IMG/VR virus record: IMGVR_UViG_3300037313_001331
Reading direction: 5' to 3' (one strand)
Length of the DNA stretch: 64,000 nucleotides
DNA from: a virus
Lineage: Duplodnaviria > Heunggongvirae > Uroviricota > Caudoviricetes
In this document: piece after piece, positions 1 through 64,000 of the stretch
Layout: each line of letters starts with the position of its first letter
Numbering within the stretch: position 1 is the first letter of the stretch
The notes under the pieces: model-generated
What the model was told of the DNA's origin: nothing
Seen by the model: the letters and a program-made list of their open reading frames with translations, nothing else
The model's database searches: none
Program-made: the position numbers and the translations under genes

Positions 1-33
1 ATTCGCAAGCCATCCCAGGCAATCACGGTCATG

Positions 34-756
34 TCAGGCTCCCTTCAACAGCAGGTCGTTGATCTCGTCGCGCGTCATCGCGCGCTCGGCCGCCAGCTGG
101 GCGGCGTTCTCGAACACCTCGGTGCGCAACTTCTCGCGGAAGCGCTTCTCGATGACCAGGTCGGGGCACAGGTCCTCGACCATGTCGGTGTGCGTGGTGG
201 CCACCAGGACGGTCGCGCCAGCCCGGCGGGCGGTCTTCTGAAGCGAGAACGCGATCACCTTGGCCGCGGTGCGATCAAGCACAGCGAGGAACTCGTCGGC
301 GACCCACACCTGGGCGCCGCTCTCGATGGCCTTGGCCAGGCGGAAGCGGTAGCGCTGGCCGTCGGACAGCTCGCCTGGCTTGCGCACGTACAGGTAGGCG
401 TCGTTGATGCCGGCCGCGCCCAGCAGCTGGATGGCGTGGTTCGTGTCGGTGCCGATCTGGTCGATCAACGGCTTGTTGGGATCGAGCGCGATTTGGTCGA
501 GGTTCACCACCGACCGGCCGCGGCCGGCCATCTGCGCGGCCAGCTCGCGCAGGAGCACGGACTTGCCGCCGCCCGACTGCCCGGTGATGTAGACGATGTC
601 GCCATCGCGGATCTGCAGCTCCAGGTTGTCGAAGACGACGAATTCCTTGTCCTCCAGCCCGATGCCGAAGGCCTCCGCGATGTCCAGCACACGCGGCGAA
701 CGCTCCACCCGCGTGGTGAAGCGCTTGTCGATCACGTAGGGTTCAGCGCCAGACAT
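34..756 (-). CDS. ABC-type ATPase (nucleotide-binding domain only)
   Basis: Walker A GQSGGGKS, ABC signature LSDGQ, Walker B VWVADE; start taken at internal ATG 756 preceded by GGGAGGA. Confidence 0.75.
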   Translation of the reverse strand: MSGAEPYVIDKRFTTRVERSPRVLDIAEAFGIGLEDKEFVVFDNLELQIRDGDIVYITGQSGGGKSVLLRELAAQMAGRGRSVVNLDQIALDPNKPLIDQIGTDTNHAIQLLGAAGINDAYLYVRKPGELSDGQRYRFRLAKAIESGAQVWVADEFLAVLDRTAAKVIAFSLQKTARRAGATVLVATTHTDMVEDLCPDLVIEKRFREKLRTEVFENAAQLAAERAMTRDEINDLLLKGA

Positions 757-915
757 CGGGGTCCTCCCAGATGCGGATGGCATCGGTGCAGGTGATCTCG
801 CTCATGGCCGTCGTGGGCATCTCCCGGGACGCCTTCGAGACCACGCGGATGAACGCCCAGCGCACGACCATGCGGGGCAGCAGGCGGGCGATCCGCCATG
901 CGAATTTCTCTTTGC

Positions 916-1296
916 TCACTGAAGAGCCTCCTTCTTGACCCGACGCAGGGTCTTGTTGATCCAGTTCAGGACGCGGGGATTGCGCATCCACATCTCGACC
1001 TGGCCGTAGGTGTGCTGGGTGGTGAACGTCTCCTCGTCGGAGTCGTCCGTGACATCGCGCGCCCAGTTGATGCAGTGGGTCAGCTCGTGCACGGCGGTGT
1101 TCAGGGCGGTCTGCAGGTCGAGCCCGCTGGACAAGAACACCTTGTTCTCGCCCGTGTAGGTCATGCCGTCACAACCGCCCAGCTTCTCGTGGTCGGGTGC
1201 GACCACGAAGATGCGGAAGGTGTACTGGCCGATCTGCACGCGCCGCGGCAGGCCCTTGTAGAAGTCAGGCGCGTTCTGGATTTCGTTCGTCAGCAC
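916..1296 (-). CDS. HExxH zinc-metallopeptidase-like protein
   Basis: HELTHC motif; GTG start lies inside a class A box GTCAGCACTGAC with SD GGGAGTGGG just upstream. Confidence 0.55.
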   Translation of the reverse strand: MLTNEIQNAPDFYKGLPRRVQIGQYTFRIFVVAPDHEKLGGCDGMTYTGENKVFLSSGLDLQTALNTAVHELTHCINWARDVTDDSDEETFTTQHTYGQVEMWMRNPRVLNWINKTLRRVKKEALQ

Positions 1297-1297
1297 T
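1286..1297. promoter_or_regulatory. class A box GTCA-N4-TGAC
   Basis: GTCAGCACTGAC containing the GTG start of gene 916..1296; operon-internal. Confidence 0.5.
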
Positions 1298-1310
1298 GAC
1301 CCACTCCCGG

Positions 1311-1946
1311 CTACAACGTGGCGGCGAATGCGACCAGGGCCTCGTCGTTCTTCAGGCCGGTGGCAGCTTCGGCTTTCGCCATGAGGTTGGTGATTGCGAT
1401 CTGGCCGGCGGCCGAGATGTCCTTGAACCCGAAGGCCCGGGCCAGCGACACCTTCGACGCGGCGGCGGTCTCGATGCGGGTCTCGATGTCGGCCCGCTGC
1501 TCGGCGACCACCTTGTCCATGTCGTCGACGAATGCGCCCGGGTTGATGGCCCCCAGGTCGGCGTCGAGGAACTCCAGCTCCTTCGCGTCGAAGATGCCGG
1601 TGAGGTCCATGTCGATAGCCGCCAGCTCCGCCTTCAGCATCTCGGGGTCGATGTCGGAGATCGCCACGCGGTTGTCGGCGACCCGGGCGGCCTTGACCTG
1701 GTCGTCGCTCAGGTCGTCGCGCACCAGCACCGGCACCTTGTCCAGGCCCAGCTCGATGGCGGCCAGGCGCCGGCCGTGCCCCTTGATGATGATGCCGTGC
1801 TTGTCCACGACGATGGGCACGTCCCAGCCGAAGCGCTTGATCGACTCGACGATCTTCTTGACCTGGTCCTTCTCGTGCTTCTTGGAGTTCAGCTCGTATG
1901 GGATCAGGTCCTTGACCGGACGCATTTCCAGCTTCGGGGTCTTCAT
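1311..1946 (-). CDS. ParB-like nuclease domain protein
   Basis: ParB N-terminal-like block KDLIPYELNSKKH...GHGRRLAAIELG; start at MKTPK with RBS. Confidence 0.7.
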   Translation of the reverse strand: MKTPKLEMRPVKDLIPYELNSKKHEKDQVKKIVESIKRFGWDVPIVVDKHGIIIKGHGRRLAAIELGLDKVPVLVRDDLSDDQVKAARVADNRVAISDIDPEMLKAELAAIDMDLTGIFDAKELEFLDADLGAINPGAFVDDMDKVVAEQRADIETRIETAAASKVSLARAFGFKDISAAGQIAITNLMAKAEAATGLKNDEALVAFAATL

Positions 1947-2323
1947 GCGTCGGCCCTCCCGTTCAGCGTTGCGCAAGCGAAGCACTCGTAGCGGGCACGG
2001 CCGAGAAACACGCTGCCGCAGCGGTTGCAGTTGAGCGTGTCCTTGCGCCCTTCCTTCACGTCCGATGGCCAGTCGCGCGGTGTCAGCGTCGGTTCTGCCG
2101 GGGTCTTCTCGACCTCGAACAGCGCGACGCCCCCCGGGAAGTCGGGATCGGGTGCGATCACGAACTCGGCCGGCTTCCCGTCACGCGGGTTGAGCACGGA
2201 CAGGTAGATCTCGCCCTTGTCGTTGCCGCCGAACGCTGTGATCTTGGCGCCTACCAGGCGCCAGATGACGTGGTCACCGTAGTCGGCTTCTGCCTGCTCG
2301 GCCGGGTTCAGTGCGTCGCTCAT
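1943..2323 (-). CDS. hypothetical protein with C-terminal Cys zinc-ribbon-like motif
   Basis: ORF with CNRCG...CFAC; ATGA overlap with downstream gene. Confidence 0.5.
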   Translation of the reverse strand: MSDALNPAEQAEADYGDHVIWRLVGAKITAFGGNDKGEIYLSVLNPRDGKPAEFVIAPDPDFPGGVALFEVEKTPAEPTLTPRDWPSDVKEGRKDTLNCNRCGSVFLGRARYECFACATLNGRADA

Positions 2324-2326
2324 GAC

Positions 2327-2551
2327 TCAGAAGAAGGTGGGTTTGGCCACGGCGCGGGTCAGCGCCATCAGACCGGTCTGGAAGTCGGTGGCGCCGATGG
2401 ACACCCAGCGCTGATCGAGGTTCGGCGTGGCACGCAGCCGCTCGATGAGCGCGCCCAGCTCGGCTCCCTTGGCCTTGATCTCGTTCATCAGGTCGATCTC
2501 GACCTGGTCCAGCTCGCGGTAGCCCGCGATCTTTCGGTGTTGGTTGTCCAT
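2327..2551 (-). CDS. hypothetical protein (74 aa)
   Basis: start MDNQHRK overlaps stop of upstream gene (TGATG). Confidence 0.5.
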   Translation of the reverse strand: MDNQHRKIAGYRELDQVEIDLMNEIKAKGAELGALIERLRATPNLDQRWVSIGATDFQTGLMALTRAVAKPTFF

Positions 2552-2748
2552 CAGCTCTTTCCTCCTTGAATGCACGCGAGCACGACTCGCGGCGGTTGTT
2601 GTGTTTCTTGCTGCACGAGGTCGCCGACATCGCGCCGGGCGTCATCGATGCTGTAGCCCTCGTAGTCCTTCGGGAACTCGACGTAGTAGCTGGTCACCGA
2701 CCCGTCGGCACGACGCGCACCGATCAGTGCCCTCACGGTTTCGCTCAT
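2551..2748 (-). CDS. hypothetical protein (65 aa)
   Basis: MSETVRAL start at ATG 2748 overlapping stop of upstream small ORF (ATGA). Confidence 0.5.
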   Translation of the reverse strand: MSETVRALIGARRADGSVTSYYVEFPKDYEGYSIDDARRDVGDLVQQETQQPPRVVLACIQGGKS

Positions 2749-2912
2749 TGGGGCACCTCGATCAATTCGTTGCGCACGCGCATGAACCCGTCTTCGCCGA
2801 TCTCGATGAGCGATTCGTCCAGCTCGTAGCCGTCGGCGTTGTCGCAGTCCCCGCACACCACCGGGTCCTCGCGGTGGAGGCAGCTGTTGCAGCTCGGGAA
2901 CTTGTCGCTCAC
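2745..2912 (-). CDS. small Cys-rich zinc-ribbon-like protein (55 aa)
   Basis: manually translated: GTG start after GAGG SD, CNSC...CGDC, ends in ATGA overlap; below ORF-track cutoff. Confidence 0.4.
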   Translation of the reverse strand: MSDKFPSCNSCLHREDPVVCGDCDNADGYELDESLIEIGEDGFMRVRNELIEVPQ

Positions 2913-3580
2913 ATCACCTCCCGGGCGGCGCTCACAATGGCCACCAGCGCCATGCCGGCTGCGACCATCGAGTCCTCTTCGGCCTTGAAGCCGTTGGTCT
3001 TCACCACGTGGGAGATGAAGGCCTCGACGCGCGCCTGGTCCTCGACGGGCACCTTGAAGCGCATCAGGGCGTGGGTGATGGTTGGGCGCTCGGGCTTTTC
3101 CAGCGTGGGGATGGTTTCCTCGCCCTTCTCTTCGTCATCGAGGCCCAGCATGTCGAGGTCGATGCTGTCGGCCGCGAAGATGCCGGCCAAGTCCTGCTCG
3201 GTGTAGGGCAGGAACTTGGTCACGTCCTCCCCACCCAGGTCCTTCAGGATCTCGCCCAGCTTCAGCGCGTCGTCCTCGCCATACCGGCCGTTGTCGGCCA
3301 GGCCGATGGCCTTGGCTTGGCTGTCAGGGATGTGGCCCAGGTTGACGTAGGGCACCTCAGCAATGCCCATGCGCTGGGCGGCCCGGGTGCGGTGCTCGCC
3401 GCCGAGGATCTGCAGCGACCCATCGGGCAGCTCGCGCACAACAATGGGCTTGTAGAAGCCCATGCGCCGAATGCTCTCTTCGAGTCGGGCCTCCATTTCA
3501 GGACCCACCACGTTGCTGTTCCAAGGGTTGGGAAGCAACGTCGCGGGCGCTGCGTATCGAATCTCGATGCGGCTTGTCAT
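2909..3580 (-). CDS. ParB/Srx-like nuclease domain protein (second copy)
   Basis: LLPNPWNSN...ILGGEHRTRAAQRMG ParB-like N-terminal motifs. Confidence 0.65.
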   Translation of the reverse strand: MTSRIEIRYAAPATLLPNPWNSNVVGPEMEARLEESIRRMGFYKPIVVRELPDGSLQILGGEHRTRAAQRMGIAEVPYVNLGHIPDSQAKAIGLADNGRYGEDDALKLGEILKDLGGEDVTKFLPYTEQDLAGIFAADSIDLDMLGLDDEEKGEETIPTLEKPERPTITHALMRFKVPVEDQARVEAFISHVVKTNGFKAEEDSMVAAGMALVAIVSAAREVM

Positions 3581-3604
3581 TGGTCTAGGTATAAGGGATA
3601 CTCA

Positions 3605-3616
3605 GTCAGTGCTGAC
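3605..3616. promoter_or_regulatory. class A box
   Basis: GTCAGTGCTGAC after GGTATAAGGG in the divergent promoter region for the helicase. Confidence 0.5.
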
Positions 3617-3658
3617 TGATTAAATGTATAAGCAAACTGCGCCGATTGGCAAGCCTCA

Positions 3659-5383
3659 ATGATTCGGATCGCTCACAACGCAACAACCGCCAAGCTCTTC
3701 GACGCTGATCGCGACGCGAAGCTCGAAGTCCACCGGCTGCTGAGCTACCGCGTTGAGGGCTCCGAACACATGGCCGCCTTCAAGAGCGGTGGATGGAACG
3801 GCCGCGCGTCGTTCTTCGACTTCGCCAAGGGCACCTTCCCCACCGGCTTCGTCCGCCTGGTCGCGCAAGGGCTGCGCAAGAAGGGCTACGACATCCAGAT
3901 CGTCGCCAAGCCGCGGCCGGAGCCCCTGGGCCCGGAGAGGCCCGTTGTGGATCCCTTCGGCTACACGGAGCGCTACGACTACCAGCCCGCTGCCGTGGAC
4001 CAACTGGTGCGGCACGGCAACATCACCGTTCAGGTGGCCACCGGCGGCGGCAAGTCGCGCATCGCGCGCATGGCCTACAAGCGGATCGACCGCCCCACCC
4101 TCTTCCTCACCACGCGCGGCGTGCTGCTCCACCAGATGAAGGAGGCGGTCGAGGGCATGGGCGAAGAGGTCGCCGTGCTCGGCGACGGTGATTGGGGCAT
4201 CCCGTACACCCGGCCCGACGGAAAACAGGGCCGCCGCATCACGAAATTCGTCGTTGGCATGGTCCAGACGCTGGCTCAGCGCTTGGAGATCATCTCCGTC
4301 GACGGCGAACTCGAAGCCTTGACCGCCAGGCGCGACGCCGCCGAGTCAAAAGCGGTCGCCAAGCTGAAGGAAGACCTGAAGCAGCAAGGAATCACCGATT
4401 CCGAGGTCGTGCGCACGCGCTGCATCGCCCTTCTCGAAGGAATCACCTCGAAGTACCCCTCCAAAGAGCAGGATCGAGCGGAAATCACCGCCAAGGTCGC
4501 TCGGCACGAGCGGCTGCGGCTGGCCACCATCGAAATCCTCGCCCGTTTCGAGCTGGTGATCGCGGAAGAAGCTCACGAGGTGTCTGGCAACTCGTTCTAC
4601 GCGGTGATGAGTGCTTGCCGCAACGCGCACTACCGCATGGCGCTCACCGCCACGCCCTTCATGAAGGACGATGAAGAGGCGAACATGAAGCTGCTCGCGT
4701 GCTGCGGGCCGGTGGCGATCCGGATCACCGAGAAGATGCTGATCGACCGCGGCATCCTGGCGCGGCCGTACTTCAAGTTCCTGAAGCTGGACCCGTCGAA
4801 GAAGCCCAAGGGCATCTTCCGCACAACGGGCTGGCCGCGTGCCTATGAGCTTGGCATCGTGAAGAACGAATACCGCAACAAGCTCTTCTGCGTGGAGATG
4901 CTGCGTGGCATCAAGTACGGGCTGAACGGAATGATCCTGGTGACGCACAAGGCGCACGGGAAGATCTTCCTCGACATGCTGCGCAAGGCGGGCGCCCGGG
5001 CCGAGTTCATCTGGGGCGAGGACGACCAGGCCGGCCGGAAGGCGGCACTGCGCCGGCTCGGCAACGGCGAGATCGACGTGCTCATTGGGACCTCGATCAT
5101 GGACGTGGGCGTGGACGTGCCCAGTCTGGGCATCGTCGCGCTCGCCGGCGGCGGCAAGGCTGAGGTGGCAACGCGGCAGCGCATCGGCCGCGGGCTGCGC
5201 GAGAAGAAGGGCAAGCTGCCGAACGTCGCCTTCATCGTCGACGCGGCCGACAGCGACAACACGCACCTGGCGCGGCACGCGCGTGAGCGCCGGGCGATCA
5301 TCGAGGGAACGCCGGGCTTCGCCGAGGGCATCGTCGACGACTTCGACTACGTCGGCCTCGGGCTGGAGCGTCTGGCAGCGTGA
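3659..5383 (+). CDS. SF2 DEAD/DEAH-box helicase
   Basis: Walker A VATGGGKS, DEAH-like AEEAHE, TATP motif III, helicase-C motifs GTSIMDVGVDV and RQRIGRGLR. Confidence 0.85.
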   Translation: MIRIAHNATTAKLFDADRDAKLEVHRLLSYRVEGSEHMAAFKSGGWNGRASFFDFAKGTFPTGFVRLVAQGLRKKGYDIQIVAKPRPEPLGPERPVVDPFGYTERYDYQPAAVDQLVRHGNITVQVATGGGKSRIARMAYKRIDRPTLFLTTRGVLLHQMKEAVEGMGEEVAVLGDGDWGIPYTRPDGKQGRRITKFVVGMVQTLAQRLEIISVDGELEALTARRDAAESKAVAKLKEDLKQQGITDSEVVRTRCIALLEGITSKYPSKEQDRAEITAKVARHERLRLATIEILARFELVIAEEAHEVSGNSFYAVMSACRNAHYRMALTATPFMKDDEEANMKLLACCGPVAIRITEKMLIDRGILARPYFKFLKLDPSKKPKGIFRTTGWPRAYELGIVKNEYRNKLFCVEMLRGIKYGLNGMILVTHKAHGKIFLDMLRKAGARAEFIWGEDDQAGRKAALRRLGNGEIDVLIGTSIMDVGVDVPSLGIVALAGGGKAEVATRQRIGRGLREKKGKLPNVAFIVDAADSDNTHLARHARERRAIIEGTPGFAEGIVDDFDYVGLGLERLAA

Positions 5384-5414
5384 TTTCTTGACGCCGTGGG
5401 CGGCATCCGCCACA

Positions 5415-5426
5415 GTCAGTAGTGAC
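5415..5426. promoter_or_regulatory. class A box
   Basis: GTCAGTAGTGAC 19 nt before ATG 5445. Confidence 0.5.
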
Positions 5427-5444
5427 TAACAACAGGACCCGCCT

Positions 5445-5657
5445 ATGCAGCCGATCCACTATTCGCTCATTCTCAACGCCCTGATCATCGTCGCCGGCAC
5501 CTTCCTCGCCTACGTCTGGGCTCAGCCGCTGCTTCTGGTGGTGCTGGTTCTCGTCGCAAACCACGCCGTCGCGCGCTTCACCGACCCGCCACCGCCGGAG
5601 CGCGAGCGCGGGATCGGCTTCATGGCCGACATGGGCTCGGACGACGAAGACGACTGA
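5445..5657 (+). CDS. small membrane protein
   Basis: hydrophobic core, acidic C-terminus; SD-like AGGACC before ATG; class A box upstream. Confidence 0.45.
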   Translation: MQPIHYSLILNALIIVAGTFLAYVWAQPLLLVVLVLVANHAVARFTDPPPPERERGIGFMADMGSDDEDD

Positions 5658-5738
5658 CTCAGCAGTCGCTTATTGCTAACTCAGCGGGTGCTGACTACCT
5701 ATAATGGGAGTCTCACCCGCTTAGTATTTGGAGACTGG

Positions 5739-6032
5739 ATGTCCGAACTGCACCGATCAAGCTATGCGATTCGCAAGGACCTACAGCCAGGCCTGGACAA
5801 GGCCATCACGACCATGGGGCTGCAGTCCATCGGCGAGCTGCTCAGCATGATCGCTCGCGACCCAGCGCGTGCCGCCATTGCGCTCAAGCCCTTGGCTGAC
5901 GCGCTGCAGGCCGACAAGGACGAGGCCAAGCGCTTGAAGCAGGCCCAGGCCGACGTGAAGAAGCTCGCACGCACCGCGGACCCGGAGGCCGTCGCGAAGG
6001 CACTGGCCATCTTGAACAAGGCGCAGAAGTGA
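5739..6032 (+). CDS. hypothetical protein
   Basis: ATG after GGAGA; CCTATAATG box and degenerate class A boxes upstream. Confidence 0.5.
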   Translation: MSELHRSSYAIRKDLQPGLDKAITTMGLQSIGELLSMIARDPARAAIALKPLADALQADKDEAKRLKQAQADVKKLARTADPEAVAKALAILNKAQK

Positions 6033-6706
6033 CCGACAAGGTGCTCACCGGCGGGGTGAAGTCGACGAGTTTCAAGAAGCTGCGTGATTCGGAGCTGTTG
6101 GTTCCTGAGCACGTGGCGAAGGACCTGGAGCGCCGGGTGATGAAGAGCCTTGTCGCAAGTCGTGACGCCTTCAGTCGTGAGTACCTGGCGACTTGGGAGC
6201 CCGAAGAGAAGAAGGAAGAAATGACAGGGATCTCGGCAGCGCCCTCGTGGGCCATCACCTCGTTGAAGTGGCTCAAAGAAAACGGCTACGGCAGCTACGT
6301 CAGCTCGGGCATCACGCCGGACGTGCGCCTGCTGGGCGCGTTGCGCCGGATGTGCTGGATGAAGCTCGACCGCGTCAGCGGCGAGGATCGAGACCCCGAG
6401 GAATACAGCGCCCTGCTGACCGAGTACGTGAGTCGGTGGGATGCGGCACGGCACAAGGAAATGCGTGCATTCTTGGAGAGCGGAGGCTACTCGACCGAGA
6501 AGCGTCTTCATGGGGTCTCTCCGGCGGAGCCCGGCAAGATCACACTGGACGGCGCCGAAGGCCATGTTTGGGTGGTCGAAAACGGCCCAGACGGAAAGAT
6601 CCCCGCGCGTCCAGAGCCGGCAGCGCCTGCGTCGGAGATCGATGACCTGGCCGCCGCGGTGTTGGCTGAAGCAAAGGCGCGTGATTCGCGTCACGGGAGC
6701 TGGTGA
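6029..6706 (+). CDS. hypothetical protein
   Basis: GTG start overlapping upstream stop (GTGA). Confidence 0.55.
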   Translation: MTDKVLTGGVKSTSFKKLRDSELLVPEHVAKDLERRVMKSLVASRDAFSREYLATWEPEEKKEEMTGISAAPSWAITSLKWLKENGYGSYVSSGITPDVRLLGALRRMCWMKLDRVSGEDRDPEEYSALLTEYVSRWDAARHKEMRAFLESGGYSTEKRLHGVSPAEPGKITLDGAEGHVWVVENGPDGKIPARPEPAAPASEIDDLAAAVLAEAKARDSRHGSW

Positions 6707-7485
6707 TGGCGCTGTTCGACGCGGAACGCTTCATCGGCGGCATTCTCGGGAAGACCGGGTTCGGCGACCGCGGCGAACCCCATCCCTTCGAGGGCAGAGT
6801 GCGAGCACCGGACATGCGCACCGACGGCCCGACGCCGATCTATTCGTACAGCGCGACCCCGGCGGTAGAGGCGGCACTGGCCGCACAGCGCGAAGAAGAG
6901 AAGAAGCGCATCGAGGAATACCAGCGCCGGCGTGAAGAGCAAGAGAAGCAGCAGAGGTCGGCACGGGTGGCCCGCTCGGTCACGATGCGCGAGGTTTTGG
7001 CCTGCTTCCCGAACCAGCTGGCCGACGCGGTGAAGCGTGCCAAGCTCAGTGCTGGAGCTGGCAGCTGGGAATCCGAACGGCGGGAGAACCCGGACTACTT
7101 GGCGGAGCAGATCTTCCACGCCAACTGGCGGCGTGACACCTTCAAGTACCACCAGGCCTACGCGGAATGGGTCGAGCGCAAGGTCAAGACCTGGACAACC
7201 AAAGATGGTGCCGAACTGTTGGCGCACATGGATGCCGTCTACCTCGGCACGCGGCCCGAGACGGAGTTCAATGCGTCGGTGCTGGAAGAAAGTGCGCGAG
7301 AGCTGCGCGAGGCGCGGGCCAAAGAGGACGAGGAGAAGGAACGCCGCCGGGCGGAAGAGCAACGACTGCGCAAGCAAGCGGAGGTCGAGCGCGAAGAGCG
7401 GCGGATCGAGGCCGAGCAGGCTGCCTTTGCGCAGGAGATCGCCGAGCTGGACCGCCTGCGTCAACCCGGTCGAGGTGTGTGGTGA
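6703..7485 (+). CDS. hypothetical charged coiled-coil protein
   Basis: long ORF with E/R/K-rich segments; start overlaps upstream stop. Confidence 0.55.
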   Translation: MMALFDAERFIGGILGKTGFGDRGEPHPFEGRVRAPDMRTDGPTPIYSYSATPAVEAALAAQREEEKKRIEEYQRRREEQEKQQRSARVARSVTMREVLACFPNQLADAVKRAKLSAGAGSWESERRENPDYLAEQIFHANWRRDTFKYHQAYAEWVERKVKTWTTKDGAELLAHMDAVYLGTRPETEFNASVLEESARELREARAKEDEEKERRRAEEQRLRKQAEVEREERRIEAEQAAFAQEIAELDRLRQPGRGVW

Positions 7486-8123
7486 GCGGTGGCTGGCACG
7501 AGGGCGGCATCGTGTCGGATGACGTGGCCGACGGAATGGCCTATGCCTGGGGCGTCGGGAAAGACCCCTGGAGGCTCAAAGTCGCTGAGGGCGCGGGAGA
7601 GCCTTTCGTTCGCAGTCTTGGCGACAAGGTGGGTTCGGGAGAAGCGGTCGTTGACACCGAATACCGGGTGTTCACTTCGGGGCGACGCGCCGGCAAGACA
7701 GTGCGATGGTCGGCTGGTGCTCCAATTCACGTCACCGTGAAGGTCGATGAAGCCATCGCGGAAATGGATGCGGCGAAGAAGTCGCTGAAGGCTTTTGTCG
7801 ACGCAGAGCTGCGCAGACGAATGCTCGATGCTGTGAGAGAAACGGTCGGGGTCTTCGATGAATTGCCCTGGCCTGCGCGACGGGGCTATGGTGCCGGCGC
7901 GAAGCCGATGCTGGCGCGGGACTTGGCCACCACCGAGGTCGACATGCGCGGCATGATGGTGGTGAACTCAGACCGCAGGGAGTGGGCGGAGAGAAGCGCC
8001 ACAGACGATCTGAGCAGACGAGCATCACATCGGGCTGCGGCACGCGTGAAGCCCAGCCCGATGCTCGCGAAGTTACTCGACCGACACGAACTGATCAACG
8101 ACGACAAGCGGGGTACGTGGTGA
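7482..8123 (+). CDS. hypothetical protein
   Basis: GTG start overlapping upstream TGA; same frame as ORF-track 7167..8123. Confidence 0.5.
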   Translation: MSGGWHEGGIVSDDVADGMAYAWGVGKDPWRLKVAEGAGEPFVRSLGDKVGSGEAVVDTEYRVFTSGRRAGKTVRWSAGAPIHVTVKVDEAIAEMDAAKKSLKAFVDAELRRRMLDAVRETVGVFDELPWPARRGYGAGAKPMLARDLATTEVDMRGMMVVNSDRREWAERSATDDLSRRASHRAAARVKPSPMLAKLLDRHELINDDKRGTW

Positions 8124-8491
8124 GCGACCCCGCTCTTTTTTGGCACAACAACAGGGACACACGAACGATGAAGCTCACGGACATTCAGGAGGGCAAGAAC
8201 TATGGCAACGACAAAGACCCGCAATGGGCGGGGTACTACCGCACGGTCTGGATGATCGTCGACACGCCCAACAAGCCCGGCGGGAAGACCGTCCTGTGGA
8301 AGGTGGGCGGCGAAGGGGCGGGGCAGCCGCCGACACCAGGCCGGTTGAAGTCGACCCACCACGCGGGGCAGACCTCGCTGAAGAACTTCGCGGTCTGGGC
8401 GACGCATGAGGTGGTGGTGAAACAGCGGGCACCGGCCAAGAAGGTGGCGGCGAAGAAAGCCCCTGCGAAGAAGGCGGTGGCCAAGAAGTGA
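8120..8491 (+). CDS. protein with Lys/Ala-rich histone H1-like C-terminal tail
   Basis: C-terminus KKVAAKKAPAKKAVAKK; GTG start overlapping upstream stop (ATG at 8168 is an alternative). Confidence 0.5.
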   Translation: MSDPALFWHNNRDTRTMKLTDIQEGKNYGNDKDPQWAGYYRTVWMIVDTPNKPGGKTVLWKVGGEGAGQPPTPGRLKSTHHAGQTSLKNFAVWATHEVVVKQRAPAKKVAAKKAPAKKAVAKK

Positions 8492-8609
8492 GAACTATGC
8501 CCGCCAAAGACTGAGGGCCGCGTGCGGGCATCAGCGGAAGTGGTTCAATCAGCGGATGCACACGGTGGACACGTGTGCCCGTGTATTTGCAGTTCGAGGG
8601 GAAGTAGCG

Positions 8610-8888
8610 ATGAAGAAGCCGAGCCTGTATGCGACGGCACTGGAGTGGGTGGAGTCAGATGCCTTCACTGCCGAGCAGCTGGAGCGCATCGCGGTGGCCG
8701 CGGTGAAGGGCCTCAGCAGGCGGGGTGCAAAGACCGCGCTCGCGCGGGCTGTGCACGACGTGAGCGCTGAGCTGGGGCGAACCATGGGTGAGCACCTGCA
8801 GGAGTTCCATGACAAGCGGGCACTGGGCATGAGCAACCCTCACGAGTGGGCGGAAGACCCCAAGATCAAGCGGATCAACAAGCCCTGA
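8610..8888 (+). CDS. hypothetical protein
   Basis: ATG after GAGGGGAAG. Confidence 0.5.
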   Translation: MKKPSLYATALEWVESDAFTAEQLERIAVAAVKGLSRRGAKTALARAVHDVSAELGRTMGEHLQEFHDKRALGMSNPHEWAEDPKIKRINKP

Positions 8889-9111
8889 TCTCGGCCCTAT
8901 AAGGTCGAGTGCCTGACACAAGGCCGCCAGGATTTTCGGGGTGGGTGCGCGGTGCCGGGTCGCTCCGGGAGTGGAGCTTCGTCTACGTATAAGGTCTTCG
9001 TGCCAGGCTGGACAAAAACGGCGGCAAGGGCCACCGAAGCCCGAGACACCCCATAGGGGGTGCAAGGTCTAGGGTTCTCCCCTAGACAGGGGCGGGGTCG
9101 TGTGCGTCAGG

Positions 9112-9307
9112 TCAGACCAGACCCCAGTCCGCAGGGATGCCCCAATCGAACGACTCGCATGCATCGGGGTGCTCATCGGTGCGTGACCGGTTGAACCGTT
9201 CAGCCCCCAGGGCAAGCCCCTCGCATGCATCGTGCTCGCTGCGGGTGTGCTCATGGGCAAGGGTGGGCGTGATACGGTGGGTCTGCTGGTGGTGTTGAGT
9301 GCGCATG
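9112..9307 (-). CDS. small His-rich protein (65 aa)
   Basis: ATG after GAGGT; class A box and 16-bp CACGTG palindrome upstream. Confidence 0.4.
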
Positions 9308-9334
9308 GTGGTACCTCGGCGGTGCGAATGGTGG

Positions 9335-9346
9335 GTCAGTGCTGAC
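9335..9346. promoter_or_regulatory. class A box
   Basis: GTCAGTGCTGAC next to palindrome GGGCACACGTGTGCCC (9357-9372). Confidence 0.5.
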
Positions 9347-9385
9347 TGATCGAACAGGGCACACGTGTGCCCTGCCCTGGGTGGG

Positions 9386-10051
9386 TTACTCGCTCTTTTC
9401 GCCCCCGATCTCTTCGAGTTGACCCATGGTTGCAGACTCGACCAGGGAGACAAACGCAGTGACAAGGGGGTGTTCCCGGTTCAACTGCACCATGCGATCA
9501 TGGGTCTTGTGCTTCGCAGCAGTCGCACCCAGGGCATCGCAGAACCCGTTGTCACCCCACGTGCGAGACTTCTGCGTGGAGACCGTGTTAGCCCCCACCC
9601 GTGCGAACATCTTCGCAAGACGGGCCCGAGAAACGCCCTTGGTGTCACCGGTAGCACCATCGACACGGGCATACCCTGCGATGAGCACGTGCAGGGAGTC
9701 ATAGCTCAGCGCCCCCTCGGGGGACAGGTGCAGCGCGTACAGCCCGCATGCGGTGGTCGCGTCGATGTTCTTGTAATTCTTTTCGGTGATCGCGTTCACC
9801 ATCTGGATCGCCCGCTTCACCTGCTTTTGGGGAAGGGAAAAGAGGGTCTTGAAGTCGATCCCGTAATCTTTCATCGCGACGAAGGTCGATTCGACGAAAG
9901 CGAACTTGCCCTTGTCTCTGAGGACCGCTTCGATGTCTTTGGACGCTGCTGCGCGGTGGGCGGTGAGCACTGCGCGGGCTTCAGCGTAGGTGTCCCCGTT
10001 CTTGTTGGGACGGGCTGCACGCGGGGCGCGGGGGGTGGTGGTCTTGCTCAT
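9386..10051 (-). CDS. hypothetical protein
   Basis: 221-aa ORF; class A box about 24 nt upstream of ATG. Confidence 0.55.
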   Translation of the reverse strand: MSKTTTPRAPRAARPNKNGDTYAEARAVLTAHRAAASKDIEAVLRDKGKFAFVESTFVAMKDYGIDFKTLFSLPQKQVKRAIQMVNAITEKNYKNIDATTACGLYALHLSPEGALSYDSLHVLIAGYARVDGATGDTKGVSRARLAKMFARVGANTVSTQKSRTWGDNGFCDALGATAAKHKTHDRMVQLNREHPLVTAFVSLVESATMGQLEEIGGEKSE

Positions 10052-10084
10052 GGTGTGTACCTTTCAAAGTGTGTGTCAGTAGTG

Positions 10085-10096
10085 ACTGAGTGTCCC
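10085..10096. promoter_or_regulatory. class A box
   Basis: GTCAGTAGTGAC with a TGTGTG flank; 24 nt before ATG 10051. Confidence 0.5.
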
Positions 10097-10770
10097 GGTT
10101 AAATGTGTGATGCACCGGGGACAGGGAGATAGTCTCACGTTAATACCTCTGTCGTCAACAATGTTATTAAAGTAGAAACCCTTAGTCACTGCCCCTTCCC
10201 TGCGCTCGGAGGTCGGCTGACAGAAGGCGCGAGGCGGGCGCACGCGACTACCGGAGTGCGCTGGGCTGGCGAAGGAGGGACAACCCGAGGATGGGGTTTC
10301 CAGGGAGGAGCAGGCACTCACGTGGGTAGGCGCTAAGGAGAGTGCCCGCTGACATCCGACCCCGGGCTCGGCGCGTCCTAGGCCCTCATCAAGGAGCGCA
10401 GCCGTACTCCTAGGCTCCCGTCATGGAAGCCCGCCGTACATCGACGGGCTCGGCACCAGGCGCTCAGCGCTGGCCCTGGGTGCGCTGCAGGGTGTCCCGG
10501 CGACGGTCCGGGGCTGCAGCGATGGCGCGGCGCAGCTGCCTGCCCTGGCGGCGCTTGTTGCGCTCGGCGAGGTCTCGCTCCAGCTCGCGCTCCAGGGTCT
10601 GGTAGAACCGCTCGAATTCACTGTTCATGGAGCGTTCCTCAGTGAATCCAGCACACGGGGCGGTGTTCCGCGATGCACTGGACCACCTGGTCCTCCATGA
10701 CGGTGTCCCACACCACGCGACCAGGCGTGAGCGAGTACAGGTAGGCACGCAGCAGCATGACGGCCGCCGG

Positions 10771-10929
10771 TCATGCGAAGCGTGGAGCACGGCCCAGCAG
10801 GATCTGGTGCGCTTCCTCGAACGTGGCCTGGCGGTTGCGGAGGTACCCGGCAGCGGTGCGTGTGCCCAGGCTCTTCTGGATGGCCAGCGCCTTCTTGATG
10901 ATCTTGGTGAGTTGGCTTTGCAGTCCCAT
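10771..10929 (-). CDS. small ORF (50 aa), possibly the remnant of a disrupted gene
   Basis: manually translated; class B box then AGGGGAA then ATG; two further small ORFs follow in other frames. Confidence 0.3.
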   Translation of the reverse strand: MGLQSQLTKIIKKALAIQKSLGTRTAAGYLRNRQATFEEAHQILLGRAPRFA

Positions 10930-10951
10930 GGCGTTCCCCTGTGTGGTGGGT

Positions 10952-10990
10952 GTTGCGATGGGAGTGACTTTCTCGACCGGGCGTCGGCTA
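10952..10990 (-). promoter_or_regulatory. class B box copy 1
   Basis: GTTGCGATGGGAGTGACT plus GC hairpin CGACCGGGCGTCG; on the minus strand it precedes ATG 10929. Confidence 0.5.
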
Positions 10991-11211
10991 TGGTGGGCCT
11001 AGCCTGCGGGAGCCTAGGACCCGTGTGAGCCTGAGAAAAGTGGGCCTAGGACGGGCCTGAGCCTCATTGGTGTCCGAAATCTGTGCACGGACTTCGGACT
11101 AGTGAATTGTTCGGAGGTGACTCGGCGTATCTCCGAGTTTTTCACTACTCGGAGCGGTCAAGGCGAAGCCTATTCTCTGTCGAGGCACGCAGCCGTACCT
11201 CGCCGAGGGCC

Positions 11212-11502
11212 TCACGCCACCTTGGAGCCCTTGATCACGGTGAACCCGACCTTTGGCAGCGCCTTCAGCTCGACCTCCTCGACCTGCTGGAGCAGGAGCT
11301 GCGCACTGCCGATCTCCCAGCCTAGGCGCTCGAAGGTCCTGTCGATGGCCAAACGAAGTTCGGCCGCTGCAATCGGGGTCGGATCTGTGGTCGTGGACTG
11401 GATCGTCATGACCTGGAACGTGCCGTGGTGGTCCGTGTAGGCCACGCGCATGCTGAGGTTGGGCTCCGGGAAGCGCCCGGCGTCGATGTCGCGCTGGGGC
11501 AT
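11212..11502 (-). CDS. hypothetical protein (96 aa)
   Basis: GGTGGAG SD; start overlaps stop of the upstream 77-aa ORF. Confidence 0.4.
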   Translation of the reverse strand: MPQRDIDAGRFPEPNLSMRVAYTDHHGTFQVMTIQSTTTDPTPIAAAELRLAIDRTFERLGWEIGSAQLLLQQVEEVELKALPKVGFTVIKGSKVA

Positions 11503-11504
11503 GG

Positions 11505-11738
11505 CTACAACTCCACCGAGGCGTCGGTGACGCGCTCTGCCTTCAGGAGCTTCATCCCCATCGCCGGGAACGTGTGAGCCGCGCTGGCCCTCACTCCCTT
11601 GTCCAGCACGTCGGAATCGACCGTGGCGGTGCTGATGATGGTCCAGAGATGCCTGCTGCCGTTGTTGTCTTCGATCAGCGCTCTCAGGATGACTCGTTCG
11701 TTCGGGTACTGCGGATTCTCTTGCTTCGGACTACGCAT
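11505..11738 (-). CDS. hypothetical small protein (77 aa)
   Basis: C-terminal part of a longer Arg-rich ORF; manually chosen ATG. Confidence 0.3.
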   Translation of the reverse strand: MRSPKQENPQYPNERVILRALIEDNNGSRHLWTIISTATVDSDVLDKGVRASAAHTFPAMGMKLLKAERVTDASVEL

Positions 11739-13056
11739 GGGGACTTCAACTGCCTGGTGTACTGCTCGGAGGTGCCTCGGGCCAGGGAGCGCTGAGCCTA
11801 GGACGGGTGGATTCTCGGTCAGCCTCTGGTGGGCGGGTGGACATGAAACGGTAAGGATTGCCGATTGTGTGCGCGTCGTCACAGTCGGACGCACCTTTTC
11901 AGGACGTTTAAGGTAGGAGCCAGAACCCCTGGCGCCTGGAAGGTCGTTTCGATTGATCTCACGATTGGCGCCACCCCTATAAGCCAACTTACAGGTAGAC
12001 CCACACCTGGCCCCACAGCCAGACCCCTGCCTGTCCCTCTCTGCGGCATGTGATCCACCAGCCTGAGCCTCCCTATGGGTGAGCCTGTGCGTGTTGCCTA
12101 CCCTCCCCTTGGAGCATCTGCGAGCCTGGGTGTCTCTGTTCGTTGCCCGGCTCGTCCTGCCCCTCTTCCGTTCGGTGGTGCTACTGCCGGTGATCGCTCC
12201 GGGTGCTCTTCTGCTCACGACGCTTGCCCCTTTCCTCATAGGTGTTTCCTGCTGTATCTGCAGTCTCGGCGCTCGCTAGCTCACTGGCTGAGCCTGGGCT
12301 GTTCGGGGCCTGGTTCGGGTGTGGCGTTTCACCGGTTTGCGGGATGGGCTGCTCGCGCCATTCCCTTCTGGGAATCGGTGCAGCTCATTCCCTTTCGGGC
12401 ATTGCCGTGCGGTGCGCCTGGTGGTCGGCGGGCTTCTTGGGGCGCTCCAGCTTGTTGGGTTGGGGCTCGGGTGCTCGTTGCGTTGCGAATCGTCTGCCTT
12501 GCGCTCGGCGTGCGCTGCCTTCCCGTGCTTTATGCGGCGCTTTCTGTCTTCCCTGGTGATTTCTTCGGGGCGAAGCCGACATCTTCGACAGGTCCTGCAT
12601 ATAAGATGAATTGAGCGGACAAAAAGCCTTATAAATCAACAACTTACGAGCCTAGGCAGGAGTTGCACAAAATGAAGCCGCCCAACCGTGAAGTTGAGCG
12701 GCCCGAAGACTCGTTGGCATCACTCTCGGAGTCGGTTCACACACACGTGGTCGCAACACCGCAGTGTGGGCAGAGCCTGGTGCTTGTCAGGCGCTCTCCA
12801 CACCACCCAGGTCCACCTGCCCCACACTCAAGGGAGCTTCGGACCTGGCCTATGGGCGGGCCGTCGGGGCTCTTCACGTCCCCATGGCTAGCCACCGGGC
12901 AGGCGGCCTTCGTTCAATGACTCAAGGATTGCTGACGGATGTCAGGCGTGCCTGCTGTTCAGCGCCGCAGGCTTGCGGTGCCCCTTCTTGTGCTCTGGGG
13001 CTGGGATTCTCTTCGTCGTGTTCCTCAAGGTGTTGATGGCAAGTCGGATCAGCGCT

Positions 13057-13272
13057 TCATCCGGCACCTCCCTTCGCTTCCAGGGCTTTGTTGATGTTCT
13101 CAATGCGTTGGGTCCAACCGGCGGCTCGCATCGTGATCGTGCGGCGATGGTTCTCACGCACGTCCTCAGGCACTCGGCTTTCCAGCGTGCCGAGAAGTCG
13201 CCCCTCCTGGTCCAGATGGGCCTGGGCAACTCGGCGTTGAGCCAAGAGTTGCTCACGGGTGTAGTCGCTCAT
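13057..13272 (-). CDS. hypothetical protein (71 aa)
   Basis: ATG after GGGAG. Confidence 0.45.
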   Translation of the reverse strand: MSDYTREQLLAQRRVAQAHLDQEGRLLGTLESRVPEDVRENHRRTITMRAAGWTQRIENINKALEAKGGAG

Positions 13273-13273
13273 G

Positions 13274-13630
13274 TCAGGCTCCCATGCAGCCGTCACTGCG
13301 GATGCAAAGCTCCGGCGCCTCGCACTTGCGGTGGTTCTTCTGGCAGTCCGTGTCGGGGTTGAATGCGGCAGGCTCTTCCTTGCTTCCCTTGGCCAGCTGC
13401 CGCAGCCTGTCAATCGCCAGGATGAACTGGACTGACCAGTCCCCGGGCATTTCGCGGATCTGCCCGTGCTTGTCGGCGCATGAGCGGGACACGTCGGCCA
13501 TGAGCCGCATCACATCGCCTTTGCTCTTGCAGGCCGACAGGCGCGGCTCGATCTCTGCCAGCCACACGGCGTTGGCGAGCTTGCCCAGCTCCGCTGTGCG
13601 GTTGCACAGGTCTTCGATGGCTTCACTCAT
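13274..13630 (-). CDS. hypothetical Cys-containing protein
   Basis: ATG after GGAGG. Confidence 0.5.
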   Translation of the reverse strand: MSEAIEDLCNRTAELGKLANAVWLAEIEPRLSACKSKGDVMRLMADVSRSCADKHGQIREMPGDWSVQFILAIDRLRQLAKGSKEEPAAFNPDTDCQKNHRKCEAPELCIRSDGCMGA

Positions 13631-13977
13631 GGAGCCTCCGCGTTGCCGGCTTCCGGGTCGACCTCGGTCCAGTCGCTGACCCAGCAGATGAAGTTGGACC
13701 ACTTCTCACGCGGCTGGCTGTCGTTCTCGTCACGCGTGACGATGCATAGCGTGGGTTTGTGATAGACGCTCGGGGTCCAGAGGAATACGCGGTAGACGAA
13801 GCGCGGATCGGGCGCGACGCGGTATTCCTTGTCCGTCAAAAATGCTGGGCAGATTCGCCGCGTCTGGTGCGTCCCCAGACACTGCCATGGCTGATCCGGT
13901 GAAGCGCGGAACTCGACTGACTTGCCGTCGGCCCAGGCCTTGATCGCTTCGGCGTGCTTGTGTGGCGTGTTCATCAT
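13627..13977 (-). CDS. hypothetical protein
   Basis: ATGA overlaps at both ends. Confidence 0.5.
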   Translation of the reverse strand: MMNTPHKHAEAIKAWADGKSVEFRASPDQPWQCLGTHQTRRICPAFLTDKEYRVAPDPRFVYRVFLWTPSVYHKPTLCIVTRDENDSQPREKWSNFICWVSDWTEVDPEAGNAEAP

Positions 13978-14171
13978 CAGGTCTTCCGGAACTCGCAGCG
14001 CGAGTAGGTCTTGCGGGCCTCGCCGCGGGCTTCCTTCATGGTCGCGAAGCGGTCGATGCGGCCGGTGTTGTGCAGCAGGAGCCAGGGCTCCGCGGGGTTG
14101 AACGTGTCGGCGCCCTTGGGCTGCAGGTTGATCATGGCAACGTGCTTGTCGTGCGAGTAGACGTGCAGCAT
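13977..14171 (-). CDS. hypothetical protein (64 aa)
   Basis: class B box plus GGGGAAAG immediately upstream of ATG. Confidence 0.45.
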   Translation of the reverse strand: MLHVYSHDKHVAMINLQPKGADTFNPAEPWLLLHNTGRIDRFATMKEARGEARKTYSRCEFRKT

Positions 14172-14184
14172 GTGCTTTCCCCGT

Positions 14185-14225
14185 GTTGCGATGGTTCTAC
14201 TGTGAGGTTCGAGCCCCGGCTGCAG
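14185..14225 (-). promoter_or_regulatory. class B box copy 2
   Basis: GTTGCGATGGTTCTACT plus GC-rich tail; precedes ATG 14171. Confidence 0.5.
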
Positions 14226-14234
14226 GTTGGCTGG

Positions 14235-14480
14235 TCAGCGTGATGCGGCCGTGGCGTGGCGTGTCTTGAACTCCGCGATTGCCTCCGCATTGATCTCGTC
14301 CATGCGGCTGGCGATGCGCAGGTCGTTGAACAGGCTGTCAGCCAGCTCGCGGTCCGCCCGGAGCTTCAGGCCGTGGTCCATGCACAAGATGCCTTTCAGC
14401 ATCTGGAACTCGTGCGGATTGCCGCGAAAGTTCGCGAGCAGCTCATCCGTGCGCCGGTTCTGATCGTCAAGCAGGCTCAT
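14235..14480 (-). CDS. hypothetical protein
   Basis: ORF-track ORF in the co-oriented gene run. Confidence 0.45.
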   Translation of the reverse strand: MSLLDDQNRRTDELLANFRGNPHEFQMLKGILCMDHGLKLRADRELADSLFNDLRIASRMDEINAEAIAEFKTRHATAASR

Positions 14481-14884
14481 GCCGATGTCTCCACATCTTC
14501 AGCAGCCAGCTCGATTGCCCGGTCCAGCACACCGACGATGTCGACATGAAGGCGGCCGAGTGTGTCGTTGAAGTCCACCACGCTCAGCCTAAGCCCCTGT
14601 GAGCGCTCTCTGATTGCGCGCTCAAGAAAGCCATTGGCGGCAACCCGCCTGGATTGCATTGCCTGCATCTGGCTTGGCGTGGGGAGCGGCGGTTCAGGAG
14701 TCACCGCCAATCGGGCGCCGTGCAGACAGAAACATGCCGCGGTCTCTGTGTAGGGGCTGGTGCCCCAGCCATACTCATCACGCGCCATGCTTCGCTGTGT
14801 CCAGCGTTCGGGTTCATCAAGCAGGCAGCGCATTGCCTGGAGCGTGCACAGAGCGTCCATAGCCTGGTCGTGCGGGGTCATCAT
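14477..14884 (-). CDS. hypothetical protein
   Basis: ATG at 14884 overlapping upstream stop (ATGA). Confidence 0.45.
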   Translation of the reverse strand: MMTPHDQAMDALCTLQAMRCLLDEPERWTQRSMARDEYGWGTSPYTETAACFCLHGARLAVTPEPPLPTPSQMQAMQSRRVAANGFLERAIRERSQGLRLSVVDFNDTLGRLHVDIVGVLDRAIELAAEDVETSA

Positions 14885-15309
14885 GCCCTTGCCCCTTCGT
14901 GCTTGGCGATGAACTTGTCCATGCGCCACATCAGGACCGCGTGATCACGCACGTCATCCGCGCCCGTCTGCTGCAACTGCATGCGCTCTTCCGTCATGCA
15001 CAGGCAGAACATCGAGCCGGCGTCTTCCTCGGTCATGTTGAACAGCTTTGCTGCCACGGTTCCGAAGTAATCGAACTTCCGGTTCCACAACAGGCGCCCC
15101 TCATCATCGACGCCGAGTCCCAGCGCCTGGAACTCAGGCCGCATGGCTAGCCACCCCAAGCCGCAGGCGATGGTGCCGCAGTGGTTTGGATCGTTGCAGG
15201 CGCCATCCTCGTTGTTGAGTGCGACGACGGAGAGATTGAGCCTGGGGGCCGGGATGGTGGCCAGGATCTCGCGTGCGCGCTTCAGCAGCTCGATGTTCGG
15301 CCAGCTCAT
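14881..15309 (-). CDS. hypothetical protein
   Basis: 142-aa ORF in a coupled chain. Confidence 0.5.
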   Translation of the reverse strand: MSWPNIELLKRAREILATIPAPRLNLSVVALNNEDGACNDPNHCGTIACGLGWLAMRPEFQALGLGVDDEGRLLWNRKFDYFGTVAAKLFNMTEEDAGSMFCLCMTEERMQLQQTGADDVRDHAVLMWRMDKFIAKHEGARA

Positions 15310-15521
15310 TGCGCTACCGCCGCGGTGATCTGGTGGACCGACACGCCCGCGGCCAGGCCGGCGGCGATGGTTTCCTGCACGGCCTTGTCAGCGCTCGGCT
15401 TGTACACCACGCACGGCAGCTGCTTTTGCAGCTCCAGCTGGCGACTATGGGTGGCGCGTGCCTTGCGGCTCACTGCGCGGCGCCGGGCCTCGATCTCTTT
15501 CTCGGTGGTCGGGGTGTACAT
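15306..15521 (-). CDS. hypothetical protein (71 aa)
   Basis: class A box, then GAGGAC, then ATG. Confidence 0.45.
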   Translation of the reverse strand: MYTPTTEKEIEARRRAVSRKARATHSRQLELQKQLPCVVYKPSADKAVQETIAAGLAAGVSVHQITAAVAQ

Positions 15522-15540
15522 GATGCGTCCTCGATTGTGT

Positions 15541-15552
15541 GTCAGTGGTGAC
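15541..15552. promoter_or_regulatory. class A box
   Basis: GTCAGTGGTGAC; 20 nt before ATG 15521. Confidence 0.5.
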
Positions 15553-15601
15553 TTACCATTTCAGGCGGACTTTGCCCTGGGATGCCCGATCTATCGGGCG
15601 T

Positions 15602-15640
15602 GTTGCGATGGTTGAATCATCGCCCCGGGGCTGAGGCTGC
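15602..15640 (-). promoter_or_regulatory. class B box copy 3
   Basis: GTTGCGATGGTTGAAT plus GCCCCGGGGC palindrome. Confidence 0.5.
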
Positions 15641-15949
15641 GCGCTTCGCCGCGTCTTCAGCCAAGGCGCGCTTCATTGCTTCGGCACCCTGGTTGTAGGC
15701 GTCCTGCTCAGCCTTGGAGCGCTTGGCAGGCGCCTTGGAGGTGGGCTTGTCTTGGGGCTGGCAGGCCTGACCGCCAATCACGATGGGGCGAATGCCGCCG
15801 TTGGTCTGGGCCTGGGTGTCGAGCCAGGCATTAAGGGACTTCATGCACGCCTGCTGCGTGCGGTGGGGCGGATCGCTGATCTGCCGTTCGTGTTTCCCAC
15901 CTTCTGCGTCCACCCATGCGATGGTGGCTGCCAGCACAAATTCGATCAT
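15617..15949 (-). CDS. hypothetical protein
   Basis: 110-aa ORF; stop codon lies inside a class B box. Confidence 0.5.
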   Translation of the reverse strand: MIEFVLAATIAWVDAEGGKHERQISDPPHRTQQACMKSLNAWLDTQAQTNGGIRPIVIGGQACQPQDKPTSKAPAKRSKAEQDAYNQGAEAMKRALAEDAAKRAASAPGR

Positions 15950-16006
15950 AAAAGAGGACCTCCGTAACCCATTGTAGGGATCAGAGGCCCTCCACTCGCC
16001 CCTTGC

Positions 16007-16348
16007 TCAGGTGGCCTTGCCCTCGGGCGTCAGGCCATCCTTCACGTTTTGGCGGCGCGTGTCGCTGTCGGCGAGCGCCGCAGCTGCCAAGACCAGCGTG
16101 TCCACGTGCGGGATGATGCGCAAGCCGCTGAGCAAGCCGATCATCCCGGCCCGGTTCATGTTGCGCCGCTTACGGGCCAGGGCCTCCATTTCGCGCTGCT
16201 CATCGGTCAGCTGCCGTTGGCGCTCCAGCTCCGCGGCCTGGATGGTGCGTTCGGCCGCCGCTTTCGCTTCCCGCTCCTGGCGCGTGCGCTCCAGCGCCGC
16301 AGCCTGGCGTTGCTCGAAGGTGCCGCGATTCTTTGCCTGTCCCATCAT
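16007..16348 (-). CDS. hypothetical coiled-coil protein
   Basis: E/R/A-rich ORF. Confidence 0.5.
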   Translation of the reverse strand: MMGQAKNRGTFEQRQAAALERTRQEREAKAAAERTIQAAELERQRQLTDEQREMEALARKRRNMNRAGMIGLLSGLRIIPHVDTLVLAAAALADSDTRRQNVKDGLTPEGKAT

Positions 16349-16566
16349 TTCTCCTTGGTGTAGGTGCGAATTTCCACCACGTCGCGCTCGGCACGCAGAT
16401 AGGCTTTCGCCGCTTCGATGTCCTCATCGGTGTGATGGGGCTCTCTGTACAGCGCGAACCCAGCGCCTGCACTGCTCGCAAGCCACCAGTCGTAGGCGAC
16501 GCCATTCGGCGTCGTCAACCCGTAGCGCTTCGCCTTGACCAGGTCGGCATCGGTGAAGGTCTTCAT
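16345..16566 (-). CDS. hypothetical protein
   Basis: ATGA overlap chain. Confidence 0.45.
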   Translation of the reverse strand: MKTFTDADLVKAKRYGLTTPNGVAYDWWLASSAGAGFALYREPHHTDEDIEAAKAYLRAERDVVEIRTYTKEK

Positions 16567-16784
16567 GCCTGCACCTTGAACGCGATGACATGGTCGGCGT
16601 CGATCACGTATCGCGACTGCGTCGGCTCGTAGTCGAAGATGAATGCGCCATTCAAGTGGTCCACCCTCTTCAGCCTCACACCGGAAAAGCCAGCGCCTCC
16701 CGTGAGGAACAAGTCAACCCTAGCCCCTTCCTTGAGACCAGCCAAGTGCGCAGCAACACCGGTGAACTTCTTCGGCTCGGTCAT
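16563..16784 (-). CDS. hypothetical protein
   Basis: ATGA overlap chain. Confidence 0.45.
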   Translation of the reverse strand: MTEPKKFTGVAAHLAGLKEGARVDLFLTGGAGFSGVRLKRVDHLNGAFIFDYEPTQSRYVIDADHVIAFKVQA

Positions 16785-17050
16785 CAGATCCTCCCCTGCA
16801 TGAACGGCGCGATTTCCAGCACGCGGGCCTTGAAGCTGACGCGGAAGTGCTGCAGCACGCGATCATGGTCATAACTGACCTGGGCCAGCTTCTCTTGAAG
16901 TTGGCGGCCTTCTTCATCCGGCAGTACACAGATTGGCTTGAACCAGGACTGGTACTCCGTGATTCGCACCAAGTCGGTCTTCTTGTCCTCCTTCTCCACG
17001 GTGCCGCTCAGGACGAAGGGGAACAGGTCGTAGCTCCAGAAGGCGATCAT
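16784..17050 (-). CDS. hypothetical protein
   Basis: internal ATG chosen (MIAFWSY...) because of overlap with upstream gene. Confidence 0.4.
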   Translation of the reverse strand: MIAFWSYDLFPFVLSGTVEKEDKKTDLVRITEYQSWFKPICVLPDEEGRQLQEKLAQVSYDHDRVLQHFRVSFKARVLEIAPFMQGRI

Positions 17051-17253
17051 GGTTGGACCTTTCCTTCGTACTGCACATCGAAGCCTGCAATGCTGCTCAG
17101 CGTTTCCGCGTCGTAGGACTCCTCGTCCCCGTCCTGAACCCGCTGAATAGCAAGGGCCACAGCTTCTTCGTCGGACAGCTCCGCTGGCACGTCCACGAGG
17201 TAGATCAGCCGCTCCCACACCGCCTCATCGCGATGCACTGTGACGCGCTTCAT
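17047..17253 (-). CDS. hypothetical acidic protein
   Basis: internal ATG (MKRVTVH...) chosen. Confidence 0.4.
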   Translation of the reverse strand: MKRVTVHRDEAVWERLIYLVDVPAELSDEEAVALAIQRVQDGDEESYDAETLSSIAGFDVQYEGKVQP

Positions 17254-17589
17254 GCTGCCTGCCTGTTCGTATGCTGAAGCCGGCCCAAAGCCTCGCGGAA
17301 TTCCACGTGCACCCGCTCGACGATGTCGCGGCCGGTGCCGCCGATGCGCCAAGCCACACGCTCTTCGACACCCGGGGCGTGACCATGCATCCAGTCGTAG
17401 ATGTCGGCGGTGCGGCCGTCCTCGAACAGCAAGGACCAGCGGGTCGTCACCTTGCCGTCACTGTCTTTCGGGTGGTGCGGCGTGCCGAAGGCGTATGCCA
17501 GCTGGAGCACCGTCGCCTGGATGGTGCCCTGCATGCTGGTGGGCCATTCGAGATCGAAGGCGCGGTCGTTGTGGGTCTGGAACTGCATG
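17250..17589 (-). CDS. hypothetical protein
   Basis: ATG about 20 nt downstream of a class B box; no SD. Confidence 0.45.
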
Positions 17590-17615
17590 GTGTGCGGTTG
17601 CGTGTGTTGCGATGG

Positions 17616-17650
17616 GTGAATGGTCACGCCCCGGGTGCGGCGCTGGTGGT
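17616..17650 (-). promoter_or_regulatory. class B box copy 4
   Basis: GTTGCGATGGGTGAATGGTCACGCCCCGGG; 20 nt before ATG 17589. Confidence 0.5.
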
Positions 17651-17829
17651 CAGCGCTTGTCGGGGCCGCGCGAGGGCTTGTTGCCGTTGCTGCGGGCCGG
17701 GGTGATGGCGACACCGGACTGCGTGCGGCGCTCGACCTCGCGCATGTGGGCGCGGTCCTCTTCCGTGATCGGAACCGAGGTGCAGGCGCAGAGGCTTGCC
17801 AGAGCCATGGTGAGCAAAACGGGTTTCAT
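17650..17829 (-). CDS. small lipoprotein (59 aa)
   Basis: manually translated MKPVLLTMALASLCAC signal and lipobox; AAGGGA SD; ATGA overlap with upstream gene. Confidence 0.45.
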   Translation of the reverse strand: MKPVLLTMALASLCACTSVPITEEDRAHMREVERRTQSGVAITPARSNGNKPSRGPDKR

Positions 17830-18092
17830 GTTTCCCTTTCAGTGGTGGTTGAGAGAACTGAATCGTTGTGCTCGGTGTTCGGCTCTGGGTCGGCTGCATT
17901 GCTGCGCTCGCGTGCAGCCTCGCAATCGAAGCCCAGCATCCACTGCATGCGGTCGAGGATCTGCGCGTTGGTGCGGTAGGGACAGGAGTTCCGCAGCTTT
18001 CCTTCGCGGCAGGCCTGTGCGCCTTCGGCACGCAATGCCATCTTCTCGTCGCGCCGAACCGCTTTGCGTGGGCGCCACTTGCTGACCGTCAT
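17826..18092 (-). CDS. hypothetical protein
   Basis: ATG after GGAGCGAAGTGA. Confidence 0.4.
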   Translation of the reverse strand: MTVSKWRPRKAVRRDEKMALRAEGAQACREGKLRNSCPYRTNAQILDRMQWMLGFDCEAARERSNAADPEPNTEHNDSVLSTTTERET

Positions 18093-18307
18093 TTCACTTC
18101 GCTCCTCAACCAACGTTCGCCCTTCTGCTTCGCCACTTCCGCGCTCGTGTGGTGCGTCGTGGTGGGCGAGAAGCCGCAGCCGGGGAACCAGCGCTGCAGC
18201 TCCGCCCATGTCTTGCGGTCCACGACGGTGACGTAGCTCTTCTTGCCTTCAAGAGTCCCGTGTGTGACGCCGTAGTAGGGTCTGGACCAGACGACAGGCT
18301 TCTTCAT
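18089..18307 (-). CDS. hypothetical protein (72 aa)
   Basis: MKKPVVW start; overlaps upstream stop. Confidence 0.4.
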   Translation of the reverse strand: MKKPVVWSRPYYGVTHGTLEGKKSYVTVVDRKTWAELQRWFPGCGFSPTTTHHTSAEVAKQKGERWLRSEVK

Positions 18308-19013
18308 CCCCGTGCCCACAGGAACCTCTCCACCTTCTGCCTGGCTTGCCAGGAAAGCTCGTGGTCCTCTCGGATGTAGTGCCGCACCTTGGCGCGGCCC
18401 GTCTCGCGGCACAGGTCGACGATGATGCGGAGCAGCCTCGGTCCCGCCTCCTTCGCGTCGATGCTGCGGCTCTGGAAGTCCATGTAGTTCACGAAGTCCC
18501 AGCCCAAGCGGCTGCATCCATCGCTGCCGCCGTAGCGACGCAGGGCATCCCTGTAGCCGATGTGCAGCCACGCGATCATGTCGCCCCAGAAGCCCCGCCG
18601 GACTCCAGCGCCGGGGCTGTACCGTTCGGACAATCCGTGCTCGAACCGCATGGAGTTGGCCAGCTGTCGGACCTCATCCACGACGTCATCGTGCGGCTCA
18701 TAGGCGGGCGCCGACGCCAGCTCTCGATCAGCGGTGCCGCCAAACAGGCTCGCCAGCTCGGAGCCAAGATCCGCCGTGACGGACCTGGAGCCCCAGGTGG
18801 GCGTGATGATTCCGGGCAGCACCCGAAGCGCCAACATGCGGCCGAAGGCCATCACCTCCTCGTGGAACTGCCCCGTGTCGCACAGCCGGTGCTCCAGCGT
18901 GTCGTGGATGATGAAGTTGGTCGACGTACCGGTGAAGCCTGCCTCTTCGGGGATCCACGCCGGCACCCATCCGCCCACCTCGGGGTCGGGGAAGAAGTCT
19001 CGGACGATTCGCA
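18304..19013 (-). CDS. hypothetical protein (236 aa)
   Basis: start MRIVRDFF 11 nt after a double class A box; the first 120 aa of the longer ORF look like a non-coding Arg-rich extension. Confidence 0.5.
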
Positions 19014-19023
19014 TGACGGTTTC

Positions 19024-19045
19024 GGTCAGTGACTCAGCACTGACC
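19024..19045. promoter_or_regulatory. double class A box
   Basis: GGTCAGTGACTCAGCACTGACC; 11 nt before ATG 19013. Confidence 0.5.
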
Positions 19046-19246
19046 CATGAAAGTTGCGACAGTTGAATGTTCAGGGCGGGGTATCGGCTTGCGTCGAGCA
19101 CGCTGCGAGCAGCCACAGCGTTCCCGACACCAAGGCGCCGCCGGAACCGGCGAGCGCCAAGAATCCGTTGGGCCACCAGAAGCCGAAGATGCTCACGAGG
19201 GCGAGCATCACGGTGCCGGCCGCGAGCCTGTCTTGCAGTTGCAGCC

Positions 19247-19756
19247 TCAAGTGATTCCATCCCCCTGCGCCAGTTGAAGAAGCGGTGTCGGGTCCAGCAG
19301 CCATTCGGGCTTCGGCTGGTCCGGCGCCCAGTCGAAAAGCTCTGCGTGCCCGGGTGCGCGCAATTCGAGGTGCAGCATGCATGGCCGTGGGCGCTTGTTG
19401 GGCGGCAGCACATGAACCACGCGCCCTAGAATCGAACCCGCACGCACGTGTGATCCAACAGCCAGGAATGGCGACTGAGCAATCTCTCCGTAGACCACCA
19501 CCCCCGAAAGACCTTCGACCATCACAGCATCCGTGTTGAGCCACCATTTGTGGCCCAGCGCACGCCCCGTGAATTGTCCGGCGTACACAACGACGCCATG
19601 CTCAACCGCCACCACCCGCGTGGCTTCAGCACAGTGCAGGTCCACACCCTCGTGAATGTGGTGCCGTCGGCGTGCGCCGAATGCTGCTGGTGACGGGGCG
19701 CGCGGGACCGGAGCGGCGCTGAGCATGTCTTGGTGCAGCGGCCATTGCCAACTCAT
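19247..19756 (-). CDS. M23/LytM-family peptidase domain protein
   Basis: HIHEGVDLH and HLHLE metal-site-like motifs with a Gly-rich core; AAGAGGAG SD. Confidence 0.55.
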   Translation of the reverse strand: MSWQWPLHQDMLSAAPVPRAPSPAAFGARRRHHIHEGVDLHCAEATRVVAVEHGVVVYAGQFTGRALGHKWWLNTDAVMVEGLSGVVVYGEIAQSPFLAVGSHVRAGSILGRVVHVLPPNKRPRPCMLHLELRAPGHAELFDWAPDQPKPEWLLDPTPLLQLAQGDGIT

Positions 19757-20358
19757 GCCCAGCTCCTCTTCGCGTTGTCGATGACTGCGCAGAGTTCGTA
19801 GAACTGTTCCATGCTCACCCCCAGCGCATCCAGCCACGTCCTGAAGTAGAGGTCCAGCTCGACCGCTCGCTGGTGCGTGCCCGCGTGATGGGTGCGGAAG
19901 TCCTTGTAGTTCTGCACCTTGTCCGCGATGAGCATGTGCTTGACCGGTGTCAGGGGCCCACTGGTGGGCTTCGTGTCGAAGCGTGCCAACACCATCCCTT
20001 CCACGAAGCCATCTTCATGGGGCATGAGGCGATAGACCTTGTCGCTGAGCCAGTTGTTCGCCTGGTTGCGGTACTCCATCATCAGTAGCAGTACACGCGG
20101 CTGAATCATGGGACCACCGCTCGTGTAGAACTCCTGATTGAAGAACCGCTTCAGGTCAAAGTCCGACTGCACGAGCGGGTGCAGCATGTAGGCCTTCACA
20201 GCCTCCACGGTGGCGCCGATGTGATTCAGGATCGCCACACCTTCGGCGATGTGGTTGATGAGCGGCACCCCGGAGCGTGCGGCGCAGTGGTTGCCGTAGT
20301 GCTCACGGATCAGGCCAATCTCGGTCCCGCACACCGCGAGCGTGTCCTTGTCGAACAT
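19753..20358 (-). CDS. hypothetical protein (201 aa)
   Basis: ATG after GGAGGAGAACTG. Confidence 0.5.
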   Translation of the reverse strand: MFDKDTLAVCGTEIGLIREHYGNHCAARSGVPLINHIAEGVAILNHIGATVEAVKAYMLHPLVQSDFDLKRFFNQEFYTSGGPMIQPRVLLLMMEYRNQANNWLSDKVYRLMPHEDGFVEGMVLARFDTKPTSGPLTPVKHMLIADKVQNYKDFRTHHAGTHQRAVELDLYFRTWLDALGVSMEQFYELCAVIDNAKRSWA

Positions 20359-20765
20359 CAGTTCTCCTCCACCAGGAACATCACCAGCACCACCTTGGGC
20401 GCTTCGACGAGGCCGTCCATGGCGAGCATGAACTCCCACTGGCCCACCGGGAAGTCGGTGTATTCGATGGCGCGATGCCAGATGCGTTCTTCGCCGAGCT
20501 TCACCTCCAGCAGCGCCGTGCGCCCCTGCAGAACCTGGATGTGAAAGCTCCATGATGTGCACCCGCCGTCATCCCAAGCCCGGCACAAGATCGGTGCGAC
20601 TTCGGTGGCGACGATGTCGAGGAGCCAGTAGGCACCGGCTGTGTCAGCGACCGCCTTCATGCCCTCGCTGAAGATGAAGCGGCGATTGAACGGGTGGCGG
20701 AAGCGGCCGTCCGATCCGCCGACGAACTGCGCCATCACGCGCTGAAGGGCACCTGCGTCAGCCAT
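20358..20765 (-). CDS. hypothetical protein
   Basis: ATGA overlap. Confidence 0.45.
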   Translation of the reverse strand: MADAGALQRVMAQFVGGSDGRFRHPFNRRFIFSEGMKAVADTAGAYWLLDIVATEVAPILCRAWDDGGCTSWSFHIQVLQGRTALLEVKLGEERIWHRAIEYTDFPVGQWEFMLAMDGLVEAPKVVLVMFLVEEN

Positions 20766-21135
20766 AGGTGATCTCTCCCAACAGGCCCACCTGCAGCACG
20801 ACATCGGCCACCTCCGCGTCCCAGTCGCCGTTCTCAGGATCGATGACGCTGTTCAGGACGTTGCCGCGAATGTCGGAGCGCACCTCCGCCTCGTTCGCGA
20901 GGATCTTGCGAATCCCGGTACGAATCGTCTCCAGGGTCGCGTCACCCCACTTGGTGGAGTCATCCTCGCGGTCCACGCAGCCGGCGATCTTGACGACGTT
21001 GGAGTCGTCATCCCGCTCCACGTCGTCACAGGCCAACCAGTAGGCGGAGCCGCCCTCGTAGCAGGCCGTGAGAAGGTCGCGGCACAGCTCGTCGGTCACC
21101 TCCAGCTGCACGTTGATGGTCTTGTCGGTGCTCAT
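20758..21135 (-). CDS. hypothetical acidic protein
   Basis: ATG 18 nt after a class B box. Confidence 0.5.
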   Translation of the reverse strand: MSTDKTINVQLEVTDELCRDLLTACYEGGSAYWLACDDVERDDDSNVVKIAGCVDREDDSTKWGDATLETIRTGIRKILANEAEVRSDIRGNVLNSVIDPENGDWDAEVADVVLQVGLLGEITYG

Positions 21136-21149
21136 TGCATTCGTGTGTC

Positions 21150-21195
21150 GTTGCGATGTGTGAATGGTCGCGGTGGGTGTTCGGCTGCGCGGGCT
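21150..21195 (-). promoter_or_regulatory. class B box copy 5
   Basis: GTTGCGATGTGTGAATGGTCGCGGTGGG; 18 nt before ATG 21135. Confidence 0.5.
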
Positions 21196-21608
21196 CAGCG
21201 CCCAGCAGCCTTCAGGATCTCGTGCTTGAGCCTCGCCTTCGCGTCGGCCAGGTCCTTCGCCTTGAGCACCACGCGGGCGGCGTAGGCCAGGCCGGCGAGG
21301 AAGCCCGTCTTGCGCACGACCCGGGCAAGCGATGCCTCCTCAGCCGTGGGCAGCAGGACGCGGTACTCCCACAGCCCCGCCCTGCCCTCGCCACGCCGGC
21401 GGCGCTCGACGATGTGACTGCCGAACTTGGGCTTGCGCAGGTGCCGCAGCTGGGCGCTGATGGAGGCCGGCGGATCCAGGGTCAGTGCCGCGATCTCGTC
21501 CAGCGTGCGCCAGTTGCCGTCCCGGAGCATCAGGTCGCGGATGCGGCCCATCTGGTCAACCAGGCGCTCCTCGTCCAGCTCAGCGTCGAAGGCCGGGCCG
21601 AAGGTCAT
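21195..21608 (-). CDS. winged-helix DNA-binding protein (candidate regulator)
   Basis: wHTH-like segment RTLDEIAALT...ISAQLRHLRK...GLWEYRV; GGAGGA SD. Confidence 0.5.
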   Translation of the reverse strand: MTFGPAFDAELDEERLVDQMGRIRDLMLRDGNWRTLDEIAALTLDPPASISAQLRHLRKPKFGSHIVERRRRGEGRAGLWEYRVLLPTAEEASLARVVRKTGFLAGLAYAARVVLKAKDLADAKARLKHEILKAAGR

Positions 21609-21772
21609 GTCAGTCCTCCGTGACCGGGATGATGACCACGCGCTCCCATCGGCCACCTTGCTTCCAGCGGTCGTCGTGCTGTTGGTCGTCGGTGTAGACC
21701 TCGGGCTTCTGCCACGTCGGCTCACCAGGCTCACCAGGCTCCGGCCACCAGATCCAACGAACCTTGCCCATT

Positions 21773-22021
21773 TCAGCCCTCCTTCGGCAACCACACCCAG
21801 GCTTCAATCCAGGTGCCCTCGTCACTCTCGGAAGTGAACGTGTCATCGTCCACCTCGATGTTGTCGTCTGAGCCCCGGGCGTATCGGCGAATGGCCGCTT
21901 GAACCTGTTCCGGCGTTGCCACCGTTGTGTTCTCGTAGGCAATACGCAGTTTTGCCAGAGCGTCCGGCGCACCGTCTCGCTCAAGCAGGTCCTTCACGGC
22001 GCAGTAGAGTCGCCACGTCAT
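21773..22021 (-). CDS. hypothetical acidic protein
   Basis: internal ATG (MTWRLYC...) chosen. Confidence 0.4.
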   Translation of the reverse strand: MTWRLYCAVKDLLERDGAPDALAKLRIAYENTTVATPEQVQAAIRRYARGSDDNIEVDDDTFTSESDEGTWIEAWVWLPKEG

Positions 22022-22419
22022 CGCGCGACCTCCGTGCGGACGTTCGCGCTGGTGACGGTGTAGTGGTCCATGTGACCCGGGCCTTGACACCAGCCGTTCT
22101 GTGCAAGGGCTGTCATGCGGGCTTCGACCTCCCAGGGCTCCAGGCTCGAAGCCTCAAGCCAGGTCCGCACCTGCTTTGTGGCCAGCTCCTCGGTCGCGAA
22201 GGCCCAGGCGCCCTGGTGCTCGTTTCCGTTCTCCACATCCCACGAGAGGATGTAGACCTCCGCCGGCTGGTTCACCCCTTTGAGGATGAACTCCACCTCC
22301 TCCTCGGTGGCTCCGTCGAGCTTTCCGACCAGCTCATGATCGCCGGCGATGAGGTACCAGGTGTCCATCCGGCGCTTTGACCGATCAGCCCGCAAGGGGA
22401 GTGTGAATGGCGCGCTCAT
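22018..22419 (-). CDS. hypothetical protein
   Basis: class A box, then GGAGAATGC, then ATG. Confidence 0.5.
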   Translation of the reverse strand: MSAPFTLPLRADRSKRRMDTWYLIAGDHELVGKLDGATEEEVEFILKGVNQPAEVYILSWDVENGNEHQGAWAFATEELATKQVRTWLEASSLEPWEVEARMTALAQNGWCQGPGHMDHYTVTSANVRTEVAR

Positions 22420-22435
22420 GCATTCTCCAAAATGT

Positions 22436-22447
22436 GTCAGTGCTGAC
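22436..22447. promoter_or_regulatory. class A box
   Basis: GTCAGTGCTGAC; 17 nt before ATG 22419. Confidence 0.5.
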
Positions 22448-22900
22448 TTACCACGATCCGCGAGAAGCGACCCTGTGCCCGTCTTCGTAGACGGTGCGCC
22501 CCTCGGGTGGGTGTGAAACCAAATGATCGCCCTGTGAGTCAGGACTGAGTGATTCCATTGTAGAGACCGCCGAAGGCGTTGCCCGGTCGGCGTACAGGCT
22601 GGGCGTGCGCGAATTGGCGATCTCCACCAGCTGGCGCCAGTACCGCTTCATCTTGTTCCGGGTGATCGCCAGCTGCTTCGGGGTCAGCGACTCGTACCGG
22701 AGGTAGCCGCGCACCATGTCCGTGAGGAACGGGGCATCGAACCGGGAGAAGCCGACGCCATTCACCTCCCGGGTGTGGTGGCCGGCCTGTTCGGCGGCCG
22801 TCTGGCGGTTGTAGATGGCGAGCAGGGCCTTGTACACGGCCTGGTCGCTTCGCTCCAGGAGTGCCTGGATGCTCTCCTTCGTGTGAGTGGCAGCGGTCAC
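22448..22900 (-). CDS. hypothetical protein
   Basis: GTG after GAAGGG, 15 nt after a class B box; the ORF-track TTG start lies inside the box. Confidence 0.45.
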   Translation of the reverse strand: MTAATHTKESIQALLERSDQAVYKALLAIYNRQTAAEQAGHHTREVNGVGFSRFDAPFLTDMVRGYLRYESLTPKQLAITRNKMKRYWRQLVEIANSRTPSLYADRATPSAVSTMESLSPDSQGDHLVSHPPEGRTVYEDGHRVASRGSW

Positions 22901-22915
22901 TTGTTGCCCTTCGGT

Positions 22916-22975
22916 GTTGCGATGGGTCAACTGTGCGAACCGGGGTTCGGCGCTGGTGCGGCTGCTGTCGATGCG
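22916..22975 (-). promoter_or_regulatory. class B box copy 6
   Basis: GTTGCGATGGGTCAACTGTGCGAACCGGGGTTCGGCGC; 15 nt before GTG 22900. Confidence 0.5.
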
Positions 22976-23336
22976 TCAGCGAACGCTGTGAGCCCGACAA
23001 CGCCTGCATGCATGGCTTGAGGCGTGGGCCCTGCCTCGCGCTTCCGAACTAGAGGTCGAGGGCGGGCTACCTGCGGTAGTTCGCGAAGCTCGCGATGAGA
23101 CTCGGCCGCGGCTTCGGCGGACCTTCGCTCAGCTCATCGTCGCCGCCTGGCTCACGCTCCCAGGAACAGCAGGCGCCGAATTCATGTGCGGGCGTGGGCC
23201 ACACCGGATGCCGACACACGAACGAGCCGCGCGCCAGGTGTACAAGATCGATGTGCCGGCAGTGCTTGCACCGACGGCCATCATCAGTCCAGACTCCGTA
23301 CATAGACATGGGGCATACTGTACATCCATACAGCAC

Positions 23337-23368
23337 AAAAAGGGCGGAGCCGAAGCCCCGCCCGTCAA
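23337..23368 (-). terminator. intrinsic terminator
   Basis: minus-strand GGGCGGGGC-TTCG-GCTCCGCCC followed by TTTTTG, downstream of gene 23392..24204. Confidence 0.6.
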
Positions 23369-23391
23369 GCCCCTCGATCAGGAGACAGTGA

Positions 23392-24204
23392 TCACGCGCC
23401 CGCGAAGAGCATCGAGTTCGCCTTCGCCAGCAGGGTGCTCTCGGGGTTGCCGACGTAGCGGCCCTTGCCGTCGGCGACGATGACCTTCAAGTCGGCGAAC
23501 ATGCTGATGGTGTTGCCCGACATCGCCCGGGCCGACGGCACGCTGTAGGGCTTGGCCAGCAGGTTCTTCATCACGTTGCCTTCCTTGCCCGTGGTGATGT
23601 GGCCCTCGTCCTTGAGCACCTTCAGCGTGCGGTGCAGGACTTCGTTGAGCGAGGACTTCTTGCCGCTGATGAACTCGATGAACAGCGAGGCGCGGTTCTG
23701 CTCCTTCTTGTTCATCTTCTTGATGATGGCCAGCGTCTCTTCCATGCGGGCCTTGACCGCCTCGGGGTCGTCGGTGGCATCCGAGACGGTCAGCACCGTG
23801 TAGTCGGACAGCACCCCGCCCACGCGGTCCTTCAGGCGCTCGGTCTTGTCGGTGTAGTGCTTGCGCGGCACCTTGGCCTTCACCGGTGCCGCGGGCGTGG
23901 TCCCGGCGGCGGGGATGACACCATCCGGGGTCGCAGCGGCGATGCTCAGCTCGACCGCTTCGGCACCGGCCACCGCCGCATGCAGCTCGGCTTCGGTGTG
24001 CGCGGGCTTCACCGCGGTCTCGACCGGCGTCGGTGCGACCAGGGGTGCGGCGCCTTCGAGATCGGCGATGAGCGCGCTCAGTGCGGCGTCGCCCGCGTCT
24101 TCGACGGCGGAACCAGCTGCGACAACGCCGCCGGCGTCGGCGGCTGCCGCTTCGACCTTCGGTGCGGCGGTCGACTTCTTGCTGGAACGAGTGGTTTTTG
24201 CCAT
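23392..24204 (-). CDS. hypothetical Ala-rich protein
   Basis: 270-aa ORF; GGAGG SD. Confidence 0.55.
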   Translation of the reverse strand: MAKTTRSSKKSTAAPKVEAAAADAGGVVAAGSAVEDAGDAALSALIADLEGAAPLVAPTPVETAVKPAHTEAELHAAVAGAEAVELSIAAATPDGVIPAAGTTPAAPVKAKVPRKHYTDKTERLKDRVGGVLSDYTVLTVSDATDDPEAVKARMEETLAIIKKMNKKEQNRASLFIEFISGKKSSLNEVLHRTLKVLKDEGHITTGKEGNVMKNLLAKPYSVPSARAMSGNTISMFADLKVIVADGKGRYVGNPESTLLAKANSMLFAGA

Positions 24205-24342
24205 AGGGCCTCCAAAAATTGGGAACTTGCAGAGCCCGCGAACCGCCCGGTTCGCAGTGTTCTCAGTGTTCGCGCTGACCGTTGGCGTGTGTCTTCAGCA
24301 CCAGGCTGTCTTCGCTCTCACCGACCGCCGCACTCGCGTGCT

Positions 24343-24390
24343 GCAGTGGTTGAACTGTCGGGCTCGGGGTTCGGCGCCGGTGCGACCGGC
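24343..24390 (-). promoter_or_regulatory. class B box copy 7 (degenerate, in the attP region)
   Basis: GCAGTGGTTGAACTGTCGGGCTCGGGGTTCGGCGCCGGTGCG resembles the 3' half of copy 6. Confidence 0.35.
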
Positions 24391-24467
24391 GAGGCTACGT
24401 TCGTGATTCGCGAATCACGAAGTGCGCGTGTGCGTGTGCGCGAGTGACACGCCAGACATGGCAGCGG

Positions 24468-24727
24468 CGTTCCCACCACGAGGCCCCACTGTTCCCACCA
24501 CCCCGGGCCGTTCCCACCATCGTTCCCACCTTTTTGCCCGGATGCAGGCGGACGGCAGCGAATAGGCGCGCAAAGAAAAAAGCCCCGTTTCCAGAGGAGA
24601 ACGGGGCTTTTCAGGATGGTTGCGGATCGTGATGAACGATCTGCTGGCGGAGCCGGAGGCTGTCCAATAGCAAGGATTGGCGCGGGTTCCCGGGGTATCA
24701 TTCCCACTTTCCCACCGCCATTCCCAC
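24468..24727. repeat. eight direct TTCCCAC(C) repeats, candidate integrase arm-type sites (attP)
   Basis: TTCCCACC at 24470, 24492, 24511, 24523 and TTCCCAC(C) at 24690, 24701, 24710, 24720, all upstream of int. Confidence 0.5.
24574..24612. terminator. bidirectional intrinsic terminator
   Basis: A-tract, then AGCCCCGT / ACGGGGCT 8-bp stem, then T-tract. Confidence 0.55.
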
Positions 24728-24737
24728 CGGCCAATTT

Positions 24738-25964
24738 ATGCCCCGTCACACCCTCGTCGCCACCACTTTGAAGGCGAAGATCGAAGCCGCACTGGCGGCT
24801 GCCAAGGACTCCCAGAAGGCCCAGAAGCTGGGCGACGGCGACGGGCTGATGCTGGTGGCCCGCCCCAGCGGCGATGCCTCGTGGGTGCTGCGGTACCGCC
24901 AGGATGGTGCACGAAAGGACCTGACCCTGGGCCGGTGGCCAACGCTGACCCTGAAGATGGCGCGGGACGAAGCGGACAAGGCCCGCAAGTCTGCCGCCAC
25001 CGGCGTCGACCCGGTCGAGGCGAAGAAGGCGGCCCGCAAAGCGCGCCCCGGCGTGGCATCGGGCCCGGACACGGTCAGGCGGCTCTTCGAGGACTGGCGG
25101 GCCAAGGAAGAGGTCAGCGCCGTCTACGCCGGCAACATCGAGGCGGCGTTCCTGAAGGACGTGCTGCCTGTCATCGGCGCCGTGCCACCCGAGGACGTGA
25201 CCCGCGAGCAGATCCTGAAAATCCTGCGGACCATCGAAGGCCGGGGCGCCGTCGACATGGTCCGCCGGGTTCGCATGTGGATGCGGCAGATGTTCGAGTT
25301 CGGCATCGAGGACGAGAGCCGCCCTGCCCTGCGCATGTCGCCGGTGCCGATGGGGACGCTGAAGTCCTTCAAGAAGTCACGCAAGAAGCGGCACTACGCG
25401 GCCATCAAGGACGCCAAGGAGGTGCCGGCGCTGATGAAGGCGATCAAGGGCATCACGGACAACTTTGTCATCCGGAACGCCTTCCTGCTGTCGGCGCACA
25501 CGTTCCAGCGGCCGACCGAGATTCGCGAGGCGACCTGGGACGAGTTCGACCTGGACGCAGGCATCTGGCGCATCCCCGCGGAGCGCATGAAGCTGGCCGG
25601 CGAGCACTGGGTGCCGCTGTCGCGCCAGGTGGTGGAGATCCTGCGCGTGCACAAGGGCGTGGTGGGAGATCAGGGCTGGCTGTTCCCGGGCCGGAAGTAC
25701 GGCCAGTCCATCTCCGAGGGCACGCTCACCGGCCGCCTGAACAACATGGGGTTCGAGGGCCGTCACACGCCTCACGGGTTCCGCGCGATGGCGCGGACCA
25801 TCGGTGAAGAGGTCCTGCACATCGACGCCAAGTACCTGGAGAAGCAGCTTTCACACGAGGTCGATGTGAGCGGGCTGCGGGGCGCCTACAACCGGGCGGA
25901 GTACTGGGACCAGCGGGTCAAGATGATGCAGAAGTGGTCGGACTGGCTGGACGCTCAGACATGA
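24738..25964 (+). CDS. int: tyrosine integrase (P4-like, N-terminal arm-binding domain)
   Basis: N-terminus GDGDGLMLVARPSGDASWVLRYR; C-terminal HGFRAMARTIG...RAEYWDQR catalytic region. Confidence 0.85.
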   Translation: MPRHTLVATTLKAKIEAALAAAKDSQKAQKLGDGDGLMLVARPSGDASWVLRYRQDGARKDLTLGRWPTLTLKMARDEADKARKSAATGVDPVEAKKAARKARPGVASGPDTVRRLFEDWRAKEEVSAVYAGNIEAAFLKDVLPVIGAVPPEDVTREQILKILRTIEGRGAVDMVRRVRMWMRQMFEFGIEDESRPALRMSPVPMGTLKSFKKSRKKRHYAAIKDAKEVPALMKAIKGITDNFVIRNAFLLSAHTFQRPTEIREATWDEFDLDAGIWRIPAERMKLAGEHWVPLSRQVVEILRVHKGVVGDQGWLFPGRKYGQSISEGTLTGRLNNMGFEGRHTPHGFRAMARTIGEEVLHIDAKYLEKQLSHEVDVSGLRGAYNRAEYWDQRVKMMQKWSDWLDAQT

Positions 25965-26121
25965 CCCGCGCCTGGTAGGCGTCGATCTCGATGTCCACCC
26001 ACCGGCTGGACGTGCCCTGCTTCACCGGGCGGGGAAACTTGCCTTCTTGGATCAGCTGGTAGATGGCGGTGCGGCCCAGGCCCACACGCTTCTGGACAGC
26101 CGGTAGTGGAAGGAACTCCAT
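25918..26121 (-). CDS. alpA: AlpA-family excisionase / transcriptional regulator
   Basis: LPLPAVQKRVGLGRTAIYQLIQEGKFPRPVK HTH; overlaps the int 3' end convergently. Confidence 0.75.
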   Translation of the reverse strand: MEFLPLPAVQKRVGLGRTAIYQLIQEGKFPRPVKQGTSSRWVDIEIDAYQARVMSERPASPTTSASS

Positions 26122-26134
26122 GGCTCACAACTCA

Positions 26135-26160
26135 GTCAGTACTGAGTCATTATAGGGAGC
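26135..26160 (-). promoter_or_regulatory. class A box plus conserved -10-like box
   Basis: minus strand GGCTCCCTATAATGACTCAGTACTGACTGAG upstream of alpA. Confidence 0.5.
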
Positions 26161-26173
26161 CGGTGGGGGCGAT

Positions 26174-26338
26174 TCAGCCGGGCTTCTGGGGCGGCTTGTA
26201 GTCCTTCTCCCACTGGTCGTAGTTGGGAGCGACGTAGCGGTCCACGGGGTCAGAGCCGGCCCGCCGGCGCAGCTCGATCTCGGCGGAGCCGTGACGCCAC
26301 GAGGTCCAGATTCCGATGAGCAGGTCGATGATCCACAT
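26174..26338 (-). CDS. small hydrophobic protein
   Basis: internal ATG (MWIIDLLIGIW...). Confidence 0.3.
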   Translation of the reverse strand: MWIIDLLIGIWTSWRHGSAEIELRRRAGSDPVDRYVAPNYDQWEKDYKPPQKPG

Positions 26339-26631
26339 GGTGCTTGCGAGGGGCGGCAGAGGAGCCACCGCCCCAGATCGTCTACTTACAGCGGACGATA
26401 GTCACCAGGCGCGCGACCAGGCAGGCCGGGGCATCCGCCACCGCCGCCACCAGCTGGGTTGCCGGCGTCCATGGGCATGCCACCACCGGTCTGCTTCTGT
26501 TCTTCCTGCGTGAGCGGACGGGGAACATTCACTGCTTTTTGCATTGTGCCTTCCTAAGGGTTGAGGACTCGGACTCCTCTCGACCGCGGCGCATTCTGGT
26601 GAATGAGCCGATGATCGCACACTGCAAAGGT

Positions 26632-26961
26632 TTACAGCTTGAAGGCCGGCGGCGTCGGACCACCCATGCCGAACCGCGGTAGCTGGACTTTCTGGGGCTC
26701 GGGATTGATCAGACGAATGTTCGGGTGGAAAGGCATCGAGCAGCCGTTGTACAGGTGCCGGCCGAAGGCATGCATCAGCGCCCACAGCTGCCAAGTGCTC
26801 CACCCTTCCGCGTCTTCTGGCGGCGCCTGGAAGGTTCGCACTTCGAGAGGCAGCCTGGTGCCGCCGTTCTGGGCGACCCAGATGGCGTGATCGGTCTGGA
26901 GCTGAGCGCGGCCCAGCGGCGTCAGGCGCACTTTGACCTGGAAGTTGATGTTGAAGTCCAT
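26632..26961 (-). CDS. hypothetical protein
   Basis: MDFNINFQ start; no clear SD. Confidence 0.4.
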   Translation of the reverse strand: MDFNINFQVKVRLTPLGRAQLQTDHAIWVAQNGGTRLPLEVRTFQAPPEDAEGWSTWQLWALMHAFGRHLYNGCSMPFHPNIRLINPEPQKVQLPRFGMGGPTPPAFKL

Positions 26962-27048
26962 GTGTGGCTTTGGGGTTGGGGCGGTACGCCGCCCGATTGT
27001 TCCGACGTGACGATCCTGACCTCGAAGGTAGCGGCCGACGTTCATGGG

Positions 27049-27324
27049 TCAGCAGCCGCAGTCCGCATGCGCCTGGCGCCAGCAGGGGCCGTCGTGCTTC
27101 TTCTCGCGCCGCGGCCACGCGAGCGGGTGGCCGCTGGACCAGATCTCTTGCAGAACGGCCGCGCCCTCCGCGTCTGTGGGTGGTCCCTGCTTCTCGGTGC
27201 GCACCCAGGCGCAGGGCTTGCTGTTCTTCATGCCCGTGTAGATGTGCGCGTCGCACTGCTCCCGGGCGCTCAGCTCACGTGCTTGCTCGCGGGAGGCGCG
27301 AATCAGTCCTTCTTCGGTGCTCAT
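27049..27324 (-). CDS. hypothetical Cys-containing protein
   Basis: 91-aa ORF. Confidence 0.4.
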   Translation of the reverse strand: MSTEEGLIRASREQARELSAREQCDAHIYTGMKNSKPCAWVRTEKQGPPTDAEGAAVLQEIWSSGHPLAWPRREKKHDGPCWRQAHADCGC

Positions 27325-27710
27325 GCATCACCTCGCAGCTTCTGGGCCATCAGCTCGATCTCGTCGGCGAGTTGCAGCAGATGGGCATGGTTGAAGTGCT
27401 GTTCGCCACCCGACGGTCGGTCGTTGTGGGCGAGGTACCGCAGCGCCTTCGGCACCATGTCATCGCAGCCGTTCGGCCAGGCCGGCAGCTTGCTCTTGCG
27501 CCTTGTGACCAGTTGCTCGACGCGTTCCACAACGTCGTCGATCTCAAACTCACGAACGCTCATGCCAACGGCCGAAACGATTCTGTAGATGCCCTGCTGC
27601 CAGCGGTCCTTTCGCACCAGCTTGCCGTCGGCGCGAAACTCGTAGTCCTCGACCTTCGCGTCCCGGAACTCGGGCATGCGGAAGTCCTGTTCGGTCACTT
27701 GACGGGTCAT
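27321..27710 (-). CDS. hypothetical protein
   Basis: ATG after GGGAGGCAACC. Confidence 0.5.
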   Translation of the reverse strand: MTRQVTEQDFRMPEFRDAKVEDYEFRADGKLVRKDRWQQGIYRIVSAVGMSVREFEIDDVVERVEQLVTRRKSKLPAWPNGCDDMVPKALRYLAHNDRPSGGEQHFNHAHLLQLADEIELMAQKLRGDA

Positions 27711-28051
27711 GGTTGCCTCCCATGGATCTTCAGCAGCTGGAGTCCCGGGTCGCCCTCGAAGTTGACGAAGCCGTCCTCCAACAGCGCCGCGACGTGCGCC
27801 TTGCAGGTCTCCAGGTCCTCGGGGTCCAGCTCCTCGCCCTCGGGCACGAAGTAGCAGACGCCGATGACCGCTTCGAGGATCTCCGCCTCGTTGTCGCACC
27901 AGGTGAGCACGTGGGTCCGGTCGTCGGTTTCGGCGACGAAGAGGTAGGGGCTGGTCTCCGACTTCGGGCGCCCGCGGCAGATACCGGGCACGACGCCCTC
28001 GCCGCAGGTCTCGCACCAGCTTGTATCCGTGAGGATTTCGTTGCCGCTCAT
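27707..28051 (-). CDS. hypothetical Cys-containing acidic protein
   Basis: ATG after GAGGCGCCC; ATGA overlap. Confidence 0.5.
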   Translation of the reverse strand: MSGNEILTDTSWCETCGEGVVPGICRGRPKSETSPYLFVAETDDRTHVLTWCDNEAEILEAVIGVCYFVPEGEELDPEDLETCKAHVAALLEDGFVNFEGDPGLQLLKIHGRQP

Positions 28052-28058
28052 GGGCGCC

Positions 28059-28412
28059 TCAGTAGCTGTAGGTGACGATGTACGAGCCGGCGGGCAGCAC
28101 ATCCTTGTTGACCAGATCCTGCAGGACGACCTGCAGGCACCACGCCTCGATGCCCTTGTGCTTCACCATCTGCTCGATTCGGCCGCGGTCCCATTCATCC
28201 AGTTCCTTCTTGCCGTCGATCTCGTGCTTGTAGTCGGTGTCGTTCGGCGACTCGAACAGCTCGATGTCCACGCCGTAGGCGGCAGAGACCACGCTCTCCA
28301 GGCCGAGCGTGCCTCCCTCACGGTTGTACGCGTAGGTCTGCCAGTAGACGTGGTAGGTCGGCTTCTGCCTGGTCGCGAGAATGCCGTGCGGGGTTTGCAA
28401 ACCGATGGTCAT
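28059..28412 (-). CDS. hypothetical protein
   Basis: 117-aa ORF. Confidence 0.5.
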   Translation of the reverse strand: MTIGLQTPHGILATRQKPTYHVYWQTYAYNREGGTLGLESVVSAAYGVDIELFESPNDTDYKHEIDGKKELDEWDRGRIEQMVKHKGIEAWCLQVVLQDLVNKDVLPAGSYIVTYSY

Positions 28413-28597
28413 AGATCTTCCTCGTTGATCACGTCCTTGTAGGAACCGGCGTCACCCAGCGCATCGAGCGGATCGCGCTTGCGCTTCGGTGGGATCGGCC
28501 TCTTCGACGGCACACGCTTGGGCTCATCGATGTCGAACGAGCCGTCGCCCAGAAAGTCCAGGCCGGCCAGCATGTCGTCGTGGTTGTCGCGTAGCAT
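28409..28597 (-). CDS. hypothetical acidic protein
   Basis: ATGA overlap. Confidence 0.45.
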   Translation of the reverse strand: MLRDNHDDMLAGLDFLGDGSFDIDEPKRVPSKRPIPPKRKRDPLDALGDAGSYKDVINEEDL

Positions 28598-28598
28598 G

Positions 28599-28937
28599 TC
28601 AGTGCAGCTCCGATTCGAGCAACCAGCCGATCTGCTGGCGCTCCGTGACCGGCAGCAGGTACAGGCGCCCTTGCCCGGTCGGACCCGGTTGGGTCATGAG
28701 TGAGTTGAGGACGGGGATGTAGGTCGCGACGTTGCGCAAGACCTTCTCGCCTTCCGGTGCGGGCGCCACGAACTCGTAGGCGAACACCTCGCAGTGCGCG
28801 TAGCCGCCGGACCGGCCGAAGCGCTCGACGATCACGAAGTCGGCGAGAGGGATGCCGTGGTGCTTAAGCCAGCTGACCGCCTCCTGCAGCCCGCCGGCGA
28901 TGTGCGTTTGAACGGAATTGAGTCGTGTGTCAGTCAT
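28599..28937 (-). CDS. hypothetical protein
   Basis: 112-aa ORF. Confidence 0.5.
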   Translation of the reverse strand: MTDTRLNSVQTHIAGGLQEAVSWLKHHGIPLADFVIVERFGRSGGYAHCEVFAYEFVAPAPEGEKVLRNVATYIPVLNSLMTQPGPTGQGRLYLLPVTERQQIGWLLESELH

Positions 28938-29010
28938 GACAAACCTCGTGGGGTGCGATGCTGAATGATCGAGGGGGCCCCTTGGACATGGGGGGTTGCT
29001 GCTTGGCTGG

Positions 29011-29124
29011 TCGCCCTACAATGCGTTGTGCCCTGTCGAAGGGCATGCCGAAAGGCTCCTCCCTCCATTCCTCCCATTACCTTTCGGCTAGGGGTCGGCC
29101 ACTTGTGAGCCGACCCCATTTTTC
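29011..29124 (+). ncRNA. candidate small RNA (promoter, structured CU-rich body, intrinsic terminator)
   Basis: CGCCCTACAATG -10-like box; stems TGCCCT/AGGGCA and GCCGAAAGG/CCTTTCGGC around CTCCTCCCTCCATTCCTCCC; GGGGTCGGC...GCCGACCCC then ATTTTTC. Confidence 0.4.
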
Positions 29125-29512
29125 ATACCGACCTCACCAGCACCGCGGTCCCCGCCTTGATCTCGGCAACAGCCTCGATCTCATCCAGCACCCGACAGTG
29201 CAGGAGCGTTTCGATGGGAAGGTCCACGCCGCGGGCGAAGCCCGCGATGCCGAAGGCGAAGCGAATCACCATCGAGACCACGAGCGACAGCAGGCCCAGC
29301 AGTGCCTCGCCCAGACCGTCGTGGATGCACGCCAGAACAACCTCGACCCACAGCCGCGTGGGCAGCAGGAAGACGTTCCAGAACGTGCCCAGCCATAGCG
29401 AGTTGAGGTAGGACGGGTTGCGGTACTTCAGGATCTGGTACGGCTCGGGCGTCCAATGCAGTCGCGCCAGCGCCGGGTTCAGCTCGAAGAGGACAGGGAA
29501 CTCGCCGGTCAA
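29123..29512 (-). CDS. membrane protein
   Basis: several hydrophobic segments. Confidence 0.5.
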   Translation of the reverse strand: MTGEFPVLFELNPALARLHWTPEPYQILKYRNPSYLNSLWLGTFWNVFLLPTRLWVEVVLACIHDGLGEALLGLLSLVVSMVIRFAFGIAGFARGVDLPIETLLHCRVLDEIEAVAEIKAGTAVLVRSV

Positions 29513-29712
29513 GACGCTCTCCTGAGTGCGAGCATTGCGGGCTCGATGATCCAGGCACCGGCGGCTCCGAAGAGCACGCCCGCGGCGAAGAGAAGCACCA
29601 GGTCCGAGAAGTACATCGGATGCATGCGCGGGGTCTTGGTCGGCTTGCGCATCCGGGGCTTGCTGATGGCGGTGATGGCGGTCATGGGCAGTTCAAGTTG
29701 TCGATGCGTCAC
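29509..29712 (-). CDS. small membrane protein
   Basis: ATGA overlap; hydrophobic C-terminus. Confidence 0.4.
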   Translation of the reverse strand: MTHRQLELPMTAITAISKPRMRKPTKTPRMHPMYFSDLVLLFAAGVLFGAAGAWIIEPAMLALRRAS

Positions 29713-29849
29713 TGTCTCGTGCGGGCTGCGGCTAGAGTTCGGCGGTGTGCTGCGTCATGAGCCTTGCTCTCGTCGGCGCTTTTCCACCACCTCGTCCACC
29801 AGCTGCTCCTCACGGAGCAGCGCTTCAGGCGTCGTCGCCTTGAGAATGT

Positions 29850-30164
29850 TCACCTGTGCTCCTTCGCAGGTTGCCAGCAGTCCTCGCTTGGTATCACTCG
29901 CGCCAAGTCGTCGTAGTAGCTTCCATGTGCGTGCCACAACTCCTCAACAACGTCGTCCCTCACCGTGCCCCAGGTCGTTTGCGAGCGGTGGCGCGCGTGC
30001 ACCTTTGCCCCTTCCGCAAATACACTGACGCCCTCCTCTTTTGAATTGGCACGGGAGTTGTGCGACAGGCTGTAGGAGTCGCGGGAGAGCACGGGACGGA
30101 ACACATAGCCGCCGGCCCGGACATAGAGCCCGTGCTTGTCCTTCTTGACTTTGGTCTTGCTCAC
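29850..30164 (-). CDS. hypothetical protein
   Basis: GTG after AAGGAGCGG; the upstream part of the longer ORF is Arg-rich and probably non-coding. Confidence 0.4.
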   Translation of the reverse strand: MSKTKVKKDKHGLYVRAGGYVFRPVLSRDSYSLSHNSRANSKEEGVSVFAEGAKVHARHRSQTTWGTVRDDVVEELWHAHGSYYDDLARVIPSEDCWQPAKEHR

Positions 30165-30745
30165 TTCCGCTCCTTCGACGTGGTCAGCACGAACGCCTGC
30201 GCCGGCAGCTGGAAGAAGCCGCGGTCGAACTGGCTGAAGAAGCAGGCCATCATCTGGTCCACGTCGTACTCGGCCGCGTGGGCGGCTTCTTTGTCGTAGG
30301 GCACGCCGCATGCGAAGCACAGGGCTTGCAGATTGGGGATCGCCCCGTCCGGGGTCGCCCAGCGCCCTTGCAGCATCGTGTCGATGAGCCGCACGACGGG
30401 CAGCGGGGCACCGATGCGAATGAGTTCGAGGAGCACGAACGGGATGTCGAACCCCTCCCCGTTGTGGACCACCATGTAGTCGCACTTGGACATCAGCAGC
30501 GAGAGCTTCGGCCCGACGGCATCCCACGTCGGGCAGCCGACCAGGTCCTCGAACTTGATGCCGTGCACCGCCTGGGCGTCGGGGTCGATGGAGCGCTCAG
30601 GGTTGATGCGTTGCACGTACTTGCCGATGGGCTCCCGGGAGTCGAGGTCGTACAGCTTCAGTGCCACCTCGATGATGCGGTGGCCCTTGGTCTGGTCCAG
30701 TCCCGTGGTTTCGGTGTCAAAGCCGCCGATGATTCGCCTGGTCAT
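30161..30745 (-). CDS. DnaQ-like 3'-5' exonuclease (DEDDh)
   Basis: Exo motifs GGFDTETTGLD, HNGEGFDIPF, HAAEYDVD; GGAGAAG SD. Confidence 0.8.
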   Translation of the reverse strand: MTRRIIGGFDTETTGLDQTKGHRIIEVALKLYDLDSREPIGKYVQRINPERSIDPDAQAVHGIKFEDLVGCPTWDAVGPKLSLLMSKCDYMVVHNGEGFDIPFVLLELIRIGAPLPVVRLIDTMLQGRWATPDGAIPNLQALCFACGVPYDKEAAHAAEYDVDQMMACFFSQFDRGFFQLPAQAFVLTTSKERK

Positions 30746-31020
30746 TGCGGCTTCTCCGCGAGGCCGCGCCAACGCACCAGACGCCACTTGTCCAGGTTGA
30801 TAGGGGCGTGACTGGAGCGAGCGAGTGCGTCGGCACTCTCCACCCCCTTCGAGCCGTATCGCCACCGCACACCATCGAATCTGTTGAAGAAGGCGTCCAC
30901 AACACCTTCGCCGATCAGCACCCACTCACACTCGTAGATGCCAGGCTCCCAGGGCTGCTGTGGCGGGTCGAACCAGTCACTGCGGTTGACCTGACCGCCG
31001 AGGTAGTAGACGGGCGTCAT
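30742..31020 (-). CDS. hypothetical protein
   Basis: ATGA overlap. Confidence 0.45.
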   Translation of the reverse strand: MTPVYYLGGQVNRSDWFDPPQQPWEPGIYECEWVLIGEGVVDAFFNRFDGVRWRYGSKGVESADALARSSHAPINLDKWRLVRWRGLAEKPQ

Positions 31021-31256
31021 GCCACCACCTTCGGAGCAACGACCTGCGGCAGCGGAATCGGCTGCAGGTCACGCTCCGGCACGGTGAAGAACGGGTAGCT
31101 GCCGTCAGCCTTGAGCGTCACGCTGACGTGATACACGCCAGTGGTGTTGGTGTCGTCTCGGGCGCAGCCGTAGTCGTGGCCGCTGCAGAGGTAGACGGTC
31201 GAACCAGCTGCGTGGTCGAAACGATCCTTGGTCAGCTTGTATGCCTGTCGGGTCAT
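31017..31256 (-). CDS. hypothetical protein
   Basis: internal ATG (MTRQAYK...). Confidence 0.4.
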   Translation of the reverse strand: MTRQAYKLTKDRFDHAAGSTVYLCSGHDYGCARDDTNTTGVYHVSVTLKADGSYPFFTVPERDLQPIPLPQVVAPKVVA

Positions 31257-31349
31257 GGTGTCCCTCGAAAAGTTGATGTGTGCATGGTCGTGCGCAGCAC
31301 TCGGCAAGTGCTCTGGACGACCGGCCCGCCCATCACGCGGGCCGATCAA

Positions 31350-31586
31350 TCACTCGCAGTACTGGAACTTGTCGCCCACGTGGCCGTAGAAGCCATCGCG
31401 TGTCATGCGCACCCGAGGAGCCTCACCGATGACCTCCATCACCGTGTTCGGACCTTCGATGATCACGATCTCCACCTGGAAGCAGGAGAGCGACTTGGGC
31501 GCCGGCGCCGGAACGGGGACCTCTTCCTTCTTCGTGCAACCTGCCAGCACGAAGACCAGCACCGCGAGTGCGATGAAGGCGCGCAT
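31350..31586 (-). CDS. small lipoprotein
   Basis: signal peptide and LAGC lipobox. Confidence 0.55.
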   Translation of the reverse strand: MRAFIALAVLVFVLAGCTKKEEVPVPAPAPKSLSCFQVEIVIIEGPNTVMEVIGEAPRVRMTRDGFYGHVGDKFQYCE

Positions 31587-31589
31587 GGC

Positions 31590-32405
31590 CTACTTCACGT
31601 TGATGAAGGGAACCGCGCCGGCGGCCTGGGTGGTCGGGAGTCGCCCGTCCCACTTGGCGATGGCCTGCAACTGCACGTACTCGGCACCGCCCTGCTTGGC
31701 GACCGCCTCCGCCTTGATGCGAATCGCGTCGGCCTCACCCTGGGCCTGGACACGCTGCCGCTCTGCGGTGATCTTGGCGTTCTCCAGTTGGTTCTTCTCG
31801 GCCTGCAGTTGGAACTGGGCCGCTGCGGCGGCCTTGATGTTCGCCTCCAGCGCCGGGTCCGTCAGCAGGTTGCGCACGTTCACCGTCTTGACTTGGAACA
31901 GCCCCTTGCCGGCGTCTGCGTCGAGCGACGCCTGCAGAGCCTTCACGGTCTCCGCTTCGAGCGCGGAACGTTCGGTGTGGATGGTCGCCGAACCGTGCTT
32001 GCTGACCACGTCGTAGATGGCCCCGCGGGCCTGGCGGGTCACGAAGTTCATGCCCACCGCTTCACAGCCGCCACCCTTGATGTCGGTCAGGTCGCCCGGC
32101 CACTTGGTCATGATCGCCGCGGCCTTGCCGGGGTCGATGTTCACGTACAGGTCCACGTCGAGGTCGGCCAGGGCGATCTTGTCGCTGGTCTGCGGCTTCA
32201 GGTCGTTGACGGCCATCGGCAGCTCCTTCGCGCACACCTCGGTGATGCGCTTGAACGCGGAGAAGTACATGCCGGGCGGCAGCGTCTCGTTCTTGACTTG
32301 GCCGAGCGCGGACTCGACGCCCACGTTGCCGGTGTCGATCTGGGTGCAGGCGCCCAGGCAGAGCGCTGCGAGCGCCATCGTGAATGAGAGGAACAGTCGT
32401 TTCAT
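31590..32405 (-). CDS. SPFH/band-7 (prohibitin-like) domain lipoprotein
   Basis: LGAC lipobox; SPFH-like core and Ala/Gln-rich coiled-coil C-terminus. Confidence 0.65.
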   Translation of the reverse strand: MKRLFLSFTMALAALCLGACTQIDTGNVGVESALGQVKNETLPPGMYFSAFKRITEVCAKELPMAVNDLKPQTSDKIALADLDVDLYVNIDPGKAAAIMTKWPGDLTDIKGGGCEAVGMNFVTRQARGAIYDVVSKHGSATIHTERSALEAETVKALQASLDADAGKGLFQVKTVNVRNLLTDPALEANIKAAAAAQFQLQAEKNQLENAKITAERQRVQAQGEADAIRIKAEAVAKQGGAEYVQLQAIAKWDGRLPTTQAAGAVPFINVK

Positions 32406-32408
32406 GTG

Positions 32409-32597
32409 TCAGATCACCTTCATGGTTGGAGAGAGGCCGATGAACACCGCGGCGGCCGTGGCCACTGCGGCAATGAGAAGGGGCACCAGCAGCTGCCGGA
32501 AGCCCTTGCGAACCTGTTTGCGCTCACGCTTCGTGAAGACGTGCAGCATCAGGAACGCCAGCGACGCAACGGTCGCGAAGAGAACGATGAACTTCAT
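32409..32597 (-). CDS. small transmembrane protein
   Basis: two hydrophobic segments flanking a basic loop. Confidence 0.5.
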   Translation of the reverse strand: MKFIVLFATVASLAFLMLHVFTKRERKQVRKGFRQLLVPLLIAAVATAAAVFIGLSPTMKVI

Positions 32598-33064
32598 GCG
32601 TTTCGCTCCAGTCCGGCGAGGATTCGGTGGATGTGCGCCTTCGCCGCCTTGAAGTCCTCCTGGGCTTCCTTGCCCCAGAAGCTCGCCCGGCAGGTGGGCT
32701 TCTCCTGATGAGCCAGGACCGCGGGCAGTGCAGCGTCAAGCACTGCTCGGGTCAGGCGCTCAGGCTTCCAGTCGCGGCTGTAGTGAGGCCCGCGGTGGCC
32801 GAGAATCTCGATGAGGTGACCCTTGTTGCAGCCGCGGTAGATCACCCCGGACGTGCACATCTCCAGCGCCTGGGCCAGTTGCGTCGCGTTCCAACGACGG
32901 AAGCTGGGGCGCCAGTCCCTGATGTCGCCCGACCGGTTCAGAGGGTCCCAATTCAAGTCCTTGTGGACCTTCGCATCGTGGTCGCGCCACTCAATCTCCC
33001 AGCCGGGGCTCGGCATCCAGTCGAGCACCGAGATCCACGGGAATTCCTTCCGGTCGTGGCTCAT
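32594..33064 (-). CDS. hypothetical protein, weak peptidase-like motifs (possible peptidoglycan hydrolase)
   Basis: internal ATG (MSHDRKEF...); GHLIEILGHRGPHYSRDW segment. Confidence 0.4.
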   Translation of the reverse strand: MSHDRKEFPWISVLDWMPSPGWEIEWRDHDAKVHKDLNWDPLNRSGDIRDWRPSFRRWNATQLAQALEMCTSGVIYRGCNKGHLIEILGHRGPHYSRDWKPERLTRAVLDAALPAVLAHQEKPTCRASFWGKEAQEDFKAAKAHIHRILAGLERNA

Positions 33065-33477
33065 TCCAAGCCCCGCGAGCTGCCGGCGAGCATCCGGCCC
33101 GTGTTCGCCTGGATGGTCACTGCGCGGTCGTCCCACAACTCGACCATCCCGTAGTCCTTGACGCACGTGACCGGCAGCGCGTGGCCGAAGGTCTTCTGGC
33201 ACCAGGCGTGAATCGCGCACAGCGCCTCGAACGCCTGCCGGCCGCGGTCACCCTCCGGCACGGGGACCGAAGCGCCAGGCCGGGCCACCGTGGTGATCGG
33301 CCACATCCGGGCCGTGAAGATGCGAACCTCCCACCCTTCGTTGAGCCAGCGCTTCACGCGCTGCACCATCGCCGGCACCGGCTCGCCGATGTGCGACGCG
33401 CCCTTCCAGCCGTCGTAGTGCGCCAGGGTGCCGTCGAGGTCGACGCCGATCCATCCGCCGTTGTCGCTCATGGCCAC
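33061..33477 (-). CDS. HAD-superfamily hydrolase-like protein
   Basis: N-terminal DLDGTL motif I. Confidence 0.55.
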   Translation of the reverse strand: MAMSDNGGWIGVDLDGTLAHYDGWKGASHIGEPVPAMVQRVKRWLNEGWEVRIFTARMWPITTVARPGASVPVPEGDRGRQAFEALCAIHAWCQKTFGHALPVTCVKDYGMVELWDDRAVTIQANTGRMLAGSSRGLE

Positions 33478-33478
33478 C

Positions 33479-33955
33479 TCAGTGCACGCTCAGGCCGAGA
33501 CCGTGGGTGTCCGTGGTGACCACGGTGTGCCCCAGACGCTCCGCCAGCAGGTCGATCAACTGGCCCGTGGACAGCTCGGTGAGCCCCAGGGCCCGACCGC
33601 GGGCGGTGTCCTCGATGCCGATGGCTTCGGCCGACAGGCCCACCTTCTCGGCGATGGCCTTGATCAACACTCGGCGGGCGCGAATCAGCTCGCCCTTGTC
33701 GCCGAAGATGGAGTGGTTCTTGTAGAGCGACGTGATCATGTCGCCGCTGTCGGGCGAGACCACGCACTCCAGAACCGTGTCGGTGTGCATGTCGTCGCGC
33801 CGGTACAGGTAGAACCAGCCGGCGTCCACAGTGCCGCCGAACGCCTGGTGTTGGGCCATCTTGGAGGCTTCCTTGAACTTCAGGCTCAGTTCAAGCGCGA
33901 TGCGGTCGGCGTTGACCACGACCACGTCCTTGTAGGCATCGAGTGCGGGATGCAT
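33479..33955 (-). CDS. hypothetical protein
   Basis: 158-aa ORF. Confidence 0.5.
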   Translation of the reverse strand: MHPALDAYKDVVVVNADRIALELSLKFKEASKMAQHQAFGGTVDAGWFYLYRRDDMHTDTVLECVVSPDSGDMITSLYKNHSIFGDKGELIRARRVLIKAIAEKVGLSAEAIGIEDTARGRALGLTELSTGQLIDLLAERLGHTVVTTDTHGLGLSVH

Positions 33956-33967
33956 TGGGTCCTTTCT

Positions 33968-34351
33968 TCAGTTGGTGTTCGTGTTCAGCGCGCCCGGCAG
34001 CGGAGAGTTCCGGGGCTTGAGGGCGTGCTTTGCGCGGATCTCGGGCACCTTGGTCCAGACGCGGTTCAGCTCAAGCTGGCCGCACTTCTCCATGTCGAGC
34101 CCATGCGCGCTGCACAGTCCGGCCAGCGTGACCATCACGCCGCCCGCCTCCTGGTAGCGCTCGCCCACGGGCCGGCTGAAGACGTAGTCGACAAGCATCA
34201 GCACCTCCTCGCGGGTGGTGCCGGCCGCCTGCGCCAGTTCCAGCGCCTCTTCCGTGAAGCGGTGGTTGCGCTCCCGCTGGCTGGTCGCATCGGCCTCTCC
34301 AAAGCAGGCATGCATCCAACGGGTGACTTCTTGTTGAAATTGGCTCATCAC
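33968..34351 (-). CDS. MazG-like nucleotide pyrophosphohydrolase
   Basis: all-alpha pattern with EEALELAQA / EEVLMLVDY acidic motifs. Confidence 0.45.
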   Translation of the reverse strand: MMSQFQQEVTRWMHACFGEADATSQRERNHRFTEEALELAQAAGTTREEVLMLVDYVFSRPVGERYQEAGGVMVTLAGLCSAHGLDMEKCGQLELNRVWTKVPEIRAKHALKPRNSPLPGALNTNTN

Positions 34352-34770
34352 AGCTCCACGTAGCCGCTCTTCTTGAGCGTGTTGAAAAGGGCCTTCAGCT
34401 CGGTCTCGCGCTCGCCAACGTCGACGCTGCGCGTGGTGGGCTTCCCCACCTGTTCACCCGACAGCGCGTCGCGACGCTGAATCGCGTATCCCGGGCGATC
34501 CGGGAACCACGCGAAGGTCACGGTCCCGCCCTTGCCCAGGAAGTGCTTCTTGAGCGGTTCGGGCGGGCAGCTGTCTGCCGTCATCCCCACCAGGGCCAGC
34601 ACCGACTCATCGATCAGCCCGCTGGTCACCTGCCACAGCGAGCGACTCACCAGGGCCAACTCGCGCTTGGTCATGCGGTTGCGCTCGACGCGGTGAACCA
34701 GCACTTCCAGCTGCTCGACCGTCTTCCGGGCAAGCTCTTCGCTGATGGTTGGGGGTGCTTCAAACGTCAT
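34348..34770 (-). CDS. hypothetical protein
   Basis: ATG directly after class A box plus ACACACAA; no SD. Confidence 0.5.
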   Translation of the reverse strand: MTFEAPPTISEELARKTVEQLEVLVHRVERNRMTKRELALVSRSLWQVTSGLIDESVLALVGMTADSCPPEPLKKHFLGKGGTVTFAWFPDRPGYAIQRRDALSGEQVGKPTTRSVDVGERETELKALFNTLKKSGYVEL

Positions 34771-34776
34771 TTGTGT

Positions 34777-34788
34777 GTCACTACTGAC
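34777..34788. promoter_or_regulatory. class A box
   Basis: minus strand GTCAGTAGTGACACACAA directly followed by ATG 34770. Confidence 0.5.
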
Positions 34789-34807
34789 TTACTCACCTGG
34801 ACAAAAA

Positions 34808-34836
34808 TAGGCGGGCACGGAGGCCCGCCCCTATGG
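34808..34836 (-). terminator. intrinsic terminator between two class A boxes
   Basis: minus strand GGCGGGC-ctccgt-GCCCGCC followed by TATTTTTGT. Confidence 0.5.
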
Positions 34837-34846
34837 CACATCGTGT

Positions 34847-34880
34847 GTCATCACTGACTGTCGAACTCATTATAGGGAGC
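34847..34880 (-). promoter_or_regulatory. conserved -10-like box plus class A box
   Basis: minus strand GCTCCCTATAATGAGTTCGACAGTCAGTGATGAC. Confidence 0.5.
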
Positions 34881-34896
34881 GACAGTCAGGCTTCGG

Positions 34897-35541
34897 TCAC
34901 TGGAGCGTGACAGCTCCTGCGGCCTTTGCCGCCTCCATCAACGCAAGGTGCTCCGAGATCGAGCAATGTGCGGCATGGATCACGGCGCTCACCCGGTCCG
35001 ACAGGTCCAGGTAGGCACGCGGCAGGCGGTAGTGCCGGCATTCCATGCGCTCATCCATCACCAGGCCGATGGCCAGCGCGTTGTAGTGCTCCATGAACGC
35101 CGGGCAGGCGGGCGCCTTGCCCTCCTCTTCCACCAGCGGGATGCCCGGCTGCACCACCACGATGGTTGAGAACCACCGGTTGGCCGCCTGTATGCAGCGC
35201 CCGACGTAGTCCACCACCAGCTGGGCGACCTCGGGGCTGCCCGCGAGCGTGGATCGCTGCACGTCGGCCAGGAGGTACGCGGCCCCGTCCAGGGGCGTGC
35301 GGTCCGAGATGAAGAGCCGGGAGACCTTCGTCGCCGCGGCGAACTGCTTCTCGAATGACTCCAGCAGCGTGTTCTGGACCGCCAGGCGCTCCTCGATGGG
35401 GTACTCCTTCCTGGGGTCCATGCCGCACGCGGCGTAGACGCCCCTGGCGTCGGTCTGCAGGAACGGAATGTCACAGCGCTGCGCGAAAGCCTTCGCCAGC
35501 GTCGACTTGCCCACGCGCTGGGCGCCAAGCAGGCCGATCAT
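34897..35541 (-). CDS. P-loop kinase, putative (d)NMP kinase
   Basis: Walker A GAQRVGKST; GGAGGG SD. Confidence 0.55.
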   Translation of the reverse strand: MIGLLGAQRVGKSTLAKAFAQRCDIPFLQTDARGVYAACGMDPRKEYPIEERLAVQNTLLESFEKQFAAATKVSRLFISDRTPLDGAAYLLADVQRSTLAGSPEVAQLVVDYVGRCIQAANRWFSTIVVVQPGIPLVEEEGKAPACPAFMEHYNALAIGLVMDERMECRHYRLPRAYLDLSDRVSAVIHAAHCSISEHLALMEAAKAAGAVTLQ

Positions 35542-36095
35542 TCGGGCGTGCCCTCCGCCAGCGTCACCACCCCCTCGGGCGCCTGCCTCATCGGGATCGG
35601 CACGATGAGGCCCGGAATCGCCGCGGGTTCGATGAAGCCCTCGCGGTCGCCGTCAGGCGTCTTCACCGCGATGCCGGTCGACCCGAATCCACCCTCGCCG
35701 CGTTCCGTGGACGGCAGCTCATCGACTTCCACGAATTCAGGCAGCACGAACGGCTGGAACATGATCTGGGCGACACGCTCGCCGGCCTGGACGACCTGGT
35801 CTTCCTTGCCGAAGTTGGCCAGGATCACACCGATCTCGCCGCGGTAGTCGCTGTCGATCACGCCCGGGGCGTTCAGCACGATCAGGCCCTTCTTCAAGGA
35901 CAGCCCGCTGCGCGAGCAGATCAGGCCGACATGCCCGTCGGGAATCGCCATCTTCAGGCCGGTCTTGATGAGTTTCCACTCACCCGGCGCGATGGTCTCG
36001 TCGTGGTCCGTGCACAGATCCACGGCTGCAGCTCCACGCGTCGCCGCGAAGGGAATGTTGGCCTGCGGGTGCACGCGCTGAGTTTGAACTTGCAC
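35538..36095 (-). CDS. dut: dUTP diphosphatase
   Basis: dUTPase motifs AAGVDL, GVIDSDYRGE, RGEGGFGSTG; GTG after AGGAGAGG. Confidence 0.85.
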   Translation of the reverse strand: MQVQTQRVHPQANIPFAATRGAAAVDLCTDHDETIAPGEWKLIKTGLKMAIPDGHVGLICSRSGLSLKKGLIVLNAPGVIDSDYRGEIGVILANFGKEDQVVQAGERVAQIMFQPFVLPEFVEVDELPSTERGEGGFGSTGIAVKTPDGDREGFIEPAAIPGLIVPIPMRQAPEGVVTLAEGTPE

Positions 36096-36133
36096 TGGTC
36101 CTCTCCTGTGAGTTGTTTTGGGGTTCCCTCTTC

Positions 36134-36175
36134 ACTGTAGGGAGCGCGGGAACCCCTTATAGGGAGCCGAAATTC
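36134..36175 (-). promoter_or_regulatory. two tandem conserved -10-like boxes
   Basis: minus strand CGGCTCCCTATAAGGGG and GCGCTCCCTACAGTGAAG upstream of dut. Confidence 0.4.
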
Positions 36176-36207
36176 CAGGACTTTTTTCGGCGCCGATTTC
36201 CCTTTCG

Positions 36208-36468
36208 TCAGCCAACGATGGCGCCCAGGCGCTCGGCGACCTGCTGGGCACGGGCCGCTTCGGCGACCGACGCCTCGCGCTGCTGCAGGTTGAAGTCGAT
36301 GGCACGCTGGTGCGAGGCAGCCTTGTCCTCGTGGTGCTGGCGCACGTGATTCAGGTCCTCGACGGCCTTCTGCAGCGCACTCACTGCGCTGTCCACGCTG
36401 GTCGGGCGGACCGGCGCCGGGGTTTGCTTGATGAAGCCGTTGAGCAGATTGGCGATGACTTGGGTCAT
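36208..36468 (-). CDS. hypothetical protein
   Basis: class A box, then AAGGA, then ATG. Confidence 0.45.
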   Translation of the reverse strand: MTQVIANLLNGFIKQTPAPVRPTSVDSAVSALQKAVEDLNHVRQHHEDKAASHQRAIDFNLQQREASVAEAARAQQVAERLGAIVG

Positions 36469-36486
36469 GATGTTTCCTTGGTGTGG

Positions 36487-36498
36487 GTCAGTACTGAG
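36487..36498. promoter_or_regulatory. class A box (variant)
   Basis: GTCAGTACTGAG; 19 nt before ATG 36468. Confidence 0.45.
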
Positions 36499-37422
36499 TC
36501 ACGCAACAAGGTGAGAGCTGCTGACCTCAGCCTCCACCTGATGACGGAATTGCAGCCAGCCCCGGAAGTTGCGGGACTGGAACTGCTTGAATGCGGCGGC
36601 GAATGCCTGGTGTTCCACCGGCGACGCATGCAGCGGCGTCGAGCCCACCAGGCGCTCGTACAGCGCAAGGTCCTTCTCGATGCTCGGGCGTTCGCCGTCG
36701 TGCGTCAGGTACGAGACCCGGGCACAGCGGGCAGCGCTGATTTTGGCGAGCAAGCGCGGGTTGCTGGGGTACAGCTCGCGCTCTTCCGGGAGCACGTAGG
36801 GCAGATGCCAGCCCTTCTCGGTCTCCCAGTCGGCATGCCGGCGCTGCACCGGCTCTGAGCCCGCCATGGCCTTGTTCATGGCCTGGGCCAGGGCGCGGAT
36901 CTCGGGCTGGGCATCGGCATGGTCACGCAGGGCGAAGAAGTTGTCCCAGTCCGTCGCCGTCACGATGACGCTGATGTACTGGAACGGCTCCAGAATGCGG
37001 TTGACCACCTGCTTGTGGTAGCCGGCCGCCGACATGGCTTCTGCGACTTCGGCCGCCCGCCGGGCTGCTTCGCGCCAGGCATCCTGCACCGACATGCTGG
37101 TGCGCTCGAAGGTGAACAACGGGCAGTCCGACGGGTTGTCGTGCTCGATGGCCTCCTCCAGAAGTACAGGCGCGGTGCCCTCTTCCGCCGCCTGCATGCC
37201 GGGCTGGTTCAGCCCCCAGTGCACAGGCATGGCCGGATCGTTGCGCACCTGGTCCAGCATCTTGGCCACCGGGATCGCACGGGAGCTGCTGGCGTTGCGG
37301 CTGAAGACGCGGTGGGTCATGAACTCCGCGTGGATGAAGCGCTGGTAGCGCAGCTGGAGGGTGATCAGCTCAACGCCGTTGTCGGCGACCGAGTGCTCGA
37401 TGACTTTTGCTGTTGCGGTCAT
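36499..37422 (-). CDS. thyX: flavin-dependent thymidylate synthase
   Basis: ThyX signature THRVFSRNASSSRAIP (RHRX7S type). Confidence 0.85.
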   Translation of the reverse strand: MTATAKVIEHSVADNGVELITLQLRYQRFIHAEFMTHRVFSRNASSSRAIPVAKMLDQVRNDPAMPVHWGLNQPGMQAAEEGTAPVLLEEAIEHDNPSDCPLFTFERTSMSVQDAWREAARRAAEVAEAMSAAGYHKQVVNRILEPFQYISVIVTATDWDNFFALRDHADAQPEIRALAQAMNKAMAGSEPVQRRHADWETEKGWHLPYVLPEERELYPSNPRLLAKISAARCARVSYLTHDGERPSIEKDLALYERLVGSTPLHASPVEHQAFAAAFKQFQSRNFRGWLQFRHQVEAEVSSSHLVA

Positions 37423-37716
37423 GCTCCGACCTTTCGCTTGCCGGCTTCCAGCCAGCGCATGGAGACGTAGTGCATGGACACCGATCCGGTGACCGTGCCT
37501 GCGATGTAGATGGCGCCCAGACCAGCCAGCTCCAGCAGGGTGCGGCCCTGCATGGTCACCAGCCCGATCAGAAGGATGTTCGTGACGAAGAAGATGCCGT
37601 TGCTACAGACAGACGCCGCGGCGTGGTAGGTGAGACTGCCTGAGTTGCGAGCGCGACTGACCCACGTGAACGCGGCACTCTGCAGAACCAGCAGGAGGAA
37701 CCAGGCAAACAGCATC
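37419..37716 (-). CDS. membrane protein
   Basis: internal ATG (MLFAWFLLL...); hydrophobic. Confidence 0.4.
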
Positions 37717-37930
37717 ACCAGGCTCCAAACCAGCGGCCAACGCCATGAACGATGCCGATGGGGAAGAAGATCGCGCCGGCGACTAGAAAGCCCCACATGC
37801 CCGCCTTGAAGCAGATGACCAGGTGCGTGAGCCAGCCGCCCAGAATCGCGATCAGCAGGCAGACCGGCAGCACGAGGGCACCCACGCCGCCCAGGAGGGC
37901 GCCAATGAAGCGAAGAACGGAGCCGGTCAT
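37715..37930 (-). CDS. small membrane protein
   Basis: internal ATG (MTGSVLRF...); two TM-like segments. Confidence 0.4.
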   Translation of the reverse strand: MTGSVLRFIGALLGGVGALVLPVCLLIAILGGWLTHLVICFKAGMWGFLVAGAIFFPIGIVHGVGRWFGAW

Positions 37931-38415
37931 CGCTGCACCGCCTGACGAGAGACCTTGCTGCTCGGGCCGCCGGTGCGAACCGCGGGCTTGAGGCCGTCCT
38001 GCTCCGCCTCCTTGACCACCTTGAGACGCACGCCATCGACGAACTGCGGGTCGGGGTTGGCGTCGAACATCGCCGTCTTCTTCTTGGGGATCACGTCGTA
38101 GTAGACGCAACCGTTGAGGAACGTGGCGCGGGCGGTGGCAACACCTTCGAGGCCCGTGACGGTATCGCGCACCTTCGAGCCCAGCGGGATGGGGGCGGCT
38201 GTCGCCTTCGTCGCGCGGGCTGACACGCCGGCGTCAACGAAGTTCAGCATGTGGGCGTCGATGTACTGCGCCTCGGGCATCACGTTCTCGCCCTCCTTGT
38301 TGCGGGGCTGCACGGCGTACTGAATGTTGCCGCTGAGCATGTCCCGGCGCTGAATCGCGATGCCGCGAAAGCCGGTGACGGCGTCTTCCACCGTCGATCC
38401 AAGGTCAAAGTTCAT
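37927..38415 (-). CDS. tandem-repeat protein (two ~70-aa repeats)
   Basis: repeat GxxVxDxVTGxxGxAxxR...GxxxY twice; ATG 14 nt after the tRNA 3' end with AAAGGA SD between. Confidence 0.5.
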   Translation of the reverse strand: MNFDLGSTVEDAVTGFRGIAIQRRDMLSGNIQYAVQPRNKEGENVMPEAQYIDAHMLNFVDAGVSARATKATAAPIPLGSKVRDTVTGLEGVATARATFLNGCVYYDVIPKKKTAMFDANPDPQFVDGVRLKVVKEAEQDGLKPAVRTGGPSSKVSRQAVQR

Positions 38416-38429
38416 GGGGTCCTTTCGAT

Positions 38430-38507
38430 TGGGGACGGCGGCAGGACTCGAACCTGCGACCAAGTGCCTGTTCGGCACGATTGCTCTACCGCTGAGCTAC
38501 GCCGTCC
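38430..38507 (-). tRNA. tRNA-like gene, His-type acceptor (G-1:C73, encoded CCA) but non-canonical anticodon arm
   Basis: canonical D arm and T arm, 7-bp acceptor plus extra 5' G; anticodon region GTGCC-GAACA-GGCAC has a 5-nt loop or G33. Confidence 0.55.
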
Positions 38508-38689
38508 GTTGAAGGGAGCACCAGGCGGATTCGACCCCGCGGCGTCAGAACCGTGAGAGCGGAGGAACTGAATCTCCGGGTGCATGGTTCCGCTTGACTA
38601 GCCTCGACGCGCTACTTGGTTCACTCAGCCGCCGTCTGTCAACCGACGGCGTCACTACTGCTTTCGCGCTCGACTGGCACCTTGATCTG

Positions 38690-39157
38690 TCAGTTGAGTT
38701 CGGGGTCGTCGTCCTCGTCCGTGTCGAGGAAGGACACGCCCTCGATCACGACCGGCTTGTCCTTCTGCGGCAGCGCCGATTGCAGGATCACAGCTGCAGC
38801 GCTGGGGGCCGTTGCCGGGGCCACCTTCTTCGTGCCCTTGTCGGACCGGGGCTTGCGCGTCGCCGGCTGGCTACGGATGCGCACTTCCTGCTTGTAGCAG
38901 GCCATGATCGCGGCGCGGTTGACGAACAGGAATTCGCCCAGCGTGGCCTCGGTGACGACGGGATTGCCACGGTCGTCCAGCGTCACGCCCGGCAGGTCTT
39001 CGTCGATGAGTGCAAGGGCATTCAGCGCCTCGCGGACCTTCACGTTCTGCATGTGCTCGGTCGCGGCCTTCAGCGTCGCGTGCGTGGTGCCGTCCTTCGC
39101 GCGGAACCCGCTGAACTTCTCGATGTCGGCGGTGATCGCCTTCTTGGTCTCTGCCAT
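38690..39157 (-). CDS. hypothetical protein
   Basis: 155-aa ORF, acidic C-terminus. Confidence 0.5.
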   Translation of the reverse strand: MAETKKAITADIEKFSGFRAKDGTTHATLKAATEHMQNVKVREALNALALIDEDLPGVTLDDRGNPVVTEATLGEFLFVNRAAIMACYKQEVRIRSQPATRKPRSDKGTKKVAPATAPSAAAVILQSALPQKDKPVVIEGVSFLDTDEDDDPELN

Positions 39158-39372
39158 GTGTTCTCCTGTTGCAAAGGGAAGCGGGCGTCCGGATGGCTCT
39201 GTGCTTTCCCGGTCCTCATCGGTCGCCTCGCCCGCTTTCGTTTGCAGGGGCCGGAGCCCCTGGGATCAGGCCTTGCGCTTGCGCCACCAGACCTTCACGG
39301 TGGCCACTCCCACCACACCCACGATGACGCCGAAGACGAAGGTCTCGGCGATGTTCGAGAACGTGCAAGCGA

Positions 39373-39564
39373 TCATTGGCCGCGCCCCTGTTCGTTCGAC
39401 TTGTCGACCCGGGCCTGCGAGCCGTAGCTCTCGTCGTACCGTCCGCCCTCCTCACGCCCGGCACGCTTGTCGAGGATGTGCGCGATCCACATCAGGCCCG
39501 CGATACCGACGACAACGCCCGTGACGAAGAAGCCCGCGGCGGTGGACCAATCGATGGGGCTCAT
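39373..39564 (-). CDS. small membrane protein
   Basis: one TM segment; ATGA overlap. Confidence 0.45.
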   Translation of the reverse strand: MSPIDWSTAAGFFVTGVVVGIAGLMWIAHILDKRAGREEGGRYDESYGSQARVDKSNEQGRGQ

Positions 39565-40085
39565 CGACGACCACCCACGCTGATGGACGGCTTGGAGAAC
39601 GAAGTCGTCGTGCTGCTGTAGCCGGTGGTGCGCGAGCTGAAGCTGCCGGTGTTCGTGGTGGGCGTCGGCGCCTTGAACGTGCTCGGCGAGGTCGTCACCG
39701 GTGCCGGAGCGGGCTTCGGCGGCTGCGGGATGGGCGCTGCTGCCGTCTGTTGCACGGGTGCCGGCGCACGTTCGCGGATGATCGTCGTGCGCTCACGGAT
39801 GATCTGCCGCTGCGGCGCGACCTGGACCTGCTGCTGGTTGGCGCTGTGCTGGCCGGCCATGTATCCGATGGCACCGGCAGCCAGCGCACCGCCCCAGCCC
39901 GGGCCGTTGTCGGCCTGCTGGACCACAACGGGCGCGGCCCCTGCAGGTTGGGCTGCCACGGGTGCCTGGTACTGGGGCTGCTCGTAGCTCGCACCGCGGG
40001 GTGCCTCGTGGCAACCGACCGTGAGCGCCGTCACGATCAGGAGCGCCGCTGCACCGCCGTAGATGAATTGAAGTCGTCGTTCCAC
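39561..40085 (-). CDS. Pro/Thr/Ala-rich lipoprotein
   Basis: GTG after AGGAG; LTVGC lipobox; low-complexity PAPV tail. Confidence 0.5.
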   Translation of the reverse strand: MERRLQFIYGGAAALLIVTALTVGCHEAPRGASYEQPQYQAPVAAQPAGAAPVVVQQADNGPGWGGALAAGAIGYMAGQHSANQQQVQVAPQRQIIRERTTIIRERAPAPVQQTAAAPIPQPPKPAPAPVTTSPSTFKAPTPTTNTGSFSSRTTGYSSTTTSFSKPSISVGGRR

Positions 40086-40238
40086 TTGTTCTCCTCTGAA
40101 AATGTCCCTGAACCTGAATCGTCGGGGCTCCCCGTTGGCAACGGTGAGTCACCACTGAGTGCACCGCTGGTGCGCCTTGGGACGCTCCAGAGATTGATGG
40201 GCGGGAGCGTGAACCCCTCCCATTCAATCGCACAGTTA

Positions 40239-40274
40239 CTCAGCACTGACTTAGTCGTTTGCATTATAGGGAGC
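40239..40274 (-). promoter_or_regulatory. conserved -10-like box plus class A box variant
   Basis: minus strand GGGGCTCCCTATAATGC-N10-GTCAGTGCTGAG. Confidence 0.45.
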
Positions 40275-40286
40275 CCCTAGGGCGCT

Positions 40287-42554
40287 CTACGCGACCTTGC
40301 TGAAGGAGTAGTCGATGGGGCACGCGCCGGCAGAGCAGTCCAGGTGCTCGAAGCCGATGTCCTGGCTGATCGAGTCATCCTTGATGGCAGCCAGGATCTC
40401 CTGGAAGCGCTCACGGCTGACCGGCTCTTCGGGCTGGTACTCGTAGGCGGTCGTGTCTGCCTGGGGCATCACGGAGCAGCACTTGATCGTCGACTGGCCG
40501 TCCAGCAGCGTCTGCCGGAAGTGCGGATAGTTCACGGTCTTCGGGTCGTACTTCAGCGTGTAGGAGACCTGGTTGCCGAAGTCGTGCTTCTCGCCGGTGG
40601 TGTCGTCGTAGCCGTCGATCCACCACTTCTCCATCAGCTGCAGGAACTTGTACTGCTCTTCGGGCGTCGCCTCGGCCGCGGTCACCAGCGCGTCGCCCAT
40701 GCCCAGTGTGACGATCTCGGGGACGGTTGGGAAGCCCACGATGGTCGTTCCGCTGTACTGCTTCAGCTCGCGCACCGGGTAGCCCTTGGCGCGGTACTGC
40801 TCGATCAGCGGGTCATCGTTGCGGAACTGCACCCAGCGCAGGTACTCACGCATCGACGGAAGGTGCGCGCCCTCGGTGAGGCCGAACAGCTTGCTCGTGG
40901 TGCCGGCGGGCTTCATCGTCGTCACGGTGTGCGGCATGGCCACGCCCAGCTTCTCGCTGTAGCGGCGGGCTTCGTCGACGCAGGCCCGGCTGAAGCGGCC
41001 CAGCGTGCGCCACATCTTGATGGACTTGTGCTCGTTGACGATGTCCTTCCAGCCGAAGCCGAAGCGAGCCCAGATCCACTCATGCAGGCCAGTGATACCC
41101 ACGCCGATGCGGTTCGTGCGGCGAACTTCCTTGCCGTAGAGGCAGTCCATCGTGTTGACGCGAATCAGCGCCCGGGTGGCAGTGCGGAATGCGTCCTCGG
41201 CGTCACGGTCCCAGGCAGTGGCCGTCTCTTCGTCGGCGAAGTTGAAACCACGGATGTAGGAGGCGGCGTGATACGGCACCACGTCCGCGATGACGCAGTA
41301 GCCACCCAGCATGCCCAGGCTGATCTCGCCGCACGGGTTGGTGATCTGAGTGAACTCCTTCTTCGCGAAGATGGCCGCCAGCTCGGCCGTCATGTGCTTC
41401 GTCTCGGGGTCCAGCTTCATCCGCTCGGACTCGGCGTAGTCACCATCGAACAGCGCGGCGATGCCGTCCTGCTTCTGGGTCAGGCGCTCCACATTGATCA
41501 GGCCAGGCTCACCGGTGCCATCGTGGTAGCTGGCGCTGCAGACGGCCTCGTAGACCTGCTTGGCGTGCAGGGCAAACAGCAGCGTGCCTTGCGACTCGAA
41601 AGCAAGGTCATCTTGACCAGCGCGCACCAGCTTCCAGAACTCCTCGTCCACGGTGACGGAGTTGTTCGAGGACCAGAGCACCCCGCCCTTCTTGACCGAA
41701 ACGAAGTCGGCGATGTTGGCGTCACGCCAGGTCTTGGTGGCCATGCGAGCGGCCCGGCGGGCACCACCCACCAACACGCACTCGGCCAGGTAGTGGTCGG
41801 CGTACATGGTGGCCTTCCAGGGCTCCATGCCGCTGCCCTTCAGCTGGGCGATCTTGGTGATGGCGTCCATGAGCGGCGCCGGCCCGGAGGCGGGACGACC
41901 CTGCATGCCCATGATGGGGGCACCACGGTGGCGCACGCCGCTGAAGTCGAGGATCAGGACGTGGTTGGACCAGCGGCGCTCCCAGGTCATGCGCTCGATC
42001 TGCTCCACTGCCTTGGCCCAGCCCTCGCGGCTGTCGGGCACCTCGTAGACGACCTGGGGGAAGCCGACGAAGGTGTGGGGCGTGACGTAGTCGGTGCTGA
42101 CGTACCCGTCGCGCACGTCCGGGTGGTCGCCGCGAATCACACACTGCACGAACGGCATGTCGCGCGACCAGTTGACGACCATCATGTCGTCGTCGTAGGC
42201 GCGGCCGACGCCTGAGCCATTCAGCAGAAGGTAGAACAGCAGGAAGCTCGACGCGGCGGTCGAGCAGTTGGTGAAGACCTCCTGATTGCGGCTGGGCTGG
42301 TTCTCGTCGCCGTGCTGGAGGTGACGACCCGACATCAGCAGCGAAGCCTGTCGCAGGTGATGGTGCAGCGGCTCGAACTCGAAGCCGGCAGTCTCGGGGT
42401 GGAGGGACGAGTTGCCGATGGCAACCCGCAGGGCTACGTCGCTCCACACTTCGACGCTGCCGTCGGACTTCTTGCGGTTGATGGTACGGTCTGCGACTGC
42501 TTCGCCGATGCCGGAGGCGTAGCTGCGCGCTGGTGTGGACCAGCTGGAATTCAT
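40287..42554 (-). CDS. ribonucleotide reductase, class II-like
   Basis: 755 aa; TNCSTAASSF, LLLNGSGVG and NPCGEISL active-site motifs; AAGGAG SD. Confidence 0.85.
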   Translation of the reverse strand: MNSSWSTPARSYASGIGEAVADRTINRKKSDGSVEVWSDVALRVAIGNSSLHPETAGFEFEPLHHHLRQASLLMSGRHLQHGDENQPSRNQEVFTNCSTAASSFLLFYLLLNGSGVGRAYDDDMMVVNWSRDMPFVQCVIRGDHPDVRDGYVSTDYVTPHTFVGFPQVVYEVPDSREGWAKAVEQIERMTWERRWSNHVLILDFSGVRHRGAPIMGMQGRPASGPAPLMDAITKIAQLKGSGMEPWKATMYADHYLAECVLVGGARRAARMATKTWRDANIADFVSVKKGGVLWSSNNSVTVDEEFWKLVRAGQDDLAFESQGTLLFALHAKQVYEAVCSASYHDGTGEPGLINVERLTQKQDGIAALFDGDYAESERMKLDPETKHMTAELAAIFAKKEFTQITNPCGEISLGMLGGYCVIADVVPYHAASYIRGFNFADEETATAWDRDAEDAFRTATRALIRVNTMDCLYGKEVRRTNRIGVGITGLHEWIWARFGFGWKDIVNEHKSIKMWRTLGRFSRACVDEARRYSEKLGVAMPHTVTTMKPAGTTSKLFGLTEGAHLPSMREYLRWVQFRNDDPLIEQYRAKGYPVRELKQYSGTTIVGFPTVPEIVTLGMGDALVTAAEATPEEQYKFLQLMEKWWIDGYDDTTGEKHDFGNQVSYTLKYDPKTVNYPHFRQTLLDGQSTIKCCSVMPQADTTAYEYQPEEPVSRERFQEILAAIKDDSISQDIGFEHLDCSAGACPIDYSFSKVA

Positions 42555-42602
42555 TGGGGCTCCTTATAGGTGTTTTGAATCGGGGACGGCGAGTCTACGT
42601 GA

Positions 42603-42614
42603 CTCAGTGCTGAC
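42603..42614. promoter_or_regulatory. class A box (variant) upstream of the RNR gene
   Basis: CTCAGTGCTGAC about 50 nt before the RNR ATG. Confidence 0.45.
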
Positions 42615-42634
42615 CCACAATGTAAGTGGATCAG

Positions 42635-42901
42635 CTACCACGAACCACAGCGAACATCACCGTCTTTCACTGTAGAGATCGCGATGGGTTCGGACTTGAC
42701 AGGCTCCGGCGGCGTGGGCTGGACGATAGGGCCGAGACGCATCGTGTTGTGAATGCCTTGCGTGTGCAGCCTGTTCAACTGCTCCATGACACGCCTGGGA
42801 TCACCGATAGGCGTTGCCTCGATCACGATCTGCACCGAGTCGCGATCCATTGCGTGCCGGAAGTCGATGCGACTGACGTACAGGTCGATACCCTGGCTCA
42901 T
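42635..42901 (-). CDS. hypothetical protein
   Basis: internal ATG (MSQGIDLY...); its 3' end carries a degenerate class B copy. Confidence 0.45.
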   Translation of the reverse strand: MSQGIDLYVSRIDFRHAMDRDSVQIVIEATPIGDPRRVMEQLNRLHTQGIHNTMRLGPIVQPTPPEPVKSEPIAISTVKDGDVRCGSW

Positions 42902-42902
42902 G

Positions 42903-43124
42903 TCAGCGTCCGAAGAAGTCGATGGGCGGGTCCGAGTCGGTCTGCACTGCCTTCTCCGGCAGGCGATAGCACCACACCGGGCAGTACTCGCCCCGCAGCT
43001 GACGCTCGACGGTTTCAAGCCACACGATCACGCCATCACCGACGCTGATCGGGTGCCACGCAAACCAACGGTGCCAACCCCGGTTGCGCTTGCGGCGCAG
43101 ACCCGCATAGATGTCGATCTTCAC
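42903..43124 (-). CDS. hypothetical protein
   Basis: 73-aa ORF. Confidence 0.4.
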   Translation of the reverse strand: MKIDIYAGLRRKRNRGWHRWFAWHPISVGDGVIVWLETVERQLRGEYCPVWCYRLPEKAVQTDSDPPIDFFGR

Positions 43125-43321
43125 GACATGAACTCCTCAAGGCTGAGCGTGCGCTTCCAGCCGTGGCCGCCATCGTGAAACACATCAACGACAGCATGCG
43201 GCAGCTCCTTGCCCTGTTCCTGCTGTTGCTTGATCCAGCTTTGCGCCTCATGCTTGACAGTGAACGGCATGAGCAAGTCGCTCCACCACCGGACGACGTA
43301 GATGTAGGTTGCGCGAGCCAT
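43121..43321 (-). CDS. hypothetical protein
   Basis: ATGA overlap. Confidence 0.4.
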   Translation of the reverse strand: MARATYIYVVRWWSDLLMPFTVKHEAQSWIKQQQEQGKELPHAVVDVFHDGGHGWKRTLSLEEFMS

Positions 43322-43770
43322 CAGTGTTCCTCCGCCAGCAGCGCCTCGACGCGCTTGAAGGCAAGCATGTAGCGCTGCATGCGCGCCACGTCCTTTTCTG
43401 TCACGCCCTTGAGCCGCGTCAGGTCCGAGTTGTCCCGGAGGTCCTCACGCTTCACTAGCAGGGCGTCACGATTGAACGCGAGCCGCTCGATGAACTCCTC
43501 GTAGGTCTCGCCGCTCTGCCGCGTCAGTGCGCGCACGCCGCTGATGACCCGCTCGGTCATGCCAATGGCGCGGAGGTCTCCGAACGACACCTTGCAGTCC
43601 TCGACCACGTCGTGCAACACGCAGATGGCCATCAGCTCCTCGTCCGACGTGCGCAGGCGCATCATCATGCGTAGCGGGTGCAGGATGTAGGCATTGCCTC
43701 CCTTGTCGGCCTGGTCAACATGCTTCGCAGCCGCGAAGGCGATGGCCGTTGCGAGAATGCTGATGCTCAT
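43321..43770 (-). CDS. small HD-domain hydrolase resembling a (p)ppGpp hydrolase
   Basis: HPL...HDVVED HD motifs in 149 aa, like the RelA/SpoT hydrolase half. Confidence 0.55.
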   Translation of the reverse strand: MSISILATAIAFAAAKHVDQADKGGNAYILHPLRMMMRLRTSDEELMAICVLHDVVEDCKVSFGDLRAIGMTERVISGVRALTRQSGETYEEFIERLAFNRDALLVKREDLRDNSDLTRLKGVTEKDVARMQRYMLAFKRVEALLAEEH

Positions 43771-44357
43771 GCGGCAACCGGGGTTGCGGCACGCATCAGC
43801 GCAATGGCCTTCTGGAACTCCTCGGTCTTCACGCCGGCCGCGACCGCGGCGCAGGCGTCAGCCAGGTGCTCGTTCGCCGCGAGAAGCGTCACCTTGCCCT
43901 TCACGGTCCGAGTGAGCCAGCCCGCGTTCGGCCAGCGGGCCACCGCCCACTCGATGACCTCTTCCTTCGCCGCGTGCTTGTGCCCCACGCTCGCCAGCTT
44001 CACCTCGGTGGGGTTCACCTCGATGAGCGGGACCGGCAGCCCCGCAAGCAGCATGATCGACATCCCATTGCCCAGGCTGCCCCGGGCGCTCTGGGTGCCC
44101 GTGGGCACTTCCCCGACAGCCATGCCGGCACCCGACCAGCTCATGAACTCGGCCAGGCCGGCGCGCAGCTCCTTCGCTCGGCGGAGATCGTCGCTGGACT
44201 TGCGCACGACCTTCGCCTCCGCCTTCTTGGCGCCCTCGGTGCTAACCAGCTTCACGTGGGTGATGGCCCAGCTGCCAGTCAGCAGGTCGAACTCGGCCCG
44301 GGCCAAGCCCAGGTTCGACATGGCCGGGTCGAGCCCGGCGAGGATCAGCTTGCTCAT
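43767..44357 (-). CDS. RuvC-like Holliday junction resolvase
   Basis: ILAGLDPAMSNLGLA RuvC/YqgF-like start; internal ATG at 44357. Confidence 0.55.
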   Translation of the reverse strand: MSKLILAGLDPAMSNLGLARAEFDLLTGSWAITHVKLVSTEGAKKAEAKVVRKSSDDLRRAKELRAGLAEFMSWSGAGMAVGEVPTGTQSARGSLGNGMSIMLLAGLPVPLIEVNPTEVKLASVGHKHAAKEEVIEWAVARWPNAGWLTRTVKGKVTLLAANEHLADACAAVAAGVKTEEFQKAIALMRAATPVAA

Positions 44358-44671
44358 GCGGTGACCTGCTCCGTGTGTTCGATTTCCGGGGTGCTCCGCA
44401 GCTGGTACAGGGCCTCTTCGAGCGCGGCCACCCGCTTCTCGCGGCGGGCGCGCACGTCGGCGACGGCCTCCTCCTTGGTGAGGAAGGCGTCCTTGCCGAT
44501 CACCAGGTTCTCCCAGTGACTGCTGCCCTCGGGACTGAACTGGATGTTGCGCCGCCCGCGGCTCCAGCCCCCGATGGTGATCTTCCCTTCGACCAGGCGG
44601 ACCTGGTAGTCGTACTTCGTGACCCATGCCTGGCACAGGTCACCGGTCTTCAGCTCTTTCGGATTCGTCAT
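44354..44671 (-). CDS. hypothetical protein
   Basis: 105-aa ORF. Confidence 0.45.
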   Translation of the reverse strand: MTNPKELKTGDLCQAWVTKYDYQVRLVEGKITIGGWSRGRRNIQFSPEGSSHWENLVIGKDAFLTKEEAVADVRARREKRVAALEEALYQLRSTPEIEHTEQVTA

Positions 44672-44674
44672 GAA

Positions 44675-45058
44675 TTACTCCTGCGCCGGGATGCCGGCCA
44701 ACTGTCGCGTTTCTTGGTAAGCGCCGACCCATTCGGCGTCGCTATAGAAGCCACACCCGTACCGGTCATCAGCGGCGTGCATGCGTTTCGTCGCCTCCCA
44801 CAGCTGCACAAGCTCGGCGTACGACGGAGGCTTCGCCGGCTCAGCCGTCACCAGGCGTTTTGCGATCTCCGCCCTGATGACGGTGTGCATGGAGCCGGCC
44901 GGCGAATCATCCAGCACCTTCCGCACCCACTTCGTCCACCGCAGGCCCTCACCGTTGGCGATCCATTCGATGGCTCGCCACGTGGCATGGTCAAACCGCA
45001 GCGATGTGCGCTGTCCGTCGGTGAGAGCCAGCGTTCGGGTTTGGTGAACCTCACTCAT
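44675..45058 (-). CDS. hypothetical protein
   Basis: 127-aa ORF. Confidence 0.45.
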   Translation of the reverse strand: MSEVHQTRTLALTDGQRTSLRFDHATWRAIEWIANGEGLRWTKWVRKVLDDSPAGSMHTVIRAEIAKRLVTAEPAKPPSYAELVQLWEATKRMHAADDRYGCGFYSDAEWVGAYQETRQLAGIPAQE

Positions 45059-45061
45059 CGG

Positions 45062-46669
45062 TCAATCCCAGCGGTCCAAGTTGTAGGTGGTCACGGTGCC
45101 GTTGGCGGTCGTCACGCGCACCTTCTGGTTCCAGGTGTTGTGCGACTCCAGCTTCAGCCCGGCGGCGCTGCCCGCGTCTTTGCCTTCTAGCGACTTGGAC
45201 CAGGAGTGAGCCTCAACCGTGGCACGAACCGCGTGCAGCTCGCTCTTCAGTTGCTCCGGGAACAAGCACAGCGACCGGCCGGAGGAATCGTTCGCCCCCT
45301 TCAGCAGCAGGAACACCGACTTGCCATGGTGGGAGAACTTGTCCTCGCCACCCCACAAGTTCGGCTGCAGCGCGATGGCCGTGCACTCCACCATCGCGTG
45401 AGCGGAAAGGCCCCAGCTGCTCGCCGGCGAGCCACCGCTGTACAGGTACCACGTGACGGGGTTGCGGGCCTCGGGCAGGTCCCACTGGATGATGGGCGGC
45501 GCGTCCATGTCGGCCGCGGTCACCAGCTGGGCAAAGTTGCCGCGGGAAGGCACCTCCACCTCGATCTTCTTGGCATCCGGCAGCACCGTGCGGCGGAACT
45601 TGTCCCAGGTCATCGTCTGGACGCCCGGGATCACCATGCCGGGCGCCGGCTTGGCCTTCAGGTGCCCGAACACTGTGCCCGAGGCATCGAAGTGCTGGGG
45701 CGGCACCGTGGGCTTCCACAGGGCGGTCACGTCCTCCAGGCGGGCGTAGCGACGGCGCAGCGAGGGGGCGATGCCCAACTTCTCGACCAGCTTCTCGGCC
45801 TGCTCGATGTTGCCCGCCTTCGGGGGCGCAGTCGGGCGCTGGTACTCCAGCGGGTGCATCTTCGCGGCGAACGCGCGACGCACCTCCTCGATGGGCTTAC
45901 CCGCTGCCAGGTCGTCCAGCAGCGTCCCGATCATCGAACTGCGAACGTGGCAGAAGCCCGCCGGCGCGGTTGCGACGGCCAGCCAGGTGCCGGCACGTTC
46001 GTGCGCTGGCGACCAGGCGTGCTTGCGAGCCATGTGCAGCGCGTACAGCCATTCAGCGACGCCCAGCACCTTCTCGGAGCGGTACAAGGTTTCGGACTTC
46101 AGCAGCGTCACCGCGGCATTGATGGTGGCTTCGTTGTAGTCGGCCAGCGCACGGTTGAGCATGCCGTAGTCCTCGCGCTTCTCCGCCATGACCTGGCCCG
46201 GGGTCTTCACCCGGTCCTTGTGAATCATGGCCTTGGGCGGCGTCACCGACAGGTGATGCCAGTCGCCGGTCACCGCGGTACCCCACGTGCGGGCGTTCGA
46301 CAGGAACACGCCGGTCACCAGCGAACGCTCCACCTTGAGCTTCAGCGCAGCCACCGCATCGCGGTAGAGGGCGGGCGCGTCGAAGTCCCACAGGATCGAA
46401 TGGGTGCCGCCGTTCTCGTCGATGGTGACCAGGCCGCCGTAGGTGTTGACGAACTGACGGCAGCAGTTGCAGTTGTAGACCTGGCGCACGTCTTCGGGCA
46501 GCCGCTCCAGGAAGTGCTCGTACAGGCCAGGGATGCCGGTGGTGAACACCGGCTTGCCTTCACCCACGTTCGCAGCGAAGCGGGCGCGCATCATGTCGGC
46601 GAAGCGGTCGAATTCATCCTCGTCGTAGGGCTTGCCACCGATGGTGGCCGCGGTCACAGCAGTCTTCAT
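45062..46669 (-). CDS. large protein of unknown function (535 aa)
   Basis: long intact ORF inside the replication block; no motif I recognise. Confidence 0.6.
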   Translation of the reverse strand: MKTAVTAATIGGKPYDEDEFDRFADMMRARFAANVGEGKPVFTTGIPGLYEHFLERLPEDVRQVYNCNCCRQFVNTYGGLVTIDENGGTHSILWDFDAPALYRDAVAALKLKVERSLVTGVFLSNARTWGTAVTGDWHHLSVTPPKAMIHKDRVKTPGQVMAEKREDYGMLNRALADYNEATINAAVTLLKSETLYRSEKVLGVAEWLYALHMARKHAWSPAHERAGTWLAVATAPAGFCHVRSSMIGTLLDDLAAGKPIEEVRRAFAAKMHPLEYQRPTAPPKAGNIEQAEKLVEKLGIAPSLRRRYARLEDVTALWKPTVPPQHFDASGTVFGHLKAKPAPGMVIPGVQTMTWDKFRRTVLPDAKKIEVEVPSRGNFAQLVTAADMDAPPIIQWDLPEARNPVTWYLYSGGSPASSWGLSAHAMVECTAIALQPNLWGGEDKFSHHGKSVFLLLKGANDSSGRSLCLFPEQLKSELHAVRATVEAHSWSKSLEGKDAGSAAGLKLESHNTWNQKVRVTTANGTVTTYNLDRWD

Positions 46670-46690
46670 GTCGAGTCCTTTCAGGTTGAG

Positions 46691-47170
46691 TTACCAGCTG
46701 CCGCGGGACGGCGCATCGGCATTGCGTTCATGGGGAACGCTGGGGCGGGGAGTCATCGCTCCCCGCTCCGTCACGAAATCTTCTGGCGCTGCCAGCAGTT
46801 CGGAGAACCAAGTCTCCAAGCCATCGAAGTGCTCAATGGCGTCTTGCAGGGGCAGCGTCACGCCACTGATCTCCTTCGCGAGTTCAAGGTCCGCCGGCGC
46901 GAAGGCGGCACCCACGATGTAGGATTTGTTGGGCAGGTCGTTGTCCACGTACAGGTCGGCCAGGCGGAACTTCTCGTCGCCGATGAATGAGTGCGGAAGT
47001 GCCACTGTGCCGCCGGCCTTGGTTGTCTTCCGGAAGCGCACCTTCAGCACCGCCGGTCCCTTGATCTGGAACACCGGAGCGTCCTTACCCATCGCCGCCT
47101 GCTTGGCGGTGGCCAGAATCCGACGCAGATCGATGCGCCTCTCCTGCAGCTCAGCCTTGCCTATACGCAC
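46691..47170 (-). CDS. hypothetical protein
   Basis: 159-aa ORF. Confidence 0.5.
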   Translation of the reverse strand: MRIGKAELQERRIDLRRILATAKQAAMGKDAPVFQIKGPAVLKVRFRKTTKAGGTVALPHSFIGDEKFRLADLYVDNDLPNKSYIVGAAFAPADLELAKEISGVTLPLQDAIEHFDGLETWFSELLAAPEDFVTERGAMTPRPSVPHERNADAPSRGSW

Positions 47171-49098
47171 AGCGAGCCCTCCACGGTCGAGGTGCCGTCC
47201 TTCTTGCGGACCACGGTCACCTCGTCACACCAGTCCCTGAGTTCGTTGTGGCTGATCACCAGCACCGTGCCTCGCTCCCGAGCCTTGCGCTCCAGCAGCG
47301 TCATCAGGCGCTCCAGACCGGCGGCGTCCATCGCCTCGTCGATCTCGTCACCGATCCACAGCTCGATGGGGTTCGCGGCCCGGGAAGCGACCAGGTCCTG
47401 CAGCGCGAGGCCGCATGCCAGGCGCACGCGCTTCTTCTCGCCGCCCGACAGGCCCTGGAAGTTGTCGCTGCCCTTGTCGTTGTGCACGTCGATGGAGAAC
47501 TTCTCCTTCAGGTCGCCCTTGGCGCCCTTGGTCAGCGTGGTCCAGGTCGCGTGCATGTTCCCGTCCGACAGCACCGAGAGGTAGTCGGCGGTTCGGTCGT
47601 TCAGGAACGGCGTCACCGTGTCGAGGATCTGCGCCCGAACGCCGGCCGGCCCGAAGACCTTCACCACCGACTCGGCGATCTCCAGCGCCTCCTGCTTCGT
47701 CGCGACCTGGGTGGTCAGCTCGCCCATCTTGCTGGCGTGCTCTGCGACCTGGGTTTCGAGCATGGTCACGGTCGCCGCGTGCGGGTTGCTCTCGGTCTTG
47801 CGCAGCTCGACCTGTTCCTTCGCCTTGTCGAGCGCCGCCTTCATGCGCTCGATCTCGTCCTTGCCTTGTTGGAAGCGCGTCACGACGGCCTGGAGGCCCG
47901 TGCGCTCAGCAGTGATCGCCGACACGTCGGGCACCTTGCGGCGCGCTTCCGTTGCTGCAGCTGCCGCCCAAGTGGCGGCAGTGACCTGCTTCAGAACCAG
48001 AGCCTTCACGGCCGCGAGGTTGTCCTTTGCCGTTGTCAGCAGCGTCTCGACGTGGGCGATCAGCTCGCTCTGTTCCGATTCGGTGTGCGTCTTCCCGCAG
48101 GACTCACACGGCGCGATCTTGCCAGCCCGGGTGGCCTCCAGCTGCTTCTCCAGCTGCGCGATTGTTTTCTCGGCAGCGTCCTTTTTGTGCTTCTCGATGC
48201 CGCGTAGGGCCGCCTGGTGCTTGGTCTCCGCGTCACGGGCGGCACGCTCCAGCTCACCGTGCTTCTCCAGCTCGGTGTCGATCTCGGCGATGCGCACCAC
48301 GGCCGCGTCGTGCCCCTTCTTCGAGGCCAAGACGTTCGCCAGGTGCGTGCGCAGCTTCAGCTCCTGCTCCGTGACCGCGACGGTCGCCTCGTCGACGCGA
48401 ACACCGCGCCCCTTTTCCCAGGCGCCATAGTTAGCGCGTGCCTTCAGCAGCGTCTCCTCGACGCGCTTCATCACCGCCTGCAGCGTGGTGCGGGCAGCCT
48501 CCGCGGTCTCCAGCTCACGCTGGGCAGTCGTGCGTCGCTTGGTCGCGATCTCGTAGGCGCGCTCGTAGCGCCGCAGCCCTGCCGCCTCTTCGACCAGGGT
48601 CTTCAGCTCCTTGTCGGTCTTCATGGGCAGGTCGGGCATGACCTCCTGACCGCTGTAGACCGCGGCCATGAAGACCTCCTGGCTGCAACCCAGAATGCTC
48701 TCCAGCACCTTCTGGCTCTCGGCTTCGGTGCCTTTGTGCAGGTCGACCGCGCCGGAAGCGGTCACTGCCTGAATCAGCAGGCTGTTCTTGTGGTCCTTGT
48801 GCTTGCGGAACCGCTGGACGACGTAGACAGAATCGCCCTTGCGCAGCGTCAGCTGCACGGAGCAATCCTTCTTGGCGGTCTGATTGACCACCTTGTCGCC
48901 CTTGATGCCGCGGGCAGTCGTCCCGAACAGCACCCAGCAGATCGCGTCGACCAGGCTGGACTTGCCGGCGCCGTTGCTCGACGCGGACCCGTCATCCTCG
49001 TTCTTGCCCTGGATCAGGTGCAGCCCACGATCCTGCAGATCAACGGCAGCTCGCCCGATGGTCAGAAAGTTCTGAATGTAGAGGCGAACAAACTTCAC
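47161..49098 (-). CDS. SbcC/Rad50-like ATPase
   Basis: Walker A GAGKSS, coiled coils with CESCGK zinc hook, signature LSGGEKKR, Walker B LWIGDEIDE; GTG start overlapping upstream TGA (GTGA). Confidence 0.85.
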   Translation of the reverse strand: MKFVRLYIQNFLTIGRAAVDLQDRGLHLIQGKNEDDGSASSNGAGKSSLVDAICWVLFGTTARGIKGDKVVNQTAKKDCSVQLTLRKGDSVYVVQRFRKHKDHKNSLLIQAVTASGAVDLHKGTEAESQKVLESILGCSQEVFMAAVYSGQEVMPDLPMKTDKELKTLVEEAAGLRRYERAYEIATKRRTTAQRELETAEAARTTLQAVMKRVEETLLKARANYGAWEKGRGVRVDEATVAVTEQELKLRTHLANVLASKKGHDAAVVRIAEIDTELEKHGELERAARDAETKHQAALRGIEKHKKDAAEKTIAQLEKQLEATRAGKIAPCESCGKTHTESEQSELIAHVETLLTTAKDNLAAVKALVLKQVTAATWAAAAATEARRKVPDVSAITAERTGLQAVVTRFQQGKDEIERMKAALDKAKEQVELRKTESNPHAATVTMLETQVAEHASKMGELTTQVATKQEALEIAESVVKVFGPAGVRAQILDTVTPFLNDRTADYLSVLSDGNMHATWTTLTKGAKGDLKEKFSIDVHNDKGSDNFQGLSGGEKKRVRLACGLALQDLVASRAANPIELWIGDEIDEAMDAAGLERLMTLLERKARERGTVLVISHNELRDWCDEVTVVRKKDGTSTVEGSLCV

Positions 49099-49703
49099 AG
49101 AGTCGCTCCTTCTTCCTTGTGCTCGAACATCCATTCCTCCACCTTGAAGGTCGGGATTCGCTTCCCGTTGCAGTAGGGTTCGAGAATGAACGACTCGTCG
49201 CGGACCTGCTTGCCCTCGAAGAACAGCACGCAGGCCCCCTTCGAGAAGCGGATGCTGTGCACCTGGTCCGCGGTCATCGTGTAGACGGAGCCGACCTCAT
49301 AGGTCCTCTCTTCGATAAGCCAGTCGTCGGGCTTCGCTTCCGGGGTCACCGTGTACTCGCCCATGCCGGCGGCCTGCAGCTTCGAGCGGATGAACTGGTC
49401 ACCCACCTCGTCGGTGTGCGGCCGGACCTTCCGGTAGGTCTGGTTGGTTACCGATCCCGCCAGCACCAGGCAGGCGAAGTTGAATCGGTGGCTGTGCGGC
49501 GTGATGTGGTGTTGCGTCTGGCGGTCAGACCTGAACAGGCGCACTTTCCCGTACTCGCCGCCACCCACCAGCTCACTGGTGAGGCCCGGCAACGCGTAGT
49601 TGCGCACTTCGTCATGTGTCATGCGGCTGACGGCCTCCCTCAGCACCTCCATCGGTGACTGCAGGGCTTCATCCCTCGTCTTCTTGTACGGCCCCATGCT
49701 CAA
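49095..49703 (-). CDS. hypothetical protein between the SbcC-like and SbcD-like genes
   Basis: 202-aa ORF; HITPHSHRF segment. Confidence 0.5.
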   Translation of the reverse strand: MSMGPYKKTRDEALQSPMEVLREAVSRMTHDEVRNYALPGLTSELVGGGEYGKVRLFRSDRQTQHHITPHSHRFNFACLVLAGSVTNQTYRKVRPHTDEVGDQFIRSKLQAAGMGEYTVTPEAKPDDWLIEERTYEVGSVYTMTADQVHSIRFSKGACVLFFEGKQVRDESFILEPYCNGKRIPTFKVEEWMFEHKEEGATL

Positions 49704-50815
49704 ACCTCCACTGTTTCAGCGGCGCCGAGAATCTCGAACGCGGCCTTCGTGACCGCTTCGGTGCGGTCGCCGGCGAAGCCCTTGATGAACTCCGTCACCG
49801 ACGCTTCAAGAGACGCTCCCGAGACCACGCTGGCGGTCACTGCGCCCTCACGAACGGGCGCCTTGGGCATCGCTTGCACCAGCACCGCGCGAGCACCCAT
49901 CGCAAGCAGCTCCTCGCGGGCGGCCGCGGCGTCCTTCGCCTTGTCGGCGTCGACTCGCACGCGGACGTAGTTCCCGTCGACAACCAGGGGCAGCTCATCG
50001 GGCTCGCAGTACTCGGCAGCCTTGCCCAGGTCCACGAACTCCGGGAGGTGCGACTTGCGCCAGATGACCTTGTCGTCATGAACGATCAGGAATCCCGCCC
50101 TGGAGCCGATGTCCGACCAGGTGTGATGGGCCAGAGCACCGATGCTCCAGACCTCACCCACGCCGTGCGAATCAGCGTCACCATGGGTCATGCAGCGGTG
50201 GTTGTGGTAGTGGCCTGCGAACACCCGCTTGAACCCGAGGGACGACAGCCAGGCGGCGTCAAGCCCGTGCGTCGGCAGTCCCTCGATCACGCCGTCGATG
50301 GGGGCGTGAATGATCAAGTCGAATTTCGCAGCGCCACCATTGGCCAGGACGGGAGTCGCGACTGCGGCGAGTTCCAGCTCCTTCTTCAGGTGCTCGATGC
50401 TTTCGATCCATGGGACCAGCACGACGTTCAGGTCCATGTCGAATGAGATCGCATTGCAGACCTTAATGCCCGGGCCTTCGAGTGCCGTGATGGCGCTGCC
50501 CAGGCGGGTGGCATCTTTGCCTTCGAGATCGTGGTTCCCCGCAAGGATCACGATCTCCATGTCCATGCCGATCACGATGTCGTTGAGCGTATCGCGCACG
50601 GGATTGAGCACGCTCGGTGCCACCGAACCCCGCACATGAAACACATCACCGGCGAACACCAGCTTGCGCCCACCAGCAGCCTTCACCTCCTGGGCGGCCC
50701 GCTGGACCTCATCGAGAAGCCCTTGCAGGCGGCTGTTCACGCCGTTCGGCAAGACCGTCGAAAACTGCGACCACGCATGCTTGTGCAGGTCTGCCAGCAA
50801 ACCGTAAGGTGACAT
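49700..50815 (-). CDS. SbcD/Mre11-like metallophosphoesterase nuclease
   Basis: GDVFH, GNHD, GHYH phosphoesterase motifs; ATG after GGGAAGGG. Confidence 0.85.
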   Translation of the reverse strand: MSPYGLLADLHKHAWSQFSTVLPNGVNSRLQGLLDEVQRAAQEVKAAGGRKLVFAGDVFHVRGSVAPSVLNPVRDTLNDIVIGMDMEIVILAGNHDLEGKDATRLGSAITALEGPGIKVCNAISFDMDLNVVLVPWIESIEHLKKELELAAVATPVLANGGAAKFDLIIHAPIDGVIEGLPTHGLDAAWLSSLGFKRVFAGHYHNHRCMTHGDADSHGVGEVWSIGALAHHTWSDIGSRAGFLIVHDDKVIWRKSHLPEFVDLGKAAEYCEPDELPLVVDGNYVRVRVDADKAKDAAAAREELLAMGARAVLVQAMPKAPVREGAVTASVVSGASLEASVTEFIKGFAGDRTEAVTKAAFEILGAAETVEV

Positions 50816-50825
50816 TGCAACCCTT

Positions 50826-50851
50826 CCCAAAAATTGCCCCGCTTGCGGGGC
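50826..50851 (-). terminator. intrinsic terminator
   Basis: minus strand CCCCGC-aa-GCGGGG followed by CAATTTTTGGG, between a TATAAT box and the sbcD-like SD. Confidence 0.5.
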
Positions 50852-50859
50852 TTCAATCA

Positions 50860-50885
50860 ATTATAGAGAGTTAGTCAGTGATGAC
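50860..50885 (-). promoter_or_regulatory. class A box plus TATAAT
   Basis: minus strand GTCATCACTGACTAACTCTCTATAAT; the box spans the SleB-like stop codon. Confidence 0.45.
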
Positions 50886-51296
50886 TGAGTCATTCGGGCG
50901 ATAGAAGCGGTGGTCGCCGATCTTTTTCGTCGCCACCATCGCGAGCCGCCACGCCGGGCGCACCCAGGTGGCGTGGTAGAACTTCGATCCACCCGTGAAG
51001 TCGTACATGCGGCCGTTGATCGTCATGAGCGCCACACGGTTCGCCACCCACCAGGCGTGCTCCTCCCGCGGCATCAGGCCGGCCGGGATCACCCAGCCCT
51101 GCTTCGTGCGCACAACGGCATTTGTCCACGAAAACTGGTGTGGCTTGAAGACCTCGGTGCACACCTTGTCGTTGTCCAGCTCGGCACGATTCACCGTCAC
51201 CAGCGCGACGGCGTACTGGCCTGGGATAGTCTGATTGCGGCTCTCGTGGTAGACGTTGAGCGCCAGGCAGGCGAGCGCAGTGCTGACCAGCATCAT
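50871..51296 (-). CDS. SleB/CwlJ-like cell wall hydrolase
   Basis: CLALNVYHESRNQ, like the Hydrolase_2 family; stop codon lies inside a class A box. Confidence 0.6.
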   Translation of the reverse strand: MMLVSTALACLALNVYHESRNQTIPGQYAVALVTVNRAELDNDKVCTEVFKPHQFSWTNAVVRTKQGWVIPAGLMPREEHAWWVANRVALMTINGRMYDFTGGSKFYHATWVRPAWRLAMVATKKIGDHRFYRPNDSVITD

Positions 51297-51637
51297 TTGG
51301 CAGCCTTTCCCGGTCTCGCTTCATGATGCGCGACAAACTCCATCGGGGTCGCGAACACCAGTTCGGTGTTCTTGGGTAGTACCAGGTTCGGCGGGTCGAC
51401 GCGCTTGCAGACGTTTCTCCGATAGATCGCCATGCCGGCGCACTGGGCGCCTCTCAGCGTGTGGCAATGCACCACGTGATCGCTGTGGGCCAGCTGAACG
51501 TACTCTCCGGGAGTAGCGCCGCCCAACCAGCCGTTGAGTGCGGTACGGGTCATCGGGCAGTCTGAACAGGGCGCGGTGTGTTGGCGCTTTGCGGGCTTCG
51601 CCTCCCTGCTGCTGATGAGTTGTCGCTTTGTGTTCAT
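51293..51637 (-). CDS. hypothetical Cys/His-rich protein
   Basis: 114-aa ORF. Confidence 0.45.
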   Translation of the reverse strand: MNTKRQLISSREAKPAKRQHTAPCSDCPMTRTALNGWLGGATPGEYVQLAHSDHVVHCHTLRGAQCAGMAIYRRNVCKRVDPPNLVLPKNTELVFATPMEFVAHHEARPGKAAK

Positions 51638-52110
51638 GGTGAGACTTTGCTGGGTGCTCTTCGGCTCGTCCCGGGGATTCGCATGCGCTCGGTGAGGGAC
51701 TCCTCACGCATGTCCTCGGGCGGGCGCTTGACGGCGAAGAGCCGTTCGGGGATGTGCCAGTGCATGCCGCCCGTGAAGGGGTGCTTGCCATGGCTCTTGT
51801 AGGTGACACCCTTGTCCTTGCCGGCTTGGCCAAAGGCGTCCATGTGGATCAGCATGCGGGTGCCGTCTTCGATCAGCATGCCCACGTGCGTCACCCCGTA
51901 GGCCCGAATGGCGGAGATAGTCTCGGCGGGGATCGCCCAGGACTCGTCTGCTCGGATGTACTCGTCGGTGCGCCGCGGCATCCAGTAGATGTTCAGGCGC
52001 AGGCCCTTGAAGCTGTGGATCTCGCCGGCCTTGCGGCGGTGCCGGCGCACCATGCGAACGGTGTGGGTGCCGGCCCGCTTCGGTTCACCGACCTTCGTGG
52101 ACATGGACAT
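51634..52110 (-). CDS. hypothetical protein
   Basis: 158-aa ORF. Confidence 0.45.
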   Translation of the reverse strand: MSMSTKVGEPKRAGTHTVRMVRRHRRKAGEIHSFKGLRLNIYWMPRRTDEYIRADESWAIPAETISAIRAYGVTHVGMLIEDGTRMLIHMDAFGQAGKDKGVTYKSHGKHPFTGGMHWHIPERLFAVKRPPEDMREESLTERMRIPGTSRRAPSKVSP

Positions 52111-52444
52111 GCACCTTCAGGCCGCGCAGTCGAGCTGCGTCGATCATGTGCTTCGTGCCCCGGCTGCGGCCATCCCAGAACGCCACCAGCCCGTCGGCGT
52201 AGTCGGCCATCTGACAGTTGCGCACCAGGCCGGCCCGCTTGCCGGCGTACCCATTCCAATCGGGAATGAACTGGCGAATCGGCAGGTTGTTCCGGTTTGC
52301 CCAGGTCTCGCCCAGCTGGTCGACGCCGCGGGCGCCGCCGCTGACGACCTCCGTGATTTTCCAGTCCCAGAGCAGCGGCTCCATCACCTGCTGGATGAGC
52401 TTGTAGTCCGTGATCCCCCGACTGCCGGCGATGATGACCTTCAT
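52085..52444 (-). CDS. SLOG/DUF2493-like protein
   Basis: MKVIIAGSRGITDY...VVSGGARGVDQLGE...LVAFWDGRSRGTKHMI pattern. Confidence 0.5.
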   Translation of the reverse strand: MKVIIAGSRGITDYKLIQQVMEPLLWDWKITEVVSGGARGVDQLGETWANRNNLPIRQFIPDWNGYAGKRAGLVRNCQMADYADGLVAFWDGRSRGTKHMIDAARLRGLKVHVHVHEGR

Positions 52445-52662
52445 GCGTCAACCTCGATTCGGTCGAGGCAGTACTCCACCTGGTCGACGAAGGTGAAGTT
52501 CATCCCGCCAGTGCTTGTACGCCCACACCGCATGCACGCTCTGAGCCCCCGCATGAAGTACGGGTTGTAGCGGGCTCGAAGGAACGCCATCATCTCCGGC
52601 GTGTAGTACCGCGCCCGCATCTTGCGGCGCCAGGTCTCACGCTTGCCGAAACGCTTGGGCAT
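52441..52662 (-). CDS. hypothetical protein
   Basis: 73-aa ORF with CMRCGR. Confidence 0.4.
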   Translation of the reverse strand: MPKRFGKRETWRRKMRARYYTPEMMAFLRARYNPYFMRGLRACMRCGRTSTGGMNFTFVDQVEYCLDRIEVDA

Positions 52663-52663
52663 G

Positions 52664-52933
52664 TCAGTGGTAGTCCGAACAGCGGTGTGGAAGAAATGCC
52701 ATCGGCACGAATTCGACTCGACAGCCTTCAGGTAGCAGCCGCTCGACGATGGATCGATTGGAGTTGCACTGAGGCGAACCGGTGCTACTCGGCCTGAGCT
52801 TGAAGAACAGCGCCTCGTTCTCCGGAGTGATGGCCCAGTACCTTTCGCCCATGCAAATGCGACCGGACTTCGGGGTCGTGATGTCCGAGAGGGGCACCCG
52901 CACGAATCGCGGGTCAGACAACGACAGCGGCAT
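52664..52933 (-). CDS. hypothetical protein
   Basis: 89-aa ORF. Confidence 0.4.
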   Translation of the reverse strand: MPLSLSDPRFVRVPLSDITTPKSGRICMGERYWAITPENEALFFKLRPSSTGSPQCNSNRSIVERLLPEGCRVEFVPMAFLPHRCSDYH

Positions 52934-52934
52934 G

Positions 52935-53222
52935 TCAGGCGTCCTCTGAGATCTCGTGCAGGCCGCCGCGGGCGGTCAGGCCCCAGCTGCGCTTGGGCAC
53001 ACGGTCACCGCCAGGGCCTTGCCCGTTCAGGAGAGCGACGATTGCGGCCTTGTCGGTCGGGATCTCCAGCTCGTCGATGAAGGTCTCGCCGTAGTAGGGC
53101 TTGGGCGAGAGCTTTGCCTCGGTGTGGGCGCCGCCCTCGCCCGTGAGGTTGGCGCAGTAGCTGGCCGGGTAGAGGTTGTCGCCGCAGGCGGCTTCAGGCC
53201 GGGTCACACGAAACACTCGCAT
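52935..53222 (-). CDS. hypothetical protein
   Basis: 95-aa ORF. Confidence 0.4.
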   Translation of the reverse strand: MRVFRVTRPEAACGDNLYPASYCANLTGEGGAHTEAKLSPKPYYGETFIDELEIPTDKAAIVALLNGQGPGGDRVPKRSWGLTARGGLHEISEDA

Positions 53223-53560
53223 CAGGAATCTCCTTCAGGTAGATGACACTCACCATCGAGTGAGGGTGAACTCTCCCGGGTGGGTATCGGCGCGTCATCG
53301 ACGCAATCAAAAGTGCCGCGCGATCCTCGGCAGGGTGCTCGCGCCAGTTGTGGGCAAGGGCCGAGTGATGCTCTGCCATGTCGGTCAGCTCACCGGTCAC
53401 CACCCGTTCAACGACGGCGCGCTTCAGCAGCTTCTTGCTACGTGAATCGACCAGCTCCACCTGTGCGCCCTCGGGGCACTTCTCGACCCACGAGAGGCCC
53501 AGGCGGAACGTGTTGAACTGGCCCGTGAGGCCGCGGCGGGGATATGAGAAAGCGATCTGC
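53194..53560 (-). CDS. hypothetical protein
   Basis: internal ATG directly after CTCTACAGTGAAAGC. Confidence 0.45.
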
Positions 53561-53600
53561 ATGCTTTCACTGTAGAGACGACACGCAGATCGCTCGGCGC

Positions 53601-53903
53601 TCAGAAGCTGCCGCTGTCCACCTTCGACTTGACGAAGTCGAGGATGCGCGTGGCCGAGTCCTTGCGGCTGTAGATAGAAGCGGCGCCCGGGATCGTGCTG
53701 GGCTCCACCTGGCACAGGGCCAGGCGCTTGAGCACCTGTAGGATGATGCCGATGGCCTGCACTTCGCAGTCGTCACTCTCCACCTGGAACGACATGCACA
53801 GCGGATCAATTGCTGGGCGGAAGAACTGGTGGTGGCTATCCTCCAGCGGAGGATCGAAGCGCACGGTCCCGTCGGGGTTCACGATGACTTCGTGGCGACT
53901 CAT
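53601..53903 (-). CDS. hypothetical protein
   Basis: 100-aa ORF. Confidence 0.45.
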   Translation of the reverse strand: MSRHEVIVNPDGTVRFDPPLEDSHHQFFRPAIDPLCMSFQVESDDCEVQAIGIILQVLKRLALCQVEPSTIPGAASIYSRKDSATRILDFVKSKVDSGSF

Positions 53904-54940
53904 GCTTCGGACCCCACCAGCAGCTCGTGCAGCTCACCCACGCGGCCTTCAGCGTTGATCTTGTCCACCAGCTGGCCGGCGAAGTAGGTCTTGCCGTCGA
54001 AGGTGATGCGCCCGCTCTTGTCCTTGTCCAGCTTCTTCGCCGCGATCAGCTCTTCGATGTAGCCGCGGGTGAAGTCGAACGACGCGAGGCCCTTGTCGTC
54101 ATAGGCCAGGCGCAGCTCCACTTCCTGGAACGGCATGCAGATCTTGTTCTTCTTCGTGTTCAGGCAAATCACTGCCGCGTCCAGCCCGCCGTCCTTCTTG
54201 TCCTTCTCCAGCTTGCGACCGGTGAAGATGCGGGTGGTGGCATAGAACTCCATGGCCGCGCCGCCCGGGGTTGTGGTCGGGTCGCCGTACACGACGCCAG
54301 GCTTCGTGCGGATCTGGTTGAGATAGATGCCCGTGACATCGAACTCACCCACCGCCTGGTTCACGGCCTTGAGCGTCGTCGATGAGACGCGAGCCAGGGC
54401 AGTGGTGTCGTTCATGGTGTACTCGTCGATCTCGCGGCGCTTCCCGTCCTTGTCGTAGAGCACGGACTTCGGAATGGCCGATGCAATGGAGTCGCACACG
54501 TAGACGATGGGTGCATCCGGGGCGATCAGCTTCCGCTTGCGGATCGTCTCTGCCACCTTGAGCGCAGCGGTATTGCCCTCTTCCCAGGTTTCCGACCGCT
54601 TGTAGACGAAGCGAGGGAAGGTGGTATCCAGCCCCAGCAGCTGGGCGAATGCCGCATTGAAGGTCCGCTCCCAGTCGATGAACACCGCGACGCCACCGGC
54701 CTTCTGCGCCGCGATCATCGCGAGGGTGGCCAGCAGGGTCTTGCCCGAGGCGGACGGGCCGGCGATCTCGATGAGTCGGCCGCCCGGCAGACCGCGGCCA
54801 TAGAAGCCGCTCAGGATCTTGTTCAGGGGCGCGTAGCCCATGTCGAGCCACAGTGAAGGCTCGGTCTCTTCATCGTTGGCTCCCACCGCTCCCAGTAGGG
54901 CGGCGCCCAGGGCGGCGAGGTCAAGTGATTTTGCGGACAT
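53900..54940 (-). CDS. RecA-family recombinase
   Basis: Walker A GPSASGKT, Walker B-like VYVCDS and RecA-core layout. Confidence 0.85.
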   Translation of the reverse strand: MSAKSLDLAALGAALLGAVGANDEETEPSLWLDMGYAPLNKILSGFYGRGLPGGRLIEIAGPSASGKTLLATLAMIAAQKAGGVAVFIDWERTFNAAFAQLLGLDTTFPRFVYKRSETWEEGNTAALKVAETIRKRKLIAPDAPIVYVCDSIASAIPKSVLYDKDGKRREIDEYTMNDTTALARVSSTTLKAVNQAVGEFDVTGIYLNQIRTKPGVVYGDPTTTPGGAAMEFYATTRIFTGRKLEKDKKDGGLDAAVICLNTKKNKICMPFQEVELRLAYDDKGLASFDFTRGYIEELIAAKKLDKDKSGRITFDGKTYFAGQLVDKINAEGRVGELHELLVGSEA

Positions 54941-55009
54941 GCTTTTCTCTTTCTTGTAGTGGTGGGCTCAGTGCTGGCCCGGTTGTGGCTCAGGCGGACG
55001 CCTGGCCGG

Positions 55010-55972
55010 TCAAGCGGCCATCGCCATTGCTGGCGCCGGCACGTCGATTCCGAAGTTCTGCAGGAAGGCCCGGCGGTCGCGCAGAATCGAGGCGAAGTTC
55101 AGCCGCTCGCACAGGTGCAGGAACTTCTCGGGGTCGGGCTTCTTGTGGACGATCTGGACCTCGCCCGGCAGCGGCTTGCGCGCCTGCGCCAGGTCCAGCA
55201 GCTTGAAGTTGCGTCGCACCAGCGCCCTACCCTCCTCGCTGGCCAGAAACTGCTCTGGGTGAAGAGACTTGGCGGTCTTCGACTTGCGCGTGGCCGGCGT
55301 GTAGGCGCCCGAGTCGACGGCGTCCCAGAAGGCCTGAACCGTCTTCCACTTGGCGATGAACTGGTAGCACGCGGCACTCTTCTCGCCCATGCCATCGACA
55401 CCCGGGACGTTGTCGTTCGCGTCGCCGTTGATGGCCTTGCCCTGGGCAAACTCCTCGGGGCTGAAGAAGCCGGTGAACTCCAGGAAGTTCTCCAGCGAGA
55501 CCTTGCGGTCACGAATCGGATCGAACCAGGTGGTGGTCGCGTTGACCATGCGCAGCCAGTCGCGGTCGCCCGTCACCATGACCGTGCGCGTCCCGGGGCG
55601 GGCTGCGACGGTGTGCCAGCCCAGGTCGTCTGCTTCGAGCAACGGGGAGCGCAGCTGACGCACCCCGAGGTACTCCATGAACTTCTCGATGAAGGGCGTC
55701 TGGCGCTTGAAGGCATCCTTCGATGCCTGCTCCTCTGGCGTCTTCGCCACCCGGTTGCCCTTGTACTCGGGGTACAGCTCGTAGCGGAACTCGGCACGAC
55801 CGTCCCACAGGATCAGCGGTGTGCCGTTCGGGTAGGTCTGCATCAGCTTCCGCATCGAGTGCAGGAAGCCGAAGATGGCTTGCACTTCCATCGTGCCCAC
55901 GGTCAGGGTGTTGGCCTGGTCGTTCGCATGGGCGATGGAGTTGCCGTCAACGGCGAGAAGGAGTTTCGTCAT
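55010..55972 (-). CDS. 5'-3' exonuclease / flap endonuclease (FEN, Pol I 5'-exo-like)
   Basis: LLAVDGNSIA, TGDRD, GVDGMGEKSA motifs. Confidence 0.85.
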   Translation of the reverse strand: MTKLLLAVDGNSIAHANDQANTLTVGTMEVQAIFGFLHSMRKLMQTYPNGTPLILWDGRAEFRYELYPEYKGNRVAKTPEEQASKDAFKRQTPFIEKFMEYLGVRQLRSPLLEADDLGWHTVAARPGTRTVMVTGDRDWLRMVNATTTWFDPIRDRKVSLENFLEFTGFFSPEEFAQGKAINGDANDNVPGVDGMGEKSAACYQFIAKWKTVQAFWDAVDSGAYTPATRKSKTAKSLHPEQFLASEEGRALVRRNFKLLDLAQARKPLPGEVQIVHKKPDPEKFLHLCERLNFASILRDRRAFLQNFGIDVPAPAMAMAA

Positions 55973-56117
55973 CGCGTTTCAAATGGCAAATGTGAGCGCC
56001 AGGTCAGACCGGACGGCTTGATGTCATCGATGCCGGCCATGCATAGTGCTGGCGCTCAGGTTTGCCTTCGTCACGAGAAAAATGGGGCGGCGCGATGCCG
56101 CCCCGTGGGGTTGTCGA

Positions 56118-57062
56118 TCAGCCGAGTTGGCTCAGCAGTTCGTCCAGGTCCGGGTCACCGGTGGGCTCGCCCGCCGTCGTCGCGGCTGCGGGAGCCGCCG
56201 CGGGCTTGGCCGCTGCCTTCGCGGGCAGATCCGGCACGTCGGTGATCTCCTCGTCCAGCTTCTTGGCAGCTGCAGCGGGCTTCGCGGCCGGCTTGCGCGG
56301 TGCAGCGACGGCGTAGTCGTCGTCGACCAGCTCGGCGGCACCAGCTGCGGCCTCGGGCAGGCCCGAGGGGCGAGCACCGGCTGCGGCCGGAGCTGCCAGC
56401 AGACCGGCAACGGAACGCACCGAGTTCAGGGCGCGCTGTTGTTGCTCGACCGACTCCTGCTGCACGTAGGCGTCCAGGTCGTGGAGCTTGGTGAGCACGT
56501 CCGGCGACACGGCGCTCGCCTTCGCGGCCAGCATGGTCTGGTACTTGGTGTTCTTGCCCGTGCCTTCGCGGGTGATGATGATGTCCGAACCCGGATTGCC
56601 GTCGCCCATGATGATGGACTCGCCGGCTTCTTCGTACTCGGTGGCGATGCCCAGCACCTGCTCGAACACCGTGGGCGCCAGCTCCAGGATCTGGACCTCG
56701 CCGGGGGTCGGGCCATCCAGCTGCACCGCGTTCAACAGCACGCGGCCGGCGGACTTGGCTTCCTTCAGCAGCTCCATCGTGGCGTCGTCGGTCGCGCCCT
56801 TGATGGCGCTCTGCACCGCGTCGCACACGGGGCAGGGACGACCGAAGGTCTTGTCCGTGCAGACGTAGATCGCGGCGATGGTGTTGTCGGCGTTCTTGAC
56901 GAAGTGCTGACCGAAGTCGTGCCAGAACTGCTGGCCGGCGCCACGCCAGGACTGGAGGATGCGCCAGCGACTGCGACCTGCGGCCGGCTTGACGGTCTTG
57001 CGACGCTTGCCGGAGGCCAGGTCTTGCTTCTTGTTCTTCAGGAGTTCGAGCAATGCGGACAT
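56118..57062 (-). CDS. putative ssDNA-binding protein
   Basis: position in the replication block, Cys cluster CTDKTFGRPCPVCD, Ala/Pro-rich linker and acidic tail DPDLDELLSQLG; inference only. Confidence 0.4.
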   Translation of the reverse strand: MSALLELLKNKKQDLASGKRRKTVKPAAGRSRWRILQSWRGAGQQFWHDFGQHFVKNADNTIAAIYVCTDKTFGRPCPVCDAVQSAIKGATDDATMELLKEAKSAGRVLLNAVQLDGPTPGEVQILELAPTVFEQVLGIATEYEEAGESIIMGDGNPGSDIIITREGTGKNTKYQTMLAAKASAVSPDVLTKLHDLDAYVQQESVEQQQRALNSVRSVAGLLAAPAAAGARPSGLPEAAAGAAELVDDDYAVAAPRKPAAKPAAAAKKLDEEITDVPDLPAKAAAKPAAAPAAATTAGEPTGDPDLDELLSQLG

Positions 57063-57112
57063 GTAGTTTCCCTTGTTGGTTTGGTTGGGTGAAGAGCGGT
57101 TTGACCCGCCCT

Positions 57113-57139
57113 CACATTATAGTGTGTGTCAGTGGTGAC
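57113..57139 (-). promoter_or_regulatory. class A box plus TATAAT
   Basis: minus strand GTCACCACTGACACACACTATAATGTGAGG upstream of the SSB-like gene. Confidence 0.5.
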
Positions 57140-57142
57140 TGA

Positions 57143-57652
57143 CTATTCGGACGACTTCGCAGCGCCGCCAGACATCGCGTCCAGCATCCGCTCGCGATTG
57201 GCCTGGTTGACAGCGACCCGCAGGCCACCCTCCTTCTCCTTCGCTGCGTCCCGGGCGATCTGCAGGAGCATGTCCTTGCGGTGCTCGAAGGATCGCTCAG
57301 CGACTTCGGCCAGGCGGTATTCCTGCTGAGCGTCGATCAGCTGCGCGTAGGCGCGACGGTACCGGGCGTCCAGCACCAGCGCGGCACGAATCTGCCCCTC
57401 GGTGGTCTTGGGGTTTTCTTCCTTCAGCTTCAGACGGTATTCGCCATCCAGCTTGCCTTCGAGGATCTCGACCGCCACCTTGTACCGCTCGTACTGGCGC
57501 TTCGCCCGCACGGTCCGCGTGGCGTAGAACACGTACAGCGCGGAGTGCTGCGCCATGTTCCCGCTCAGGTCGGTCAGGTCGATGGAAATGTCCTTCTTCA
57601 GCTGCTCCGGGTCGACGTATGCCGTCATCGCGGTTTCTGCGGCTTCGCTCAT
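57143..57652 (-). CDS. hypothetical protein
   Basis: AGGAGAG SD; ATGA overlap with the dnaE stop. Confidence 0.5.
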   Translation of the reverse strand: MSEAAETAMTAYVDPEQLKKDISIDLTDLSGNMAQHSALYVFYATRTVRAKRQYERYKVAVEILEGKLDGEYRLKLKEENPKTTEGQIRAALVLDARYRRAYAQLIDAQQEYRLAEVAERSFEHRKDMLLQIARDAAKEKEGGLRVAVNQANRERMLDAMSGGAAKSSE

Positions 57653-60600
57653 GTCAGTAGCTCTCCTAGTTTCTCGAACGTGTTCTCGATCAGCCGGACC
57701 TTCGAGGGGTCATGGAAGACTGATCCGGGGTGAATGCCGAAGATGACGGTTGCATCCAGGTCGGCGCGATAGATGACCTTGCCGGCCAGGTCCGCCGGCG
57801 TGCCCTTGATGCCCGGCGCGAACCAGCGCACCGCGTTGCTGCCCATCGCGATGATGATGGGCGGCTTCAGAATCTCGATCTCCTGCTCCAGGTACTTGGA
57901 GCATCCGATGATCTGCTCGTTGGTCAGGGCCTTCTGCTCTTTCGGCTTCGACACCTTCACCAGCGACGTGTAGTAGCCGTCGGAGGCCCGGAGGCCCACG
58001 TCCTTCAGAGCCGCCTTCACCGCTTCGGAGGCCTTGCCTTCCAGCATCTTGCCGGCGCGCTCCTCTTCCCAGCTGGGTGTGTCGAACACCATCATGAACC
58101 GCGGCTTGTCGCCCATGCGCGGCAGCGGGTGCGGCTTGCCCTTGAGCGAGCACCCCTCACATGCGCGGGCCTCCTCGACCAGGCGGGTGATCTTGATCTT
58201 GGCCAAGTGCTCCGCATTCAGCTCGCGGTCGGGGCGCACCATTTCGACGGTGAAGCCCGGCACCAGTGCAATGCGGTCTTTCAACCGGTCGGGGTGCGTC
58301 GCGGGCTTGCCCTCACCGGTGATCGAGTGGAGTGCCCCGACCTTCTCCAGGTTCTCCAGGTGCTTGCTGTTGACGGCGGTCCGCCCCAGCACCTCCTTCT
58401 GGGTCTCCTGGTCCAGCCCGCGGATGTGCGCCGGCACCTCCACGATCTTCACCTTGGTCTTGAGCGGCACTTCCTTCGTGCTCACCGGCACCCAGGTGAA
58501 TCTGCCGCCCACGTGGGCGCGCAGCTTCTCGATGGCAGCGGCCACGCCCGAGCTGATGCCCTTGATGGCCTGCAGGGGCGCGTACAGCTTGTCCTCGCCC
58601 TCGATCTCAACCCGGGCGCTCGAACGGTTCAGGTCAGGCGGCAGGACCTGCAGCTTCTTCCCCTGGGCATCAAGCACCAGGCCCGCCAGCTTCTCGTCCT
58701 TGTCGACCACCGTCATCGCCGCGGCGAAGAATTCGGCGGGGTAGTACACCTTCAGCCACATCGTCACCCAGCTGATGAGCGAGTACTCGTAGGAGTGCGA
58801 CTTGTTGAAGGAGTATGCCGCGTAGCCCTCGATGGAGGTCCACAGCGACTCGGCCTTGTGCTCTTCCCATTCGGAGTGGTCGACGCAGCCCTTGATGAAC
58901 TTGTCCTTGAACTCGGCCATCTTCTCGGCGTCCTTCTTGCCGATGGCCTTTCGCACACCGTCTGCTTCGCCCGGCGTGAAGCCCGCGAGCACCCGGCAGA
59001 CCTGCATCACCTGCTCCTGGTACGCCATCACCCCGTAGGTTTCAGACAGCACCGGCTCCAGCTTCGGGTGGTCGTAGTACGGCCGCGTGGCTCCCTGCTT
59101 CACCTGGACGTAGCGGTCACAGAGGCCGGCGTCCAGCGGGCCCGGCCGGAAGAGCGCGGTTGCGGCGCAGATGTCGTCGAACGTGAGCGGCCCGCCCAGT
59201 GCCAGCTGCTTCAGCAGGTTCTTCATGCCGCCGCCCTCGAACTGGAACACGCCGGTGGTGTCGCCCTTCGCGAATGCCTCCAGCACCCGCTTGTCGTCAA
59301 GCGGCAGGGAAAGCATGTCGATGGTCTTGTGGTGACGCTCGCGGATGTACTCCAGCGCCGTCTCGACCATGTCCAGAGTGCTGAGGCCCAGAATGTCGAT
59401 CTTGATCAGGCCAAAGTCCTCGACCTTGGTCTTGTCCCACTGCACGATCGGCAGGGTGCTGCCATCCTTGTCACCGCGGGTGGACACCACGGCCCGGTTC
59501 ACCACCGGCTCGCCGGCGACGACCACGCCCGCGGCGTGTTGCGACAGCGAGCGGTTGGCGCCCTCCAGGCGCAGCGCATAGTCCCACAGGATCGGCCGCT
59601 CGTTCTTGAACTTCTCGATGTCGGGCACGCGTTCGGCGGACTCGGTCAGGCTCAGCGAGACACCGTGCTCCTTTTCCATCTGCTTCGAGCAGGCGTACTC
59701 CCATGGATCCAGGTCATGCAGGCGCGCGGTGTCGCGCAGCGCCGACGCCGGGCCCAGAGTGGAGAAGTTGACGATGCCGGCAACGCGGTCGTGCCCCCAC
59801 TTGTTGCGGATGTAGTCGATGACCATGTGGCGCTTGCCGGACATGAAGTCGAGGTCGGCGTCGGGAAGGTCCACGCGGTCGGGGTTGATGAAGCGCTCGA
59901 ACAGCAGGCCGAAACGGATGGGGTCGATGTCAGTGATGCCCATCAGGTAGGCGACCAGAGACCCGCCCACGGAGCCGCGCCCGGGGCCGACGCGCACGCC
60001 GTTTTCCTTGCTCCAGTTGACGATGTCCTGCACCAGCAGGAAGTAGCCGCTGAAGCCCATCTTCTTCAGGACGCCCAGCTCGAATGCCAGGCGCTCCCGG
60101 TACGGTCCGTCCAGGTCCTCGCGGCTCGGGGCGTGGCCCCAGACCTCGCGACCGAAGCGTTTGCCCCAGCCGGCCTTCACTGCGGCCAGCAGCGCGGTGA
60201 ACTCGTCGTCAGCCATCTTGGGCATGGTCGGCTGCAGCTTCTTGAAGACGAAGCTGCAGCCGGCCGGGATCAGCTTGGCGTTCTCGACCAGCGAGAGCAC
60301 CCGACCGCTGCCAACCTGGTCGCGCAGCTTCTTGCACTCCTCCACCATGTCCTTCGCTGACAGCAGGCACATGTTGCGCACGTAGGGGCGCGGCAGAAAG
60401 ATCGAATGGGCGGACGTGTTGCTGCTGATGGCGCGCAGCACGTCGGTGGCATTCGCGTCCTCGGGCGTGGCGTAGAACGCCGGCCGAGTGACGATCATGG
60501 TCTGCAGGTAGGCGTCGCCCACCTCGAACGCCTTGCGGTTCAGACGGTTGAACAGCGGCGTGTCCAGCGCCACCAGCTCGATGATGTAGTCGCGGCCGAA

Positions 60601-61074
60601 CCGGGCGGACAGCTGCGCGCTGATCGAGGTGGCGTCCTCGCGGTGCCACAGGTTGTAGATGTCGCCGGTCGTGACGATCACGTCCTCCAGCGCCAGCACG
60701 TCGGCCAGACCCAGGCGGGCGTGGTAGTAGTAGTGCTCGGGCGTGAGCGACTTCGTGAGGGCCGCGAACAGACTCTGCATGCCCTTGTCGGACTTCACGT
60801 AGACCTTCAGGCGGTAGCCGCCGTTCTCGCGGTCCTTGAGCTTCGCCGTCGGATCGTCCACCACCTGGATGGTGCACCCGACAATGGGCGTGATGCCGGC
60901 CTTCTTGCATTTCTCGGCGAAGAACGGCATCGACGCGACGCTCATGTAGTCCGCGAGCGCGATGTGCGTGTAGCCCAGCTCCTTCGCGCGGTCGACGATC
61001 TTGCCGACCTGGAAGCTGGACTCGCCCAGCGAGAAGTCGGAGCGAACCGACAGTGCGATCTGCAGCGGATTCAA
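57649..61074 (-). CDS. dnaE: DNA polymerase III alpha (DnaE) fused to a C-terminal family-4 UDG-like domain
   Basis: PHP domain and palm GPGRGSVGGSLVAYLMGITDIDP; C-terminal ~190 aa with GIHPGSV (HPS-like) motif; TTG start after GGAGAAG, overlapping upstream TGA (TTGA). Confidence 0.85.
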   Translation of the reverse strand: MNPLQIALSVRSDFSLGESSFQVGKIVDRAKELGYTHIALADYMSVASMPFFAEKCKKAGITPIVGCTIQVVDDPTAKLKDRENGGYRLKVYVKSDKGMQSLFAALTKSLTPEHYYYHARLGLADVLALEDVIVTTGDIYNLWHREDATSISAQLSARFGRDYIIELVALDTPLFNRLNRKAFEVGDAYLQTMIVTRPAFYATPEDANATDVLRAISSNTSAHSIFLPRPYVRNMCLLSAKDMVEECKKLRDQVGSGRVLSLVENAKLIPAGCSFVFKKLQPTMPKMADDEFTALLAAVKAGWGKRFGREVWGHAPSREDLDGPYRERLAFELGVLKKMGFSGYFLLVQDIVNWSKENGVRVGPGRGSVGGSLVAYLMGITDIDPIRFGLLFERFINPDRVDLPDADLDFMSGKRHMVIDYIRNKWGHDRVAGIVNFSTLGPASALRDTARLHDLDPWEYACSKQMEKEHGVSLSLTESAERVPDIEKFKNERPILWDYALRLEGANRSLSQHAAGVVVAGEPVVNRAVVSTRGDKDGSTLPIVQWDKTKVEDFGLIKIDILGLSTLDMVETALEYIRERHHKTIDMLSLPLDDKRVLEAFAKGDTTGVFQFEGGGMKNLLKQLALGGPLTFDDICAATALFRPGPLDAGLCDRYVQVKQGATRPYYDHPKLEPVLSETYGVMAYQEQVMQVCRVLAGFTPGEADGVRKAIGKKDAEKMAEFKDKFIKGCVDHSEWEEHKAESLWTSIEGYAAYSFNKSHSYEYSLISWVTMWLKVYYPAEFFAAAMTVVDKDEKLAGLVLDAQGKKLQVLPPDLNRSSARVEIEGEDKLYAPLQAIKGISSGVAAAIEKLRAHVGGRFTWVPVSTKEVPLKTKVKIVEVPAHIRGLDQETQKEVLGRTAVNSKHLENLEKVGALHSITGEGKPATHPDRLKDRIALVPGFTVEMVRPDRELNAEHLAKIKITRLVEEARACEGCSLKGKPHPLPRMGDKPRFMMVFDTPSWEEERAGKMLEGKASEAVKAALKDVGLRASDGYYTSLVKVSKPKEQKALTNEQIIGCSKYLEQEIEILKPPIIIAMGSNAVRWFAPGIKGTPADLAGKVIYRADLDATVIFGIHPGSVFHDPSKVRLIENTFEKLGELLT

Positions 61075-61280
61075 GGCGTCTTCTCCAGCGGCACGACGAC
61101 ACCCTTGAAGATGTCCGCGTACTTCACCGCGCTGCCGATTGACATCGGCACACTGAACCGAGGTGGAATGCAGTCGTCGTAGCGAACGCGTGCTTTTGGC
61201 CACCAGTGAGGCTCGTGCCCGCGGAGACCGTTGTGACAAAAGAAACCCATTCGCCCGAGAAGAAGCCAGATCTTGAACAT
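61071..61280 (-). CDS. small ORF translationally coupled to dnaE
   Basis: ATG 5 nt after class A box plus ACACA; no SD. Confidence 0.35.
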   Translation of the reverse strand: MFKIWLLLGRMGFFCHNGLRGHEPHWWPKARVRYDDCIPPRFSVPMSIGSAVKYADIFKGVVVPLEKTP

Positions 61281-61285
61281 TGTGT

Positions 61286-61297
61286 GTCAGTGGTGAC
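61286..61297. promoter_or_regulatory. class A box
   Basis: minus strand GTCACCACTGACACACA directly followed by ATG 61280. Confidence 0.5.
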
Positions 61298-61306
61298 TGA
61301 GTCTTT

Positions 61307-61912
61307 TCATGATAGTGCCCGCGTGGGGTTGGATGTGAAATGCAACGCCCCATTCAGCTCACAAACCAGTTGCCCGGCGAGGAAGATCGCCACCGCATCG
61401 GAGACCTTCACCTTGGCGCTACTGGGCGCCATGCCCAGCTCTGCCTGGAAGGCGAATGCCAAGCGCGCTCGGGACCATCCGCCCTCCAGCAGGGCCCGCA
61501 CCATGATGTGTCGCCAGCCCTTCGCCGCGGGGTTTCGGCCCGCCTGCATTTCCGCACGCACGTGGTCGAACCAGCCACACTCGAAGCCCCGACGGATCTG
61601 ACTCTGCACGCGCTTGGGCGCGGCGTCGATCACCTGCTGTTCGCCCGCGGTGATGCTGACGCGCGTGACGCCCCGGGTGCTCGCCGTGATCGTTCTGTCG
61701 GGGACCTCCCCACCCTGCTTCGCTGGCGAACCCTGCAGCAGCTTCGCTGCGAGCACAAGGTCCTGGCGTGCACGACGCACGCCAGCTTCATCGGGAAGCT
61801 TCGCCAGCACCCGACGTGCAACCGACACGCACGCCGCCGAGTGCGAACAGGCGCCACACGTTGTCGATGTGGCGCTGACGTAGACCGGAGAACCGTAGCA
61901 GGTGGGCGTCAA
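61307..61912 (-). CDS. Cys-rich protein coupled to the sigma factor (candidate anti-sigma)
   Basis: TTG start overlapping the sigma stop (TTGA); CYG...TTCGACSHSAAC cluster; function inferred from context only. Confidence 0.4.
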   Translation of the reverse strand: MTPTCYGSPVYVSATSTTCGACSHSAACVSVARRVLAKLPDEAGVRRARQDLVLAAKLLQGSPAKQGGEVPDRTITASTRGVTRVSITAGEQQVIDAAPKRVQSQIRRGFECGWFDHVRAEMQAGRNPAAKGWRHIMVRALLEGGWSRARLAFAFQAELGMAPSSAKVKVSDAVAIFLAGQLVCELNGALHFTSNPTRALS

Positions 61913-62592
61913 GCGGCTTTGTCCGAGAGCGTCTTGCGCAGGCCTCCGATGGGTGCCCACTGCACGTCGAACTTGGCGAGGATCTCGCGCTTGACCTGGC
62001 GCAGCTCTTCGCCAGCCAGACCGATCTCGGTACACAGCTCGCGAAGCTTGCGGCCACCGGTGCCGCGCTCCTTCTCGTCGAGCATCAGTGCCGTCACCAG
62101 GCGGCGAGCGCCCGGGGACAAGGATGCCAGGCGCTCACGCACGGCATCGCGGTGGTCGAGGCGGTCCTCTTCGGAATCATCCATCTGGTCGCCGGCCAGC
62201 AGCTCCAACGGGTCGCCCTCCGCCTCTGCGCCCACGACTTCCTCGTAGCTGACCAGGCCCAGCTCGGCACGCTCCTTCTCGGGCTTCTCGATGTAGGCGT
62301 TGAAGAAGCGCCACGCGACGGTCTGACAGTAGCTGGAGAAGTAGGTGCCGCGGTCGGCGGACCAGCTGCGAGCCGCCTGGACGTAGCCCAGGTTCAGCAC
62401 GCTCATGCAGTCGTCCAGCTCCATGCCCAGCCCCATGGCCTCCACCCGCCGGAATGCCTTGATGGCCATGCCCTTCAACATGCCCTGGACGGACTCGTAG
62501 GAGCCATCGTTCGCGTAGCGCTTGTTCTTCTCCTCCCGAACGCGAGTGGTGCGCGGCTTCAGGACAACGACGGTGGGGGAAACTGCTTGCAT
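61909..62592 (-). CDS. sigma-70-family RNA polymerase sigma factor
   Basis: region-2-like RGTYFSSYCQTVAWRFFNAYI and region-4 HTH LRELCTEIGLAGEELRQVKREILAKF; AAGGA SD. Confidence 0.7.
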   Translation of the reverse strand: MQAVSPTVVVLKPRTTRVREEKNKRYANDGSYESVQGMLKGMAIKAFRRVEAMGLGMELDDCMSVLNLGYVQAARSWSADRGTYFSSYCQTVAWRFFNAYIEKPEKERAELGLVSYEEVVGAEAEGDPLELLAGDQMDDSEEDRLDHRDAVRERLASLSPGARRLVTALMLDEKERGTGGRKLRELCTEIGLAGEELRQVKREILAKFDVQWAPIGGLRKTLSDKAA

Positions 62593-62616
62593 GGGACTGA
62601 TCCTTGAGTCGAAAAA

Positions 62617-63786
62617 TTACTTGCCGAAAACGCGCTTGGCGACCTGGTCCGCGACTTCGCGGTCCACCGTCGACAGACGGTTGATGAAGGCCTTCTGCAG
62701 GCCCAGGTGGTAGTTGTTGTGGGCGTACCCGTACATGCCAGCGTTGATCAGCGAACGCGGCGAGATCGGGTTGGACAGCTTGGACGAGTCGAACTCCTGG
62801 CGCACTCGGGTGGCAAAGTCGACGAGCAGCTTCGCGTCCTCGGGCGGGATGTCCGACTGCAGGGCGACCAGTCGCTCCTCCAGCGCCTTCTCCATGTAGG
62901 GCATCTTCTCGACGATGCCGAAGCGCTCGAAGTTGGCGGCGTTCTGGATCGTGGTGCCCTGGTACAGGCCGGTCTCATCGCCCTGCCCGTTCGTGTTGCC
63001 CGTTGCGACGATGCGGAAGTCCGGATGCGGCTTCACGACCCGCATCGAGGTGTCAGCTTCCTTGATGAACAGCGGCTTGCCTTCCAGCACCGCCTGGTAC
63101 ACGGCGAGCACCTCCGGGCGCCCGAAGTCGTACTCGTCGGCGATGTACAGCCACCCGTACTTCATCGCCATGGGCAACGGCCCGTACTCGAAGAACGTGT
63201 GACCATCGCGCAGACGCCACCCGCCGACGATGTGCTCCTCTTCCATGTTGGCGGTGTGCTGCACACGCACGGTGGGGCGTCGCGTGCGTGCCGCGACCTG
63301 CTCGAAGATGGTGGTCTTGCCGGTACCCGAGTGACCCCAGAGGAACGTCGGGATGTTCATCTCCAGCCCGAACATCAGCGACTTGAGCACGTCCAGGTTG
63401 AAGACGTAGTTGGGGTCGACTGCCGGCACCATGTCGGAGAACTCGGGCGTGTCCGGCATGACGGAGATTTTGATCGGCTCGCCCTTGCTGCTGAGCGCCG
63501 CCTTGACCTTGCCCAGGCCGAAGACTTCGTGGAAGTTTTTCTTCATGGACGTGGCCACCGGGGTGGAAGATGTGTCAGTACTGACTGAGCTTGCAAGCGC
63601 TCGCTTTTCCAGCTCTGCCTTTGCGATGTCGCTCAGCAGCGGCGCACCGGGAAACTCCTTCTCGTAGTCCTTGAGGGTGTACCCCTCGGCGGCGTGGTCC
63701 TTCGCGATGTGCAGCTGAATCGAGTGGACCTTTGCGCCACACTTCATGCACTTGATCTTGGTGTCTTCCGTGGTGCCCTTGCTCAT
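62617..63786 (-). CDS. AAA+ ATPase (MoxR/CobS-like) with N-terminal zinc ribbon
   Basis: Walker A LWGHSGTGKTT, Walker B LYIADEYD, N-terminal CMKCGAKVH; ATG after GGAGGA. Confidence 0.8.
   Translation of the reverse strand: MSKGTTEDTKIKCMKCGAKVHSIQLHIAKDHAAEGYTLKDYEKEFPGAPLLSDIAKAELEKRALASSVSTDTSSTPVATSMKKNFHEVFGLGKVKAALSSKGEPIKISVMPDTPEFSDMVPAVDPNYVFNLDVLKSLMFGLEMNIPTFLWGHSGTGKTTIFEQVAARTRRPTVRVQHTANMEEEHIVGGWRLRDGHTFFEYGPLPMAMKYGWLYIADEYDFGRPEVLAVYQAVLEGKPLFIKEADTSMRVVKPHPDFRIVATGNTNGQGDETGLYQGTTIQNAANFERFGIVEKMPYMEKALEERLVALQSDIPPEDAKLLVDFATRVRQEFDSSKLSNPISPRSLINAGMYGYAHNNYHLGLQKAFINRLSTVDREVADQVAKRVFGK
63574..63585. promoter_or_regulatory. class A box inside the AAA+ ATPase CDS
   Basis: GTCAGTACTGAC within codons for SSVSTDTS, about 30 nt before an in-frame Met. 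Confidence 0.4.
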
Positions 63787-63817
63787 CAAATCCTCCGGTT
63801 CACAATGTTTGTCGCGG

Positions 63818-63850
63818 GGTTGCGATGGTTGAATCTTCGCCCCTACATCT
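63818..63850 (-). promoter_or_regulatory. class B box copy 8
   Basis: GTTGCGATGGTTGAATCTTCGCCCC; about 30 nt before the AAA+ ATPase ATG. Confidence 0.5.
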
Positions 63851-63863
63851 TGGACATCATACA

Positions 63864-63875
63864 GTCAGCGCTGAC
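63864..63875. promoter_or_regulatory. class A box
   Basis: GTCAGCGCTGAC upstream of class B copy 8. Confidence 0.45.
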
Positions 63876-63876
63876 T

Positions 63877-64000
63877 AATTGTTCATCACGAAAGAAGAAC
63901 TTTCGTGAGTTGTGCCATGACGGTTGTCGGCAGGCTGCCCAGGTCGTCCAGCACGACGTGCTTGTCGTAGTAGTAGCGGACCGACTCCGTCTGAATCCCG
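63877..64000 (-). CDS. partial CDS (C-terminal end)
   Basis: open frame running off the window edge; class B and class A boxes lie downstream of it. Confidence 0.3.

Follow-up and report, generated by a model that had tools for sequence, protein, structure and literature searches.

A Putative Phage Promoter Class with a Conserved Start-Site Box in an Uncultured Phage of Variovorax-Like Bacteria

Genes and Repeats of the Locus

The window analyzed here is a stretch of 64,000 nt from an uncultured phage with a genome of 111 kb. Its minus strand carries a cluster of accessory genes adjoining the integrase (10.9–24.4 kb) and, at the far end, an operon in which an AAA_5 ATPase gene is followed by a gene for a 227-aa sigma-70-family protein (61909–62592). 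Intrinsic terminators are located at 24596–24583, 23363–23342, 12704–12675, and 9036–9019, and no canonical sigma-70 promoters were found between 9 and 26 kb. The phage also has a separate promoter class with a near-consensus TATAAT and a separate, clearly palindromic operator-like repeat, GTCAGYRCTGAC, which we refer to as class A. A first-pass annotation of the window had additionally described an asymmetric repeat, here class B, as nine same-orientation copies of a 16-mer core (GTTGCGATGGNTGAAT) accompanied by a GC hairpin.

This motif is real and far from chance. The 16-mer core has three exact matches in the window versus 0.00 expected, and the 10-mer CCATCGCAAC was found six times on the minus strand and not once on the plus strand. 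A 24-nt weight-matrix scan identified nine minus-strand sites scoring 23–35 bits, with a next-best score of 9.5 bits and a plus-strand maximum of no more than 4.7 bits. A matrix built over related phages added a tenth site at 17846–17883 (22.9 bits), which is the weakest member of the class and barely exceeds the maximum of 20.7 bits obtained in 20 shuffles. In the approximately 81 kb of the genome that were scanned, all ten sites are intergenic and co-oriented with the genes, none lies within a gene or on the opposite strand in the random orientation expected of a mobile repeat, and a high-GC3 minus-strand open reading frame (ORF) lies downstream of every site. The shared orientation thus stands, and the earlier membership list is revised as follows: the copies placed at 17616 and 63818 are at 17606 and 63819, those at 10952 and 24343 are genuine though diverged, that at 42672 is absent from both weight-matrix hit lists and is rejected, and the copies at 19053 (GTTGCGACAGTTGAAT) and, with a degenerate box, at 17846–17883 had been overlooked.

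Architecture of the Class B Sites

Read on the coding (minus) strand, class B sites follow the design (G/T)CC(GA), 13 nt, [G/C]AnnAT, 5–6 nt, CATCGCAAC. The upstream element lies at about −28 to −24, the 13-nt gap being counted from CC, and the hexamer at −12 to −7; a discriminator of the form TCAMC, 5 nt long (6 nt once), leads into the box CATCGCAAC(AC). All nine box-defined sites have CC 13 nt upstream of the hexamer, and their ungapped alignment gives A and T at positions A-11 and T-7 with 2.1 and 1.6 bits. The consensus of 28 sites from four phages is cGCCga, N11, GACAAT, T.Aat, CaTcgcAAC, and A-11 and T-7 reach 2.2 bits each in this matrix. Sites retrieved with the pattern GCC, 13 nt, GAC[AC][AC]T exaggerate its conservation at the positions that the pattern fixes. 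At −12, T never occurs and G predominates: the nine box-defined sites of the window and almost every site of the relatives have G or C there, and the degenerate tenth has A. No TTGACA −35 box is present in class B sites, and the upstream element is 3–4 bp nearer the −10 than a −35 box would be. The first-pass statement that the element does not match sigma-70 promoters therefore holds for the −35 box but not for the −10-like hexamer, whose invariant A and T lie 5–6 nt upstream of CATCG. Copies in one genome may share descent, and some of the upstream similarity could therefore be inherited rather than selected.

The box is tied to the −10-like hexamer and not to the start codon. The hexamer is always 5–6 nt away, whereas the start codon lies anywhere between 13 and 135 nt from the box: counted from the end of CATCGCAAC, eight sites (including the copy at 17846–17883) have 13–38 nt, the site at 15610 has 80 nt, and that at 24348 has 135 nt, so that the spacing of 15–50 nt originally given does not extend to the last two. 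Because of this variation, a translational operator, one of the functions first suggested, is unlikely. Some copies do contain GC-rich palindromes (GCCCCGGGGC at 15610 and CGAACCCCGGTTCG at 22924). These palindromes lack a U tract, and canonical terminators exist elsewhere in the phage, such as that at 23342–23363 on the minus strand (GGGCGGGGCTTCGGCTCCGCCC followed by TTTTT). Folded singly, the copies do not surpass shuffled sequences in stability (z from −0.6 to +1.5), RNAalifold returned zero consensus pairs, and no Rfam family matched the element. The "GC hairpin" is, therefore, neither a conserved structure nor a terminator, and, with no conserved structure and no Rfam match, a folded transcript-level signal such as an antiterminator or a processing hairpin is unsupported.

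Taken on sequence evidence, the 16-mer repeat probably forms the start-site end of a roughly 38-bp promoter that is used ten times by this phage, the host of which would be a Variovorax-like bacterium. A dedicated promoter, the reading that the annotation had put first, is favored by the fixed register of box, hexamer, and CC(GA) element, by co-orientation, by the restart after terminators, and by conservation in relatives that includes an orthologous position. RNA polymerase carrying a sigma-70-family sigma factor would melt the hexamer and start at the A of CATCG, in which case the box would span −1 to +10 and cover both the start site and the initial mRNA nucleotides. Promoter identity, the exact start site, and above all the reading sigma factor are what we infer here.

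The Ten Predicted Promoters and Their Transcription Units

Nine of the sites are in the accessory-gene cluster and the tenth precedes the AAA_5/sigma operon; all are on the minus strand, and eight of the predicted leaders measure 21–46 nt, the other two 88 and 143 nt. Promoter 1 (63817–63854; TCC, 13 nt, GAAGAT, tcaac, CATCGCAACCC) has a predicted +1 at 63826 and a 40-nt leader to the ATG at 63786, and lies directly 3′ of a class A promoter/operator (GTCAGCGCTGAC tg TATGAT); downstream of it are the genes for the AAA_5 ATPase and then the sigma-like protein. Promoter 2, with a diverged box (24338–24375; GCC, 13 nt, GACAGT, tcaac, CACTGCAGCAC), has a 143-nt leader to the ATG at 24204 of a 270-aa gene (phrog_3932), and this one-gene unit is closed by the terminator at 23363–23342. 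Next comes promoter 3 (22914–22951; GCC, 13 nt, CACAGT, tgacc, CATCGCAACAC), 23 nt before the GTG at 22900 of a 150-aa gene (phrog_21015). Class B promoters thus come after two of the four terminators, those at 24596–24583 and 23363–23342. Promoter 4 (21148–21185; GCC, 13 nt, GACCAT, tcaca, CATCGCAACGA) has a 22-nt leader to the ATG at 21135 of a 125-aa gene (phrog_2355), the product of which is 65% identical to its homolog in the related phages L096 and L257.

Promoter 5 (19051–19088; GCC, 13 nt, GAACAT, tcaac, TGTCGCAACTT), missed in the first reading, has a 46-nt leader to the ATG at 19014 that holds the class A palindrome GTCAGTGCTGAG. The degenerate promoter 6 (17846–17883; GCC, 13 nt, AACGAT, tcagt, TCTCTCAACCA) precedes a 59-aa ORF (26-nt leader, ATG at 17829), and promoter 7 (17604–17641; GCC, 13 nt, GACCAT, tcacc, CATCGCAACAC) precedes a 112-aa gene with a 25-nt leader to the ATG at 17588 in which no obvious Shine-Dalgarno sequence was found. 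At promoter 8 (15600–15637; GCC, 13 nt, GATGAT, tcaac, CATCGCAACAC), the 88-nt leader to the ATG at 15521 contains the stem-loop GCCCGATAGATCGGGC and the class A palindrome GTCACCACTGAC. Promoter 9 (14183–14220; GCC, 13 nt, CACAGT, agaac, CATCGCAACAC) has a 21-nt leader with the Shine-Dalgarno sequence GGGGAA and an ATG at 14171 beginning a 64-aa gene. Promoter 10 (10950–10988; GCC, 13 nt, GAAAGT, cactcc, CATCGCAACAC), the one site with a 6-nt discriminator, is followed after a 30-nt leader by the ATG at 10929 of a 52-aa gene that is called in public assemblies too. The 7 kb that lead up to the terminase and portal genes contain no class B site, and it is the class A palindrome, not class B, that lies upstream of the putative small terminase gene.

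Conservation in Related Phages

The class B design was present in every related phage examined, including a prophage of Variovorax paradoxus. The promoter before the AAA_5/sigma operon is kept in eight of eight sigma-bearing phages, one of them the prophage in V. paradoxus CP045644, and occupies an orthologous position in phages whose proteins are only 52–65% identical. In a five-phage alignment of this region, the invariant promoter positions are T, C, C, and A (the upstream CC and A-24), A-11, A-8, T-7, and T-6, and beyond the promoter invariance is limited to the start codon and a few scattered columns upstream. The first base of the eight orthologous hexamers is G or C and never T; in the single sigma-less contrast (L247, n = 1), where a different 198-aa protein replaces the sigma factor, TATAAT stands at the orthologous hexamer position. 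Because relatives were fetched through the sigma gene or its neighbor, this test of co-occurrence is biased. Seven sites of the class B design were identified in L257. A 110-kb relative with a 47% identical ortholog carries a repeat family of its own in the homologous cluster, GCCGAGACC...GACAAT, N5, yATCGAAAC, which was found independently by a repeat search and in which conservation is far lower in the box than in the hexamer and CCGA element.

These data also bear on whether class B is a dispersed repeat without function, be it a miniature mobile element or a relic of duplicated intergenic DNA. Ten copies in one genome, each about 45 nt long with flanks that decay, upstream of genes unrelated to one another, would fit such an origin. 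However, the sites run one way and are exclusively intergenic, they lack terminal inverted repeats, their conservation is position specific (A-11, T-7, and CC) rather than uniform, and the design persists at an orthologous site despite the divergence of the proteins. We therefore regard this explanation as very improbable.

The Box at Promoters of Unrelated Phages and Host Chromosomes

A search with TTCANCCATCGCAAC gave 95 nonredundant matches in viral contigs. Eight of these have a sigma-70-like −35/−10 pair, with a TTGACA-like −35, in which the −10 hexamer ends exactly 5 nt before CATCG, versus zero to two such pairs at each of the other 48 offsets; a TAnnnT at the 5-nt offset occurs in 15 of the 95, most of which have an A/C-rich leader, a Shine-Dalgarno sequence, and a start codon downstream. 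Acidovorax phage AP1, for example, has TTGACA, 17 nt, TACAGT, tcacc, CATCGCAGC. In Comamonadaceae chromosomes the box likewise lies exactly 5 nt after TAnnnT hexamers, and the pirin operon of a Variovorax host, divergent from a LysR gene, carries it. The −10/start-site half of class B is, therefore, compatible with a host sigma factor and would not need a phage sigma. Literature searches returned nothing to contradict the claim that no such phage element had been described, but the box is not confined to this phage and also occurs at promoters of unrelated phages and Comamonadaceae genes.

The box might instead act after initiation, as the mRNA 5′ end (AUCGCAACAC...), in stability, ribosome recruitment, or binding of a protein, with the promoter elements being incidental. 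It would form the first 8–10 nt of each transcript, it is kept under three promoter designs (canonical −35, LysR-type, and GCC plus 13 nt), the leaders downstream of it in other phages lack structure, are rich in A and C, and have a Shine-Dalgarno sequence 12–35 nt away, and in a few copies the box has a pairing partner close by (CATCGC-aacaac-GCGATG in L065/L003). Nevertheless, the absence of a conserved structure or Rfam family, the conservation along with the box of the discriminator TCAMC, which would be untranscribed, and the weakness of the box in the 110-kb relative make this unlikely; moreover, no partner protein is common to the box-bearing loci, the only recurrent family being an Xre-type repressor at 5 of 22 loci.

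An alternative at the DNA level is that the box is an operator on the start site, bound by a repressor of these units or by a Comamonadaceae host factor. Conservation as strong as that from −6 to +10 is unusual in a plain promoter, and the three bacterial promoter-type matches are all from Comamonadaceae. In L096/L257 and in L041 the box forms one arm of a dyad across the −10 region (GGTTGCGATG, 7 nt, CATCGCAACA; GTGTTGC, 14 nt, GCAACAC), with fold z-scores of −2.5 and −5 to −6. Yet most copies are asymmetric, most sites in the window have no dyad (z about 0), and the available fragments show no conserved DNA-binding protein that accompanies the box. The phage, furthermore, already has the class A palindrome, which is the better operator candidate, and we consider an operator role for the box improbable.

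The Sigma-70-Family Protein and the Reader of Class B Promoters

The suggestion that the ORF at 61909–62592 encodes a sigma factor is borne out at the family level. It matches phrog_351 (RNA polymerase sigma factor, e value 5e-5), nearly all matches of a profile search against PDB sequences are sigma factors, and many of its 83 homologs carry PF04542 and JGI sigma names; Pfam Sigma70_r2 gives 19 bits, under the cut-off of 24. Its AlphaFold model (pLDDT 82.6) retrieved sigma factors for all of the best 50 Foldseek matches in the PDB, with about 220 columns aligned. The gene lies directly behind AAA_5 in relatives too; its neighbors are a CobT/AAA_5 pair, and no anti-sigma gene was identified.

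We tentatively favor this phage sigma as the reader of class B promoters because they have no TTGACA −35, a −12 that is mostly G and never T, and an upstream element 3–4 bp nearer the −10. Phage sigmas usually target late genes, and the lack of a class B site before terminase and portal counts against it. Reading by the host primary sigma, alone or helped by a phage activator, is somewhat less probable. In its specific form, this alternative takes the sites to be promoters for host sigma-70 that are weak and constitutive or else need an activator, from phage or host, at CCGA in the manner of T4 middle or P2/Mu activator-dependent late promoters, and leaves the phage sigma to a different class, for example that of late genes. 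A-11 and T-7 are typical of a −10 recognized by sigma-70, the same box stands behind consensus sigma-70 promoters of other phages and behind the activator-type LysR/pirin promoter in Variovorax, and the 13-bp spacing of the upstream element from the −10 recalls the MotA box of T4. The one-gene units with their own promoter and terminator beside the integrase also look like morons, which are usually expressed by host polymerase. The position at −12 (G/C, with A in the degenerate tenth site), the separate near-consensus TATAAT class in the same phage, and the lack of any activator candidate among our findings argue otherwise, and the class B promoter before the sigma operon in every sigma-bearing relative fits autoregulation; we consider this specific form rather doubtful.

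Comparison with Known Systems

Phage-encoded sigma factors read the promoters of phiEco32 (gp36) and Salmonella phage 7-11, the motif in the latter being TG-TGATGT-TATA (Guzina and Djordjevic 2015, PMC4331800). As in those phages, class B is a conserved, low-copy, co-oriented intergenic motif with a −10-like core and no canonical −35, found by intergenic comparison and backed by a related phage, in a genome with its own sigma-70-family gene. The sequence is unrelated, however (CCGA, N11, GAnnAT, N5, CATCGCAAC), and includes a second upstream element and a block spanning the predicted start site; class B serves accessory and replication genes, with no site before structural genes in the roughly 81 kb scanned, and its sigma dependence is putative.

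In T4 middle promoters, which depend on sigma appropriation by MotA/AsiA, the MotA box TGCTTtA stands in for the −35 about 12–13 bp from the −10. Class B shares the sigma-70-type −10 and the replacement of the −35 by a conserved box at that distance, but this box is CCGAra, the start-site box has no T4 counterpart, and a nonexhaustive scan of the phage proteins found no MotA or AsiA homolog. Autoregulated promoters of alternative (ECF-type) sigma factors read GGAAC, 16–17 nt, CGT. A cognate-looking promoter likewise precedes the sigma operon in the eight of eight sigma-bearing relatives, whereas the class B motif differs, its spacing is shorter, and CobT/AAA_5 rather than an identified anti-sigma gene neighbors the sigma gene. 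Short, asymmetric motifs that recur many times in one orientation closely upstream of genes also occur in mycobacteriophages, as the start-associated sequences of Cluster K, which keep a constant distance of a few nucleotides to the start codon, and the stoperators of Cluster A, which are bound by a repressor and hold no constant position relative to a −10 element; class B differs from the former in its variable distance to the start codon and from the latter in its register with the hexamer.

Class B would be an ordinary kind of element that represents an undescribed promoter class. In the reading that we consider probable overall, promoters starting at the A of CATCG with the phage sigma as favored reader, nine of them would drive small, mostly single- or few-gene units and the tenth the AAA_5/sigma operon, and the phage sigma would, through promoter 1, feed back on its own operon.

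Class B Sites and Their Orientation

The first-pass annotation had described nine copies of a repeated box, class B, lying in a single orientation ahead of minus-strand genes. The 16-mer GTTGCGATGGNTGAAT is present in the window in three exact copies (0.00 expected) and in seven copies when up to three mismatches are allowed, and the 10-mer CCATCGCAAC has six minus-strand copies and none on the plus strand. A weight matrix constructed from the aligned copies identified nine minus-strand sites scoring 23–35 bits, with the next best at 9.5 bits and a plus-strand maximum of 4.7 bits in the same scan. A matrix derived from four related phages added a tenth site at 17846–17883, and all ten sites lie on the coding strand, in agreement with the orientation originally noted. 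Most of the listed copies are real, although two positions required correction (17616 to 17606 and 63818 to 63819); the copy at 42672 is not a member of the class, and those at 19053 and, in degenerate form, 17848 had been overlooked. The interval 10.9–24.4 kb contains the tenth site and all but one of the nine box-defined sites, the exception lying at 63.8 kb, and no further class B sites were detected in 17 kb of the same genome past both window ends. A sequence at 31268–31305 (minus strand) has class B spacing (GCC, 13 nt, GACCAT, gcaca, CATCAACTTTT, then a Shine–Dalgarno sequence and ATG); it scores under the matrix cut-off and, judged by its sequence, may be a weak eleventh member.

Anatomy of the Class B Element

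An ungapped alignment of the copies revealed that conservation extends well past the 16-mer, the full element being (G/T)CC(GA), 13 nt, [G/C]AnnAT, TCAMC, CATCGCAAC(AC). The CC lies exactly 13 nt 5′ of the hexamer, the spacing between CC(GA) and hexamer is invariant, and the gap from the hexamer to CATCG is 5 nt (6 nt at 10960). Within the hexamer, A-11 and T-7 are invariant both in the nine box-defined sites and in an orthologous alignment, and each carries 2.2 bits over 28 sites from four phages, as in a -10 hexamer of the sigma-70 family. There is no TTGACA-like -35 at 16–18 bp from the -10: a consensus scan of 9–26 kb returned 0 promoters, and information content is about zero at -35 to -30, with the conserved upstream element at -28 to -24. 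The earlier statement that class B does not match a sigma-70 promoter holds for the -35 box but not for the -10 region.

Most class B sites have a C-A step 6–7 nt past the hexamer, and a standard 6-nt discriminator would place the transcription start at the A of CATCG, which is such a step. All ten sites are co-oriented with the gene that follows, a predicted leader of 21–143 nt preceding a high-GC3 ORF, and 13–135 nt separate the end of the box from the start codon. Because the box keeps a fixed register with the hexamer but not with the start codon, we infer that it is part of a promoter or start site rather than of a ribosome-binding region. On these sequence features, class B elements are probably promoters. 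The nine clustered sites precede mutually unrelated ORFs of 52–270 aa, whose PHROG matches are to families of unknown function; since the encoded proteins are unrelated, a paralogous origin of the repeat through the downstream genes was rejected.

Other readings of the repeat fit less well. The GC hairpin that had been described beside the box did not survive analysis, as the palindromes fall in the 13-nt gap at shifting positions, are no more stable than shuffled sequence, and yield 0 pairs in RNAalifold. They have no U tract, excess stability, or covariation, so that a terminator or hairpin reading fails as well, and a terminator scan skipped the class B sites while finding real U-tract terminators in the same region. 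Fold z-scores of about 0 and the lack of consensus pairs speak against a structured RNA element or intrinsic terminator, and the only Rfam match over the window is a tRNA gene at 38433–38506 (minus strand; RF00005, 48.9 bits). A translation-linked sequence is incompatible with the unfixed distance to the start codon, and a miniature mobile repeat with the absence of terminal inverted repeats and of opposite-strand or in-gene copies. A reading of the box as a -35 or -10 with a start further 3′ was rejected, since the start codon is just 13–17 nt past it at four sites; a Shine–Dalgarno-like run lies between box and start codon at three of these four and at 10960. A dyad or operator across the -10 (GTTGCGATG, 7 nt, CATCGCAAC) is real in L096/L257, a relative, and in L041, a phage of ~42 kb, but is not general. 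ECF-type, sigma-54, sigma-32, and sigma-28 readings were rejected by eye for misfits of spacing or sequence to the respective consensus sequences. Class B is not a start-associated sequence, stoperator, terminator, known RNA family, or mobile mini-repeat.

Phage Lineage and Conservation of Class B

The window belongs to a 110,897-bp metagenomic phage contig, JGI 3300037420 Ga0395906_0000170, with replication genes for a DNA polymerase III alpha-UDG fusion, a gp32-like protein, RecA, SbcCD-like proteins, and ribonucleotide reductase. The polymerase shares ~41% identity with its counterparts in Rhizobium, Stenotrophomonas, and Pseudomonas phages (~110 kb) and in SSU5-like phages, and no isolated phage matched 15 kb of the window in a megablast search. 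A tyrosine integrase is encoded at 24738–25964 (plus strand; phrog_1, E 2e-53), divergent from the first class B promoter, and Variovorax paradoxus chromosome CP045644 carries a related prophage, at about 3.926–3.94 Mb and beyond, that adjoins pheST, ihfA, and a MerR gene. The integrase and this prophage together indicate that the lineage is temperate and infects Comamonadaceae.

A scan of relatives, which the first-pass annotation had proposed, revealed that the class B design recurs in related phages. The product of gene 20758–21135 has a 65%-identical homolog in L096/L257, the sole L096 homology in filtered tblastx, and L096/L257 has seven sites of class B design with an upstream flavour of its own, TGCGCC or TGTGCC. 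In a 110-kb relative, an unsupervised repeat search of the homologue of the accessory-gene cluster recovered the family CTGCCGAGACC...GACAAT, TGAAT, yATCGAAAC, in which conservation is stronger at the hexamer and CCGA element than at the box. The element is also found 5′ of the gene for the AAA_5 ATPase (62617–63786, minus strand) in all eight sigma-bearing phages examined, among which the AAA_5 proteins are only 52–65% identical. An alignment of this region from five phages has the upstream CC, A-24, A-11, A-8, T-7, and T-6 invariant in the promoter; elsewhere, invariance is confined to the start codon and a few scattered upstream columns. Here a second promoter/operator, which is sigma-70-like, lies just 5′ of the class B element. 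Class B is a real element and probably a lineage-specific phage promoter class, and the 14-nt start-site block is its unusual and unexplained part.

Several other features of the genome were observed. In all relatives, the AAA_5 (MoxR/CbbQ-like) ATPase and a CobT_C/VWA protein, encoded upstream of it at L249 7706–9901, form a conserved pair directly 5′ of the sigma gene. The DNA polymerase III alpha with its C-terminal UDG-superfamily domain is encoded at 57649–61353 (minus strand); in the relative L262 (11285–15604) an HNH_3 ORF interrupts the gene and separates the polymerase portion from an HHH/UDG portion. The 74-aa product of 2327–2551 (minus strand; 11030–11254 of the public assembly stretch L254), whose gene is flanked by two ParB_N genes, has a precomputed Pfam match to Acb2_Tad1_hairpin, an anti-CBASS/anti-Thoeris sponge fold. 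A stretch of ~1.3 kb at ~11738–13057 (L254 524–1843), in which public assemblies call no gene, includes a minus-strand terminator with a 13-bp stem at 12704–12675 and is a possible non-coding RNA locus.

The Phage Sigma Factor as Candidate Reader

The 227-aa ORF at 61909–62592 (minus strand), located directly 3′ of the AAA_5 gene also in relatives, belongs to the sigma-70 family, as the first-pass annotation had assumed. It matches PHROG 351 (“RNA polymerase sigma factor”) and, under threshold, Pfam Sigma70_r2; many of its 83 homologs carry PF04542 and JGI sigma-factor names, and a profile search against PDB sequences returned almost exclusively sigma factors, aligned on region 2. With its AlphaFold model (pLDDT 82.6) as query, the top 50 Foldseek hits are all sigma factors with near full-length alignment. 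The identification holds at the family level. Alignments indicate that the aromatic pair WW of ATWWIRQ, which we take to be the relevant sigma-70 residues, is substituted in the phage sigma, and this replacement suggests altered -10 recognition.

Judged from sequence features, this sigma may be the reader of class B, with a probability that we place a little short of even. It is favored by the missing -35 box, by an upstream element whose distance to the -10 is 3–4 bp shorter than that of a -35 box, by position -12, which is never T (G or C in the nine box-defined sites), and by the existence of a separate TATAAT promoter class in the same phage. That all sigma-bearing relatives have a class B promoter ahead of the sigma operon points the same way, as does L247, a relative with an unrelated 198-aa protein in the place of the sigma, which has TATAAT at the orthologous position; however, the sampled relatives are biased to sigma carriers and L247 is a single contrast case. 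Against the phage sigma, no class B site precedes the terminase and portal genes, and the same box and A/T pattern are used with canonical host promoters elsewhere. A host sigma factor, with or without an activator, is a somewhat less probable reader. The architecture is like that of T4 middle promoters in that a box ~12–13 bp 5′ of the -10 hexamer replaces the -35, but the MotA box differs in sequence from the class B upstream box, and no MotA or AsiA look-alikes were found among ~30 window proteins scanned with Pfam or PHROGs. The nearest paradigm is given by the phage-sigma promoters of phiEco32 and 7-11 (PMC4331800), a group whose phages likewise encode a sigma-70-family protein; the logic is in common but the sequence is not, the 7-11 motif tgTGATGTtata (PMC4331800) having no resemblance to the class B consensus. 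Searches of the accessible literature returned nothing relevant on the box sequence or on Variovorax phage promoters.

The Box in Other Phages and in Bacteria

Matches to TTCANCCATCGCAAC in IMG/VR are mainly chance in-gene occurrences, from which an intergenic subset is separate. In this subset TAnnnT lies exactly 5 nt 5′ of the box and TTGACA-like hexamers 16–18 nt further 5′, and the box is followed by an A/C-rich leader, a Shine–Dalgarno sequence, and a start codon. At the exact offset, 8 of 95 non-redundant matches satisfy strict promoter criteria, compared with 0–2 at each of 48 other offsets; for the exact offset, the search pattern, by fixing the last hexamer T, raises the chance expectation about fourfold, to <1. 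BLAST searches with box oligonucleotides recovered only Acidovorax phage AP1 among isolated phages (TTGACA, 17 nt, TACAGT, tcacc, CATCGCAGC) and nothing useful among plasmids. In bacterial genomes the pattern is nearly always coding (peptide FTHRN), and the three cases of promoter type come without exception from Comamonadaceae (Delftia, a Comamonadaceae bacterium, and Variovorax sp.); one is 5′ of a pirin/isochorismatase operon, divergent from a LysR regulator, and in another the box precedes a hicA toxin gene. The only protein partner to recur at box-bearing loci is an Xre-type repressor (5 of 22 loci).

L041 has three near-identical promoter cassettes of ~70 bp at 2735, 3928, and 5367 (minus strand) ahead of unrelated small genes, each composed of TTGCAC, 17 nt, CATAAT, tcacc, CATCGCAACAC, GGGGAACGC, and ATG. 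A dyad (GTGTTGC, 14 nt, GCAACAC; fold z -5 to -6) spans their -10 and start site, and the isolated L041 relatives Stenotrophomonas phage B2 and Acinetobacter phage Scuro are without the box.

It is conceivable but improbable that TCAMC-CATCGCAAC is an unrecognised start-site or 5′-leader element of Comamonadaceae and their phages. Such an element would be a core-promoter or 5′-end RNA signal 3′ of the -10 that any upstream design could serve, whether one with a canonical -35, one activated by LysR, or one with the phage CCGA element; its reader would be a host transcription or translation component or a widespread factor, and unrelated phages would have acquired it on repeated occasions.

A Candidate Operator Palindrome

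The 12-bp palindrome GTCAGYRCTGAC, which is probably the class A repeat of the first-pass annotation, has about twenty intergenic copies, often adjoining TATAAT-like hexamers. Examples are found at 63864–63875, 57128–57139, 50874–50885, 40239–40250, 34847–34858, 22436–22447, 19033–19044, 15541–15552, 9335–9346, 3605–3616, and 1289–1300. The palindrome often lies within or 13 nt 3′ of the hexamer (GCTCCCTATAAT at 40250 and 34858), is conserved 5′ of AAA_5 in relatives, and from its sequence looks like a candidate repressor operator of a temperate phage. At 19061 and 15610 it separates the class B box from the start codon, and a partial copy lies past the box at 24348; this order of promoter, palindrome, and start codon is expected if class B is a promoter and GTCAGYRCTGAC a repressor operator. 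The region about 2.5–2.7 kb outside window position 1 (L254 16040–16280), which precedes a putative small-terminase gene, contains the class A palindrome GTCAGCGCTGAT as well as an AT-rich tract and a hairpin resembling a terminator.

Implications

The 14-nt block is common to unrelated phages and to host genes of one family, a sharing that current promoter models do not explain and that merits a genome-wide survey. Class B and the phage sigma form a candidate cognate promoter/sigma pair, and a related prophage resides in the Variovorax paradoxus genome sequence GCA_009498455.1. Should the phage sigma be the reader of class B, the pair would be a compact, orthogonal part for gene expression in high-GC Betaproteobacteria, and the unusually short distance from upstream element to -10 would inform divergent sigma-promoter contacts. 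For a 111-kb temperate lineage of Variovorax-like hosts that is known from sequence alone, the class B sites supply a predicted promoter map of the accessory-gene cluster.

Follow-up and report, generated by a model that had tools for sequence, protein, structure and literature searches.

In phage lambda, attP extends over about 240 bp in the order P arm, core, and P' arm, and its intasome is assisted by IHF and Xis (PMC4880445). In KplE1, the arm-type sites overlap the region directly upstream of int, resulting in negative autoregulation (Panis et al. 2010, PMC2951348). The DUF4102 P4-type/IntSXT family comprises integrases of phages, ICEs, and genomic islands that target tRNA genes (Smyshlyaev et al. 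2021, PMC8138268). The sublocation classes of tRNA-targeting integrases have also been summarised (10.1101/2020.11.02.365908).

Here we describe a locus of related design in a 64-kb stretch of phage DNA, referred to as the window. Positions 24469-24728 are likely to be the attP of a ~111-kb phage, used by the adjacent heterobivalent tyrosine integrase. All three core claims of the original prediction for this region are supported, on comparative genomics alone. Read on the minus strand, the site consists of three arm sites, a ~40-bp spacer, a 15-bp core, a conserved spacer, a terminator, and four arm sites. The features are as follows.

24469-24530, minus strand: four exact matches to GGTGGGAAC that form the predicted int-distal arm, downstream with respect to the tRNA (24469-24477, 24491-24499, 24510-24518, 24522-24530)
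24578-24611, minus strand (folds on the plus strand too): intrinsic terminator with 12-bp perfect arms
24625-24641, no strand assigned: inverted repeat GATCGT-GATGA-ACGATC between the terminator and the core, read from the sequence
24645-24659, minus strand: predicted attP core CCTCCGGCTCCGCCA, equal to positions 62-76 (3' end) of tRNA-Ser(GCT)
24700-24728, minus strand: three sites that form the predicted int-proximal arm, upstream with respect to the tRNA: AGTGGGAAT (24700-24708), GGTGGGAAA (24708-24716), and GGTGGGAAT (24720-24728)
24738-25964, plus strand: tyrosine integrase with an N-terminal DUF4102/Arm-DNA-bind_3 domain (Pfam)
25918-26121, minus strand: AlpA-family putative excisionase, i.e. 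recombination directionality factor (Pfam Phage_AlpA, E = 9.4e-9)

The integrase module and its genomic context

The integrase contains the Pfam domains Arm-DNA-bind_3, Phage_int_M, and Phage_integrase, the first of which (PF13356) was matched with E = 5.6e-22 at residues 14-99. The catalytic set R-K-H-R-H-Y is complete, and the corresponding residues (R258, K285, H346, R349, H373, and Y384) show no variation in an alignment of 10 homologues. Comparison with the 88% identical relative in L008 gave a dN/dS value of 0.11; the gene is under purifying selection by this measure. The AlpA-like ORF converges on int with an overlap of 47 bp, and the int/alpA pairing was found in nearly all relatives. 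Judged from these features, both proteins look functional. The domain assignments confirmed the P4-like integrase and the AlpA protein that had been described amid phage DNA, and phage genes as well as class A and B boxes lie on both sides of them. Among deposited phages, the DNA search returned only weak matches to the integrase gene, and no close Int relative was found (best: 38% identity, Stenotrophomonas phage S1). The promoter scan detected no sigma-70-like promoter upstream of int.

Identical int genes were read in 8 contigs. Three of these places were shown, each flanked on either side by the same phage genes and each in the unintegrated arrangement; the other five contigs were grouped with these, most of their neighbouring genes being the same. 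The region is also syntenic with a related 110-kb phage contig. This synteny and the phage genes flanking int agree with the earlier claim that the window carries an intact attP in a free phage genome and no prophage junction.

The ~110-kb lineage is siphovirus-like, encodes DnaE, RNR, and SbcCD, and is distantly related to RHEph10, nickie, and SSU5 phage-plasmids. Its closest sequenced relative has no integrase.

In the nearest ~110-kb relative (L004), the conserved neighbours are present and the whole attP-int-alpA module is missing, together with the repeats. The module therefore behaves as a cassette, and its homology to L008 ends just beyond alpA. These two observations would also fit a separate small integrative element or satellite residing inside the phage genome. 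Such an element is highly improbable here: CCTCCGGCTCCGCCA occurs as a single copy in the 64-kb window, leaving no attL/attR pair to delimit an insertion, and the presence of both arms around this one core corresponds to the unrecombined attP state. Moreover, the unit contains only int, alpA, and attP, and the left neighbour gene is common to L008.

Arm-type repeats and their counterparts in related sites

Exact matching in the 64-kb window located TTCCCACC at starting positions 24470, 24492, 24511, 24523, 24709, and 24721, all on the plus strand. A further copy, TTCCCACT, contains TTCCCAC at 24701. The eight direct repeats of the original prediction are thus real as two sets on one strand (24470-24530 and 24701-24728), but their number is seven (4 + 3), comprising six exact TTCCCACC copies and one TTCCCACT. 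The four positions given for the first set were exact. In the second set, the copies placed at 24710 and 24720 exist, each one base off, while the repeat placed at 24690 turned out to be TTCCCGG (24687-24693), which is no repeat and is not conserved in L008. Outside the attP region, the single extra TTCCCAC in 64 kb belongs to an exact TTCCCACC at 15894. The chance expectation for this 7-mer is ~0.03 copies per 259 bp, as compared with the seven observed (Poisson P ~4e-15; ~1e-12 once corrected for the number of 259-bp windows). The start-to-start spacings are 22, 19, and 12 in the first cluster and 8 and 12 in the second. A coding-repeat origin was ruled out, since these values are not multiples of three.

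On the minus strand, the arm sites of the window have the consensus GGTGGGAA. The 4 + 3 copies are distinct in sequence from the core, lie on both sides of it, and extend over 260 bp; the last int-proximal site (24720-24728) ends 9 bp ahead of the int ATG. L008, separated from the window by a dS of ~0.67, retained 7/7 TTCCCAC copies, including 4/4 int-distal sites in the form TTCCCACA. The inter-repeat spacers fell to 57-72% identity in the same comparison, as against 95-97% for the terminator-core block. Their number and conservation show that the TTCCCAC repeats did not arise at random and are constrained.

The reverse complement of 24440-24760 aligned end to end with the attP of phages L010, L011, and L013. 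The same segment aligned with attL junctions that lie beside lysC-tRNA-Ser(GCT), one of them in Variovorax paradoxus CP046622 (L009) and the others in the metagenomic chromosomes L016, L017, and L141. The upstream arm, the core, the terminator, and the four-site arm correspond across the aligned sites. The four int-distal sites of the window matched four GTGGGAA/GTGGTAA sites of the related attP/attL, and its three int-proximal sites matched the upstream arm, composed of 2 sites, in L010, L011, and L013. This related 7-mer, arranged in a 2-3 + 4 layout around a tRNA-derived core, favors the proposal that the repeats are arm-type sites. The motif also covaries with the integrase clade: GTGGGAA accompanies the five closest integrases (65-100% identity), and GTGGTAA accompanies the group with 60-62% identity.

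Since alpA travels with int, this covariation alone cannot separate Int from AlpA. The repeats might be bound by another protein, acting as iterons or a centromere for replication or partition or as sites of the AlpA-like factor or of a transcriptional regulator of the divergent genes; their location in a divergent intergenic region and the ParB_N-domain proteins encoded in the window would be compatible with this. We consider it very unlikely in view of the layout, in which the same motif flanks the tRNA-derived core on both sides, in one orientation and at lambda-like distances. At the chromosomal attL of unrelated small prophages, which have nothing but the int/alpA module in common, the layout is identical. 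Furthermore, the sites of the KplE1 directionality factor TorI map on attL, on one arm (PMC2951348), and the related 110-kb phage without int is also devoid of such repeats.

Three other elements had been listed with the repeats. All of them exist, but they are situated in the upstream region of the divergent gene and are no conserved parts of attP. The palindrome reported as 18 bp (24402-24419) is longer, covering 22 bp (TTCGTGATTCGCGAATCACGAA, 24400-24421), and lies outside attP. Its role as an attP part or operator was rejected, the sequence being unique in the window and its palindromy not being preserved in L008. The hairpin GCGAACCG-CC-CGGTTCGC was found at 24238-24255 as described (-15.9 kcal/mol). 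The degenerate class B copy, which had been assigned to 24343-24390, occupies 24338-24384, outside attP, and is 77% identical to the copy at 22914.

The tRNA-Ser core, the terminator, and the predicted integration

The original prediction expected the core between the two repeat sets and proposed a comparison with tRNA 3' ends. This comparison identified CCTCCGGCTCCGCCA, located between the clusters on the minus strand, as positions 62-76 of tRNA-Ser(GCT). The block aligns with the tRNA-derived core of the related attP/attL. Its 15 bp are identical to the tRNA-Ser(GCT) 3' end in Burkholderiales MAGs, Rhizobacter, Piscinibacter, and many other Proteobacteria, altogether in at least 120 species. 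The tRNA and Rfam scans of the region found nothing.

The identity block begins at position 62 and measures 15 bp, as compared with 20-23 bp in the relatives; in L010, L011, and L013, it extends into the T-loop. The attP of the window thus differs from the T-loop sublocation, where identity runs from the T-loop to the CCA end. Its T-loop equivalent reads TTGGACA, with G at position 61, while tRNAs carry a conserved C61. Strand exchange in the T-loop, should it be the rule for this integrase clade, would leave the attP of the window with a mismatch. An unusual host T-arm (TTCGACA-GCCTC), stretching the identity to 20-23 bp, was rejected on two grounds: the conserved C61 would be replaced by G (by A in L139), and the base at T-loop position 3 is different in each of the window, L008, and L139. 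L139 (Int 66%) has the same inverted layout as the window with a different acceptor-stem sequence, and its tRNA-3'-end-like block, assigned by sequence resemblance, also ends 15 bases from the CCA. The shared boundary argues for the 15-base length being a working feature and not the result of erosion.

The bidirectional terminator reported at 24574-24612 was recovered at 24578-24611. It folds on both strands: the minus-strand form (z = -3.9) has -22.3 kcal/mol and precedes a T-run, and the plus-strand form has -21.3 kcal/mol; the consensus terminator scan gave a call on the minus strand only, in the distal part of the stem (24596-24583). Its role appears to be that of a replacement terminator for the tRNA. 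A terminator is found at the same place after the tRNA 3' end in L009, L010, L011, L013, L016, and L139-L141. After integration, it would follow the regenerated tRNA-Ser, and it would belong to the tRNA-restoring arm. The GATCGT/ACGATC arms of the adjacent inverted repeat (24625-24641) are retained in L008 inside the block of 95-97% identity, and the repeat is similar to a AGATCGTTGAT motif in the terminator loops of the relatives. It may be a candidate site for an accessory protein.

Real attL junctions were observed in the relatives. For the phage of the window, an attL-specific 31-mer (tRNA T-loop, core, and phage flank) gave 0 matches in genome contigs, and 0 matches in metagenome contigs, a collection without this attP itself. 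The attP/attR pattern likewise gave 0 matches in the metagenome contigs; therefore this collection holds no copy of the phage, and its negative result for the junction is weak. Two core-plus-flank patterns had 0 matches in IMG/VR. A degenerate core-plus-flank pattern for the inverted class yielded 15 matches in IMG/VR, which were all dismissed as chance, having no integrase or repeats nearby. As no lysogen junction was found, we infer the function of the attP from the related sites.

These negative results raise the question of a decayed or idle attP-int-alpA relic in a phage that is effectively lytic or otherwise maintained, in which the tRNA identity was perhaps eroded to 15 bp with the loss of the T-loop part. 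Besides the missing junction in the collections searched, a relic would be in line with the free form of all the identical-int places shown (the remainder being collapsed as similar), with a core shorter than those of the relatives, with a nearest large relative that lacks the module, and with the scanned proteins, among which neither a repressor nor another lysogeny gene could be recognised. Nevertheless, a relic is unlikely. The integrase is under purifying selection with its full catalytic residues, phages separated by a dS of ~0.67 still have the core block and all seven arm sites in common, and the independent lineage L139 has the same 15-base boundary despite its different acceptor stem.

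For a functional attP, the following course of integration can be proposed. Int would contact the seven arm sites through its N-terminal Arm-DNA-bind_3 domain and the core through its core-binding and catalytic domains. Int, probably with a host DNA-bending protein, would build an intasome on the ~260-bp site, and strand exchange with the host tRNA-Ser(GCT) gene would occur at some point within tRNA positions 62-76. Integration would yield an intact tRNA, ending in phage-supplied sequence and followed by the phage terminator. At the tRNA-side prophage end, the four-site arm and the gene 23392-24204 would come next. The integrase gene, with the three-site arm directly upstream of its start codon, would be carried to the far prophage end, reading inward. 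This tRNA-distal position is expected because the core and the terminator read on the strand opposite int. The predicted attL is ...GAGGGTTCGAATC/CCTCCGGCTCCGCCA/GCAGATCGTTCATCAC, and the predicted attR is ...GCTATTGGACAG/CCTCCGGCTCCGCCA/ and then host sequence. The AlpA-like protein would steer the reaction towards excision. By analogy with IntS of KplE1, Int bound at the three sites abutting its own start codon probably represses int.

Origin of the module and comparison with known systems

An attP built around a copy of a tRNA 3' end is an ordinary kind of feature, and the understanding of site-specific recombination is unchanged by it. The analysis names a predicted integration target, a tRNA-Ser(GCT) ending ...CCCTCCGGCTCCGCCA, which provides a host-range hint for an uncultured ~111-kb phage, pointing to Burkholderiales such as Rhizobacter or Piscinibacter. 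It also defines the arm-site consensus GTGG[G/T]AA for a clade of DUF4102 integrases, with natural specificity variants. The integration module travels as a ~2.4-kb cassette among very different phage backbones, in either orientation. We tentatively suggest that the ~110-kb phage lineage captured its attP-int-alpA cassette from small Burkholderiales prophages in the inverted orientation, with exchange in the acceptor stem (62-76) instead of the T-loop and with a tRNA-distal int in a prophage of >100 kb, although this scenario is rather doubtful. If true, a group of large phages that otherwise does not integrate would recently have turned to chromosomal lysogeny.

The most similar elements are those at lysC-tRNA-Ser(GCT) in Comamonadaceae/Burkholderiales (L009, L010, L011, L013, L016, and L141), whose integrases are 60-66% identical to that of the window. 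Both belong to the same integrase clade and have a convergent AlpA-like gene, a core from the tRNA-Ser(GCT) 3' end with a terminator directly behind it, four sites past the terminator, and 2-3 sites on the opposite side, with the consensus GTGG(G/T)AA. They differ in their order and in their carriers. The relatives show the order tRNA, core, terminator, arm, and int, so that int comes after the four-site arm. Compared with most relatives, the window, L008, and L139 carry the whole attP in the opposite orientation to int; int therefore abuts the three-site arm and would lie at the tRNA-distal prophage end. The carrier is a ~111-kb DnaE-encoding phage in the case of the window and a small prophage in the case of the lysC-tRNA-Ser(GCT) relatives.

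The IntS-TorI systems of KplE1/CPS-53, HK620, and Sf6 at argW resemble the window in having a heterobivalent tyrosine integrase and a tRNA 3' end as the target; the Int of the window is ~33% identical to the HK620-type IntS. KplE1 and the window share arm-type sites that overlap the region directly upstream of int, and a directionality-factor gene transcribed separately (PMC2951348), which for the window is read from sequence alone. KplE1 has the 'STI' shape, in which the tRNA precedes int, adjacent to it and in the same orientation after integration, and the P' arm overlaps the int promoter. The window departs from this shape: it is the tRNA-upstream arm that lies beside int, and a lysogen would have ~111 kb between int and the tRNA. 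With the P4-type/IntSXT subgroup, the window shares the N-terminal DUF4102/Arm-DNA-bind_3 domain, a membership that holds at the family level only. The likeness to lambda lies in the scale of attP (~260 bp in the window), in two arms whose short repeats bear no relation to the core, in the bivalent Int, and in the adjacent excisionase, putative in the window. In contrast to lambda, the window combines an arm-binding domain from another family with a core that equals a tRNA gene 3' end, and all its arm sites have one orientation.

A tRNA-Ser(GCT)-derived core between two arms

The probable attP under study occupies 24469-24728 and comprises the following elements, listed with the adjoining genes:

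24469-24530, four-site arm
24645-24659, core
24700-24728, three-site arm
24738-25964, + strand, tyrosine integrase gene (int)
25918-26121, - strand, gene for an AlpA-like putative excisionase (alpA)

In the chromosome of Variovorax paradoxus (CP046622), the gene for an integrase 61% identical to the window's comes directly after lysC and tRNA-Ser(GCT). There, the tRNA ending in ...TTCGAATCCCTCCGGTTCCGCCA is followed by the terminator AAGCCCCGT...ACGGGGCTTTTTCTTTG, four GTGGTA(A) repeats, and the int start codon. This tRNA 3' end recurs in the window, with a single difference in the acceptor stem, as CCTCCGGCTCCGCCA, the reverse complement of 24645-24659. On the minus strand, AAAGCCCCGTT...AACGGGGCTTTTTTCTTTG comes after this core, and four GGTGGGAAC repeats come next. 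The core had been predicted to lie between two repeat sets and had been proposed for comparison with tRNA 3' ends; both ideas held, as the tRNA-Ser(GCT) 3' end at 24645-24659 (-) is flanked by the arms.

Over its whole length, the reverse complement of 24440-24760 aligns with the unintegrated attP of three related phages (L010, L011, and L013) and with the attL of Variovorax (L009) and of a metagenomic junction (L016). Each part has its counterpart there: upstream arm, core, terminator, and four-site arm. Sequences upstream of int in L017, L018, L140, L141, and L143 show the same layout. The exact C-variant of the tRNA end occurred behind a canonical T-arm (TTCGAATCCCTCCGGCTCCGCCA) in at least 120 species. 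It formed the tRNA-Ser(GCT) 3' end in fourteen Burkholderiales loci called by ARAGORN, including Rhizobacter and Piscinibacter (one further Burkholderiales locus had no ARAGORN gene call over it), so plausible hosts do contain a matching attB.

The tRNA identity in the window spans only 15 bp (positions 62-76), versus 20-23 bp reaching the T-loop in L010, L011, and L013. C61 is conserved in tRNAs. Position 61 is G in the window and A in L139, a relative with a 66%-identical integrase, so the identity block cannot be longer. Because L139 has the same boundary despite a different acceptor-stem sequence, we took the 15-bp boundary to be a working feature; this is the main uncertainty of our reading. 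The boundary would imply strand exchange in the T-stem/acceptor part, fitting the asymmetric 3'-end sublocation class described in 10.1101/2020.11.02.365908.

Arm-type repeats and inverted orientation

Exact copies of TTCCCACC were located at 24470, 24492, 24511, 24523, 24709, and 24721, with a single further copy in the window at 15894. A search with TTCCCAC added the copy at 24701. All seven TTCCCAC copies lie on the + strand inside 259 bp, where approximately 0.03 would be expected, and chance is thereby excluded. A coding repeat was ruled out by the irregular repeat spacings. The original prediction of eight direct repeats was right as to their presence, but the count is seven: the supposed copy at 24690 reads TTCCCGG (24687-24693) and has no conserved counterpart in the closest relative.

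In L008, a relative whose integrase is 88% identical (synonymous divergence of about 0.67), TTCCCAC is kept at 7/7 positions, with A instead of C as the eighth base in 6/7. The inter-repeat spacers drop to 57-72% identity, while the terminator-core block retains 95-97%. The motif also follows the integrase: GTGGGAA accompanies the five closest integrases (window, L008, L010, L011, and L139), and GTGGTAA the 60-62% group (L009, L013, L016, L140, and L141). Both this conservation and the tracking across the clade speak for functional repeats that go with the integrase.

Most relatives have the upstream arm first, then the core, the terminator, the four-site arm, and int. The window, L008, and L139, which is more distant, have the whole attP unit inverted relative to int, so the three-site arm adjoins the gene, with its last site ending 9 bp short of the ATG. 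The int gene of a lysogen would come to lie at the prophage end far from the tRNA. The attL-specific 31-mer found no lysogen junction in genome_contigs or in metagenome_contigs, the latter being uninformative because the phage itself is absent from it. Core-plus-flank patterns gave 0 matches in IMG/VR, and a degenerate search there for further inverted-type sites returned chance matches only. The predicted bidirectional terminator is a real, strong stem-loop (24578-24611) between A- and T-runs; the minus strand has the better T-run, and the stem-loop's position is that of the terminator after the regenerated tRNA in every relative.

Integrase, alpA, and neighboring elements

The integrase comprises Arm-DNA-bind_3, Phage_int_M, and Phage_integrase domains. 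With a dN/dS of 0.11 and invariant R258, K285, H346, R349, H373, and Y384, it looks functional. The promoter scan upstream of int detected no promoter. The small ORF convergent with int is AlpA-like. Directly upstream of its start (26130-26154) lie the palindrome ACTCAGTCAGTACTGAGT, resembling the recurrent GTCAGT/ACTGAC-type boxes of the window, and a minus-strand TATAAT; these suggest that the phage's own transcription program includes alpA. Among relatives with this integrase clade, a diversity-generating-retroelement-like pair (RVT_1 reverse transcriptase and bAvd) lies a few kb from int in L013 (8647-10466), L014, and L140 (2594-4374).

Three further elements that had been assigned to the attP are present but fall outside it. 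The palindrome TTCGTGATTCGCGAATCACGAA is perfect over 22 bp (24400-24421), single-copy in the window, and directly followed by an alternating GC/GT tract (24422-24446); it does not belong to the attP, since its L008 equivalent, TTCGCGATTCGCGATTGCTGAA, is not palindromic. The hairpin GCGAACCG-CC-CGGTTCGC (24238-24255) sits in the leader of the divergent minus-strand gene 23392-24204, 34-51 nt upstream of its start. L008 has GCGAAACG-CC-CGTTTCGC, a double change that alters one pair in a compensatory manner, and both versions fold. The leader (24188-24266) is conserved at 92-97%, compared with 60-75% for the adjoining DNA; the hairpin may act as a leader structure in the RNA or as a palindromic operator. 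The class B box (24338-24384) belongs to a set of seven intergenic copies, interpreted here as promoter-like elements that serve minus-strand genes. Class A and B boxes occur on either side of int and are probably phage-specific promoter or leader elements.

Intergenic boxes upstream of minus-strand genes (window positions)
Class A (TGTGTGTCAGTGGTGACT...): 10070, 15536, 22431, 34772, 57123, 61281
Class B (GTGTTGCGATGGTTGAA...): 14183, 15600, 17604, 21148, 22914, 24338, 63817

A cassette in a large phage genome

The 110-kb phage IMGVR_UViG_3300042896_000947 (L004) is syntenic with the window, having homologues of genes 31590, 30161, 29123, 26632, and 23392. The approximately 800 bp between its 26632 and 23392 homologues (5238-6049) contain no int, alpA, attP, tRNA-like core, or repeats. 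The homology between the window and L008 stops just past alpA. By these comparisons, the attP-int-alpA module appears to be a cassette. Locus L142 (2750-2790) shares with the metagenomic attL junction L141 the same integrase protein and identical right-hand sequence from GAGGGTTCGAATCCC.... Its left flank carries LytTR, ammonium-transporter, and AstE_AspA genes, not lysC-tRNA-Ser, and arm repeats are absent on that side; possible explanations are a secondary site, a tandem element, and a chimeric assembly.

The surroundings are those of a phage genome and not of a prophage junction, as originally predicted: an identical integrase occurs on eight contigs, and the three places shown agree in the phage genes on either side of it (the remaining five were collapsed as similar to these). 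The G+C content of the window is 64% throughout, and a DnaE-type polymerase, ribonucleotide reductase, SbcCD, a UvsX-like recombinase, a CobS-like ATPase, and a helicase are encoded on both sides of attP/int. The polymerase shares about 40% identity with its counterparts in ~110-kb phages, e.g., Rhizobium RHEph10, Pseudomonas nickie, and the SSU5 group; at the DNA level, resemblance to deposited phages was limited to a short part of int. From a 110,897-bp JGI metagenome contig, 19.2 kb were retrieved, and these matched the window base for base. This contig stops at 16781, while the window runs 16.8 kb further left, which would fit a genome that is circular or circularly permuted and was assembled with different breakpoints.

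No repressor was recognized among the roughly 25 window proteins scanned. Two ParB_N-domain proteins, 1311-1985 (-) and 2909-3580 (-), adjoin an ABC/AAA ATPase (34-783); they could have partition-like or nuclease functions, and bear on whether the phage might persist as a plasmid too. ARAGORN called a tRNA-Val with anticodon AAC at 38430-38506 (-; Rfam, 48.9 bits). This anticodon of tRNA-Val is probably uncommon in bacteria.

Overall, the attP call was upheld with its details corrected: judged from the tRNA-derived core and the arms aligning with related attP and attL, this is a conventional attP of a tRNA-Ser-targeting, arm-binding tyrosine integrase. It is mildly interesting for its inverted placement, short core, and cassette-like occurrence: this large phage has it, and the nearest relative does not. 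Analogy with lambda-type intasomes, KplE1 IntS/TorI (PMC2951348), and the DUF4102 IntSXT subgroup (PMC8138268) is the basis for the predicted protein binding, crossover position, control of excision by AlpA, and autoregulation. The attP type is already known, and the window site adds another example.
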